The notes under the pieces are model-generated. The model was not told where the DNA came from, searched no databases, and saw nothing but the letters and a program-made list of their open reading frames with translations. Shown here in pieces: positions 1 to 64,000 of a stretch of 64,000 bases of DNA. The DNA comes from Lepidodermella squamata (lineage: Eukaryota > Animalia > Gastrotricha): the NCBI GenBank assembly GCA_047495785.1, contig JBLDXI010000009.1, positions 4,340,001 through 4,404,000 of the forward strand, written 5' to 3'. A program made the translations under genes and the position numbers. How positions within the stretch are numbered: the first letter of the stretch is position 1; each line of letters opens with the position of its first letter.

Positions 1-4
1 GGCA

Positions 5-1485
5 ATGAGAGATTTAACAAATATTATTTTGAATAGCTTGAAAGTTCTCGGGAGCTACTGGCTGTATTGGTACATGCCTAATTCTGGGTGCAAAACCATG
101 AATGCAAGCTACTTTCCTGCTATGTCGAATCAATCAACGATCTGGGTAGCGAGTGACACTTCAAAATCTTGGCGGCCGGTACTCGAGCACCTGAATACAA
201 TAGATAAAGTCGATATCATGCATAGCGATAAAGACCTGCGCATCTATTACAAAGCATCAGCCGACCCTGTCTACGGTTATATCCGCGTTTTCAAAGCCAT
301 ATAAACCTACTGCAGCGGCTTTGACCTGCGCTTCTTTCCCTTGGACCGTCTCGACGTCATCAAGTTGGAACCTGAATACCGAGTCGATACAATCAAAATC
401 ACAGAAGCGAGTTTCGGGGTATATGACTTCAGCAAGTTTGTTTTAGATACCGACATATGGGACCCTGTAATAGATTCGGTAATAGATTCGGTAATATTAG
501 CAAAAGAAGAAATTTTGACCATTTATCGATGAGCTTTTCGCTTAAACGGAGGTCATACTATTACATTGGGAACATATTTTTGCCCATGTTTGTGACTGTG
601 ATCCTACAGATGAGTGCGCTGATTATGCATCCAAAACACCCTGATAGGCCTACATATTGCATTACAGTTGTCTTAGCCCTTTCTGTCTTGTTGTCAATAG
701 TTTTCTCTCAGATTCCACGAACTTCGCAACAAGTTTACTTGGTTGTAATGGTCATCGTGAAACTTGTTTACTGCGTTGTTTTGACTATTTACTCTTTGAT
801 TGCTGGGCTAATTGCTCGAACTTAAAAACTTAAAAACTTAAACTTTATTGACGTGCAATTATCACATGCATGATTGCAGCACATAGTAAGGCATACTTAT
901 CATAGACACTCAAGTGTTAATCTAGTGGCTATTACTGGCCGAAGGCAGAGGATGTCGGTTTTGCTGCGCCGTATAGGGTGTGAACCAGAGGGTGTGATGT
1001 CGCAGATCAACGGGTATTGCTGTCCGTGTCGGCGTCCATCTTTTGCACCATAGAACTTTTGCACCGTGCGACACTGCAAGCTCCATTGGCACCATACCGA
1101 CCTAGACGAGTGTCGTGAGGCTTCGCTCGGCTATTGCTGACCGAGGTGATTAGTTCCGACGAGAAGGATCGGCGACCGAGGGTATTGCTGCTACTCAGCC
1201 GGAGCAGTAGGGGTAAAGTGCTCTGCTCAGTTACACACGCGCCGTGACTCGGAGACGAACCACTGACCTTCAGAGAAAGCACAGCGGACGCTTAACCACT
1301 AAGCCACGTGCTCCCCAGCACGAACGAAGTGGGGACGTCAGCGCGTTTATTGTGGACTATTAGCATTTTCCAAAGTTCGCTTTTTCGATGTTGGTGTCAT
1401 CGCACTCTCCGTAGTACTCATGCTCCTAATAGATACTCACCTCCTTTTGAAAATGAATGGTCAGCTACCATCAATCGATACCTGA
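5..1485 (+). pseudogene. Intronless Cys-loop ligand-gated ion channel subunit, disrupted (may start upstream of the window)
   Basis: WRPVLEHLN (WxPD-like loop), CSGFDLRFFPLD (Cys-loop-like, second Cys not seen), LKRRSYYYIGNIFLP followed by TM1-TM3. A TM4-like segment (RFFDVGVIALSVVLMLLI) resumes in frame after the SINE. Lesions: in-frame TAA at 302-304, a frame change between ORFs 341-532 and 457-825, and a SINE at 822-1317. Confidence 0.8.
822..1317 (-). mobile_element. tRNA-derived SINE (~496 bp)
   Basis: Minus strand starts GGGGAGCACGTGGCTTAGTGGTTAAG (A box), then GGTTCGTCTCC (B-box-like) and GTGTAACTGAGCAGAGCACTTTACCCC (CORE/V-like). It ends AATAAAGTTTAAGTTTTTAAGTTTTTAA. Flanked by GCTCGAAC (814-821) and GCACGAAC (1318-1325). 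Confidence 0.88.
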
Positions 1486-1836
1486 AGCAAAGATGTTTGT
1501 TTGAAGACGTAAGCACAAAGAAATCGCCAATCACACGAAGCTTTTGTTCAGGTTTCAGGTTAACAAGATGTTTTACGTTTTTGCTCTCAAAATGCCTTTT
1601 TGATTGTATATCAATGTATTAATATATGAAGCAACTTGTTGTACGAAGGTTCGACTTGGGCCTTATTCAGAAAACCAAAGGAACTTGAATTTGCGCCATC
1701 GCTGATTGCGCGGCCGGTATTCGTAGAAAATGTGCTACTAGTGAATGTCCAGCTATTCCCTCGAGTGTTTCGTAATTGACGGGAATTTTTCGGTGTAGGT
1801 TCAAAATCCCAATTTTTCAAACGAGCAAGTCCTTCT

Positions 1837-2961
1837 TTATTCGGCAGAAACCTGTTTATTGGACAGTAATTCAGTGGTCTTCAAATCGCTGGGTTCGGTA
1901 GCTTCCTTTGAAATTGTTTGATCGCATTTGCAGTTTCTATGGCAAAGCAAGGAAACGATATTCTTTACCAATCGCTTGACCAATTTCTCCAGGCCATGAA
2001 GTATTATAGAGGCGAAGGCAATTCCGCTCAGAACCATGAAAGACATGAAAATTCGGTATATAGGGTACAGCCAGAAATATGGGAATGCATCTGATCGAAG
2101 ACCGGCAACAAGATCTCCAAAGCCTTGAAGAATAGAACATTAAATTCAGCGTATTATCATACATTTCAATAGGCATTTACCTATCGTTGTAAAAGTGACG
2201 AACAAGTAGTAGAGCGAGGCGAGAAAATTCCAATCCTCAACCATGCTGACTATGCTGGATATGGTAATTAGGAAGCAGTAGTACAACAGTAGCAGAACAA
2301 CACATGAAATAACCCAAGCTCGGGAGCGATTTGTATCGACACCAACTTCGCCGTAAAACTTTTCCAGCAATAAGTAAAATCTCATTCGAAGGGGCGAAGC
2401 GAGCCGCCTCGTGACGACTTTTCGAATTTGACCGACGACATTGAAGCATAACGGTATTCCAACAATTGCAAAAAGCACACTGGCAACCCGGCCTGAACTT
2501 GTTGTAGGATACATATTTCCATATCCGATTGTTGTTACAATGGTCTGTAAAGTAACAGAAATTCTGAAATAGCCATCCAACTATTACGAACTCACAAGAC
2601 TAAAGAAAAGGGCGCTGAGCAAATCCCATTTTGAAGATTTACTTGATCCTTCGGATTTGCATTCAAGGTTCCTTGCTATACTGACATTCAGATAGGTTGA
2701 CGAGGAATTGGTGAACACTTTTATAGAGATGACCTTGACGTTTCCCAAATTAGTTCTGCCTTCGTCCAAACTGTCCACGATAACGTTCTCGATGGTGGAC
2801 TTTTCGCTTTTCGCTGCATTACTCATTTCTACCTCCTTTGGAGATTCGATTATGTGAAACGTAACCATTCCGAACATGAGCCAAGTAAACAGAAGTAAAT
2901 AACTGACGATTAGAGTCGTCCGAGGAAATTCACATGGCTTTGTCGCGGTTTGCTGTGTCAT
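1837..2961 (-). CDS. Two-pore-domain (K2P/KCNK) potassium channel, 3 exons
   Basis: P1 TTIGYGNMYPTTSSGR..GIPL; P2 EDWNFLASLYYLFVTFTTIG|FGD joined across an intron (~2125-2180); four TM segments. Confidence 0.93.
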
Positions 2962-3485
2962 TCCTTGGTCAATAATGACTCGTGAAAATTCCGAATATAA
3001 TCATGGAAAACTATACACTCCATCAATCCCTTATAGAAGATGATAAATGAAAATGTATTTTGCTAAATAAACCAGTTTTGAATCATTAGGTAGCAGGGTA
3101 ATGGTCTCATCATCATTCCATCGAACCATTACCATAGTAATGTGCTTCCACAAACTGATCAGTAAAATTATGGTATCGAAAAAGGAAGGCATCATTACGA
3201 GTTGAGTTCCATGAAGCAAACATACACATGCTCAGAGTACATAGGCATTGTTCATCCGCCTATGGCCCGAATAACGCACAGACCAGAGAGCGTAAAAAAC
3301 GCGCACTAATAGAGCAATGTAGCATTGCAAAAAAATCGATAATTTATCTAAAGGTTTTTATTCGGATCGCAATAGAAATAATCTCCCCAGAAATTGCAAA
3401 TGAGATGTCGAGTCTTGTATATAATTGCATTTATGTATAGTGTCCCTCAAGGCCGCGAAATTTGAATAATATCTTTCATGTTTCA

Positions 3486-4495
3486 TTAACCAATCACAGC
3501 TTGAAGCGCAGGCAGCCTCCATCCGCGGTTTAGGGTTATAGGAAAGCCTGACGATGTCAGTAGTTCTGTTATCGTGATTAGAGACGGCTTTCCGACCTCG
3601 AGCAACACTTCCACTTGCCCGCGGTAGAATTCAATCTCAATCCCATCACTTAGTGGCCTGTTCAACCTTTTCACGTCTGGAGATTCGGCATCAATATATG
3701 GCAGGATAGGATCCTCCTCGAGTGTTTCGTATGCGACAGCGATAAAATGCTCGGGTGTAACAGTGATTCTGACCGTAAGAAATAGTGAAAAAACAGCAGG
3801 ATAGAACCAGCTAGAGCTCACCTTTCAAACGTGGGAACTTTGAATTCAGTCCAATCGGAAGAATCCCCTGTGATTATTTTGTTCATGCCGTCTATAATAA
3901 GCTGAAACATTTATTATTATTTAGGTAAAAGGTGATCCGAATCACTTACGCGATCATTTTCAATTCTGAGAAATGCAACGTAGAAAGACCTATCTGGCAT
4001 CGCTGGTTCTTGCTGCAAGTATTTCCAAGCTACAACATCCCCTCCGCATGTCATCTGTCAGACATCAAATAAATGTCTCATAAATGTTAGAAATTATAAA
4101 TCCCACCGTGAAATTCAAGAAAATTTGCAACTGCGTGGTTGATTTTGTGAATATCTGTTAAAAATGAAAGCAATTGCATGGATTTAGGGGGTTCCAGTAC
4201 TGTGGCGTACGTTTCTGTCGGCTAATGGACAAATCCCTGCGACACAATCGCATTGCGGTGTCTCAATCGTCGAGATTAGTTTATTTCCAGATTTAGGCGC
4301 ATGCTTTCTCGGCGCTCTCTCAACTTTGAGGTAAATAGTCCATGCGATTTTAACGAATCGAATGGCTGCGTGTAAGTGATATCCGATGAAAATGCCTAGT
4401 ATAAGCCATAACAACCAGCGGCGTTGATATGGAATCTCAGGAAGACGAGATTTTAGCCTGGTAATTATTATCCGGAAATATAGTAGCAGCCTCAT
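3486..4495 (-). CDS. Unknown protein with an N-terminal hydrophobic anchor, 5 exons
   Basis: RRWLLWLILGIFIGY anchor. GT-AG joins give a continuous frame: IFLNFT|MTCGGDVVAWKY...FYVAFLR..R|LIIDGMN..WTEFKVPTFER|ITVTPEHFIAVAY. Confidence 0.7.
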
Positions 4496-4698
4496 TGATT
4501 GACAATTACTGAAATCTGAGCTTAACTAATTACATGCCTCAGATTTAGAAGGCAACTGAGGCCAGACTACTCATGTTCACATTCAGTGACTCAGAGACCT
4601 GGTCGGTGATGGCAATCCTCAAGTGCAAATTATTATGCTGTAAGTTTGTATCAAGCTCGAATGCGGCAATCCTTCTGAAACTTTGTCTTACATCTGTA

Positions 4699-4805
4699 CA
4701 GGGTGTTCGTTAAATAATATCTAGCTTTTAGCTCTGAAACGCTGAAACGCGTGCCAAAAAGTAGCAAAGCTATTTATAACTACCTATTATTTCTTGAACA
4801 CCCTG
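4699..4805. mobile_element. 107-bp Tc1/mariner-type MITE
   Basis: Terminal inverted repeats CAGGGTGTTCgttAAATAATA and TATTATTTcttGAACACCCTG (18 of 21 match), with TA on both sides. Confidence 0.8.
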
Positions 4806-5263
4806 TATATGTGCATGTTTTATATAACCCGGGTATCTTGATATTCCAATTTCGAGTATATCATGGTGAAATTTAAAAAATTGTTGAGCATCACCCGGAA
4901 AGAAATGCTCCGATTTCATTAAAGCGCTTAATTTGAATTTCGTACACATCTGAAAATTTACGAAATTGTCGAATGTTTGCTCATTTCAGTGGAACAGAAA
5001 TAGCCGAAATGACTGACTGAAGCCGCATGAGCGAAACCTCGTTCGAGATAATTGATTGAATAGCACAGCCCTGCCAATTAATATACCCTCGCTAACCGAG
5101 TAAACATTTATAACAAGAATCAAACAAAAGCTAATTTTTCTCGAAACTTGATTTTCGTAAGATGTCGCGGAGCATTGAAACGAACGACAACGGTGAAGAG
5201 TTTCATCCAAACACGTAATTTAGTTTCTTCTGCGCGATTGAAGTTGCAAAAACGCAAATTATA

Positions 5264-7755
5264 ATGCTCTTACAGCTGTCACTTGTTTTTATCGCTGCAG
5301 CTGGGTCAAAGTCACGTGAGTTATTTTTCCAGGAACCATGAGATTACAAGAGTATGACTATAAACAGAGAATTGCGAACGCTTGAACAAAAATCCGATTT
5401 TGGGATCGGTTGGCTATTACAAGACTATGAATGGTGGGGTTATAGCGAGCACTCCCGATGACTTTAAAATGGGCGAGTTCGAAAATACCAGTTACCACTT
5501 CTACTGCAGCAACAATCGAACCGATTTTGAGCTGTATTCGTGTCGTAAGGGCAATTGGGAACGTGGTTGCTGTGGCGAGGGTAAGCCTGAGACGCTTCAT
5601 CATCGCATGTTATTAGGAGGCTTCCCTTTCTGAAAAATAATTTAGCTGAATGTATGCCTGTGCAATCGTGCGAAAGGAATAGCTGTTCACCCACAATGGC
5701 CCAAAGCACGAGCTCACGATGGTCCGGAAACTACTCATGCCCAACTCCATATGCTGTCATCAATCGCAATGAAATCGACTTGACTTTTACCGATGGTCAA
5801 GGGAAAGTGAAAACAGATATTTATTATATTAAGGAAGTTCTACCGTTGGAATCAGTGAGCTTTACTTGCAAGGTTACGGCGAAACAAGTTTTTTCGACTG
5901 TATGCCAACCAACTGGTTTCTACTCCCCTAACAAATTACCTTGTTGTTCCAATGGTATTAATTCAATCCCTATTCTTTAAAGACGTAAATGTGATGATCT
6001 CTTAACAGATGCTTGCAAAAATGAGGGCACCTGTGTAGACAACTTCTGTAAGTGCCCAGACGGGTATGGTGGCAATTTCTGCGAGAAAAGCACTCTGTCA
6101 GCAGTCACCCCTGACCCATCTTTACCGCCACCGGACCCTTCTCCTTACAGTGAGTGAATGACATATTCATTTTTAGGTATTGAAATTTCTGACCTTAACT
6201 AAAGGTTTGGTGGGCAAGATGAATGTTTCCAGAGTTTTTGCACAGATCACTTCGGCGGGATCCGGAGAAAGCATTGCTGTGATCAATGCTTCGAACAAGA
6301 CAATTTTCAAGGATCCACTGAGTAATGAATATAAAGCAGTTTTGGACGAATTTAGAGATACCATCAAGAGCATGTTTTCGATGGCTAGCATGCCAATGCC
6401 TACGAAGATTGAACTCGGGGCTAAGTTTGCTATTTAATCGTATTTCTTAAATCAAAACTTAATTCTATATTCCAGCGTTTCTGGGGACTATATTCAAGCA
6501 AAATTCAGTGCGGCTATGAATTTCGGATGGCTGGTGACAGCTGATGATGCTCGACGCATGCTAAGGCCTGCTATTGATTACCTTAATGTGACTGATAGCA
6601 GCGCCTTTGGCCTGGGTGGCTTGAGAACCTTCGAAGTCATTTCATACGGTAAAGACCGGGAAAATTCTCAACTACCCTCTACGGGTGGCTCACAAACTCC
6701 GTCCTTGAATAACTCCTCGAATCTCGCAAATAATGCTAACCAGCAGAATGTGTCCTCGGAAACGCCGAAGCCTAATTTTGGCATTTCTGCGAGGACCTCA
6801 TCTCAGCCTAAACCTGCTGAAGGATCCAGCTCATCGGCCCCTGCAAATGTCCCGAAATCTGACGCGGGCTCGGCTGTTACTGCAAGTCAATTGGCTTCCC
6901 AACCGAAGTCTGCAGATAACCCGAGCACAAATAAACCAATCAGCGCCCCTGCAGCGACAAACATGGACGCCGCAGCCACAGCCACAGCAAAGCAAGTAGC
7001 CCCGTCCTCAAATCCACCTCAAACAGCCAAATTCAGCAACAGTAAGCTATTGATAAAGCGTAGTCAAAGCAATACGCATAATATTATTTATCATAGAAAT
7101 AAAGGGGTCACTGCGGGTTAAGCGAGTCAACATCTCTCGATCGGCATTGACTGGTGGCAAAAAGTCGAAACGAGCTGCTGACACTGATTATGTGATCATT
7201 ACAGCAGACAATCAAACAATTTTCGCCAACAAAAGCAGTGTAGCCTACAACGCTGTTAAGGATGCTTTTATCGAGCAGCTTATTGCTCTGTACGCCGATA
7301 TGGGGCTACCCATGACAAAACAAGACTTGGAACTTGTTGACTTGAGGTAGGTTGAGATTGAAATCTAACACAACTCATAATTCCCAATGTCTTCCGTCAA
7401 CTTGTAAGTGGCCTTTACGGCGAGATTGCGGCAAACTATACGGCAACTGTTTCATCGGACGCTGCGTTGGATCAAGCAGATATCCAGCGTAGAGTGACCA
7501 AAGCAATTTCAGATTTGGAAACAATGGGCGCTTTCGACCTTTTCGCCTCTGACGATGTTACGACTGACATCCTGTCAATCTTTTCTACACCAGTGGACGC
7601 CCCCAGTGGATCTGGGACGAAAAAAAGCGCTGCAACTCGCGTGATCTTGGACGGTGAGTTTCAGTTCTTGTATAAAATCTACGGGTTTATATTGCTAACT
7701 AACAGGTATTTGGCTGGTCGCTTATGCCGTGACTCTACAAGCTGGGATGTATTAA
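5264..7755 (+). CDS. Array gene A: signal peptide, 2 sushi-like modules, EGF, SEA-like, Ser/Pro/Ala stalk, SEA-like, hydrophobic tail
   Basis: MLLQLSLVFIAAAG; C..GNW..CC and CQPTGFY.P..LPCC modules; EGF CKNEGTCVDNFCKCPDGYGGNFC; IFKDPLSNEYKAV and IFANKSSVAYNAV; KKSKR; ends GIWLVAYAVTLQAGMY*. Confidence 0.8.
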
Positions 7756-8036
7756 TTTTGAAAAAAAAATTTAACTTAGTTTTATGGCATTCAGTGTGTT
7801 TTTCTGCAATGGTCTCTTTGTTGAAGTAAACTAATTTCGGATTTCCTCGAATCAGTTCTGTTATTGCGAAAAAGATGAGTACACATAAAATGCATCATTT
7901 ACGAGTGAAATAGGCGTCGCGTTGCATTCAGCGTCACTCCATGAGCGTGAGACAGTGATCGTGTCGGGTTTATCCGCCAATCCTAATTTTTCCCCATTTT
8001 CACGCAATTGTGTTCCAGAGCGTTTCAAGATTCAGA

Positions 8037-9602
8037 ATGATAGTAAAAGGCAAGTTCCAGAAGAAGATGTTTGGCCTTATTGCTGTACTATTCTATGTCG
8101 CATCAATTTGGTCGAAGCCCTATTCGAAACGAAGCTCCGCCCATTACGTGTTGGATTATGTAAGAGCTTCAGTGATGGTCGATTCGCTAAATGAATATGT
8201 CTTACTAGAAATCAACTATGTCAGCCAGCTGCGAGAAATCTTCCGATTATCTCAGTTACAAAGCCCATTTGCCAGAGTGTAATCTGAACCTGGAAACTGA
8301 TCTCCTGGGTTCTGCCACTGGTAACCAAGTCCCGTCGAATATCACCGTAAAAAATGCGTGGCTAAACGCTGGGCTGGAATCGGACGGCTATTACGAGCCT
8401 CCTGATTGCCGGCCGAAGCATCGGATCGCGGTCTTGGTGCCGTATAAAAACCGGGAATCTGATTTACGAAAACTTCTCTACTACCAAATCCCCATATTGA
8501 AACGTCAGAAAGTCGCGTTTCAAATATTCCTAATCGAACCAGGTTCGCTGCGAAATTAGCTGTATTCGTGAAATTTGAATGATTTTTCAGAATTTTCGGA
8601 CCGAAGTAGGTTCTCTCGCGGCTTGTTACTGAATATTGGGCTATTGGAGGCGATGAGAGATGCTAAAGCTAAAGGTAGACCGCCGTGGTGCTGTGTAGCC
8701 AGCCATGACGTTGATAAGTAATGATTAAATTTCATTGGAATGCCAATTAAATTTGATTATTCAGAGTTATAGTAAACGACCACCTGTTATTCGTATGCCC
8801 TAATCCCGGCGAGATGTATCACATGGTACTGACGTAAGTTTCAAATATTTGAATTTCCTTTCAATTTCTTTCGATTTTTAGCCCGAATGATTTGCATTTC
8901 GGCGGTGTTGGCATAGTCAGGACTGATGATTACATGTGGATGAATGGTTACTCGAACACGTATTTCGGATGGGGAGGCGAGGATGATGAATTTGTCCGAA
9001 GGTATGGCATACTTTGATTAAGGTCCTACACATAATCCGGTCAATTTTTCAGAGGCTATTATCGTGGTTTTCGAATTGAACGGCCTGAAACTGCTCGATA
9101 CATGGTACACGAAGAAACAGGCGAGAGAGGGTACGACCCGAATCCTAGGTACGCTTTGTTAATTCCTTTATCGACTGAAAACTTGTACACCAACATAGGA
9201 TGTACGTCAACCGATTTTCATTCAAGCTCCGAATAGACTACGACGGAATTAATTGCTTAAAGTATCGTTTCATCAGCTTTACCGCTAACAAAACGTTCAC
9301 CCACATCCGAGTGTCATATTCCGAGGAGGAGGTCTTTGCGGTAAGAAACTAAATCTCAGCACTCAGACTTCTAAATTCTAATGCTTTCCTAGTATTACAT
9401 TTTTCATTGTTCGAAAGGCGGATATGGCCATCGAATAGCAGAATTGCAACTCCTTGATTACAACAGACTCAAGACGCGTTACCTCAAAGAGTGGAAGGCG
9501 AAATGGAGAAACGATCCGAAGCCTATTGGGACTGTAAATAGCCCTGAAGAATGCGACGATTTTGAATATCACAGACGCTTCAATTTGACTATACCGAGAT
9601 AG
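8037..9602 (+). CDS. GT7-family beta-1,4-galactosyl/GalNAc-transferase
   Basis: Type II anchor; RIAVLVPYKNR, FQIFLIEP, FSRGLLLNIG, HDVD (DxD), GYSNTYFGWGGEDDEF and DGINCLKY across short exons. Confidence 0.93.
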
Positions 9603-10094
9603 CTCTATCTGACTACTATGTTTTTTACTCTTCTTATAAAACAATCAGCGAGAATTGTCGGGGTAATATAAGCATTACGTAAATCTATTACTGAAAGATT
9701 TTTTACATAGCTAAATACATCAGTGATGAATCTTCCCAGAGCCTTGAAACAGGGCTTTCCTGGTTCCTGCATGCTGCACCAACCTGGGCCAGCAGCTCCA
9801 TGAATGCATTTAGAAAGCCCACCAAAATTAGCTACTGCAGCTTTGGCAGCGAATTAAACTGCTACATCAAATGAAAAGAATCTCTCATTCCACGAAATTA
9901 TCAATCCCAATTAAGAGACTAGGTCAATGTATTATGTCAATGTATTAGCTGTTTGCAGTACTACGAGCGCTAAAATAATGAACTTAACTAGCGACACAAA
10001 TGAGGTTATAGGTGACTGAGTATCTCGAAAATCGGACCAATCCTCTACTCATTAATCTGAATACAGTTTTAATCCCGGACAACACTCTCTGAAA

Positions 10095-11746
10095 ATGCGG
10101 CAATTCTTTTTGAAATATTGGAAATTCTGGCTATTATGCGCAGTCCTATTCTTAATTATTCTATTCAAAAGCACGGCCCGGCCTGACGAGATTAAAATCG
10201 AAAAGCCAACCGGGAACCGAAATTCTGGTGATACTCGAGCGAGAAACCCTGACTACCCAAAAGATCAGCAAGAAATTTTGAAAATCGTGGAAGTCGACTA
10301 CATTTCAACGCGGAGTGAGTGATAAACTCGGACTTAACACAAATTCCTTTAAACTTTACTCCTTACAGCTAACAAGAACCCGCTTAGGATTTGGTCGCTA
10401 GATTTGCACCATGCGACAAAGCTCGAATTTTTAACCGCACTTCAAAGCGTTTTACGTATCCCGACTGTTATGACTACAGCTTCTTTCAAAGACATAGAAA
10501 AAAGCATTGGAAATCAAGACTTTTTCCGAACGCTATGCCCTCATCCTCACGTACAACGACGTCTGTTTTTCGAACATCTCAAAGATAAGCCTGAAATTAC
10601 GAAAGCAGACATTCTGTGGAACGAAATGAAACCTGGAAATGTCGAGCTGTTATTTCCTTTTAACAAATCAATCATTTACTACGTCGCAACACCCCACGAA
10701 TTCGGTAGGGAGAATCCTATTCAGATCAAAGAGTGGTATGACAACTTGCAGCGGCTGTCAAAGGACCCTCGCTCTGCAATAATCGCGAATAACATATATG
10801 ATTTGCGGACATTGGAATACTTCACAGGTGTTAAAGCTGAGTACATACCCTCACTGAGTATGTACGCTAGAAACCAAGCTGTCTGGACAAAGCCAGACCG
10901 ATTTGACGTAGCTTTGGTCGGTGGAAATACCCAGGGCTGGTTCGCTAAGGAAATCATCAATAAAACCAATGAAATTCTCGAAAATATGAACGCGAAGATT
11001 CGACTGTCTTACATCAAGAAGATCTATCCAAGTTACCGATATCGTGATTTAACACGCCACTCTGCTATTGTTAACTTTCCTTACGCTCACTCAACTATGT
11101 CGCAATTCGAGTACTACAACATGGCTATTCCATCGTTTTACCCCAGCCTGGACTATATGCTACGACTGGAAGCTGAAGACTTTGCCAGGGGCTCGTTTCA
11201 AGGCTACCGCATTTACTGGAGGGGTCTACCCATTCGAAAAGGCGGTCCTTTCATAGACAAAAGCTGCAAGTTACCGGAGCCTTGTACGAATCCGCATGAT
11301 GTAAACGCGACGGATGATGAGCGGCGAGCTTGGTGGAAATTGGCTGATTTCTACCAGTGGAAGAACGTGGTTTATTTCGACTCGCCGCAAGACTTAGCTG
11401 AAAAGCTAGTTACGACAGACTTCGCTGAAGTTTCAGCTAGGTAAACAGCTTTTCTAAAAATTGTTTCAGACTTTTAACGAGTTTACTTTTAATTAGGATG
11501 AAAGACGAGCTTCGAAATATTCATGAAGAAGCGAAAGAGAAATGGTCGAAAGTGATAGGACGGATTCTCAATCCAATGCCCCAAGGTGGCTATAAAGTAG
11601 GATCCGATTATTATGAATCTATGCTGATAAGATGGGGCATTCGGAAGCGGGATCTGAACGAATCTGATGATGCAGAAGGACCGGCTTGTGATATGTATGC
11701 GAATGGTCCAGGTCGCGTTCAGCGAGCCGGACCAGCGTTTGTATAG
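10095..11746 (+). CDS. Type II membrane protein, putative glycosyltransferase-like enzyme, 3 exons
   Basis: Short N-tail plus TM (WKFWLLCAVLFLIILF), a stem and a large globular domain. SAIVNFPYAHSTMSQFEYYNMAIPSFYP resembles the E-x-x-x-x-x-x-P region of GT-B enzymes. Function is inferred. Confidence 0.6.
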
Positions 11747-12322
11747 ATGCAGCAATTCACGTGCTCGATTTTCCGATTACGAGGTCAAATAAGAAAGAAT
11801 AAAGACTATAGCATATTGTAATGTAACTGGTCTCTTCCATCTGATTGCATTTTGTTAGCTCAAATTTTCTCGCAGTTTCAACGAAGTTTGAATCATGAAG
11901 CGCTCAAAATGCGTCGTTAGTTGGTTCTAAGGACTCGGATGAACTTTCTGGAAACCCTAGGCATAAATTGAGTCTTGAGGCTGTCTGCTGTCTATTAATA
12001 ATAGAGGCATTCCTAGGCCTTTATCCTGTCAAATTATTGTCTAACAAATTTGCCGCGGATTTTAATTGGTTGTCCAATTAACAATATACTTGAAAGTGCA
12101 GGTATCTGAATACCAGCACATATGCTCGGTAAAAACTGCGACATTTTATTTGATATTCGGATAGGTAGCTAAGTTTTCCACGTCTTACGAACGTTATTTT
12201 TTTGTAGCTTTTCCTTCCAGCGCGCGATAACAAAATTCAGCCGCCTTGTAGCGAACTATTCTGCCATTTTTAAATTTCTCAAGAGCTTTTGAACAAGAGA
12301 AATCACTTCATAAAATATTCCT

Positions 12323-14994
12323 ATGCGGCAAGCGGCGAAAAAATGTTTGACTGCCGTGCTAATAGCCGAATCAATTTTCATCGGATGTGGTATGCTTTTC
12401 TTTTCCAGCTCAGAATGCTAAATGATAACCTTCCCATCCAAGTTGTTTCACTGGAAAGCGCTGACGTTCAGAGGGAGACGAGCAGCCTTGATCTTGGCGA
12501 CAGCGGCGTTACGATGTGCCCGGCGTTGCAAACGCTACCGGTCCAGGGCACGATAGGGTTTTACGTGTTGTTGAATGACCAAGTTATCAGCAACGGAACA
12601 GCCAAAGATCTCGGCGAGCCAAAATCAGTTGGCACAACTTTTCAAATGTATTGCAGCAACAGCCGTATGGACTCTCACGTTCAGCTCTGCGGCTCGGATG
12701 GTCAATGGAAGAGAAAACGGGCCTGGAATTTATTCGACAATAGGGGCAATAGTGGTAACAAGGAAAGCAACGGAAAAAAGGTGAATGCCGGAACTATCGC
12801 AGAAACCGTGAGTAACGGAATTATGGGGAGCAACAGCAACAGCGGCCCCAGCCTCAAAAGCAGAGCAAAATATGGCGATTCTGGAGATAGTGGAAATAGC
12901 GGCAACAGCGGCAACAATGGAAATGGGGACAGCAAGGAAAAGGAACGAGTATGTTGCGAGGGAGGTAAATTGCTCCGCTGAATCTCAATTTCACTATATT
13001 TCGTCACCGCTAGCTTTATGTGACAACGGCAAGCTGTGTAAGAATAATGAGTGCAGTGGAAATGCGCCGTCGCAAGCACCACAAAGACAGAGTCTTGCCG
13101 AGTTAAGCTGCCAGGCGCTCAAAGATAGCCAAAACCCGATTTTCACGTTAGTACCAGCAGTCGGTTCGCCCACAGTCAGCGATAAGGAGAACAGCCCAGG
13201 TTCAACCTTTACAACAACGTGCCTTAAAGTTGCAAAGCCACTGGGCCAAGTGACATGTCAGAAAAACGGCTTCTACTACCCAATTAAGGCTTATTGCTGC
13301 CAGCCATGTGAGTTTCGAAATATCTTAAGAATAGTTCAATTAACATCTGAACAATTTAGCTGACTGTCAAAATGGCGGGACGTGTGATAGTAAAACCAAT
13401 CTATGCGTCTGCGCCGGTGAATACAGGGGCGGCTATTGCGATAAGAAGAAAGGTAAAATACTAAGTTTTTCGAAATATATGCCCTCATCAAATGATCGCA
13501 ACAGGTGACAGGGGCTATGGCGATGATGGTAATTCGCAGTCGGACACCACAAATCGGCTAACAGGCGTGGTCACAACGGCAGAATCATCGGATTTGTCGA
13601 CAGTCGAGGCTGATGAGGAGCAGACAACGCAGATCACCGAAGAATCTACTAAATCGCCCGCAAAGCAAAGCGATTTGACAACAGTTAAACCAACAGCGAA
13701 GCTTGTTGAGCACGACTCTGTGACCGTTCCTCTTGAAACGCAAAAACCCCCAATCAGCGGAGGATTAGTAACGGCGAAAGGTTCTGAGGGCCAAGGAATA
13801 ACCCAGAAGAAAGCTGATGATAAGGTATCAACTGTGAAGCCTGGCGATATAACAACGGCTCCAGTTAACAAAGCGACGCAAAAGGCCGTTGAAACTAGTC
13901 AGGAGAAACCAGCTGGCCAGCAGCAAAGTAAAAGGCCTGACGAGTCTTGGGCTGGTGCGACTGATAAACCAGCTTCCAAAGCGGCTGAAGCAGGTGTCAC
14001 CGCGGCCTCAAAGGCGGCTGAAGTGAATTCTGCTGTTTCAAAAGCAGCTGAAACGAATTCTGCGGTTTCAAAGGCGGCTGAAGTTAAGCCTTTAAATGTA
14101 GGTGTCACAGCTCCTTCGAAAGCGGCTGAAGCAAATTCTGCAGTTTCAAAGTCCGCTGAAGCGAATCCTACAAATGCAGGTGTCACCTCGGCTTCAAAAG
14201 CGGCTGACGCTGCAGCTGCAACTGATGAAGCGCAACAGCCAAAATACCTGATAAGTAATTATCTCCGCCTTTGAAAACAGCATCACCACATTTCCTTTTC
14301 AGAGGTAAACGCCAGGCTGAGGGTTAAACAGGTCAAAATTCCCCGTTCGGTCTATGCTGGCAGCAAAATTGTGAGGCGAGCAACTGGAGACGAGCAGGTT
14401 TCAATCACCGGCAATGACACGGCTGTATTCGCTGATAAAGACAGCGAGGCTTACAAGGCGGTTAAAAAGGTTTTCATGGAACAACTGCTGAAAATGTATG
14501 CCGATATGGGGCTGCCTATGACTGAGCAAGATCTGGAAATTGTTGACTTGAGGTAAGTGGCTAGAAAGTGAGCATGATTGATTGCATTCTGCTTCTTTGA
14601 AGTGGTCTTTATGGGGAAATAACAGCGGACTATTCAGCTAGCGTAACATCAAACCAGCCGCTCGACAAAGCCGCTATTAATGAGAAAGTTGATAAGGCTA
14701 TCAAGAAATTGGATGATGCGGGAACATTCGACATTTTCGGCCCTGATGGGGTCACTGATTATGGCATAACTGACCTTATTGCAACGCCCATGGACTCAGT
14801 CAATGGAAACAATGCGGCTGCTGCTAGCAAGAACAATAAGAAAAGCTCAGCTACGCGAGTCGTTTCAACGGTGTTCCATGGTAAAATCATTTATTACTAG
14901 TTATTTGATAGCTCTTCAATTGTACTTCTTTGCAGCGGCTCTGCTGACTCTATCGTGGGCCTTGGTTAGCGCCCTGCTACAGCTGGACATATGA
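12323..14994 (+). CDS. Array gene D: 2 sushi-like modules, EGF, Thr/Ala stalk with SKAAE repeats, SEA-like, hydrophobic tail
   Basis: MRQAAKKCLTAVLIAESIFIGC; [28 protein letters not shown]; VFADKDSEAYKAV..MYADMGLPMTEQDLEIVDLR; ends ALLTLSWALVSALLQLDI*. Confidence 0.82.
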
Positions 14995-15700
14995 AACATA
15001 TTTCTGACAAAGATACGTACAATTTTTCGAGCGTTGAGTAGTTATTGGTGCAATTGGTTTCCTTCTCATTGTTGAAGTAAACTTCCTTCTGATTTCAAGT
15101 TACAGATGTTCCCATTTTATATCAAACTGAAAGTCTTCTGGGCTGAGATCTATTTTGCGCCGACGGATTGTTAATATGCTCTTTGCTCTAGCGAGATAAC
15201 GCAGAGGTTCAGGGAAAGGAATCGTGTATAGATTTCCAAGTAGGAACCACTGCAACAGCACGGCAATTTATGCGTTATTCCAGAATATTTCCACCGTGAT
15301 CCAGTTCAGATTTTTCAGAGCAGTTTCATACGATTGAATAAGCTTTTTTCCTGAAGAGGTCGAAAGGAATGCATGAAAATGCATGCTACGCTGTTCACAA
15401 TCCACAGGTTCGAATCCTTATTTTCCATTCCTAATTTTTTCTCGTTCCAGGTCTGCAAGTCTTTTACGTAAGCAGAGTTGCAGCAAAATTAATTATTGAT
15501 TTATGGGTCTAAATATTTTTCACACATTGCTTTCGCTGCAGCTGCTTTATTGCTTGATTTATTAGATTAAACACTGAAAATAGAAGCGAACAAATAAAAC
15601 TTGCGGAAATTTGAAACGAATTCTGGTGACGTTGCGCGTGTTTCAAATAAAACCTTTGAATCAAAAGCCATACATCTATCCTTTCGTCCTCCTTTTCCAG

Positions 15701-17842
15701 ATGTTTCGCTTCAAGATGTTGAAGGTATCCGCGTTTCTCGCTGCAGCAAGTTGCCTGGGTAAGTTCAGTAAGAGAAAAATATTGTATTTTAAAACCAGTC
15801 ATGTGAACAGCTTATGCGGCCAACCAAACTTCGATCAACACGACAACTCCTAAACCACTGTATTCGAACGTTGGGAATGCAACATCGAAAATACTCAGCC
15901 CTTCTAACACGACTGCCAACTCGACGATGACAACTGGTGCATTGGCTATTTCAAATACTACGTCACCACGAGCGCTCACCAGCGCAACCACCAGAAGCGT
16001 AGTGACAACCCCTGCGAAAGCAATCTACACAACGGCTAATTATTTCCAGGATACAACTCCAGCCACTCAGCGAACGACACCTCGTCCCACCGCGAATTCA
16101 ATGGGGACAAAATCTGCTGGAAGCATTGGAACTTCTGGGCTGAATACTGACATTCTCACAACACCGGGCAAAGCTGGGATCTCGGGCTTGACTTCACCAC
16201 GAGCTCCCAACCCTACAACAAATGGAAACATGATGACAACTCCTGCGAAAGCCATCTATAATACGGCTAATTCTTTCGACGGAACGACAGTACGGACGAC
16301 CCCTCGACCCACTGCGAATTCGATGGGAACAAAATATGCTGGTAATTCTGGGATGAATACTGACATTCTCACGACACCAGGAAAAGGTGGGATCTTGGGT
16401 TTCACCTCACCACCCAACACAGCATCGATCGGTAAAATAATGACCACTGATCTGAAAGCCAATTCTGCTGCGGCTAATGCCGTCGACGATCGTACGGTTG
16501 GAACGACCCCGAAAGCCACTGCTCGACCTGCCACGGGGCTAACAACAAAGCTGCCTGGTACTACTGGGCTGAATTCTGCTATTTCGACATCGACCATCGC
16601 TCGGCTTATGACGACTGCAAAAGGTGGGGAATTCATGGGAACAACCACTCGAAAAACGGCAAGAACGAGCTCAGTGACCGACAGCTCGGACATTGAAACA
16701 ACCGAAGTGACAACTACGGAAGACGACTTAGCAGCAGAGATCACTACCCCTCAAAAACAAGGCTCGCAAACTACGACTCGACGCGGCATTGTAACGACTG
16801 CGCCCGCTGACAACAACAAAGTGGTTACTACAATTCGTGGGGGCAAAGAACGAGAAACGATTACTTCGAACCCTCCTGGTATCGTAACCTCAGCCCCCTC
16901 AAGCTTGATTAGATCTAGCTTGCGGAATGACGCTGCCTCCTCAGTTCAAAATTCGGTTACTACAGCAAAGATGATTGGAAGAGTCTCCCAAACTGACCCA
17001 GCTAGTGGTACCTCGCTATCGCAGGGGGGAAATTCAGGATCTACTCCGCCGAACACGGTTAGTACTGCAACAGCTAAGAACACATCAACTCCAGCGAAAA
17101 AGTACATCAACCGTAAGTTGAAAGCTAATAATCGATGAATAGAGGTTTGAACTGGTTTCCAATACAGGACTCGGGGGTATTCTGATGTCTAAGAAATGCT
17201 TCATACCGAGGTCAACGCTGAAGATCAATCGTAAGCGGGACGCGGATATGATCGCTGTGAATGCAAGCGACCCAGCTTTGCTCGACCGAAACAGTGCTGT
17301 CTATAAAGCGGTCTCAGACGCTTTCACTGCTCAGCTGCTTAAAATTATGCAACAGGTCGATCCAACTTCAACATCGAAAAGTATTGAGAACCTTGCGATA
17401 CAAATCGAGTAAGCCATGATAAAGGTATCGAATTATTTAGCAATATTTTCTACCGTAGTCCCATGGTCGATCTTCTGATTGCAAACTATACGGCGGCTTT
17501 GCGAACTGATCTCACTGATCCTTCTGAAAAGGTCTCATCCGTGATTCAAACTCTCCAAAGTTCTGGAGCATTCAATGACGTGTTTGGTAGCAGCCCACTC
17601 ACCTCTGCCATTTACAGCGTCGAATCGAAAGAGAATGACATGGTTAGCAGCGTTTCGTCGGTAGGCACTGGATCAATCAACATAAAATGGAATTCAGCGG
17701 TCAGCAACATGCAGGGTAAGTAACAACTATTGATTAAGTTCAGAATTATTTTTCGATGTTGACTATGAAATTTCCAGCTTGCGTAGCGACAATAATTCTC
17801 GCAGCTGCCGCTTCGTTCTTCGTTCTTATTCCAGAAAACTGA
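15701..17842 (+). CDS. Array gene E: long Thr-rich mucin with one SEA-like domain and a hydrophobic tail
   Basis: MLKVSAFLAAASCL; >400-aa Thr-rich exon; NRKRDAD; LLDRNSAVYKAV; ends ACVATIILAAAASFFVLIPEN*. Confidence 0.82.
16005..16410 (+). repeat. Internal coding duplication in gene E
   Basis: Two copies of TTPAKAIY.TAN.F...RTTPRPTANSMGTK.AG..G.NTDILTTPGK.GI.G.TSP, followed by a degenerate third. Confidence 0.85.
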
Positions 17843-18320
17843 TGACGATGAAATTAAACGTCGAATATCCAGATGTGACCAGTGAACACAAAATGTATAT
17901 ATTTATCTTCATTTTCCCATTTTCTTTCTGTTAAATATAATTTTATTCATTTCAAATTTCGTCTTTTCATCAATGAGAAAATAAACTTCTTCGGTGTCGT
18001 GCAGCACTAAAGGTGTGGAAGATGCCTCGCTTATCACTTATCATCTTCAAGCAATATTTTTAATGTCCATTTAGATTGCAGATATTCATCTTATAAAGTT
18101 CTACCACGTGTAATTCTCACAAAAATACATCTCGTTTGTTAACATTTAAGGTCCAAGCCGGAAAATTCAACATAGCAGTGTTTACAAAGTTGGTTGAAGC
18201 GAATAATAATTGGGGAATGGAAGAAATAACACATTGTTTGCCTAATTAAATATAAGATTTTCGAAAGTTAAGCCATGGCGAAACCACTCACATTTCTTTC
18301 GGCAGCATTTCCACAACATA

Positions 18321-20065
18321 ATGCCTTATTTCAAGGTAATTATTTTTTTGATCCATTTGGTGGCGGTGTTAGGTAACAACCTTTGACATTACCTTAGCAG
18401 GAATTTTTAGAAATGTCTTCCTAGCCGATGAATCTTCCGGCCAAAAACCTTGCCAACCTCTGAAGGAAAGTCCCCTGAAAGGCTCTATCGGCTACTTCAA
18501 GTTCATAGGGTATGTAGCGGTGCCGATCAATGAACATTCCGATATTTTAGAGGGTCAAATTCACGAAACCACATACGCTTACTACTGCAGTCAGAATGTG
18601 ACTGATTACGAGGTGATATCTTGCAAAAATGGAATCTGGAAATATGGTAAACGTACATGCTGCGAGGGAGGTAGGCATTGTATAAATTATCCATAGTTCT
18701 TGGAAGAATCAACTCTGCTTTCATTAGCTACATGTGGTCCAGGTTTATTATGCTTGAATAATGAGTGTCAAAAATCAACTGTCCCACCGCCTATCGAAAT
18801 TAGCAAAAAGTTGACGCCATGGAACTGTTATCCCTTGAAGTACTTGGACTCACTAGAGCAGTTCAACTTCTACTGGAATGACTCGTCAATGATTACGCGT
18901 TTAGATTCGCAGCGACCACCTTATGAGAAATTTAACATGACGTGCAGGAACAACCAGTCTGCATCGTGGGGAGTTCAGTGCCATCCCTCGAGCTACTATA
19001 ACCCAAGGCCCCCAGTTTGCTGCAATTCTTGTAATATATTTCCCTTTATGCTTTTCCATCTTAAAAACACCTCTCATTCCCATAGCGGTTTGCCAGAATA
19101 ACGGCACTTGTTTAAATGGCGTCTGCCAATGTCCGCCAGGATACAATGGAGCCTTCTGTGAAAAGGCGCATAGTATGTTCACAACTGTAATTTTCACAGA
19201 AACTGACGGATACATTTTCTGAATGAAAGATGCCACGAGGAACCCCTTGCCTGAATCAACATCATCGTCGAAAATTCCTGGAAACGTAAAAGAGCTAACA
19301 ACTATATCTGCGACCAGCACGACACAGATTCTACCTTTGAAAGCTTTTAAATCACGTTAGTCTCCTACTGATCGATATTGTCCAGCTTAATAAGAAGTCT
19401 TACAGGTATCAGTGGCAAGCTAGCCACAAAGCAAATCAAAATACGACAAACCTCGGCTAGTAGTGGCAAACGGAGAAGAAATGCTGATCTGACAGCGGTT
19501 GACGCGAGCAACCCCGGCCTCGCCGATAAGAACAGCGACATTTACAAGGCTGTTAAGGATACTTTCAACGACCAGCTGATTGGAATTTTCAAGAAAATGG
19601 GCATCACTGTGACGGCGAAGGATCTTGAAAGCATGGAAATTGAGTATTTTTAGGGATTTAAGTTTCATCAACTTGTTATAAGATTGCTTTCTAGTGCATC
19701 TCTTGGAGAGATTGCCGCAACTTACACCGCGGTAGTGACGACTGACAAGGAGACCACTCTGGAAGATATTAAGCGGTCGGTTTCTTCAGCTGTAGATTCG
19801 CTGGAGAAGGAGGGCTTTTTCGCCGATGCATTCGGATCAAATGGGTTGCAGTCCGACATTCTGTCTCTCAAAGTTATTAATGAAGGGGGTAACACAGCTG
19901 GTACGGGGTCTGTAGCCGTATCCAGTGATGGGAAGGTGAAAAAGAATACCGCAGAAACCAATTCTCATAGTAAGCAAGATTACTGCCATTTCGAGGTAAT
20001 AATATTTTCATTATCTAGAAACTTGGCTTGTTGCGATAGCGGCATTTTATGTTATGGCAGCCTAA
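18321..20065 (+). CDS. Array gene F: 2 sushi-like modules, EGF, SEA-like, hydrophobic tail
   Basis: MPYFKVIIFLIHLVAVL; GIWKYGKRTCCEG; EGF CQNNGTCLNGVCQCPPGYNGAFC; GKRRRNAD; ends TWLVAIAAFYVMAA*. Confidence 0.82.
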
Positions 20066-20690
20066 TAATTAGTGGGACGACTCTTCGGCAAATCATGGAC
20101 TTTCTCACGCTTATTCATCACCCTTTACCTATTTTGATTCATTCAAATTCACTATCACGAAACAAAAAAATAAAAAGGGTTTCCGTTTGCTCGGTGCCTA
20201 CTCATGACACAATGGATTCGTTGCCTTACAAGTCCATGTTTTGAGAGTCGAGGTGGAACATGGAGGTGTTTTCACCCTGAGATAATGCTCGTGCCATCCG
20301 GAACTAACGAAATATGTGATGTTCGGTATTCTTGCTACAGCAATTTTTCTTTGCGTTAAAACTAGCTTGGGTCTAGTCCTTAGATCTGGGCCGTTCAGAT
20401 AAATCAAACGTGCCTTTTTGAATGTTCTTCGCTTCAAATTCGATCATCTAAAGGCTGCTTTAATCAATGTTGGAAAGTTTTTTCGCTCGAAAACAAGCCG
20501 CTCTCAACGTGCAAAATATTTGACAAGTTTCACCATCCCGGATATTATATTGCAATGACGCAAAGAGGACCAGCTCGAAATAGCTCCATGAAAGAATTAA
20601 TAATTTTTATCAGCTTTATTCCAAATTCGCGATCCTCCTCGACACTCGCTCGAATACATTCGCGAGGAGAGCTGGAACTCTGAGGTTAAA

Positions 20691-22406
20691 ATGAAAACAA
20701 TTTCTACTTTTTTTATACACCTTTGGATGCTAGGCACTCTAAGTTAGCTTAAGTTTTATAATATGGCAATATTTCAATTATTTGGTATAGTGTGCTGGGC
20801 GCAAGTCGCTAAGCCGTCGAACATGGCCCCCGAAACATCTATGCAGGCTCGAGATGACAACAGCGTTGGCGAAGGCTCTTCAGCCATAACCGGAGGCTTT
20901 GTCGTCAAACAAGTCCTGATTACCAAGTCCCTGGGAGCGACCTCTGACCTCACTGTGACATCCAAGGATACAGGAATCTTTGCAGATAAAACTAGCATGA
21001 CTTACACGATTTTGACCTGGGTTTTCGCTGATCGAATTCAGACGACGTATCTTGCTCTGGGCTTGAACGTGACTCAAAAAGACATCATAATCTCGAATAT
21101 ATCGTATGTTTAAACAAAATTTAAGTTGAAGTAAAGTAGCAATATTGTTTTCCAGGTCATCCCGCAATTTTGTCGTTGCAAATCACTCTATCATGATCAG
21201 AAGTCAACCCCCACCAGTTGATGCTGTCAGACAATTCGTTCTCCAGCAAACAAAGAAAATGGAAAACCAAGGTTTCTATGACAGGTTCTTTGGTAAGGAT
21301 GGGTTCGTAGGCCTAGATATACTCGCGATCGATGCTGTGAACGAGGTTGTTCCGCCGCCTGAAAATTCGCCAGTTGAAGACAACGGCTTTGGAGGAGACA
21401 CGAGTTATGCCACCCACCAACCAGCGATCCGTTCTTCGCCGAAATCCCAGAACTGGGAGACAAATCCAAGTCAAACTGAGAAGCCTGCTGCTGTTGCGAA
21501 TCAGGTCGTAACAGACAAACAGCCTGCAGTCAAAGCAACAAACGCACCCCAAGTTACCTCTAAGTTCAAGTCCCGTTAGGTCAAAAACAGTCATAGTTTA
21601 CTTTTTTACACAAGTCGCTTTTTTGAAGGTGTGGTTGGTAAAATGACTGTGAAGCAAGTTATAATTTCCAAACCGGCCTCAACTAGTAGACGCAAGAGGC
21701 AGACGGCATCTTTGAGTGCAACTGATGTTGCTGCATTGGATAAGAATAGCGAAACTTACAAAGCCGTGAAACAGGTTATCATCGAACAACTGATAGCTAC
21801 CTACCAGCAGCTGGGCGTCCCAATGACAGCTCAAGATCTCGACAACGTCGAAATCACGTTAGATTTCATGTTTGATCTGTTTAACTTAACTCTATGGAAC
21901 CTTTCTCATTGCACAGAACAGCAGTCGATAGGATCATTGCTGATTACGCAGCCATTATCAAGACGGACAATCAACTGAGTCTCGATCAGATAAAACAATT
22001 GGTTTCCATTACCATAAAGCAGCTCCAGAATAAGGATTTCTACAAGTCAGCTTTTGGAACTGATGGAGTCACAGCGTTTGATATCATGGATGTAACCAAT
22101 GGAGGCGCAATGGTTGAAAGATCACCTGAATCAACGCCACAGAGAAACTCTGGCGAGCTGAGCAAAGGTTCGACTACTTCAGGACCTGAAAATCATGTTG
22201 GTGATATGAATAAAAGTTCGACTGCTTCAGCGGTTGAGAATACCTCTGGCGAGGTGAGTAAAGGATCAACTGGTTCAATACCCAAGAAGAACTCTGTGGC
22301 AACTATCAAAGGTTAGCCTATAAGAAATACTGAGCTTCACTAACAAGTAATTTTCTTTGCAGCTGGATGGATTACGATTGCTGCCATTATTTTGTTATCA
22401 GCTTAA
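20691..22406 (+). CDS. Array gene G: two SEA-like domains, no Cys modules
   Basis: MKTISTFFIHLWMLGTL; IFADKTSMTY and LDKNSETYKAV; SRRKRQ; ends GWITIAAIILLSA*. Confidence 0.8.
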
Positions 22407-22984
22407 CTACATTTAAACAGAGAAACATTCTCATGTTATACTTAGGAAGCATAGACATAGGAACGAAAACAGCACTTGGAATTAAACTTTCATAATTTTA
22501 GGCAGTTTGCTTCATATTTTCCGGCTATTGTAAATAAATTTCCTCGCATGCGTATCTCTCGCTTTCAAAATTCCTAGGCGGCGTTCCAAAGTTTTTATGG
22601 GTTATCGAAAAATCGTTAATATTTCTTAGCGCAGCCGAACCTGACTACAGTGAAGATGATTTCAACTCTCTTATTTTATCAGGGTGAAAATTTCAATCAT
22701 CAAACTTTTTTACGAGACTTCAAGCTTAGTATTCCCGCATTCATCTGCTGAATTAAAAACGAAGCTATAAGCATGAAAAAGGATGGGTTGCGTTGTGACA
22801 GGCTTTTTCTGGTAAATTGTCTGTAAACAACGTAATAGACAAAATGTAATTGGGAAGTTGTATCAATGCGCAATTTACACCTCTGAATTCACAAAATCAC
22901 TGTTTCCCTCTCATTAATTGTAGACGCGAAAACTAGTCTAAAATTCTTTTTCATTTAACAGCAGATTCACAGCTTGCTTTGGTT

Positions 22985-23277
22985 ATGTTCAGCTTCTTGC
23001 TTCAATTTGCGGCAATCTTTTTGAGCATATTAGGTACGCTCAGTGCTGATTTTGGTTTATTCCGCTTGAAGAATTATTTCCTCAGCCTCTAGATCCTTTG
23101 GTCAATCAAGCTTTCCCCTCGGTGGGTTTCAACTCAAAGAATCGATTGCCCAAAGCCTGTTTTCAGCAGGCCAATCATTGCCAATCGAACAATACATCAA
23201 CTATTTTTTCGGGTAAAAACTACTTATGGGCATTGTCAATTAAACATCTGACGAATCATTCCTTTTACAGCTGGTAG
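22985..23277 (+). CDS. Small secreted peptide (~60 aa, 3 exons), absent from the ORF track
   Basis: MFSFLLQFAAIFLSIL|ASRSFGQSSFPLGGFQLKESIAQSLFSAGQSLPIEQYINYFFG|W*, joined by two GT-AG introns of locally typical size. Confidence 0.6.
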
Positions 23278-23770
23278 ATGAATCCAGCATGCTTGAAGCT
23301 TGAATTCTGTATGAAGACTTTTTCCGGATCAGACCATGCATCATGTGCACTTTCTCTGATAAGTAACTGTGTTAAAGGCGATCTGTTCAGGTTTTCTAAA
23401 ATCGACTCCAATAGAAATCGATCCGCACTATTGTTGAAGTAGCTGTTATTGCTTGGAAAGATTTCAATTATATCTTGTGAAACTGTCGTTATTATTTGCC
23501 GGAATATAAAAGAAGTCAAAGTGACCCTTCGATGAAGAAAAGTAATTAAAACTTGTGTTTTTTTCCAGAACTTCGCTCTTTTTTTTTTCCTTGCAGCAGC
23601 AAACGCTGTTTTCAGCTTATTTTAATTGCCAAATAAGGGTGGGCGGAGCATAGTTTTCAAGTTGATAATTGCAAGTATGCCAAAATTTCACTCGAGTTTA
23701 CCTTCAATTAGAGAATTCTGAGAAAGGCCCCGACGTGCTGCAGATTTTCATCCGATTAAAACTGGAAAAA

Positions 23771-26700
23771 ATGGTGTTTAACCGTGTTATGCTGGTGCCA
23801 CTTGTCCTAGCCTTGTGGAAAGGTTTCCGAAATAACAAGCCACATTACACATCACATTACAGTCTCCTTATTTTACAGTTGATCTCACCGCAGCACAGAC
23901 ATGTGCACCTCTGGGTCGCGACATCATCAAAGGCTCGATCGGGTATTACAAGCTTTTTGACGGAGAACTACTGCCCAGGGAGGAGACAGATTTCTCGAAA
24001 AATCAATCAGTCTACACAAGGTTCAACATCTACTGCTACAACAAACGTGACGGGTACTTGGCTATTACATGCAGAGATGATAGGAATTGGCAGCGGTGGG
24101 ACTCGCGTGTTTGCTGTGAAGGCGGTTAGTCGATTCAATCTCTCTTTGATTCTCGATAAAGCTTGTATTAATAGCGCACTGTGGAATGGGCCTATTCTGC
24201 CTTAATAACACTTGTCAGGTACCACCGAAGCCGATGACCATTCGGAATATAACCCTGACCGAACTGACATGTCCGCCGTTGAACAGCTTGGATAGCTATG
24301 GGCAGTTCAGTTATTCCATGATTTCAGCTGGAGAAATCACCTTGGACACGGAACGCAATACGTCTGAAAGGTTCGTCGCGACATGCAAGGACACATACGG
24401 ATACAATAAGCGTTGGATGATCACCTGCCAAGCGAATGGCAACTACTACCCAGCGTTACCAGTGTGTTGCAACTCGGGTGAGAGATGACCTAGTTTCTCT
24501 ATTATTTCAATTCTTGCTCATATGCTTCAAGCTGCTTGCCAAAATGGTGGGACCTGCGACGTGAATGGGAAATGCGTATGCCCAAGGGGTTTCTCAGGCG
24601 GCAGGTGCGAAAACGTTCCGCGTAGGTTTTATCGCAGCCAATGACTGTTATAATTATTACCAAATTGTATGAAAGCCCCTACGATCCAACAAGTGACTAC
24701 TACGCTTCAGACAACTACTGCTAATGTTGCTTACTACCGTAAGCGATTTCTTCTTCCTATGAGTTGTGCAGAACGTATTTGGTTTTAGGATTGAATGGCC
24801 GATTGAGCGTGCGCCAAGTTTTGGTTTCGGAAAAAGATCTGACCGGAAACGGTTCTGATACTGCATCGATATCGATAACCACTGAAAACAGAACAGATAT
24901 AACAAACGCGACCAGCCGTATTTACAAGCCTGTTATCAGCAAATTAGCCGGTAGAATTATGGACACCTACTCTGTGATCACTGGCCAGTTGATTAGTTGG
25001 CCTCAACTGATATGGATTGTGGTCAAGTTTGTATTTTCTCGAAAATAACCGATTCTTTTAACGAAGCATTTCAGCGTAACTGATGATGGAATAACAGGTC
25101 ATTATTCAGTGAAGATACGAGCTCCTGACAATATGGCTCCTGAACTTGTCCTAAAGAAGTATGCGCCCTTGATTGAAATGTACGTGGGCATGACTAGATT
25201 CGAGAAGTATTTCGGGCCCAATGGGGAAAACCGCTTCGAACTTGTGTCGTGCTCATTACTACCACTAGATCCTACAACAGCTCCGAGTAAGGTCTTTACC
25301 ACAGCAGCTCGTATGGCTAGCTTAGCAACCACTCTGGCTGGCCAGCAATATGCCTCTATAAATTACCGTAAGTCAAGAAGAGACTTTCAGTTTGGCTGCA
25401 AATGTTGTCTTCTCAGGGTTGCAAGGGGGATTCGATTTGCAGCAGGTTAAGATCAGACAGAATGTGAAAGCTGTTAATGCCTCGATCGCAACGATTACCG
25501 CGAAAAATACGTCGGTTTTTGATGATAAATCCAGCTCAGAATACTCAACAGTCCTCAACGCATGCCGCGAACGTATTCTTTCTACTTTCAAGCAGATTCT
25601 ACCCCCAATGGTCAAGGTGATACATGAATTAACTCTTGCAGGGTAATCAACTCAAAAACGCACTCCGGATTGCCATTATCCAGTTTTCAATTGCAGGTAT
25701 TATGGTGACATTGTTCAGGCGAATTTTTCGGTTCGATTGGAGAGTTATTCTTCGCCTGCAAACGTCACCATGCATGAATTCCAAGACTGGATTAAAAGCT
25801 CAGTCCGAGAACTCGTGAAGAAGGGTTATTATGACGATGTTTTTGGAGTTGACGGCATTATTCACTTCAGCGTCGCTGCCCGAGCAATTATATCAGATGC
25901 AGCCGAGACAACTCTTCTGCCGACTACTCCAGCAATTTCAACTACGACTTTGAAAACAACAACTGAGCAAAAGGCTACAGAGCCGATAGTAACTACTACG
26001 AAAGAAGCGATTGAAGCGCAAACTACCGAGGCAAGTATGCCAACCAAGGCTAAAAAAGACATTGAAACGCCGAGTACAGCAGCCATTAAGACAACTACTC
26101 CTCCTAAAGCGACATCCCAACCTACTAGCCAAGTCCCAAGCTCTACGGTCCCCTCAACTCAAATTCCCAAGTTTAAAAATCGTAAGATGAAAGCTGATCA
26201 AATTTCCAAACCTAAAAGATTTCTGTGATGAAGGTGTTAGTGGAAAACTCTCCGCTAAGAAAGTCATGATTCGCAAATCAGCTGTTAACGGCAGACGGAA
26301 GAGAGGAACTGATGAAATGGTGGCTATCAGCGCCAGTGATCCAGCGCTTCTGGATAAGAACAGCGAAATTTACAAGGCAGTGAAAGATACATTCAACAGC
26401 CAGCTGATAGAAATTTTCAGCAAAATGGGTGCCACTGTCACGCCTCAAGATCTTGAAACCATGGAAATCAAGTAATTCTTTACAATTTCTCGTTTCATTG
26501 TATAATTTCTTTCGATTCAGCGCTTCTCTTGGTGAAATCGCAGCATCATACACAGCTGTGGTGAACACAGACAAGGAGGCTTCTATCGATGATATAAAAC
26601 AGTCCGTGTCCTCGGCAGTCCAGGAACTTGAGAAGTCAGGATTCTTCACGAGTGCATTTGGAAGTGATGGGATCAAGTCAGACATACTATCCTTGAATGT

Positions 26701-26824
26701 GGTAACCGGAGGACAAACTCCGCCTAAAGCGGTCGCCCAAAAATCAGCTGCCAACCTTTGCGAATTGAAGATTTGGTCGTTAATTACCGCAGCCTTGATC
26801 AGCCTCCTATGCACTATTTATTAG
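23771..26824 (+). CDS. Array gene H: 2 sushi-like modules, EGF, three SEA-like domains, Thr stalk, hydrophobic tail
   Basis: [16 protein letters not shown]; [15 protein letters not shown]; [27 protein letters not shown]; [19 protein letters not shown] and LLDKNSEIY; GRRKRG; ends [17 protein letters not shown]. Confidence 0.82.
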
Positions 26825-27485
26825 GATCAGAGAAAGACATTTGGAAAATGTGAAAGCAATCTTTTGAACTCCGAATCAGCTTATTAACCATAACTACAAT
26901 CTTTGTTAGAAAAACTTTAAATAGCTTCTGATTTTACTAATCTATCAACTATGGAAATAGATGGATGGATTGCAAAATGTGTTCATAAGTCTCGAATTTC
27001 CTTTCTTGTGCTTTTTTCCTCCTATAAAATAAATTATGAAAACGGTGGATCTTGGACCTCATGTACCAGATTGGTCCTCAATTTCGGAACATTCCGACAG
27101 GTTACGTCAAAGAATATCTCCTTAATATTCGCGTATAACAGAGTTTTCCGAAGGCTCCAGGCTGTCCCTTCAGCAACTCGAGCGATAATGGCTTGATGCT
27201 TGATTCTCCCTCGGTAATCGGACGTATATTGTCTTTCGAAGTCATGATGTTACAGAACACCTATGCTGCGATTAAAAATTATCTGTTACAGAATATAATA
27301 CCCATATTTGCATAGCTTTTCACTCCTCATGCAAGTCCCGATACGTTTCAAGTGCATTTTCTTAAGCAAACACGCGTTTGTCTGCCGTATATAATGCGCC
27401 TCCAATCGTTTCCGCGTTTTCAATTAAAACACAGGGGAAATCTCGACGAGTGCAATCGAACAAGATTCATCGACAAAATACCAGC

Positions 27486-29493
27486 ATGATATCTTTACTC
27501 CCTCTGTCGTGCCATATGGACTGTCTGGCTCTGACCATTGGACTAACGTTACTTTACTGTAGTAAGTGATTCCGCGGGATATATCACCATATAAGGATAC
27601 ACAATTATTCATTAGATTCAAATGCTCAAAATCCAACATGCCCTCCGCCTCGTCTTCCAATCGGGGGTTTCTTCTACGGCTATGAAGGTAGGAAATCGGT
27701 AAAATACACGAATCAGAGCTCCTTGGAGCGGCGAACGAATCGAGTCACTGACTTCTACGCAGTTTACTGCCCAAAATTCAGCGAAATCACCGCAATACAA
27801 TTCGCTATTATCTGTGACACAACCGGGCAATGGAACCCGCCGCCGTTAGCCTGCTGCCCTCGAGGTCTGCCATTGTTTCCTTTCTATACCTTGAAACATC
27901 TCTATTTCTTAAACAGAAAGCTGTTTGAATGACGGGCAGTGTACTCAGATCGAACCATTCCGATGTGAATGTCCTCGAGGTTTCTCCGGTGATCTCTGCC
28001 AGAATAGAGAGGGAGGTGAGGCACCCAAACCATTGAAACCCATCTTACATAAATTAGTCTTCCATAGATCCTACGGGTCTTTGCTCGCCCCTAGGTCAGG
28101 CTCCACAGGGAGCGGTCGGCGTTTACAAAGTCTTAAATAGACAAATGGTTAATGTAAATCAAACCGAGCTTTCGTCGCCCCAACCCTTCGGCACGAGTTA
28201 TACAATATACTGCGAAGACAGATATGAGCCAGTTCTTACCTTCCACTGCCGGAGAAGTGAGACAGGGCAAGGTCCCTTACAATGGAGACCAGACCCCACG
28301 AATGCATGCATAGCGGATGGAAAAACTACGAAAACAACTAGCACAACGATTCGGCCGGAAGATGAAGAGACTTCTTCGGATGATTTTGAAACCACGGAGA
28401 CTACGATAGAAGAAACTGAAGCAACTACAATCACTGATGCCGAAGAGCAAACAACACAAGCTGAAGAGCCAGTTGTAACTGTAAATTCGACAGCCATTAC
28501 GCTAGAATCGACTCGGATGATTCCACCGATAACGTCATCTCAAACGGTTAAAACTAACGACTCGGTAGCAACCACGAAAAGGGCCTCTTCAACTGTAATG
28601 ACGAACACTAAACCTTTATCAACTACCAAGCCATCTGCCATAACTACATCATCAGGGGTCGAAAGGAACTTTTACAGTAAGATTTCCAATTTTCAAGTTT
28701 TGCTTAACAACAAGGCTTCCCATCTTTCAGAATTCACTCTTACTTTCAGAGTGAAACGAGTCAGGGTCGCCAGCCAAACTATTGACGAGTTAGGGCAGCT
28801 GATCAGGCGACAAGCAGATGGGTTGATTGAAGTGAACGCAACAAATTGGTCGAAGCTATCGCAGAACAAAACCATCTACAAATCAGTGCAGTCAGTTTTT
28901 GAAGAACATGTCCTGGTTATATTCGAAAATGCTGGTCTGCAAGATCCGATCACATTGAATACGACTGGTCTAGGGTACGTTTTCTTTAACCTAATTTTCG
29001 AGACGCTTTCGTTTCGACCTACTGTCCCGAGGATTTCAGGTGTTTTTGAGTATTACGTGGGAGATTGGCACTGTATTTTAACAATTACACTTCAGAAAAA
29101 CCAAATGTTTTAAACACGCTAGCCCACGCCATATAGTTTTCGACCCTGGCAACACGGACTTGAACGCTATGTCTTTTTTACAGCTCAGAAAATGGCAGTA
29201 TCGTCTACAACTGCACTGTTGTGGCTAAGTACAATGCGAAAATAGACCTTAATTTCGCGCGAAGTGCCCTAAATCAGGGCGTCAAGTTCACAGCTGAAAC
29301 TCGAAGCTTCGAAGCCGCCTTCGGAAATTTGACCGACTTCACCTACGCAATTATCGATCTTTCGATAGTTAAGGAGCCGGAAAAGCCGCTGCCAATTACT
29401 CGTTCAAATACAGGAAGCTTACCTTACTCGTCGATACTGGCAACATCCTTCGGACTAATTATTTTTCGTATCTTCCTGGAAGCTTATTCTTGA
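27486..29493 (+). CDS. Array gene I (most divergent): sushi-like, EGF, sushi-like, Thr/Glu stalk, SEA-like, hydrophobic tail
   Basis: Signal-like LALTIGLTLLYC; CPPP...CDTTGQWNPPPLAC; EGF CLNDGQC..CECPRGFSGDLC; IRRQAD; SENGSIVYNC; ends ILATSFGLIIFRIFLEAYS*. Confidence 0.78.
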
Positions 29494-29683
29494 AATTTCA
29501 AGCGTGAGTGGAAATGATTTTAATAAAATGAAACGCGATTCCTTATAAAATGAAAAAAATAAACGGTTTATTCGATTCCAAGAACGTAGAACAGTGTTTA
29601 ATTAAGATATTATGAAAGCTGTTCGTCATTGCCAAGTCGCGAAATAATAAATTGCAAATAATAATCAAATTCGATGCAAAGAA

Positions 29684-31139
29684 TCATGTTGATAAATTTT
29701 TTGAAGATCCAGCTTGCGATGTTGAAGATGATGATGGATTCTTGAGAAATTCGGTAACTGTGTCCTTATTTTGCGAATTAACATACATATCGAGGTAGAG
29801 TTGATCTTTTACAACGTGCGACACTTTTGGGACAATTTCTTTCACGGCCTCTGCGTACTGCTCGCCGCCTTGCCGCATCAGATCAAAGGCACGAGTAAAA
29901 TAGCGAAGCTAAAAAATATATATTATTATAATAATTAGTAAGATATAACAAAGTAGCAACATCAAGCGGCCTAGCGCTCATTGTTTTAGAGTTCAGGAAT
30001 TTTTGGAATTTTTTATTTTAAAAATTTAAATTAAAAAACTTGGAATCCAAAAAGAATTAAAGAAAATAGCTAAATTTAAATTTAAAACTTAAAATTCAAA
30101 AAAAGTTAAAGCAAAAATGTCTGTCATTTCCCAAAAACAAATGCAATCATCAAAATGTTTAAAAAATCATTTTACAATCTTAGCTTCAATTTTCCAAATT
30201 CTAAATTTTCAATTTTCAACCTTCATTCTGCCATATTTTTTAATTAATTAAATTTTTATTACCGGTAAAATTAAATAAGAATAATGTTAATAAAGTTTTA
30301 ATCTTACCCTCAAATCGCCTCCAGAACCTTGCTGCATTGTCGCGTGAAGAACTTCCTTAAGCCTTCGGCAAACATTCTGAACTAAAATCGGATGACTAAG
30401 TTGGTCCGAGTGATTCTCCTGGAAAAACGAGAACGCTAACAGCAGTGAAATTTCTGTAGCAGTCGGCTGCCAATCGGTCATCAGCTTTGACAACTCTTCG
30501 AAGGTTTCAACATAAGGCATCATCGCTGGGAAGGCCGTTGCGTAAGTTTTGAAGTTCAGCAGGCGAAAATCGTTTTGAACAGATAACGGATTTTGTTCTG
30601 GTAACGAAACCTGAGTCAGCCAATGGAGCTGGGCAGCCTTGGAAAACAGCAAAGCCTTGTCACGGTCTGGAACAGCAGAATAAGCTGAAATATAAAAGAA
30701 GGAAAATTAAAATTCCCGAATAATTCTTCCTAATTTTTTAAATCATTTTTTGAATTATTAAGAATTTCCTGCAATAAATTTGAGTTTCAAAAATTAAACT
30801 ATTAATCTTACCTGGAAGCATTTCAGCGCAAGCCTTCGATGGCAGCAAATTTGTCCTGAATCTGGACATGAATGCAGCCTGCAGTTGATCGGGCGCCGAG
30901 TCGGCTTCAAGTACTTCAGTATTGGTCATATTTATCTGCATTCTCTTCTCTGATAGCGCTCGAGACGCTCGCATCAGTCGGTTGAGTGTCATTTCGCAAT
31001 TGTTCAAATCGCGCTGTGGCATTTGTTGAACAACAAACGGGGCGCAAATCGCTACGGCCTTATTCTTCGGCTCGTCGGGTTCCGGTGACAGCCGCCGCAT
31101 CTTGCAGGGTACTTCGTCTTCGCCGTTTCCACCCACCAT
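29684..31139 (-). CDS. Nuclear-receptor ligand-binding-domain-only protein 1, 3 exons
   Basis: Spliced KACAEMLP|AYSAVPDRDKALLF matches the FAKxLPxFxxLxxxDQxxLL signature; TATEISLLLAFSFF..LSHPILVQNVCRRLKEVL fits helices 8-9; QLYLDMY is AF-2-like. No C4 zinc fingers. Confidence 0.72.
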
Positions 31140-31844
31140 TTTTTGCTAAACACGTAAAGGAGTAGATTATAAGACAAGGAAACTGCCACAAGTTGTAGAG
31201 CAACCAGTCAAGGTATATGCAAATGTCGCTTTTATTGAACTATAAAGCGCAGTAGAATTTTTTAATATTAGCCAAGTACTGCGTGCAGTAGTAGTAATAC
31301 ATCGCTATACTCAATGTAATACTAGCATAAGCGCTTGAGTTTTTTACTCACGTGCGTAAATTCGTGACAAGTAATACGGGGGTATGCACTGTGAAATAAT
31401 TCGTTATTTGTGTCTTTTTTATTTGATGCGCGCCTTACATGATAGTAATCATGTGACCTAGCACGAGACGGCACGTGTTATATGATTTAATGGGAAGATG
31501 ACCCAGAAGACGCAGTGTTTATTGAAACGTCCAGCTTAACAAAGTTTTGCGGCGGAAAAAATTCTCAGAATGGAAAAGCACGTGAATCAAGCCACTGAAT
31601 CACGCTCAAGCTTATTATTTATAGAAACGCTCAAATTTGTCCGATGGCCTAGGCCGCTTTCATACCTATTTTAAAAGCCCTGACCTATTAAACCAGAATT
31701 ACATCGAGATCGAAACATGTTTTATTACTATAACTTGGCTACGTGCACCAATTTTAAACATTATTATTGACCGCGCCACGTCCGTAAATGGTCGAAAATA
31801 AATGATAAAAATAACTACAAGTTATTGAATAAAAAATGATTTTA

Positions 31845-32951
31845 TTAGCACGAGCCGTCTCCGATAATTGGCACTTGATCGAAGTGCGGTTGTACTGCTG
31901 TTGATGATGATTGCTTGCGAAGCTCGGAGACAACAATTCGATACTGATCGCCGGCGATTCGAATCAAATCGTAGGCTCGCATGAAATACCGCAACTATTG
32001 ATGCAAAAAATTGTAATTCGGTCTTGTTAACTTTAATTTCAAGAAAAATACCCTTAAATCTGGGCTGGTGAAATTTTTGACCACAGCATGTAACACTTCT
32101 TTCAGGCGCTTGCTGACATTATCGATCAACGTCGGGTGATTCAAGTCTCTGCTGGCGCCTGATTCTTGGAAGAAGAGAAAGGCCAGTAAGAGCGACAGTT
32201 CCGATGTTGTCGGCGCCCAGTCGTGAGCTAGGTTCGAAATTTGCTGCAAAATTTCGCAGTAGAGTGTGCACGAAGGCGTCGCCGAGGCGGCAAGGCTGCA
32301 TTTTCGCCGTAAATCGGCTAAGCTGGCATCGTCCTGCAGCAGGCAAACTTGGGACACGAGGTAAAGAGGGCATGAGCGCGAAAATAATAGAGCTCGATCT
32401 GCATCAGGAATTGCTGAATAAACTAAAAAAAAAGAGGAAAAAATAAAATAAATAATCCGCCTTAAAATTTCTTTTTTAAACGATGATTCATTTGACCCGA
32501 TTTCACACTACGCATGTTAGTGCGGGTCAAGCGCCGGGTAATAAAATCTGCTTTGAAAAAGTAGGTCACCCAATTTATAAGATTTAATAATTTACAAGGC
32601 TTTGTGTTTATTCCGAAGGAATTACAATTGCTTCTTACCTGGCAGATTTTCGGTGTAAGCCTTAGCCGGTTCGATGGCGCGTTCCAGCCGCCGTAGCAGT
32701 TCGTCTTGAATGTGAAAACGATTGTTGTCGTCGTCATTTTCTTCGCGATCGACATTGTGCCGAAAATTCGTTAGAATCGACGAAGCTCGTATAAGGCGTT
32801 GCATTGTTTGCTCGCTGTTTATCACATCGTGCTGGTCGTTGCGGCGCAAAAACGGCCGACAAACGGCAACGGGCCGCGATTTCTTCTGCACAGCAGAAGC
32901 ATCGATGCGGCGAATTTTCGCATCTTCGATGTTAGCATCGCGCGACTTCAT
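31845..32951 (-). CDS. Nuclear-receptor ligand-binding-domain-only protein 2 (paralog with the same intron positions)
   Basis: KAYTENLP|VYSAIPDADRALLF; WAPTTSELSLLLAFLFFQE..LNHPTLIDNVSKRLKEVLHA; DLR|LRYFMRAYDL. Confidence 0.72.
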
Positions 32952-34967
32952 TTAATTTGTCAAAATGTCTACAGATAAAAATCAGACATTTCAGAGGAAG
33001 CCTGTGTCCTAATTTATCATAGCCCAGGTTTTCGTTCGTTTATGACGCAGGTAAGGGTAAATATTATAGCAGCACATGATAGTAATTTTCAACTGCGCAT
33101 CGGAATAATGTGTAAGTGAATAATATGAATACAAATATTAATGCGCACGTGGAAATACCGGACAGGTGCGCCTTATCATAAAAAATCACCCGTGTCCGAC
33201 TTAATTTAAATCTTACTTCCCGAATAAAAGGAAATATTCAAACATTTCCTTGCGTGATTAAAGAATTAAGAACAAGGAAAACTGGGGTAAGGAAATGAAA
33301 TAAATCTGAAGGATACGAGTTCATCGGAAGAAAAATAATATAACGCAACGTTATCAAGAAAACAAGCAGCCATATTTACAAGGTCATATAGCTAAAGAAC
33401 TGCGCATGCGAAAATAATATTAATATATAAGCATGTATTACAAAAAAATCCGCGAGATAAGATGTGCCAATATATATGTATATAATTTGCCGGTTCACGA
33501 CATAATATATAGGAAAATACATGCAGTGCTATCATAAAATGGGTCACCCTATTTTTTCCTAATAACGTCGCTTTATTTGCACGCACTTGGAAATGTCTTT
33601 AACCCAGTTGTAGCGAATAGCATATGAAATGCTTATTATATTTTTTGTCAAATGGCCTATTAAAATGTATATATTATTAATTAATAGGATGAGGGCGATT
33701 GAGAGATGGCTGGGATTTTTTTCCAATTTTCAATTGTCTATGTCGAAATGCGGACGTGGAATTTGAAGCTGGGAAATGAACTGGATCGGAACAAGCGAGC
33801 GTGTTACACTTTCTTGAATTATATAATGTGGACAAAATTTAAACTACGCATTACTACAGGTGTATACGAGTGCGCGCTTTAAACCCTCATGTGATACCCA
33901 GGTAATTTTTTTATGCATCGCCGCATAAATTTCACGCGAAATCACGTGGTTTGTCAACATACAACCTAAGCACAAATATATATTTAGGTATATATTGATG
34001 CGCGATAAGTCGGACGAGTGTCCTCTGATGATTTATCACGTGTGCGTTTTTATACCTGCTGCTACGCGTTGTATTTAAACTGTAATGTCCACAATATTAT
34101 TGCCATGTTGATTCGATCGATTTTCTATCACGCGCAGGGCACGGCTATTTTCAGGCCTGTTTAGCTATGCGAGGCTGATCAAAAAATGAGCGCGTGTCTT
34201 CTTTAAAAAAGAAGGACGCCATTTATTTTAGCTAGTGTACTACGCGTCATCGCGCTTATAATATATTGGATGTCATTTCAATAAGCCGATGCGTGAGCTT
34301 GTCGAGAATGAGTGCAAAACTGGTAAAAAAAACGTATGTCTTTCCTCGATTTTCGCCACTCATGCGTGAAAAAATGAAATTAAAGTAATTTTTAAATGTG
34401 TAACAACTTAATAGGGGAAAAAAATGGAAAAATACTCTCATCTCAATTCGAATATAGGAAAAAGCCTTAAGGCAACTATATTTACGAATTATTCAAAAAC
34501 GATATTATTCACGCAATTATTGATTTTTTTGTGTGTTTAAAAATACGCTATCACGTACAAGCCATTGTCTGGGTCCGGCGCGTCTTCATTAACGACCCGC
34601 AGATTATGTAAATTCTGACGACCCTGGCGCCAGCTAAAAGTGGAACTCGACTCTTACGAAAAAAATAGCGTATACTAACACGGTTTTATTAACGGTGTGT
34701 TCATAATAATAATAATAATAATAAATTACTATGAAAGGAAAAAAGTACTATCGGCCTGGCGTATAGTAAGTACTCGAGTGTAGTAGCCACAGCGATGAAA
34801 TACAGAAATAAAGCCTATATTTTTTTACGCGGTCTAATGCGTGCACGGGAGAGCCAGCAAAATATATATATACTATAGGAATTTGAAGCCAAAAAGCTGC
34901 TATCTTCAGCTACATAATATCATCCCTTCACTGTTGAATAATTTTTTAGATTTTTTTATAAAAATAT

Positions 34968-37669
34968 ATGGCGGAAAAATCTGCCGTTTTTGATACTAAT
35001 CAAGACAGTCCTGATGGTGAGGCTAAGGATTCGTGGCCGAGTTTGTTCAAAAATTCAGATAATCACCCTTCACTACTATCGACTTGCAGTTTACGAATTA
35101 GGCGGTTAAGCCTGATTGACCCGTCGGCTTCTGGCAGCCGGCCAAGCTCTTGGGTCACATTTTTTTGCCGTGATAAGGCTAATTCGCTGCCGAGCGATGA
35201 AGAACGGGCAAAGGAACCGCATCGATTACTGTGGAAATTCGACAATCACGTGTTGAAAATGTTTGAAAGCGAGGCTGAAACTGCTGAACCAGTAGTGACC
35301 CTATCCGTAAGTCTTGTATTCCAACCTATAGGAAATCAAGAAAGCAAATAATTTTTTTTATATTTTTAGTGTGATTTTTTAAATTCAAAATTCTTAGAAT
35401 TAGAATGTAGAATTTTGAAATTTTGAGCCTTACAGAATTAGAAAGTTTAGAATTTTAGAATTCATTTTTCAGTTCATTTTCTAAATTGAAATTTTAAATT
35501 TTCAAAAATTAAATGTTTGAAAATTCAAGGCTGTTTTTATTTTTTCGAATAATGTCCCAATTTTTTAATATTTTTTCAATTTTTTGCAGATCGATAAAAT
35601 TCTCAGTGTCGATATTGCGAAGCAGCTAACGCCTAATAAAGCAATGGTCTCCAGTGACTCGTCGTGTTCATCACTCGAAGACCTAATGAACTCAAGCCGT
35701 GATGAAAATGAAGACACTAAGTACCCTGTGCTATTCGAAGGCCGCCTAGCGCACATTTTCGCTCTTCGCACAGCAACTGGCAACTATTTCTGCGGAACGC
35801 CGCCTAGAGCTGAACCTCGCGATAAGTCCAACTGCCTCGAATTTGCTTTATCAATGCGGAAACACGTCGGCCATACCAGAAGCGTGCTATGCCCGTGCGG
35901 TTGCCACCTGAATCCGCATTATATTCGCGAGTATTACGACATGCATGATGCGGATATTATAGGCGCCGGCGAGTTCGGTAGGGTGGTCAAGGCTGTGCGA
36001 AAATCGGATGAGAAAAACGTTGCGGTTAAAGTTGTGAATACAATGAAAAACGAGATTAAAACTCATGCGAGGACGCCGAAGGGTGTTGATCACCCTGGTG
36101 TTGTGCGGCTACTCGATTTCTATTTCACCCCGGATCACGTCTATTGTGTGATGGACTGTCATCGGAAGAAGTAAGTTGGAGGCTATATATCAGATATTTT
36201 TTACTTCAAATCCCAATCTTATTCCTATGTGTCTCAAATTTTCCTAGATTCTCATCCCTATAATCCTATTCCTATTCCTATTCCTATTCCTATTCCTATT
36301 CCTATTCCTATTCCTATTCCTATTCCTATTCCTATTCCTATTCCTATTCCTATTCCTATTCTGATAATTTTTATTTCAAAATTCAATCATTTTATTATAG
36401 TCTGCTGGACCTTCTTCTGGCTCAACCTCAATATTGCTTCGATGAAAGGCGGACGAAATTCGTCGTTCAACAAATCCTATCTGGATTAGGATATCTCCAT
36501 GGAATCTCAATAGTTCATGGTGATTTGAAGGTACACATTTTCTCATCATTTTTATTTTATTTTACTTTGCCAAATTTCAGCCCGAAAATATTTTGGTCGT
36601 TGATGATCATTCTTTTCCTCACCTCGTCATCACCGATTTCGGCTATTTGCGGATAATCAAAGAACGCTGTTTTCAAAAATCTGTCATAGCCGGTTCTCGA
36701 GAATACATTGTAAGGCTAAGAGCTACTTTTTTATAGTTAACCTGATTTTTCTTTTCATTTTCCAGCCTCCTGAAGGTTTTACGACCGATCCTCGTTTCGA
36801 CAAGGCCTTCGACATTTGGTCAGTAGGAGTTATCGCCTACCTCTGCCTGACAGGCGTATTTCCTTACAATCCAGCTGATAATATCGCAAATCAAATTCGA
36901 GAAGAAGAAGTGTTATTCCCGATTGAAATTTGGTCAAATATTTCGCCTCAAGCTCCTCGATTCCTATCCCACATGCTCAATGAAGCTGTTTGGTTTCGAC
37001 TCAGAAGTTGCCATCAAGCTACAAAGCATGAATGGTTACATGAGGTAAGGAAACTTCTTCCTTTTACTATTCCTTTCCTTTCCTTTCCTTTCCTTTCCTT
37101 TCCTTTCCTTTCCTTTCCTTTCCTTTCCTTTCCTTTCCTTTCCTTTCCTTTCCTTTCCTTTCCTTTCCTTTCCTTTCCTTTCCTTTCCTTTCCTTTCCTT
37201 TCCTTTCCTTTCCTTTCCTTTCCTTTCCTTTCCTTTCCTTTCCTTTCCTTTCCTTTCCTTTCCTTTCCTTTCCTTTCCTTTCCTTTCCTTTCCTTTCCTT
37301 TCCTTTCCTTTCCTTTCCTTTCCTTTCCTTTCCTTTCCTTTCCTTTCCTTTCCTTTCCTTTCCTTTCCTTTCCTTTCCTTTCCTTTCCTTTCCTTTCCTA
37401 ATAAATTGATCATTTATTTTTATTAGGACTATGTGAATTGGTGCGATATGAGAGTTTTGGAGGTTCGAGTAGGCAAAGAATCAGAAAACGGCACTGTTCA
37501 TCGATACGTGACTCACGAAGAAGACGACCAGTGGTGGGAACACAGAGTCACCCTCCACCGCCTACCTCCATGGGAAGAAATCGGCTGCAATCTAAACTAT
37601 CGCGATCTGCCCGGTGTTTATGCTAAATGCGAAAAAATGAAAATGAACGAATATTGCGCTGATAATTGA
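34968..37669 (+). CDS. Divergent protein kinase D-like Ser/Thr kinase (PH + kinase), 6 exons
   Basis: GAGEFG, VAVK, HPGVV, HGDLK|PEN, DFG, DIWSVGVI..L.G.FP. The PKD-type tail DYVNWCDMRVLE..RYVTHEEDDQWW and PH-like LWKFD..LKMF and FALRTATGNYFCG are present. Confidence 0.85.
36265..36360 (+). repeat. (CCTATT)16 intronic microsatellite
   Basis: Perfect hexamer run in a kinase intron. Confidence 0.97.
37070..37399 (+). repeat. (TTCCT)~66 intronic microsatellite
   Basis: Perfect ~330-bp pentamer run making up most of the last kinase intron. Confidence 0.98.
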
Positions 37670-37836
37670 TAAAAAATCCAAAAAAATCAGATGTTTCACC
37701 TCACCATGATATTAAATTAAAATAAAAAAACCTTATTTTTGCCGTTATTTTTATTACAGTAAAAAACATGCGAATAATGTCATTTTAATATTGACTATTT
37801 ACATTGTTCAAGTAATTTCACGCTTGATTGCTCACA

Positions 37837-38235
37837 CTATGGCTGGTTTGACGATTTAGGCTCTTGGAAAAGCCGGCGCGGTTCAGCTCGATCACGTTTA
37901 ATGAACCGTTTACGAGGACAATTACCGCCACAGTAGGGACATTCCCGTTTATTTCGCAGTAATGGACAATCTTTGTTCGACTCGCGGTACTCTGCAGGAT
38001 CCGAGTGCATGACCGAATCTATCTGGCGCGATCCGCTTTTCGCAAGGCAACGCTCGGCGGCCGAACACGCGTGATCGCTGTAGCACTGGCGCAAATTCGG
38101 CTTCGTATTCATCAGAACGCTGTCATCTTGCGAACGCTGGCAGAAATATCGCTTCGGTATCGAGTTGGAAAGTTGAGGCACCGGCGTGTCCTGGTCCGCC
38201 ATTTCTTCGACATCGACTTTGCCGCTGCTCGCCAT
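37837..38235 (-). CDS. Small Cys-rich EPRRLF-family protein 1 (132 aa)
   Basis: Clear paralog of 42485-42883: CQRSQDDS, RQCYSD, KDCPLL, C.YCGG.C.RKRFI.RDR.EPRRLF. Confidence 0.85.
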   Translation of the reverse strand: MASSGKVDVEEMADQDTPVPQLSNSIPKRYFCQRSQDDSVLMNTKPNLRQCYSDHACSAAERCLAKSGSRQIDSVMHSDPAEYRESNKDCPLLRNKRECPYCGGNCPRKRFIKRDRAEPRRLFQEPKSSNQP

Positions 38236-39989
38236 GAAATGACAGCTGAAAAGTTTGAAATAAATTCAATTTTTTTAATTATTTTTACTAAAATTTAAAA
38301 ATTACCTCGACATTTCCTCATTTTGCCAATTTTCGTGGCACAATCCTCGAGTAATAAAAAAAATGGAACTTAGCCCTGATTTAATGATAAAAATGGCGCA
38401 AAAGTTTTGCAATCGAATTTTCGCAAAATCGATAAAAAAATTTCAATCGCTCAAATTTGTCGTTAGTTTCAAAAATAATTTAAATTGAAAGTTTTGCAGT
38501 TTTCTTTTGTTGTAGCAGTTTACCTGATCCAGAAAAAGCGGCTTTGCCGTTAACCCAAATATGGCAAAAAAAAGTTCTTCCGTAACTTCAGATCTTGGGG
38601 GCAAGAAATTCGGGGAGTATATATTAGCCGGTGGGATTACAGTTAAGGGTGTGTTACCTCATGCGTGTCATGAATTGGGGCTGAGCGACAATAAGCCAAA
38701 TTAGGTCCTAGATAATAGCTGGCCTTGAATCAGCGGTCTTCTCCCACCTATCATTGGCCATGGAAAAGGCGATGAAACTGAATCCGGACCTCATTACGGC
38801 CCTTGGCCCTTGGGGCTGGCTGGTCGCGATCCAAAGGCAAATGCCGCGCATGTCTCAAAATTGTCATTATTTGCGACGCTTGGATTGACAAAGAACACGT
38901 TGCCACGTGAACAACTTAACCGCGTCAAAAAGATATGAAGGATTACTAGATGATTCAAAATTCTAAAAAAATTCTAAAAAAATGCTAAAACTGGATCTGT
39001 AAAGATATTCACAAAACGATATCTCAGGCATTCAAAATGCAAATAAAAAAAATAAAAAATAAAATTTTGTGATGCTGAAAGAAACAGTTTTTTATTAAAA
39101 AGCTCGAATTTTCATACTACTTTCAAGCTCACCTGAATATTACAAATTGACTCAGCTTAGAAGTTGACAGAGGCGCGGTCACGTGGCAGGAATTTTCGTC
39201 TGGGTTTTCGTCGTTAGAAGGATAGCAGCGACGCGTGCGTACAAATGGTAAAGCGATACATGTTGCCGATTGCTGACGCCCAATTTTATCCCATTGCGCT
39301 GTTGTATGGTTGGGACGTTCGCTTAGCCTGTCCCAAGCTTGTTCCAATATGTTCTGAATTGTGCAACAATGAGTTTTTGTAGCGCATAATGCAAGTTTCA
39401 GATGGCAAACACCAGAAACTAGAACGAAATTTAGTTGAAAACTTGTCCGCAAATTTAAAGTGGATTTTACAGTTCCAAGCATAAACCGTGCCATTTGGGG
39501 CAAAACGGCCTCGGAGAAAAAAGACCCCTACATTTTACACATTTTTCCACAATTTCAGTGTGTCATGATTCCGGCCAGAAGCTAAATTAGCTTGAGATAT
39601 GGAGCAAATTAGCCAGGAGATTTCGGGCAAAATCAGGGCAAATACAACGTATTCTTTTTTCAACCGTTGCGAACAAGGTAATTTTTGGAGAATTCTGCCT
39701 TAAAAAATTCACAAAATCACCTGGAATTGAGGTATATATTTTCAAAGGATGTTTCGTAGTATTTTTCTGACAAATTTCAAACTATAGAAACTTTGAAATT
39801 CAGGTAAATTCTAAAATTCAAAACTTTTTCAATTCGTGCAAATTATTTGAAGAAGTTGTTGACGTTGAGAAATTTTTCAAATCGTTAAATAGCCTGATTT
39901 TTCATTTTTATTGCTCATCTGATGGAATAAATTACAGTCAGAGATGAATGAGCGCAAGCCGCCGAAATACAGTTTTTCATACAAACATT

Positions 39990-40559
39990 TTATTTGCTGG
40001 GAGCAGCACCGGTTTCGACGGCGACCGAGTACGAAAAGTTGTTTGAGGCCGAGTAGCTGCCGCTCTTGTGGCCCTTGCGACCCTTGCCGTGCTTGTTGCC
40101 GCCGAACTTCTTGCCACCGCGGTGATGCTTGTTGCCCTTTTTCTTGTTGTAGCCGCCGAAGGAGCCCGATCGCGAGTACGAGCCGGACATGGATCCGCGC
40201 TGGTGCACGCGCATGAACTTCTTGGTGGAGACCTTGCGCGTGTGCTTGTTCGAGCGGGCCGACACCGACGCGGACACGGACTTGGAGAACGAGGCACGGC
40301 GGTGCTTGCGCCCAGCGGCGAAGGCCTTCTTAGCCGGGCGCTTCTTCATCACGTGCTTCTTCGGCTGCCGGTTGTAGGACACGCTGACGGAGACGCTCTT
40401 CGAGTAGCTCCTCGCCACACCCTTGCCTTTGTTACCACGGCCAGCCTCGACGGTGGTGAAAGCTGTAATCGAAATTGAACATACATTTTGGCTAAAAATT
40501 TGAATAATTTTACCGAGGCCTATGACGGCGACAGCAGCCAAAATTAGGACGGCGCGCAT
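39990..40559 (-). CDS. Secreted, highly basic Lys/Arg/Gly/Ser/His-rich protein, 2 exons
   Basis: MRAVLILAAVAVIGL|AFTTVEA signal peptide with a short intron; strongly G/C-ending codons; TATAAAA at ~40641-40647 and AATAAA at ~39907-39912 on the minus strand. Confidence 0.85.
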   Translation of the reverse strand: MRAVLILAAVAVIGLGKIIQIFSQNVCSISITAFTTVEAGRGNKGKGVARSYSKSVSVSVSYNRQPKKHVMKKRPAKKAFAAGRKHRRASFSKSVSASVSARSNKHTRKVSTKKFMRVHQRGSMSGSYSRSGSFGGYNKKKGNKHHRGGKKFGGNKHGKGRKGHKSGSYSASNNFSYSVAVETGAAPSK

Positions 40560-41033
40560 TCTGGTTAGTTGAATTTGAGGGAAAAGATTAGGTAATATTC
40601 TTTTCAAGTGATGATGCCTTTGGTTGAGATTTGCTCAATCTTTTATACAAGGCTGCAATTTTCTGAATCGAAGTTGAATTATCGGAATAATCGGAAATGC
40701 GTAATTCATATTATTTCGAATGGAAATTAATTAAAATGCAATACAAGCTTGACTTAAATTAGCGAATTTTGCTGTCACTTGAAAAAAATTTCGAAAAATT
40801 AGGCGAAATTGTCTTCAGCGTGCAGTGAATCGAGGTTTGTTCTAATTTGATGAATTTCCAGTACGGGGCCATTACCAAGTCTCATACGGCCCAGGCGTGA
40901 CGACGAGTCTGAGTTGAAAAAAGTTGAAAAAAAAAGAAATATTTGGGCTTTATTGCAGATCATCATGTATTTATGAAGCTAAATGAGACGGGTGACACAA
41001 AATATATACATATTCGAATTGAACGAAATTTTT

Positions 41034-41318
41034 TCATTCGTCATGGTCGAAAAGCCGACGCGGTTCGACGCGGTTAGCGCGGGAAATGTAACGACGACGC
41101 GGGCAATTCCCGCCGCATGCCGAACAGCAATGCTGCTGCTTACTGGCGTCACGCTTCGCCGATTTCTCCTGGTTTTCGGCCGCATGGTACTCAATTGTGG
41201 GACATCGGGCGTTTTCCAACGCATTCTTGCGGCATCGAAAGTTGTCACGAACCAGTGAACCGGAACGCGGATGTTCGCTGAAATTCGTCGGCGTTGTCTG
41301 TTGATTATTTTCAGCCAT
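41034..41318 (-). CDS. Small EPRRLF-family protein 2 (94 aa, shortened)
   Basis: CSACGGNCPRRRYISRANRVEPRRLF shared with the other two copies. Confidence 0.8.
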   Translation of the reverse strand: MAENNQQTTPTNFSEHPRSGSLVRDNFRCRKNALENARCPTIEYHAAENQEKSAKRDASKQQHCCSACGGNCPRRRYISRANRVEPRRLFDHDE

Positions 41319-42484
41319 TTTACAATATTACTAAAAAGGTGAAAAAATAATTGGACATTTTTTTAAATAAAACCTCGACAATTTTGAAGTTGTAAGATTT
41401 TTCAAGCCAATTAGGAATATTTTAAATGATCAGATAAAATCGGTAGAGGTTGAAATAACATTGGAAATAAAACCAAGTGACTGGGCGAAATGAAACTAGA
41501 AAATTGCCATTTTATACACGTCTATAGCATCATATTTTGGTCCTAAGTGAGGACGAAAAGTACTAAATTAACCCTCCAACCTGCAACACAGAAAAGTGTA
41601 ACATTGGCTGTCCATTTTTCTGTTACAATACATTTCGCGAATAATCTACAAAGAAGACTAGACCGGAACGAATCCCGCGCTCTAGTTTCGGGCGATTTCA
41701 GAATTCGGTTTAAGATAAATTTTTTTGGCCTAATTTCGGTCGCTTTCAAAGTATGTAGTTCATTTCAACTTTTCAGCCGGGTGAATTTGTGTTTTGTAAA
41801 CTTCAAAAACCAGCCTAACTTTGGACAAAACACGTTTATTGTGATTTTTTTTTAAATTAACCTTCCGTCTGAAATTCGAACCCTCGGGGCGAATATTCTG
41901 GACCGATAGGTAAATTTTGAGAAATTTCGGAGCTCACCATGATTTTTAAGTAATAGGTTAAGAAACCTCTAAATCTGGACAGCACATTTCCATATGCTAA
42001 TTAGAATAAAATAGAAACGAATAGATATTCAGGGTGTCCAAATTTAAGGACTGATCCGGTGCAGCTAACTGCTTTGAGCCGCATATTCGCTCTATATACG
42101 GCAAAAAATTGAAAATTTGATAGAAATGTTGGCAAGGTGATTCCTGTACATTTTGAAAAGAAATCTATTTCCCCCTAACTTTTAGCAATTTAAGACGCTT
42201 TGGGTTAACTTTTAATAACTGGCGGTACTTTTTGAAGATAACACTCAAAAACCCCGATGGCGTTGGTTCGGTAATTATCGGTGATAATGAACTCAGGTTG
42301 AAACTGAAATTCGGCTGAAATCAATGCTGAGAGGATAGGCATCTTTGGCGATACTAAATTGAGCCTGATAGTGAGACTTTATTGCGGTAGAAAATGAGAG
42401 AAAAATCGGAATTTTACACGCATGAATATATATAAATCTTTTCTTCAACAAATTTAAAGCTCGAATTAATTAGAAAAATTATAA

Positions 42485-42883
42485 TCAAGGCTGGTTAGGA
42501 TTCAGCTGTTCTTCGAAAAGCCGCCGTGGCTCGATCCGGTCGCGGTTGATGAATCGCTTGCGCCGGCAATCCCCGCCGCAGTAGGTACAATCTCGCCTGT
42601 TGCCGAGCAGCGGACAGTCTTTCATCGAATCGCGGTAATCGGAAGGGTCAGTTTTAAGCATTGAATATTTCTGGCGGGGTTTTCCTTTCGCGAGACACCG
42701 CTGGGCGATGATACACGTGTAGTCGCTGTAGCACTGGCGAACAATAAGATTCAGTAACAGGGCGCTGTCATCTTGCGAACGTTGGCATCGAAATCGCCTC
42801 GCCGTCACGCCTTTTGAACCCAAACGCCGAGGCGTCGATATTTCGGGCTCTGTTTCGAAATTCGCACCGATATTGCTCGCCAT
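42485..42883 (-). CDS. Small Cys-rich EPRRLF-family protein 3 (132 aa)
   Basis: Same length, motifs and NQP* end as 37837-38235. Confidence 0.85.
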   Translation of the reverse strand: MASNIGANFETEPEISTPRRLGSKGVTARRFRCQRSQDDSALLLNLIVRQCYSDYTCIIAQRCLAKGKPRQKYSMLKTDPSDYRDSMKDCPLLGNRRDCTYCGGDCRRKRFINRDRIEPRRLFEEQLNPNQP

Positions 42884-43178
42884 TTCATTCCTGGGTAAAT
42901 GAAATAGAATATCAGTATTTTTCTAAATTTTCCGAGAATAAAATTTAATTTCTCATTTTAACATAGAGACTGGCATAATTGTTGTCCCGCTTCATGCAAT
43001 TAAGCTATCGAGCTATCATTTGAGTTGAAATGGTAACTGGTTTGGTAATTTTCGGTATTCGACTTGGCCGGACCAAATTTATATGGATTTTTTTATTTCA
43101 TCGACAAGTATGATACATTCCTATTATGGGACAGTAATCGGAAAAAAATAATACGAAAACTCGCATGGTCAGACCTTT

Positions 43179-43565
43179 CAGCAGTGACACTTCAGCAAAT
43201 AAGAGTCAGCAGTGACTTTTCATCAGTGACACGTTGTCAGTAAATAATTCATAAAAATCAATGCTTAGTGTTAATTTTAATAATCCTCGAGGACAAGTGA
43301 GCAGTGACATTTCATCAGTGACAAATGAGCAAGTGAGCAAAAAGCGAACTTGCACTTTTTGAGCTCAACTTCAATGTAGCATGCACATAGCCCCCTGCTG
43401 AATACGGCTGAAATTCGCCTTTTGGAATGTCTCTGCTGAAATGTCACTGCGCAAATGTCACTGAGATAAAAATAATAAATTTGAAAATATTTAGGATAAA
43501 TAAACTAAAATCACTGCTGACTTTTCACTGATGATTTGATCCTCATTTCCTGTATTGTCACTGAA
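43179..43565. repeat. Foldback-like cluster of CAGTGAC motifs
   Basis: Five CAGTGAC on the + strand in 43179-43322; (G)TCACTG (the reverse complement) repeated in 43443-43563. Confidence 0.65.
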
Positions 43566-44979
43566 TTGTCACAACAAAAATCGATGTTTGCAAGGTGAAT
43601 TTGTTGGATATGGGCGATAATTTTCCGATCATTCCCATGCAATTATCCGCGATTTCACCGGGGAATTTGAACCCTACCGCAAAAAGCCCCGAAAACCCCG
43701 AAACTAGTTTTGAAATTATCAGTATTTTGCCTGGTTGATAGCCTGTTTCGATTTTTTCTGGGACCATAATCGCAGTTATTTTTTGGGCTAAATCATTTTA
43801 ACGATGATAAGTTGAAAAATTCCAGCGAAAGATTCACTATGGTAGTTTTATAATTAATTTTAGTAAATAATTGCTTACCAGCTCTTGGAAGTCAATAACA
43901 GACTTGCAAGCGACAGATTCTTTGGATACTTTGATGAAGGTTTACAGAGTCGATAGAGATCTATTAAAATTTGGTACAGGCAAAATCTAATGAAAGAATT
44001 ATAATGTGTCTGCATTTTTTTACGGATGGATGCATCACATTATATAATCCATAATCCCAAAATTAATTGTTCCGAAGAAACTCTATTACATGGTCGGGAC
44101 AGTCATCCATTCCGCCTCGTGTGTCCGCCTCGTGTGTATCCGGTCCCGATTTGGGACTCGTCTTTGGATTTTTCGAGTTTGTTTCAAACTTTGCGCGGCT
44201 TGAGTCACGTTAAAGGTTCGCCCCTTGGCTATTATCGAATGCCGGTTCCAGCCAATTATTATTATCGGCCAAATTTCGGCGCCACGCTAAGAGCTGAAAT
44301 CAGGAATTTTAAGTTGAGTCACCTCAGGAATCGAAGAAACAAGCTACATGTTCAGTGACTTGGATGCCGGTATTTAGGCACTTTTAAATTAAACAAAAAT
44401 AGGAACTTTGCCGAAAGCTGTTTGTGAACACTCTGAACGCATGGTCAATATACTGGAACTTGGACAACTGTGTGTTTTTTCATGTTCGTAACCTTTGTCC
44501 GAAACTAGGTCAAACCCATCTAATTGAAACATGTATACCAATTTTGACTTCCGCGAATAATCTGATAATCACGAACCCACGAACAGTAAACACTTTTCTT
44601 CAAATTGACTTTCTTCTGATTCATCTTTTCAGACTGAATCATCAGCGCAACCAGTCCGTCAACGATCGATTTCCTGTTTTCAAATTTCGCCAAGATATAT
44701 AGCTAGGCCGACAATTCGATAAACCGTCTCACAACCTTGGCAACTTTCTTGCGTGGAAGCAACATCTCACTTCTAATTAAAAATTCAACAAAATATTCCT
44801 TTCTCACCAAGATTCTACCACGGCTAGGTTCGAATTAATCAATTCCCCCCTGCGTCCTACGTCATTGTAAACGGACGTAGCCGACTGCAAAAATGGAAAG
44901 CGCAACAAAAAAGGCGTGATTCGTTATTCTTGTGCTGAAAGCTGGCATTATCTAAATTTTCCATACATTGTTCGTTTTG

Positions 44980-47900
44980 ATGATTCGAGTTACAGAGGCA
45001 TTGAAGCCTGGTGCTTCTTTGCAGCTGATTTCGCAGTTGTTGTTACTGTGTATCTTTGTCGGATCAATCGAATCATATCGTAGGCTTTAGCTAATTTGTC
45101 GCTCAATATGATGTAATGTCAACTCTCATCTAAGGCTATTGCCCTATTGGCTGGATTGAGGTCAATAAAGCGTGCTTCACGGTGAACAAGGTCAAAGCGA
45201 ATTGGGCTACAGCTGATGCGAACTGCGCTAATCTGGCTCCTGGAGCTCGATTAGCTGTTCACTACAACATAGCCCCTCCTGCGCTGGAATTGGACACCCC
45301 CCTGAAATGGATGGGCTGGGCGTGGAACGGCAGCAATTGGTTAGCGTTCGATGGCGCTTACTTGCCGTACTATTCCATTGGTAAGTCTACATTGGGCATT
45401 GAAAAAATTTATCATGAATCATGAGCTTAGGGTAAGGTTACCTAAATATGCATGAACAATTTCGACTTTTTCATACACTTGTTCCCTAACCATGAGATTT
45501 CCCATGTTCATATTTTGACCATCAACATTCCGATTGACCATCAATGATCTCTCAAAGCGGCTTATACGAACTATTCCACAGTTACCGAGCTATAAATTTC
45601 AACTTTGAAGTTGTTTCATAACATACAATTCACCAGAGGAAACCGGAAGTCTCTCTGGATCTCTAACCGTAACACCTGGAAGCTTCTAAACTTGATCTTC
45701 GTGTTCTCCGCACGCACTTGATTTAGTAAATGTTCTTTTGGAGACATCATGACCGCCAAACGTCATTCGACGACATGGTGTGGTAGTTCAAGATGAGACC
45801 CTAACCCTAACCCACCCTAACTCAAGACGACTTAACGTTTAGAGATGTTCTTTCAAAAATACCATTCTTCCATTGCTAAATCAAGCGCCGAGAACACAAA
45901 AATCAATTTTAGAAGCTTCCAGGTGTTAGGCTTAGAGATCCAGAGAAATCACCAAGGTGACTCAAGATCTTCCCCAAGGCGTCGGAGCGGCAAAAAGACG
46001 ATTTTTCTGACCTATCAATGTTTCAGCGTTATCTGGGTAATTCGACCACGCTGAGTTCAGCGGAATTGACAGAATCGTTCTATCTTTCATAGCCCGTAGG
46101 AAAGCTTAGGATGATGCGTTGCCCAATCCCGTCGCCATTGTAAAAAAAGTACTTTTTCAACTCTTAGTTCTCCTGCTCATTCCTATGCCCATTCCTAATA
46201 CGGTCTTTGATCCAATAGCAGCCCGGGTTATTCATGTTTCAACCCCCCAATAAGACTTCAACAGCTGGCTGATTTCCTGACTTTCAAATATCAGCTCTTC
46301 AACTGACTAGTAATTTTTTGGATAATTCAAATAAAACACGCCTTGTTTGACCCCTTTCTTCTAATATTCAATTTTCAAAATTACAATTTTATGTATTATG
46401 GAGGTGCTCAGTATATAAATGCGCGATTTTATTTATTACAGGCTCGTTAGTAGGAAGCCCTGGCGCTTGCGGCGCCTTCGACACTGGCTCGATGTCTTAC
46501 ATCGCTGTGCCGTGTGCGAGCGTGTTGCCTAGCTATTGCCGCTTCGTGCTGCACGCAACTGACGTCACTGGCACGTTCCACAAGTACGAGGCGGTTGCCC
46601 TGCCGTTGACATTGGCCTACGCTGGTCGCGATCTGACTCACATCGAACCTGGTGTGCTGCCGTTCGAGCCGCAGTCGCTCATCACCGATGCAGTTCGCTT
46701 TCAAATGACGTCTCGCGGAGCTGGCCCGACAGGCTCACTAACAGGCACTTCAGTGAAATTTGTGAGCTCGAATAATTCAAGCATAAGCTTCTTGAATTAT
46801 GATGGAAAATACGATGCGAAATTTACAGCTGGGTTGACATCTTCCAGCACTATTTCATGGTCCTTTTGGATATACATTGCAGCATCTGTAAGTATTTTGA
46901 ATTCTTAACTGCTGTAATAGGTTTAAAAAGTTCAAATTCGAACTAAATCCCTTGCTATATCCACGAAATCAGAGCTGCCCTGTCAGCCAGGGGAAATTTG
47001 ATCTTAAAAGGCGCATAAACTTTTAAACTCGTAAGACAACAGTCCTCTTGTGAGCACCTTGATTTCTCGAGCCCACAAAAAGCACGTAGTTTCCCATTGC
47101 CGAAGCTATAAGCTAATATAGTTTTGCTTTCAGCCACCAGCGTTAAAAAATAAAAGTAATCACCAATACGAATATGCCAAACATTCCTAATAGCATTCCT
47201 TTTCAGTCTAACACAATATTCAGCCACGTCGTCAACACTCTGACGAATGGATCAGTGCTGCCCACATCGTCGAGCGGTAGGCGAGGCGTGTATCTTGAGG
47301 TTACGTCTGGTAGCCTTGTATTCGTTATCCGCTACGAAAATGACACATTCGTTAGATCCGGGGGAACCTGGACTAACTGCACGCTGATGCAAAAGTGGCA
47401 ATTCCTGTCAATCTTTCTCAGCAGCAATCGTATTGTAGTAAAAAATAACCGTCTGGGCGGTACTTGCTTCAACCAGTCCCTAAACGTTGACCTAACGAAA
47501 CTAGCAATTCGACAAGGCCTCATCATCGGGCAATTCATCAATTTGGTAAGAAGTTCAACAAACGAAATATCAGGATTTGTCATCAATAAAGCTGCCACGG
47601 CTGATTCTCACTACGAATGGGAGCTGGAAAATTTTTTCAATGCATCAAATGGGGAGCAGTGGGCCCATGAAGAAGAAATGACACGGTACGTGGCTCCTAA
47701 TGACTTTAACTATATCGCAGCATACTGGCCTCTGACTGACTACTACGGAATTCAAGAGGCGAGCGGGAAGAAACTAACTACCATACCAACAGTTCCTTAC
47801 GAGAATCTGACATATGTTTACAGCAGCTGGTATAAAAGACCGGTGCTGAATTGGGACGGAACATTCGGTCTAACTGTAGATGTGCCCCACGAGGCAACTG

Positions 47901-50900
47901 TTTTGAGCAAAGTTGCAAGCACTTGGAAAATAAATGCCCGCATCACGAAGGAAACTGATGGCCCAATTCTTGAATTTATTGCGAACGACAGTACATCAGG
48001 AATAAGCTTATGGCGCTACGCCAAAAATGACTCGTTCGCTATTTCGACGCAGCTGTCGAACGGGACCTTTCAAAGTTATGTTTTTGGAAACTGCGCCATT
48101 GTTGGTAAGAGAATTCAATCAGTGTATCGAGCACTATTGCAAAACAACGGGCGATGGGCATGTGGAGAGATAACTAACGGTGCTCTCGTAGTCCAAGCTC
48201 CTGCCTCCATTTCAAATTCGATGGAATTTACCAACTATGGAATTCGCATAGGTTACTCGGTTCTCGATTCACCGTTCGGCCGAAACCTCAACTCGAAAAC
48301 TCCGCGATCTTTTTTGAAAGGTCAAATGGTGGGGTTCCTGGTAACTTTGAGCGGATCCATGCCAGCAACGGACACGTATACTTCATTGAGCGCTCGTACT
48401 GTGCTGATGGGCGGTCCAAGCGGCGTTCTGTACAAGCCCCTGGCTCTTCGCGCATTCTGGCCATTGGGGCGAGATATTGGTCTGCCTGCACGCTAATTCT
48501 GCTTTTTACGTAATGTTGGTTGTTTTTAAGGTGGCAAAGACATTTCTGGTAGAAAAATGGACGGCTGGGCAATTTCAACTGCATCTCGTTGCGGACCAAC
48601 CGGCCTACCATTTTCAGCCTCAAGATTCTACGCCGACTCGATAGCGAGCAGGGTAGAATTCAAATACCGGGATTACGCTTACACTTTAGGTTCTAATGAC
48701 TCGGTTACCTATGCTTTCTGGGCCTATGTCCCTTCAACCTATGACCGAAAGCTCGCAGCACAGCGTGGGATTTTCTCTCATATACTACCTTACGCTCCAG
48801 ATGTGAGATTGGAGTTTTAGGCTTAAAAGATGCTTACTTATTTTCCATTTCAAGCTGCAAACTACTGGTTTAATCATGACGGACGTCGATACTTTCGAGT
48901 TTCGGTTATTTGTTGGCCCTGTCCCTATTCTATCTCTTCAAGCTAAGGCTAAGACCCAGTATCAGTTCATCAACCGATGGCTGTGGATCGTGGTCGAGTA
49001 TGATACGCGTTATAACCTTGTTAAGCTCTACGTCGATGGAGTTCTGGCTACGAAAACATTGGATTCTCGAACTGTTACAACAACTGGCTGGCTTCAACTT
49101 GGCTCTGCAAATGGAACAGTAAGTCTGCAATTACGATATTTCATAGGTTATTGCGTTTCTTCTCAAGTCTTTCGATGGAGCTCTGAGTTGCTTCATGATT
49201 TACGACTACGCTGTTCCTGATTGGGAATTCTCGAAACTGCAACGAATGTGCAATGACTCGCTGAATCTTTATTATGGAAAATGTAACTAATGCCTTGAAA
49301 TAGCTTCTCTCCTTCGAAAATGCAAATTTTGAACAGATGCCATTGTGTTCTCCAATCCAACCCGTCTAGTCGGATTCTGGCCTCTCAACTACAAGTTCTT
49401 GTCTTTTGATGTCAGTGGGCACAATATTCATCTGTCTGTAAGATTGTAAGCCTAACGCTATTTCATACCTAATTTCCGAATGAAGATGACATATGGCTCG
49501 AATTCGAACTCACTTGTTCAATGGGTTCCTGGACCTGGTGGTCGAAAGGCAATGGCGGTATCAGTTGGAGCGAACGTAGCCGGACGAGTGTTGGAACGAA
49601 CCTACAACACAGTGAAGTTAATGTGCTAGGAATTGACGATTCATTATGATATTTTCTTCTAGTCAAGTGGATCTTTGACTAACCCCGACTACGCCATGAA
49701 ATTCCTCAACATGAATGGAATGATGGCCAGCGATTTAGGTCTTACTATTTCGCTTTACTTCTACTATCAGTAAGATGAAGTTTTGCTGAACTCTTAAAAA
49801 TTATTCTACACTTATTTCTTTGAGGAATTCGAATGATGAATTCACCTACTTCAGAAACACCGGGAATACTTATTTGAAATCTCAGGGCAGCATGATCTAC
49901 TTCTCATTTGGAACACCAATTGGAATCGGTGGGCAGCATGTTACATCAAGTTGCCAGATTCCGTTAGCTAACTCTGAGTTTTAATGAGAAAATTTCCAAT
50001 TTTATTAATTTTACCAGGTCGATATATGACCCTATGGCTTGGTATTTTCTATCGGCCACTATTTATCCAGTCACTGTCTCTGGTAACCAATACTTGGCTG
50101 CTTCTCTGTTTCTTGAAGGCGAGTTGATCTGCGATTCCACGGCCTCCAACTCCGATTCAGGCGCTTTTGCCAACTTACCGATGATTTATGACAGCTTTTA
50201 CCTCGGAAACTGGAACACACCTAGCGGAGACACCAGAATGTCATGTAAGAATTGAGGAATTCTTTGAAATTCAAATAATTCCCGAATTCAACAGGTTTCA
50301 CGGTCCATAGTGCAGTCATTTCAAATTTGCTCTCGGCCAAATATGATTGCGATCAAATGCTTAATGGAACGGTTGATCATCTTCTCTCAGCCCTGGTGAA
50401 ACCAGCAGCTCTGTACCCAATGTCTGCCCATACTTTAGGGGATAATACAGCCCCAGACAGCATCCCGATACAAGCTCGTTACGACGGTGTTCAATACTCG
50501 GAGAGCCCTAATAAATTGGCCCAAGGCGCAATGAGGTTCTCGGGGAGTTCAACGCAGTTCTTCCTGCTAAACACGACATTTGATAACGGATTCGATTTCC
50601 AAGCACGATCTCGAAGCGCGACTTGGCTGTATCGAATAAAACACGATGCTGGCTTGAACAATTTTCAAAACCATCTTGGCTACACCTCGACAAACGGGCT
50701 GATGAGTAGTTACGTCAACGGAACTGTTTTCTATCCGATGAAGAATGACACGAATAATTCATTGATACATGGGGCAGCGATTTCAAACTACAAAACAGGC
50801 ATTTGGCATTCACATGGATTCTCCTATGAAATAGGCAGTGATACCACTATTGTTTCTGTGGATGGGACTGTCTCTGCTGTTGTTGGCGAGAGAAGAACCA

Positions 50901-53900
50901 GTGACGCTGTGAGTTTCCCGGCAAGCAAGGGACATTTAGCGATCGGTACAGCCGCAGATGCACCAGGTTAGTTGAGAAACCATTAAACCGAATTTTCAAT
51001 GGTGTTGATATTATTAGCCGGATTTTCTGATAACAACTACAACTTTATTGGCTCCATGTCCTGTCTACAATTCTACGACCGGGCTTTGAGTCCTTCTGAG
51101 CAAAATCTCGCCTCCAGATGGTGCAATCACCCGCACTACATGGGCTGCTACAACGTATCAGACCAAGCTAAACCTAGTTACGTGATTGCGGACCGCCGTT
51201 CGATGTCCGCTAGCAAATGCCGATGGTTTTGCGAAAACTCAACGCGACGATTTGCTGGTCTGGAGGGTGGCTACTATTGTCGGTGCTACGAAAACCTATT
51301 TTCGATGCTGTACCTGGTTCAAAATAGCCACTGTAATTCGAAAGTTCCCGCTAATTCAAATGACTTGGGTGGCGGGGCGAAGGGATCGGGAATTATCGCG
51401 CTCTACAGGTCCAGCACGGCGAAATCGGCAAGCAGCAAGTCATTCACCTTCTGGGCTTACTCTGGTACTCTCGGTAGGTTTTTCTTCTGTAATGGGCGAA
51501 CGAATCATTCGTTGACATTTCAGCTTGCCCTCCTGGATACGTTACATTTCCACCGTTTTACGCGAGATGCTACCGGCTGTTGGGCCCTGAGTTGGTAGAC
51601 TACGACGTAGCTAAGAATTCATGCAAGTCTACTCACCCTATCTCTACGCTGTTCTACCCAGAGGATGAAGTTGAAAATTCTTTGATCGACTCTGTAATCG
51701 AGAGGTTAATAATAATAATCTAGCCCATTCTACTAAAACGACGAATTTTTTCTTATTAACCAGCCGTGCATGGATAGGATGTAGGGGCGCTACAACGAAT
51801 CCTGCGATGGGTGTTTGCAAGCGGGAGGACGGGCGGTCTCATTCCTCTTTTTACAGGTAATAATAACCCAACTTTGTTATCATAATTCTTAAACTTCATC
51901 ACAGATTTCGAGGCAATTTGATAGGCAGTGAGCAGAATCCAGTTCAAGGATTCGTTACACCCGGTTCCCCGTATTGGAGCACTGTTCAGGGAGGTACAGC
52001 TCAAGCTTTATGCGAAACACCCGCTCCTCAAATGTCTCGTAAGTTGGAGCTAACACTCTTGGTTACACTCTAAAGTTTCTCCTGAAGGTTGCGTCCCACC
52101 TGCCATTCAAACCGGCCTCAAATGCATGGTGTTTGTAAATATCCCGATGAATTACCAGGATGCTTCGGCATATTGTCGTAGTTTTCCAGGAGGAGGCGTA
52201 GACGACGCCAGTACTCCTCTCAGCCAGCAGAAAGAGATTGAACTAAGTGATGGGCTGTCATCATTTTGGGTCAATGTGAAATTCACAAGCCCAAATGTTT
52301 TCTCGTTCGCATTTGCGGGAAAGTGGCCGAACGACTTTGCAATCGATCAAAATTTGGCCACTGTGGATATGCAAGATCCATGCGTCTACGCCGATGCTCG
52401 ATCCGCCTATCAATGGAGGACTGCATCATGCGATGAGCTGAAAGCTTTCGTCTGCCGTTACTCTCCCAACTTATCAACCTATGCCCTTAATGCGTCTGTT
52501 TACGGCGTCGCCCCACAAGCTATAACAGCCTCCCCAGGGTTGCTCAATCCCCACCTCGCCGTCATAGGTTCGCCGAGTTTTATCTGCTTCAATAGTTCTA
52601 GCGACTACGTCCAGCTGGATTATTCTAATAAAGTAACGATCAAAAGTGTCACGCTTGAATGCATTCCTCAAAACAATCAATGCGGCAATAGTTTCAGCCT
52701 CTTGGGGTCATCTGATGGTGTGAATTTCGCGACATATACATGGTCGAAAGCGTCCTACTTCTTCGGAGTTGACGGGGCAATGAACAACATTTCAGCTCCT
52801 GTGGCGAATCATACCATAATTTTACCGCTCATGGACACCACGAATTCGAGAATTACGTTCTTCTTCACTGATCAAACCCTAGCAGATAGCTTGATGAGAA
52901 TAACTTCAAGTGGACCGAATTACCCGAACTGCTTCAGGTTCAATTTGCAAGTAACTGCCGATGCTAGTACTTTCAAGGGCGGGGTGAAACATTTCGGACC
53001 GTTTACCTTCCCCTTTCGAAGATCAAGCGGGAGGCCGAACTTTCGACTATTTGTCCATCAACTTGGTTTCTCTCCCGTTCCAAAGCTGATAGATGGTCCC
53101 ATCGCAGTAACTGAGGAAGCATTCTACGCACCCAAAATTGTAGGCAATCAACGCCTCACCATCGTATCCCTTGATCCCGAGGGTGAGGAGGCTTCGATAT
53201 ATAAAGATTTCCAACTTGAAACCAGGACACGAAATCTATACTTTGAGAATTGCCCCGCTGTCTCACCTGCTGCAACGTTAGTCAAATGCTTCGTGCGAGC
53301 TGTTGGGGGTTCGAATTTTACGATATTCACATCGTATGGCGCTGCGGGGCAAGGTCAAAGAAATTACTCTACAAATGTCATAGGTAAAAATAAATTGAAG
53401 GTATGAATTCATTCCACTATTTGATATTTCTAGCAACGAGGCGTCAATATGGAACTATCGAGACAAGTGATGCTGTACCATATCCAAGTTACGTTTCCTC
53501 CATTTCAATGCTGGTTAATTATCCCTTTGAAAAGCCAACTTCAGTATACGCTATCGAAGTGAAGTAAGGACAATAGTTTTGAAATTTAGCAGCTATACCA
53601 ATTCGCTTCGAATTAGCTGCGACAAAGGCGGGAATTTCAGTGTGTTCTTTCTATCGCCCGCTTGCCCACCTGGTACTTCTTTTTGCATGCAATCTTACAG
53701 CTGTCTGGCAGCATCAACATCATGCAAGCTTCAAAAAGCGTCTTTATTCAGCTTCAAATGCCCAGCTGGGTTCTTTCGCTGCGAATGGGGCAAAGGATGC
53801 TGTGCGAAATCCGCCAACAACTCCTGGACACCCGCTATTTGGAACTACTACAACGCAACCAACTCTCCGGTTGATTATCGGGTCGAAACGAGACTCGATT

Positions 53901-56900
53901 TCATCCTACTTGGCCAGGGACGCCGAATCTACTACCTGCAACCCGAGTCGATCAGGGAGTACCCTATTGGAACTATTATGGCTATTTCACTGCCAAGCAA
54001 TGTAACGGGTCTGGGACTCCCAAAACTAGCCAATGTTACTAACGTACCAAGCTATTCAATACCCGGCCTGCCTGCGCTGAATTCTACCATATCAGCCTCA
54101 AGCACCGTCAAACGCCAACATGTTCCCTTGGTCCGAGCAATCACAGTCGACTCAACAACATTTGCAATGAACGTACTTTGGCAGACTACATGTGGCGATG
54201 TTCCTTTCACTGCTACGACTGTCGATTCGAATTGGCCGGAAAATGTTTGGACTGCTTCGCAAAATGTTACTATTCAATCGCCATGTGGTAAGCCGAGTGT
54301 AGTCATCGCAGGGAAACTGTATACTCAAACTAATGCTCAATTCGATTTGGCTCGAACATACGACTGCTCTTGCAAATATGAGGTCGGTTGGACTGATTTA
54401 TTGGGGATAATGAAGCCAATAAACTGGACGAGTTCAGCCAGTTCAACAACAATTGGTCGGATCTTTCCTGATGCTGGGATTTACAATATGATTCTGCGAG
54501 CTTATAATGATAGGAACGAGTCGAATTTCACGGTAGATTGCATTAACTTTCATTGATTTATGAATCGAATGTTGCTTTTTAGTATGCTATAAAGGTATAC
54601 AACTCCATAGGAGACGTGGATATCCGATTCCAAAATTACCCTGCTGTACCATCGGGCCTTCCTGTTGCCGCTGAGATTATATCTTACGCTGGATCGGCGT
54701 CTCAAGGTATGGACATCGAAAACATTCCTGTATCACTATAAAACTTGCACATATTAGATTTGGCGTCCAATTGGACTTTGTACATGGGCGACGGGAATCC
54801 TATAAGCATGATTGATATGAATGCGTCAGTTCCAGCAAATGGCTCGTGTCAGGCTGGTTGGAAACTGGCGCAGGCTGGCGTTTGCCTCTTGCATGTCGTC
54901 AATACGAGGCGACCATTCGGAGATGCCGAGAATTACTGCGCTGCAGTGGGCGGAACCCTTGTAAGCCTTGATGCAGTCAGCAGCCCAACCATGACGGAAT
55001 TACTCACTATATTCTCACCTCCACCTAATGCCACGAACGCATCGGTTGGCCTAACATCGATCAGAAGCCGACCGGGCTTCTTTACGAATCTGTTAAATAC
55101 AGACATCCTTGCTGCCGGTGGTGCGGTTCTTCCCCCGCAAACCGGGCAATGTGTGTCAACAGTGGGGAATAATGGTGCCCAACCTCGTGATTGCGGAACA
55201 TATCGTGCATTCATATGCCAACAAAAATTGCCGAGTAAGATTTAAGATGAAATTCACATGCCTTTCTTGTCTGAAGTTTTCTCAAGTCCGAAGGCTAATA
55301 GTAGTGTCTTCGAATCAGAGAATAGCACTGCGCTGATTTATGTTTGACACATTGATACTGCCTTGATTACTGATTTCTTTCATTTAGATTACAAAATGTG
55401 TGGCTTTGACGGCGAGCTCTGGACCCAATACGGTGGCAGTTGTTACCGCGCCTTCCCGTCTGATAACTGGAACCAAGCATGGCAAACTTGCAGGAACTAT
55501 CGCAGCATTTTATTCAGTCCAAAAGGCCGTCCCTCAGACTACGCTAAAATAGCTAGTGCCCTCAATAAAACTATCTCAAACCCCGGCCCATACTTCATTC
55601 AAGCTCTCCTCGGTGACAACAACTTCCGGCTGCAGTCTGACGCGTATGGGAATGTTTTCAAACCCGAGCAAGATCCAACTCCCGGCCGCTTCTTCGCTTT
55701 CGACTTGAAAACAGGAAAAGTTACACCGACTGACGGCAACGCAAGTGCCATGTGTGAACGACGGATTCTTGCGGATTCCGGGCCTAGTGACTACTTTATT
55801 CGAATCGCCAGCAGACGTTTGTTAGCAGAGGCTACTCCAGCATTCAGCAAATGTCCCTATAGCATGACATTGAACAACGGAATCTGTTACAGGGCCGTAT
55901 CCCAGCCTGAAACCATGGACAAGGCCGCTGAAAACTGTCGTAAAACATATGGCGGTTATCTTGCTGCCGTTTCATCTTCCGATGAAAACTCATTCCTTCG
56001 AAATCTGCTATTCCAATCAGGGTTAAGCTCAGCTTGGATCGGGCTGGTTACTGGGGGCGAGAGAAATAGTTGGCTTTGGTTAGACGGAAGCGGTTCAATC
56101 TCTGATTTCTCCTACTGGGCAGCATCCTCAACGCCCCTCTCAGCACCCTTCATCAGTGGAGCTTCTATTTTAGACAATGGAGCCTGGATTGTTGTTAACG
56201 CTGCTACCAGTCTTCCCTACATTTGCGAGCTAAAACCTACTGTTGAACGAAATTATGCTGGCACCTGTGGTAATTACTTGCTGAACCAAACCCTCACATT
56301 GAAAAATGGGCAATGCATTTCGAGCCTGAGCAACGCTCTCAACGCTACTACTGCAAACGCGAGCTGTGTGGCTAATTTTGGCGGAAAATTGTTGGCGCCA
56401 GTCAGTGCCGAAGAGTGGCAGCAGGCTGTTCGTGTCATCTACGAAACTTCAAATTGGAACGGTGACTCATTGGCTGTTTGGACGGGCCTGAATTTCGGGT
56501 CTGATGGACTCACAGGCCCGACGAAAGATTCAGGGAATCCATACATCAAGTGGCCTCCCGGATACACCCCTGCCATGGCTTCTGGTCAGTGCGTTGCGTT
56601 GTATGCGGACGGTTATGCGAAATTAGCCGATTGCTCAACGCCTCTCAAGTTTTCGTGCCAAGTTACAGCGACGAAGTGCCCGGTTATGTGGCGAGCCTGG
56701 GGCGGGATGTGTTATAAAGCTTCTGAAGATCGCAGCTTGGTTCAGAGACACACCAGCCCCGATTACACCACTCCTTACTGTACTTATTTATGGGGAAGTC
56801 ACGCAACGTCTGTCGCTTCAGCTGATGAAATTATCGGAATTAGACAGACTCCTTTCGCGGAGTTGCCAGCTTTGATAGCAACAGGACAGTTCACTGTTTA

Positions 56901-59900
56901 TAGGGGATCAACAAGAACTTCAAGTGGTAGACCGATGTTTGTACCACTCCCGATAAACAACACAGTTTCTCAACGGTACTATATTGATCCCGCTAACAAA
57001 ATAGCCTCCATCAAAAACACCGACCCAGCTCTCCAGATGCAGATTGTTTGCCAAAGGCCAAGTAAGTAAAAAACTGAACTAACTAGCAATAACAATCTTT
57101 TTAATTACAGGTTCGCTCACGCCTGATGATTGCGCCTTAGAATGCCTAACATCGCGCTACCAACCGTGCCAGACCTTTGAATATCGTGGCGACTACTGCA
57201 TTTTATACAACGAATCAATTACTCTGAGCAGTTTCGGCATCCGTAACTCGCAAGGCCTTTCAGACCTGTTCTACATCGGCTGGAAGGATAGGAAACCTTG
57301 TTTCGAAGATCTCTTGGCTGCCATCATTGGTGTTAAGTTCTCAGGGCGTGATGTTAACAATAAGGCGGATTCGGTTGTTTTAAATAGCAACGGACCTGGC
57401 TACGTTCCAATCACCCCATCTGATGTTCTAGAAATCAAGTTTCCTCACCTAGTTTCACTCTACAGCTTTACGATATCGACTAATTCCACGGGATATGTTA
57501 CGTCGCTATATTTGGAATGTTCGTTTGGTCCTGTCGACGATTTTGTGCCATGTTTCTATTCGGACAACTTTCAAGACACTCAAGTGTTCCAAGTTGAGCC
57601 CAACCTCGGCCCAGACCACGTGGATTTTCCAACAATGATCCATGTTCGAAGGGTGAGGATCGTTCCTACGGCGTATGTCTCTTCGCCAAGTTTCAAGCTT
57701 GAGTTCTCAGGATGCCGAACAATCCTTGGAAGAACATGGCAATCTGCTACTTACGTCCCTCAAAAATACGATGTAACTTTGAACACTAGTAATGTAACAA
57801 AATCAACGTCGATCTATGCTATGCAACCGATTAGTCAGCCGACTATTTTAGCCCCTGTCGCATTGCAATTTGGGGCATATCAAGCAGTGAATTTCAGCTT
57901 CGGTGCGACATCTTGGCCTTTTGCGAAAGCTCGATTCAATGGCATTGAAGTGGGAACTAGCATCGACTCAGCGGCATCAATGGGGAACATTTTGATTCCT
58001 GCCTCAGTCTTCACGCAAGATGGACCAGCCAATTTATCTTTGGTTTTCGATAACGCAGTGTCCGATCCGATATACGTCGATACCTCTGTGTTCGTCGAGT
58101 ATCCTGTAACTAGCCTGAAAGTAGCTACAAACCAGACAGCTGAATACGGCACTCTTCGAGGCCAGCCTGTTCAATTTTTTGCATCAGCCTCAAACTGCTC
58201 TAGATGCTCTTTGGTCGTAACTTTCCCAACTGTGGCAGGACCAGTTGCTCAGTCTTATTATTTCCCGCTGTTTTACGATGGCGACAACATTTCAGATATT
58301 TTGTTTGCTTGGAATGTTTCCGGACTCTACGATGTCACATTCAACATGTCGAACAACGTTAGTAGTATGGAAACTACAGTTAAGGTAGCCGTTGAGAACC
58401 CAGCCCGAAATTTCTACTTTGTCTACAGCAATCCGGTTGCAATTGCCAAGAATGGTAAAGGAACATTAACTATGGCCTTGGGTTACCACGGTGAAGTAGG
58501 CGACTATCCGATGTGGCCGGTTCAGCCGGAATTCAAAATTACGACATGGGATGGAACTGCAACATCAGACAGATTCGAAGCGGTTTTACCAGCCGCCACA
58601 GGAACATTTAAGGCGAATCTAACGCATTGGGCGTATATCTGGGAGACTAAGGGAGTTTACCCAATCACTGTGATGATAAAGAACAACGCATTTACCATCA
58701 CGGATGTCTACTACGTCGAGTTTCAAGAGCGTCTATCTGACCTCAATGTTATCAATCAAGAAGCTGGTCCCATAAAAACTGGAGTTGATGCACACATGAA
58801 AATTACTGTGTCTTGGGGCGCGCCTTATCAATATCGAATTACTATTGACTCTCTAGACCTGGGATGGTCGGAATACACAAATTTAACGGAGATTAGCTTT
58901 ATAATCCCATTCAATGAATCAGGGACTTACCGGCCCAAGGTTGAGGTTCGAAATCTAGTCAGCCAGTTGGGACCTCGTGAGATCGATTCTCCTTTCAAGG
59001 TCATTACACCGATGAGCGGTTATTCCTATGCACTAACCGCAGATCCTAAATACGGCCGTTTGGCTCTGAACTCGTACCAACAATGGCAATCTTCCCCCAT
59101 CAATTTCACGATCTGGTACAACACCTCTGAATCTATGCCGTCTGACGTTTCCGCTACGGTTTACTATGGAGATGGGACGACGGTATCTCTTATGCGGTTT
59201 GAATGCGATCTTAAGATGAGTTGGCTTAAACGAGGCGAGCTGGTAGCATGCAACATTTTGCAATATTCCTACACGAGCTCAGATAATTTCATGATGAAAG
59301 TGCTTATTGCTAACGCTGTTTCGAACAGTGAATTGAATGCTCGCATACCCGTCTATTTCCAAGTTCCTACAAACCTTGTGATAATGATGTCTTATCGATT
59401 GAATGCGTCTTATCCATGGAGGAAGGCTCTGGGACCTACTAGCAACTACGTTCCCTCTGATTATGAAGTGCTGTTCTATACAAACGCTCCGGTCGGAGGT
59501 TTGTATCAGGTTTGTTGGACCTTTGGAGATGGAATCTCCTCATTCTGCCCAGCTGACTTCGCACCAACCGCCCAACAAGCTATACACGTATTTCAGCATG
59601 ACAGCCCTTGTGGAGCATATCTCGAGAATTGTGGCTTTGTGGTGAATACGACGGTGAGTAGTCCCTATGAAAGCACTCAGGCCGAAGCGTCTTTCTATGT
59701 CCAAACCGCGCCAAAAGGCTTAACACTTATAGCTTTTGACCCTATACCCATTGGCGAGAATCTTACGGTTGAAATCAGTTTTGAACTCATTGGCACTGAT
59801 GCGTGTTTATACATCGACTTTGGAACTAATAGTGTTGAGGGTCCTCGGCGTATCCTAAAAGGTTCGGAGTACGTTTGCTCATTCTTGTACGCTAATGTCG

Positions 59901-62900
59901 AGCTTCTGCAAACTCTGACCCCCATAACATTCTCTGAACGTCAGTCAAAGAAAATCGTCTTGCAAAAGCAGTATCAGACCAAAGGAAAGTATTCAATCGA
60001 GGCAAGATTGCGCAATATGGTAGATCTATCTGATCCTGTTGTTCGAACGATTTTCGTAACAAATGGACCGTGTTACCAGCCAATAGTCAGCATTCAGCAA
60101 GTTCCGACTGTCTACAGAAGGCAGAAGTTTGAGATACCGGCGAGTTTACTCTTCAACTGCACGTCTTCTGATAAGATGAATCAGACTTGGAATGTCGAGT
60201 TTTCAAAGAACAAAGTCAAATGGCAAGATTTAACCAAAACACTCATACCGAAAACATTGCAAGCTAATACGTTCACCGAGGCGAAACGGGCCGCTATCCT
60301 TAGAGATGTGTCGCTCAGCTTCGATAAAGGAACATTAAACGTCGGCTTCTATAGATTCACCCTAAAAGTTGACATGCCGGAGGAGGAGCTCGGCGGTCAG
60401 ATCTTTCAATCCGTAACAGAAGTTCAAGTTTCGCCATTGGTCGTGAGATTCAATCCACCATCCGGTTACGTCGATGGGGTTTTCGGGAAAGGCAAAAAAC
60501 ACCTAGTTGACGCAATCTCGAATAGTTATGATCCTGATGAGCCGTCGAAAATGCCAACGATCACTTTGTACTGTAGAAGAATTTGCGAGGGGCCTTGGCC
60601 TGATTTTTCGAGCTACGACGAAGCGGCCGCTTTCGCGGCTAATCCTCAGATTTTCAGGCCCAAGCAATGCAACTTCACTGATGCGGACGAGGAGAAGCTG
60701 GGGGTGGGTCTGCCCGGCTGTTTTGCTTGGGGTTGGCATTCAACACAAGATCATCAGTTTTCATACCGATCAACTGATCTTTTCCCTGCAATAAATCTCC
60801 CCATTTTTCAGCGGACGCTAGTCGCTAAGAATGATGATGGTGTTTCGCAAGAGTTCATTACCACTGCATATGAAAAGCTTGCGGACGGCAAAACAGTCCA
60901 ACTATCGACTGAATACATGTTTGAAAATGAGACTTTCAACATACTTGCGCTAGCCCTCGATTCTGTAACCCAGCGATTTGCCGTTGCGACACAAACTATT
61001 CGATTGGAACGGGGCGAACCTCCTGTTGGAGTTATCCAGTAAGTCTCAAATATAGGATCAACAATTTTTTTAATTGCTTTTGCAGGTCTTTATCAAACTG
61101 TGGGTACCCATATCAACTCGGCTGTTTAGTTAATCCAACATCTCGAATTACTATACGGCGAATAATTGAGAATCGAATCCTTGGTCGTGTTTACAAATAC
61201 AATTGGATCTTCATTCCTGTCAAGAGAACCCAGGTCCAGGAATTTGAGGAGAGCCTGGCCGGCGCTTTCAATTCCATAAATGGGACCCGTCCTTTGGAGA
61301 CCGTGCAGGATTGGACTAATCTCACGTCGACTGGAAGATACGGTCCTGATTTGTCATTCAGAGCCGAAGCGTTTGCCAGCTCCAACTACGGACAGATGTA
61401 CGCTGTGATTAACGAGGCTAAACTTGGTAGCCAAGGTAGAATAGGTCGAGCTATGATCTACATGTACATTGATACGCCTCCGGATGTTAGCCAAGCAACT
61501 TGTAAGATCAATCCTGCCAGTGGGATCGCCCTTACGACCCGGTTTTCTATCCGATGCAGTGGTTTCCGAGATCCCGACGAAGCTGTTTTGAAGAAATTCA
61601 CCTTCGTAGCATACACTTGCTCGTCTTGTGATCCCATTTACCTAAACCCTATCCCGCAAGTGACACCCGAGCTGACGAATTTCAACCTTCCAGTTGGAGA
61701 TTCAAATCGAAACTACAATCTGACTATTAGGGTCTACGCTTATGACGCGGTGGAAGCTATTGGTTACCTGGATGTAACATCTGTCATAGTTCTGCCTAGA
61801 TTGGATTTGGCCTTCATTCGGGGGCAATATGAACAGCTTGCAGCTTCTACGGGAAATGGCACGAATCCTGAATTTCTAGTATCGAGATTGCTAAGTTTCG
61901 TGGATTTAATGAATGGGAGGCCATTCGATCAACCATACATGGGCAATGCAACCATATTAAGTAATTTGTCTGCTGAATTTTTACCAACCGGTCTGATATT
62001 TTAACATTCTTGTTAGATGATCTGTCTAATGATAATCGAGACGCAGAAGTCGCGCGAGTAAATGCTGATTTTCAGCGATATGCAAACGAGCTGAAACTAT
62101 TTCAAGAGATGAGGCTTCAATCCCTCAATTGGCTCTTGGCTGTTGGAGTGGCCTCGAAAAGTGTCCAATCTCTCAAGAGCTACTGCGCAGTCCTCGGAAT
62201 GCTGCAAGCCGTGCCGGAGCAGTCGCTATCCGAAGAATTTCAATCTAAAGTCTTACGAGCTCTGAAACCAGCAGTTACGTTGCTATCCAACCTATCAGCC
62301 GATATAACTGTCGACTCTAATGATATGGATATGGCTACCAGTGCTGCAGTGTCTGCGTTAGGAAAGCTTTCAGACGTGGTTGAATACTCAGCTAGCTACT
62401 CACCTCCATGGAACCCTACTCAGTCCACTACAACCATTCAGCCCGAAGATATTTCCAACGAGCTCCTTACAACGACAAAATCCCCTAGAGTCTCAGTTAT
62501 TCTTGAAGAAATGGCAACTTTGAGAGACGATTTGATGAGACTAGTTCTGCGTCGAAAGGGAGTGCAAGAAAGCCGAAGTGTCGTCGGCGGTCAAAATGCG
62601 AAGTATTCGCTATCCCTAGACTTTGTTGGGAATCTTGATAACGCCACAATTCAGAACGGGGATGACGACGATTGCGGCCAGTTCAAACTAGGCCTTGCAT
62701 CAGACACATTTGGACCATCGATTATGCCCACTGTTCTTAAAGACTCCGGGTCAAACAACTCGGAAGTCTTCAATGCTGCGAAAGTAACCATCAAAGCTTC
62801 CATGACTTCTGGGAATATGTACGCCAATATCGGCCAGAGTAACTACGCTATCAATTCAATGATTCAGTCTCTCACTCTCAGCGATGAAAATGGTCGGGAA

Positions 62901-64000
62901 ATTGTGGTGAAGAATCTAAATGAGCCCATAGAGATACTAGTCGAGTCGAAGAACAAAGACTTGCCTCAAAGCATTCTTACTGCTGTTTTAGGGAGATCTG
63001 TCTCGAAGCCTTTGAAATACATCGAACTTCCTATAGCTCGATCCTCAGCTGCTTTCATAACTGTTGATCAAATTACTGATCTATCGAATACCAAGCTTGA
63101 GATCAACGCCACTTGTAACACGACGGCGGATAAAAACTGCGGGCATCCATATGAAAATTCGCTTTTAACGGTTGGCGGTCGAAATATGACCATAAAGCAA
63201 ATAAACCCGACCAATGAACCTGTTGCAATATTCGTCTTCATCAATCGAGATGGGAAGTTTCCTACTGAAAGCTTGTCTTCGAATGCTTCAAATTTGGGAT
63301 GCATGCTGCCAAATAATCTAATTATGGAGCAGCAGATGAAGTCGAAGTCGGTAACAGTGAACGTTTCAACAACATATTCGCCTGAAGGAACAGGAAATGC
63401 TACGAATAACACGACTACTCGAAATAATTCAGCGAAAAAGAAGGAATGCAAGTTGAACAATGAAAAGCCTGATAACACATGTTTCTTCTCTGAGCGAGAC
63501 CTTGGTGTAAAAAATTCCAGCGCGACGCTCTTCGTAGGAATGAGGGCCCTCCCACTGGCCCTTGTTCGTTCCGTAATACAAGGCCTCATCGCGGAATATG
63601 GTTCGAGTCTCAACGAAACGATAGTCATACAAAGACTGATGTCGGGTTATCTGAACGAAACAGTTGCTGCTTTGATAAGTTATGAAAGCTTCACGACAGC
63701 TTGCGTGTTCTGGAATGACGAAATCAAAGACTGGTCGACAGACGGTTGTAGGGTTGGCTCGTCATCAACCCCCGGCGGTAACCCCAGCTTGACTCAGTGT
63801 TTTTGTAACCACCTCACCACTTTCGGCACCAATTTCAACATTCCGATGAACACGTTCAAACCTGGTGATTCCGCCTTCACCAGGCTGGATCAAAACCCGG
63901 TTTGCTTCACGTTCGGAATCTGCATCTTCTGTCTTTATTTTGCGATTTTGATCTGGGCAAGGAGGAAAGACCGAGAGGATGAAGTTAAATGGGGAGCCCT
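44980..64000 (+). CDS. Giant polycystin-1 (PKD1/PKD1-like/REJ) family protein, 5' part, truncated by the window end
   Basis: Signal peptide, many C-type lectin domains, LamG-like repeats, WSC (YMGCY..C..FC...FAGLEGGYYCRC), F5/8-like, PAN-like, PKD repeats (YYGDG, WTFGDG, IDFG) and REJ (SYDPD; C.I.P.SGIALTT.F.I.CSGF.D). The last exon (62017-64000, missing from the ORF track) has GPS CVFWND..DWSTDGC..TQCFCNHLTTF and TM1 ending IWARRKD. Confidence 0.93.
45652..45946. repeat. Intronic inverted repeat with telomere-type CCCTAA units at its centre
   Basis: 45652-45708 is nearly the reverse complement of 45890-45946; CCCTAACCCTAACCCACCCTAA at 45799-45820. Confidence 0.85.

Follow-up and report, generated by a model that had tools for sequence, protein, structure and literature searches.

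A tandem family of gastrotrich genes encoding predicted surface proteins with a divergent SEA domain and a candidate convertase site

Introduction

In animal surface mucins and in several receptors, the usual breakable link is a SEA domain. The analysed window, a 64-kb stretch of gastrotrich DNA, harbours at positions 5264-29493 seven plus-strand genes with 11 copies of one two-exon domain of about 130 residues. What is this domain, and what kind of protein is built around it? An original prediction had read it as SEA from a helix pattern alone, a reading that profile-profile homology, the predicted fold of a relative and language-model neighbours in the ESM Atlas now support.

We consider it likely that the locus encodes seven paralogous surface glycoproteins of the secretory pathway, which combine shuffled heads, stalks, non-self-cleaving SEA domains, a convertase-type site in the membrane-proximal repeat and a GPI-type signal. 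Each protein would be composed, in this order, of a signal peptide, zero to two Cys modules, zero or one EGF module, one or more Ser/Thr-rich stalks, one to three SEA domains and the GPI-type signal. Such proteins may serve as a surface coat or in recognition.

Organization of the gene array

Local HMMs built from the domain copies detect exactly 11 N-half and 11 C-half exons on the plus strand, and no further half of either kind across the 64-kb window. The copies are distributed over genes 1 to 7 as 2, 1, 1, 1, 2, 3 and 1, and thus the predicted set of seven same-strand genes with one to three copies each is borne out (Table 1). The description as a tandem array needs one amendment, since two unrelated genes intervene between genes 1 and 2.

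Table 1. Features of the array; N and C denote the two exons of a domain copy, and motifs denote its basic site.
Feature	Position	Strand	Remarks
Gene 1	5264..7756	+	Signal-peptide exon 5264-5315; tail exon 7706-7756 (hydrophobic)
Gene 1 head	Cys module A 5368-5580; module B 5646-5954; EGF 6009-6149	+	Module B sushi-like
Gene 1 SEA copy 1	N 6201-6425 / C 6474-6650	+	No basic site; then stalk 6651-7095
Gene 1 SEA copy 2	N 7096-7347 / C 7407-7589	+	KSKR
Interrupting genes	8209..11750	+	Two unrelated same-strand genes, outside the family
B4GalT-like gene	Glyco_transf_7N exon 8209-8556	+	
346-aa single-exon ORF	10404-11444	+	No assigned family
Gene 2	12323..14994	+	Signal peptide 12323-12389; tail exon 14936-14994
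Gene 2 head	Cys module A to 12978; module B 12995-13300; EGF 13344-13505	+	Gly/Ser/Asn insertion with module A; module B sushi-like
Gene 2 stalk	13492-14298	+	78-nt tandem repeats
Gene 2 SEA copy	N 14299-14553 / C 14601-14789	+	VRR
Gene 3	15701..17843	+	Signal-peptide exon to 15758; tail exon after intron 17716-17777
Gene 3 stalk	15811-17163	+	Long, Thr-rich; gene without Cys module or EGF
Gene 3 SEA copy	N 17164-17409 / C 17457-17630	+	RKR
Gene 4	18321..20066	+	Signal peptide 18321-18372; tail exon after intron 19970-20018
Gene 4 head	Cys module A 18425-18679; module B 18728-19030; EGF 19086-19200	+	Module B sushi-like
Gene 4 SEA copy	N 19402-19650 / C 19693-19887	+	KRRR
Gene 5	20763..22407	+	Signal peptide in first exon (from 20763); no Cys module
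Gene 5 SEA copy 1	N 20880-21110 / C 21154-21348	+	No basic site; then stalk
Gene 5 SEA copy 2	N 21625-21864 / C 21915-22106	+	RRKR; then stalk
Gene 5 tail exon	After intron 22312-22362	+	
Gene 6	23771..26824	+	Signal peptide 23771-23822; hydrophobic tail shares exon with SEA copy 3
Gene 6 head	Cys module A 23879-24124; module B 24175-24477; EGF 24532-24621	+	Module B sushi-like
Gene 6 SEA copy 1	N 24785-24997 / C 25094-25270	+	No basic site
Gene 6 SEA copy 2	N 25413-25643 / C 25695-25901	+	No basic site; then stalk
Gene 6 SEA copy 3	N 26230-26472 / C 26519-26713	+	RRKR
Gene 7	27486..29493	+	Signal peptide 27486-27561; hydrophobic tail to 29493
Gene 7 head	Cys module 27616-27890; EGF 27913-28020; Cys module 28076-28330	+	
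Gene 7 stalk	28361-28735	+	Acidic, Thr-rich
Gene 7 SEA copy	N 28736-29010 / C 29184-29400	+	IRR; most divergent copy; sole G-S pair

Assignment of the domain to the SEA class

Pfam SEA (PF01390, gathering score 26.4 bits) matches neither the separate window exons nor the metagenome relatives P0001 and P0002 at E <= 1-10, and a genome-wide scan with this model yields 22+ loci elsewhere and none within the window. For profile-profile comparison, the reference (A6) comprised 13 SEA domains from elsewhere in this genome that Pfam recognises, and the window was represented by alignments of its 11 N-halves (A1) and 11 C-halves (A2). A further alignment (A5), on which the structural model of P0002 is also based, was assembled around this intronless relative, together with C-half rows; its N-half rows stem only from the paralogues on contig 25. 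With hhalign, A5 matched the canonical SEA domains at 96.4% (E 1.4e-9) over 89 collinear columns, in a kind of comparison that the original prediction had proposed. The window C-halves alone reached 93.4% (E 2.5e-7), GEIAA.Y falling on GSIIADY, and the N-halves aligned in the correct register at E 1.4e-3; negative controls against Sushi scored 0.05%. The two half-profiles built from the window alone hit P0002 in collinear order (30.7 and 24.9 bits), and the top language-model neighbour clusters in the ESM Atlas are SEA (scores 0.93-0.91).

Structure prediction, likewise proposed at the outset, was carried out for P0002 and agrees. The AF2 model of this relative of the window proteins (core pLDDT ~80) adopts the order beta-alpha-beta-beta-alpha-beta and is thus consistent with the ferredoxin-like SEA sandwich beta1-alpha1-beta2-beta3-alpha2-beta4, which spans about 110 residues. 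Among 48,161 chains the model ranked the TMPRSS6 SEA domain first (Z 8.9), and SEA domains occupied ranks 1-4 and 6 with 92-104 residues aligned, including MUC16 SEA (Z 7.5, 7.0 and 6.8) and 2e7v (rank 6, Z 6.2), where Z 7-9 is a range that the search tool calls common. Foldseek placed 2e7v at rank 8 by an E-value of 0.13, above the tool's 0.001 line, yet with the highest probability, 0.97.

Together, these data support the view that the module belongs to the SEA class as a very divergent member, of a kind that Pfam SEA overlooks. Comparisons of the half-profiles with PDB sequences yielded only matches dismissed as chance, namely gamma-glutamyltranspeptidase and the phycobilisome linker repeats, the latter with a common F-G-x-D motif. 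That the halves arose from each other by internal duplication, an idea prompted by the way MAFFT stacked them, was rejected as well (hhalign 0.4%).

The likeness to known SEA domains extends beyond the fold order, which the family shares, through its relative's model, with MUC1, MUC16, TMPRSS6/matriptase-2 and enteropeptidase. The helix-1 (D..S..Y..V...F..QL) and strand-3 (G.I.A.Y) patterns of genuine SEA domains align with the window domain, which, as in membrane mucins and type II proteases, lies juxtamembrane below a stalk that in those proteins is O-glycosylated; tandem SEA repeats are also found in MUC16. In contrast to the mucin and protease domains, the window copies remain below the Pfam threshold, have an extra conserved N-terminal strand and loop, and are combined with a sushi-like and EGF head and a putative GPI-type anchor, where those proteins have a transmembrane segment and a cytoplasmic tail. 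The genome's own canonical SEA domains differ too, being intronless, above the Pfam cut-off and in possession of the FRKG-S-I-I-A-D-Y motif.

Loss of self-cleavage and a membrane-proximal basic site

Two features go beyond the original prediction: the loss of the G-S pair, and a basic site confined to membrane-proximal copies. The G-S self-cleavage pair is absent from 10 of the 11 copies and retained only in gene 7; the residues aligned to it elsewhere are G-E (four copies), G-D (two), D-R, N-F, D-L and D-G. Because the nucleophilic Ser is replaced, these ten domains are predicted to be unable to self-cleave, and judged by their motifs they would fall outside the autoproteolytic SEA subgroup, which carries G-S[VI]VV at the beta2-beta3 turn.

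All seven membrane-proximal copies carry a multibasic site, which the four distal ones lack. It occupies a fixed place, the probably exposed loop between the extra N-terminal strand (VKQV.I) and strand beta1, and is followed by a conserved stretch of small or acidic residues. We propose that in the membrane-proximal SEA domain of every gene this site, of the furin/proprotein-convertase type, takes the place of autoproteolysis; the genome holds about 10 loci with a proprotein-convertase P-domain. A convertase would cut the loop in the secretory pathway, and therefore the stalked head would form a chain separate from the lipid-anchored SEA stub. The head might then remain attached through the extra strand and come away only under pull, or it might be set free at once as a soluble, mucin-like product.

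Alternatively, the domain could be a genuine SEA and the basic site a conserved surface patch, for instance for binding glycosaminoglycans or lipids close to the membrane, on proteins that stay single-chain. Many SEA domains are never cleaved, and strict R-x-K/R-R is not reached at three of the seven sites, which are dibasic only (VRR, IRR) or of the form K-x-K-R. Yet a mere patch would not account well for the fixed position with its small or acidic continuation, for the lack of the site in all four distal copies, or for its presence, as RSRR, in the distant metagenome relative P0001. Moreover, the site lies in a loop of lower pLDDT, flanked by two strands, in a half-domain model, and furin-cut SEA domains have a precedent in Notch2 and human GPR126 (PMC6954182). 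We regard the patch as improbable and favour processing by a convertase. In the same half-domain model the extra strand pairs with beta1, a pairing that may have arisen artificially because the other half is absent.

In Notch2 and GPR126 the furin site resides in the beta2-beta3 loop, i.e., the loop of the autoproteolytic site (PMC6954182). The window family would resemble the Notch heterodimerisation domain (S1) and the human GPR126/ADGRG6 SEA domain in that a convertase cut, here predicted, replaces autoproteolysis, and in the expected two-chain product, held non-covalently until force separates it. In the window domains, unlike Notch2 and GPR126, the beta2-beta3 turn is where the intron falls and is free of basic sites; theirs lies upstream of beta1, after the added strand, and at most one strand would tether the head.

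A more specific and tentative version, possible in our view but doubtful, is that the extra strand and the convertase loop constitute an independently evolved "tethered-strand" release device, restricted to the membrane-proximal repeat, while distal ones act as uncut spacers. After the cut, a single beta-strand would connect the entire sushi/EGF/mucin head to the lipid-anchored SEA stub, and mechanical pull or ligand binding would shed it. Such a device, if real, would correspond in function to SEA and GAIN autoproteolysis, with a different cut in a different loop. On the broader convertase reading, the family would exemplify a lineage that dropped the self-cutting chemistry and placed a protease site at a new position, only next to the membrane. 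With predicted cut and uncut repeats in one protein, and with SEA families elsewhere in the genome that cleave themselves, it offers a natural comparison set for how the position of cleavage relates to shedding.

Head modules, stalks and membrane anchor

As predicted, there is at most one EGF module per gene; evaluated by the gathering scores of Pfam PF00008/PF07974, it is found in five of the seven genes, above the cut-off in genes 1, 4 and 6 and just below (21.3 bits) in genes 2 and 7. Of the two types of Cys module, only one fits the label "sushi-like". Module B of gene 6 passes Pfam Sushi (PF00084; 22.4 bits, cut-off 20.7), and the module B profile matches 12 canonical sushi domains from this genome at 73.8% (E 2.9e-5), in the C-terminal half only and with a Tyr in place of the sushi Trp. 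Module A has four Cys and the conserved Trp, yet finds no match in Pfam and aligns with sushi at 1.3% in hhalign. The anticipated Ser/Thr stalks are present but moderate in richness (20-35%), and may be O-glycosylated.

All seven proteins end in a hydrophobic stretch of 14-21 residues with nothing after it, in agreement with the predicted near absence of a cytoplasmic tail. By hydropathy and inspection these ends, together with the N-terminal signal peptides, resemble GPI signals, which consist of a small-residue omega region, a short spacer and 12-20 hydrophobic residues with no cytoplasmic part, and the proteins may well be GPI-anchored. The stretch could instead be a tail-less transmembrane anchor, or the proteins could simply be secreted, and in genes 1 and 7 the tail is only moderately hydrophobic. 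We deem this unlikely, given that all seven tails are protein-terminal, have no charged residues to stop transfer and are preceded by small residues of the type KK-S/N-x-A-T, whereas the contig 25 paralogues display a true transmembrane segment and a basic cytoplasmic tail.

Relatives and distribution

Within the genome, profile searches detect the family in the window and in the two transmembrane-anchored genes on contig 25, and nowhere else. Samples of 10 kb taken 1 and 2 Mb upstream do not match the family profiles, a word-index protein search with a C-half exon gave no match, and no related loci were found when metagenome contigs were searched with P0002. Public data contain 2 matches among 1.84 billion proteins, which fits the proposed lineage specificity, although this rarity is weaker than it appears because the probable source genome came out with no annotated genes and sampling of gastrotrichs is sparse. 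None of the building blocks is unfamiliar; what the locus contributes is an entire family of surface proteins in a phylum where hardly any proteins have been annotated.

Exon structure and diversification

As originally noted, an intron splits every domain copy at one place; it is a GT-AG intron at the end of strand beta2, and both halves align over all 11 copies. The intron is in phase 2 in at least 10 of the 11 copies, and a profile search of the whole genome found no intronless copy. In all seven genes the signal peptide has its own exon followed by a phase-1 intron of about 52 nt, and phase-1 introns flank every module, which supports the earlier idea of domain shuffling. Assembly and diversification through exon shuffling and tandem duplication would best explain these gene structures. 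Trees of the domain halves are unresolved, and the distal copies sit on very long branches. Such branches might suggest a family that expanded recently and whose members, in part or altogether, are now decaying pseudogenes devoid of current function, a reading that we find very improbable, as all 22 domain exons and all signal-peptide and tail exons are open, introns are canonical GT-AG with conserved phases, and paralogues only 20-56% identical still keep the fold-defining pattern. The domain introns measure 49-62 nt in nine of the 11 copies and about 173 nt in gene 7 (the copy at 24785 left out); three of them are in frame, each of these three with a stop.

Domain organization of the gene array

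The observation underlying the original prediction was confirmed by HMMs from the domain copies, and its interpretation is supported by profile matches, a structural model of an uninterrupted relative and phase-1 introns; the gene family of the window is read as a membrane mucin with SEA domains. The assembly searched comprises 121.2 Mb in 151 contigs (window, G000:C9:4340001-4404000), and the window has a GC content of about 42% and genes whose GT-AG introns are short (about 50 nt). Stop-to-stop translation and HMMs from the copies yielded exactly 11 N-half and 11 C-half exons (the two exons of each domain copy), all on the plus strand, and no further match to the half-domain HMMs within the 64-kb window. 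Both halves can be aligned across all copies (alignments A1 and A2, respectively), which invariably follow the order N-half, GT-AG intron, C-half. Nine of the intradomain introns measure 49-62 nt and that of gene 7 about 173 nt, the junction having been located in every copy except 24785. At least 10 of the 11 copies are joined in phase 2, where strand beta2 ends. Genes 1-7 contain 2, 1, 1, 1, 2, 3 and 1 copies, and the HMMs, alignments and splice sites bear out seven same-strand genes with one to three domains, each split at a common place.

A divergent SEA domain

The SEA-like reading, originally drawn from a helix pattern, gains support from profile matches, a predicted fold and neighbours in the ESM Atlas. 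Searched singly against Pfam, the window exons gave no SEA match, and in a six-frame genome scan with PF01390, nothing inside the window exceeded the cut-off, as against at least 22 loci in the rest of the genome. The canonical SEA domains of this genome are intronless and retain the motif FRKG-S-I-I-A-D-Y-I-V; 13 of them, aligned as A6, were used for profile-profile comparison. The window C-halves alone matched A6 at 93.4% (E 2.5e-7), with G-E-I-A-A-x-Y aligned on G-S-I-I-A-D-Y, and the N-halves alone at E 1.4e-3 in the expected beta1/helix-1 register. With an alignment of the entire domain, based on an intronless relative, the match reached 96.4% (E 1.4e-9, 89 collinear columns), compared to 0.05% in control comparisons with sushi domains. 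Hence, the proposed comparison with Pfam SEA failed on separate exons and succeeded against Pfam-positive SEA domains at the profile level.

The N-half profile matched only two of 1.84 billion representative proteins, P0001 and P0002, both from ENA metagenome assemblies. P0001 is a 74-amino-acid N-half exon, while P0002 (154 amino acids) comprises an uninterrupted domain, a Ser/Asn stretch and, at its C-terminus, a hydrophobic segment. The sole further relative, P0003, is 77% identical; the metagenome contigs bearing the three sequences span 14-37 kb, and P0002 and P0003 are intronless with a GPI-like tail at the end. The C-half profile built from window copies only played no part in finding P0002, yet matched it collinearly with 24.9 bits, and therefore, P0002 is a true homologue.

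The AlphaFold2 model of P0002 (core pLDDT about 80) consists of a short strand, helix 18-37, strands 42-53 and 58-67, helix 75-90 and strand 104-111. Foldseek returned no significant E-value for this model; the SEA entry 2e7v ranked eighth by E-value (0.13), yet had the top probability (0.97). When 48,161 chains were searched all-against-all by structure, rank 1 (Z 8.9 over 104 aligned residues) fell to residues 96-210 of TMPRSS6 (matriptase-2), a segment presumed to represent the SEA domain of this protein, followed by MUC16 SEA at ranks 2-4 (Z 7.5, 7.0 and 6.8) and 2e7v at rank 6 (Z 6.2), all of these values being middling according to the tool's own warning. Lower ranks included the membrane-adjacent domain of protocadherin-15 and a SEA-containing ectodomain entry of Gpr126. 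The argument for a SEA fold, as far as the model goes, lies in the clustering of matches on a single family along the full domain rather than in the height of Z. An ESM Atlas feature search with P0002 gave SEA clusters as the top three matches (0.93-0.91) and SEA in 15 of 30 matches; a single window N-half gave weak leads only. Near both queries lies an unnamed cluster of 120 members (146-amino-acid proteins), which may, as a lead only, represent the same metagenome family as P0001-P0003. From profiles and model we conclude that the repeated domain is in all probability a SEA domain of divergent sequence; for the window proteins, the evidence on the fold is indirect, because no window copy is uninterrupted.

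Loss of the autoproteolytic site and a putative convertase site

The Ser of the SEA G-S pair is the nucleophile of autoproteolysis. This pair is replaced in 10 of the 11 copies by G-E (four times), G-D (twice), D-R, N-F, D-L or D-G, and G-S is retained solely in the divergent copy of gene 7. Judged from these residues, self-cleavage is apparently lost in the SEA family of the window.

All 11 copies conserve an N-terminal extension, G..G.L.VKQV.I, followed by a loop of 10-15 residues ahead of beta1. In this loop, each of the seven membrane-proximal copies harbours a multibasic site (RRKR twice, KRRR, RKR, KSKR, VRR and IRR), which is found in none of the four distal copies; counted exactly, the probability of such a split is 1/330. 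P0001 carries RSRR at the equivalent position, and the genome contains about 10 proprotein-convertase P-domain loci. The basic site may be cleaved by a convertase. When the N-half was modelled by itself, it formed strand 11-15, a lower-confidence loop with the basic site, strand 30-34 and helix 46-66; as this is a half-domain, the pairing of its two strands may be an artefact. Conservation of the extra strand in every copy, including the uncut ones, argues that it belongs to the fold. Following cleavage, the head would either be held through the extra strand or be released.

In Notch2 and human GPR126, furin cuts in the beta2-beta3 loop, where the autoproteolytic site also lies, and the chains remain together until force parts them (PMC6954182). 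In contrast, the window domains lack a basic site at the beta2-beta3 turn, and the putative cut precedes beta1; the principle is therefore known, while the position would be new. The apparent loss of self-cleavage, the position-specific putative convertase site in a novel loop, the extreme divergence and the clear exon-shuffling architecture make this family of interest.

Distribution and membrane anchoring

Genome-wide, the two half-profiles detected the 11 window copies, two genes on contig 25 and weak matches to canonical SEA loci, and nothing more. Together with only three relatives in public protein data, all metagenomic, this is in line with the proposed lineage-specific family. Gene annotation for the assembly is apparently unpublished, a sign rather than a check being that the paper's text never mentions introns (PMC11660948); if so, this would partly account for protein databases lacking the family.

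The contig-25 genes (L001 and L002) are the closest paralogues of the SEA variant and have the intron position in common. They lack the basic loop and possess a real transmembrane segment and a basic cytoplasmic tail starting CCRR/CCRH. All seven window genes end in a hydrophobic stretch of 14-21 residues with nothing beyond, in agreement with the near-absent cytoplasmic tail noted originally. Compared to the contig-25 paralogues, these tail-less ends look more like GPI signals, and the window proteins may be GPI-anchored. Their glycosylation, and likewise their function, can be presumed only by inference.

Features within the array and on contig 25
Feature	Location	Strand	Description
B4GalT-like gene	8209-8556	+	Glyco_transf_7N, 66.6 bits; inside mucin array, between genes 1 and 2
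346-aa ORF	10404-11444	+	Intact, single exon; between B4GalT-like gene and gene 2
L001	G000:C25:762000-768000	minus	TM-anchored mucin gene, near-identical to L002
L002	G000:C25:771500-777500	minus	TM-anchored mucin gene, near-identical to L001

Modular architecture

The proposed tandem array stands as seven same-strand paralogues, but is not strictly contiguous, as the B4GalT-like gene and the 346-aa ORF intervene. The ORF has no Pfam match at E <= 1; Glyco_transf_7N matches at least 23 loci genome-wide, some of which form a tandem group on contig 29. A signal-peptide exon is present in each of the seven genes, and a phase-1 intron of about 52 nt comes next. In genes 1-5, the hydrophobic tail occupies a separate last exon and is preceded by a conserved motif of small residues (KK-S/N-x-A-T type). 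The upstream chain, traced in genes 1, 4 and 6, runs from the signal peptide through Cys modules A and B and EGF to SEA, and all module boundaries are phase-1 introns of 48-65 nt, except for one of 122 nt in gene 6. Phase-1 introns at every boundary are the classical signature of exon shuffling, in accordance with the suggested domain shuffling. The stalks contain 20-35% Ser+Thr, and gene 2 includes 78-nt tandem repeats.

The expected EGF module was recovered in five genes. The sushi-like assignment of the Cys modules holds for one of the two: module B, with one copy above the Pfam Sushi cut-off and a profile match to canonical sushi domains of the genome (73.8%, E 2.9e-5, C-terminal half only), is sushi-like by these sequence criteria, whereas module A (four Cys and a Trp) has no sushi similarity detectable by Pfam or profile comparison. 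Genome-wide, Sushi domains are massively expanded, with 1,734 candidates in a first-look scan; all 150 of these that were scored exceed the Pfam cut-off, and many of them occur in dense tandem runs (contigs 15, 19, 33, 13, 3 and 24).
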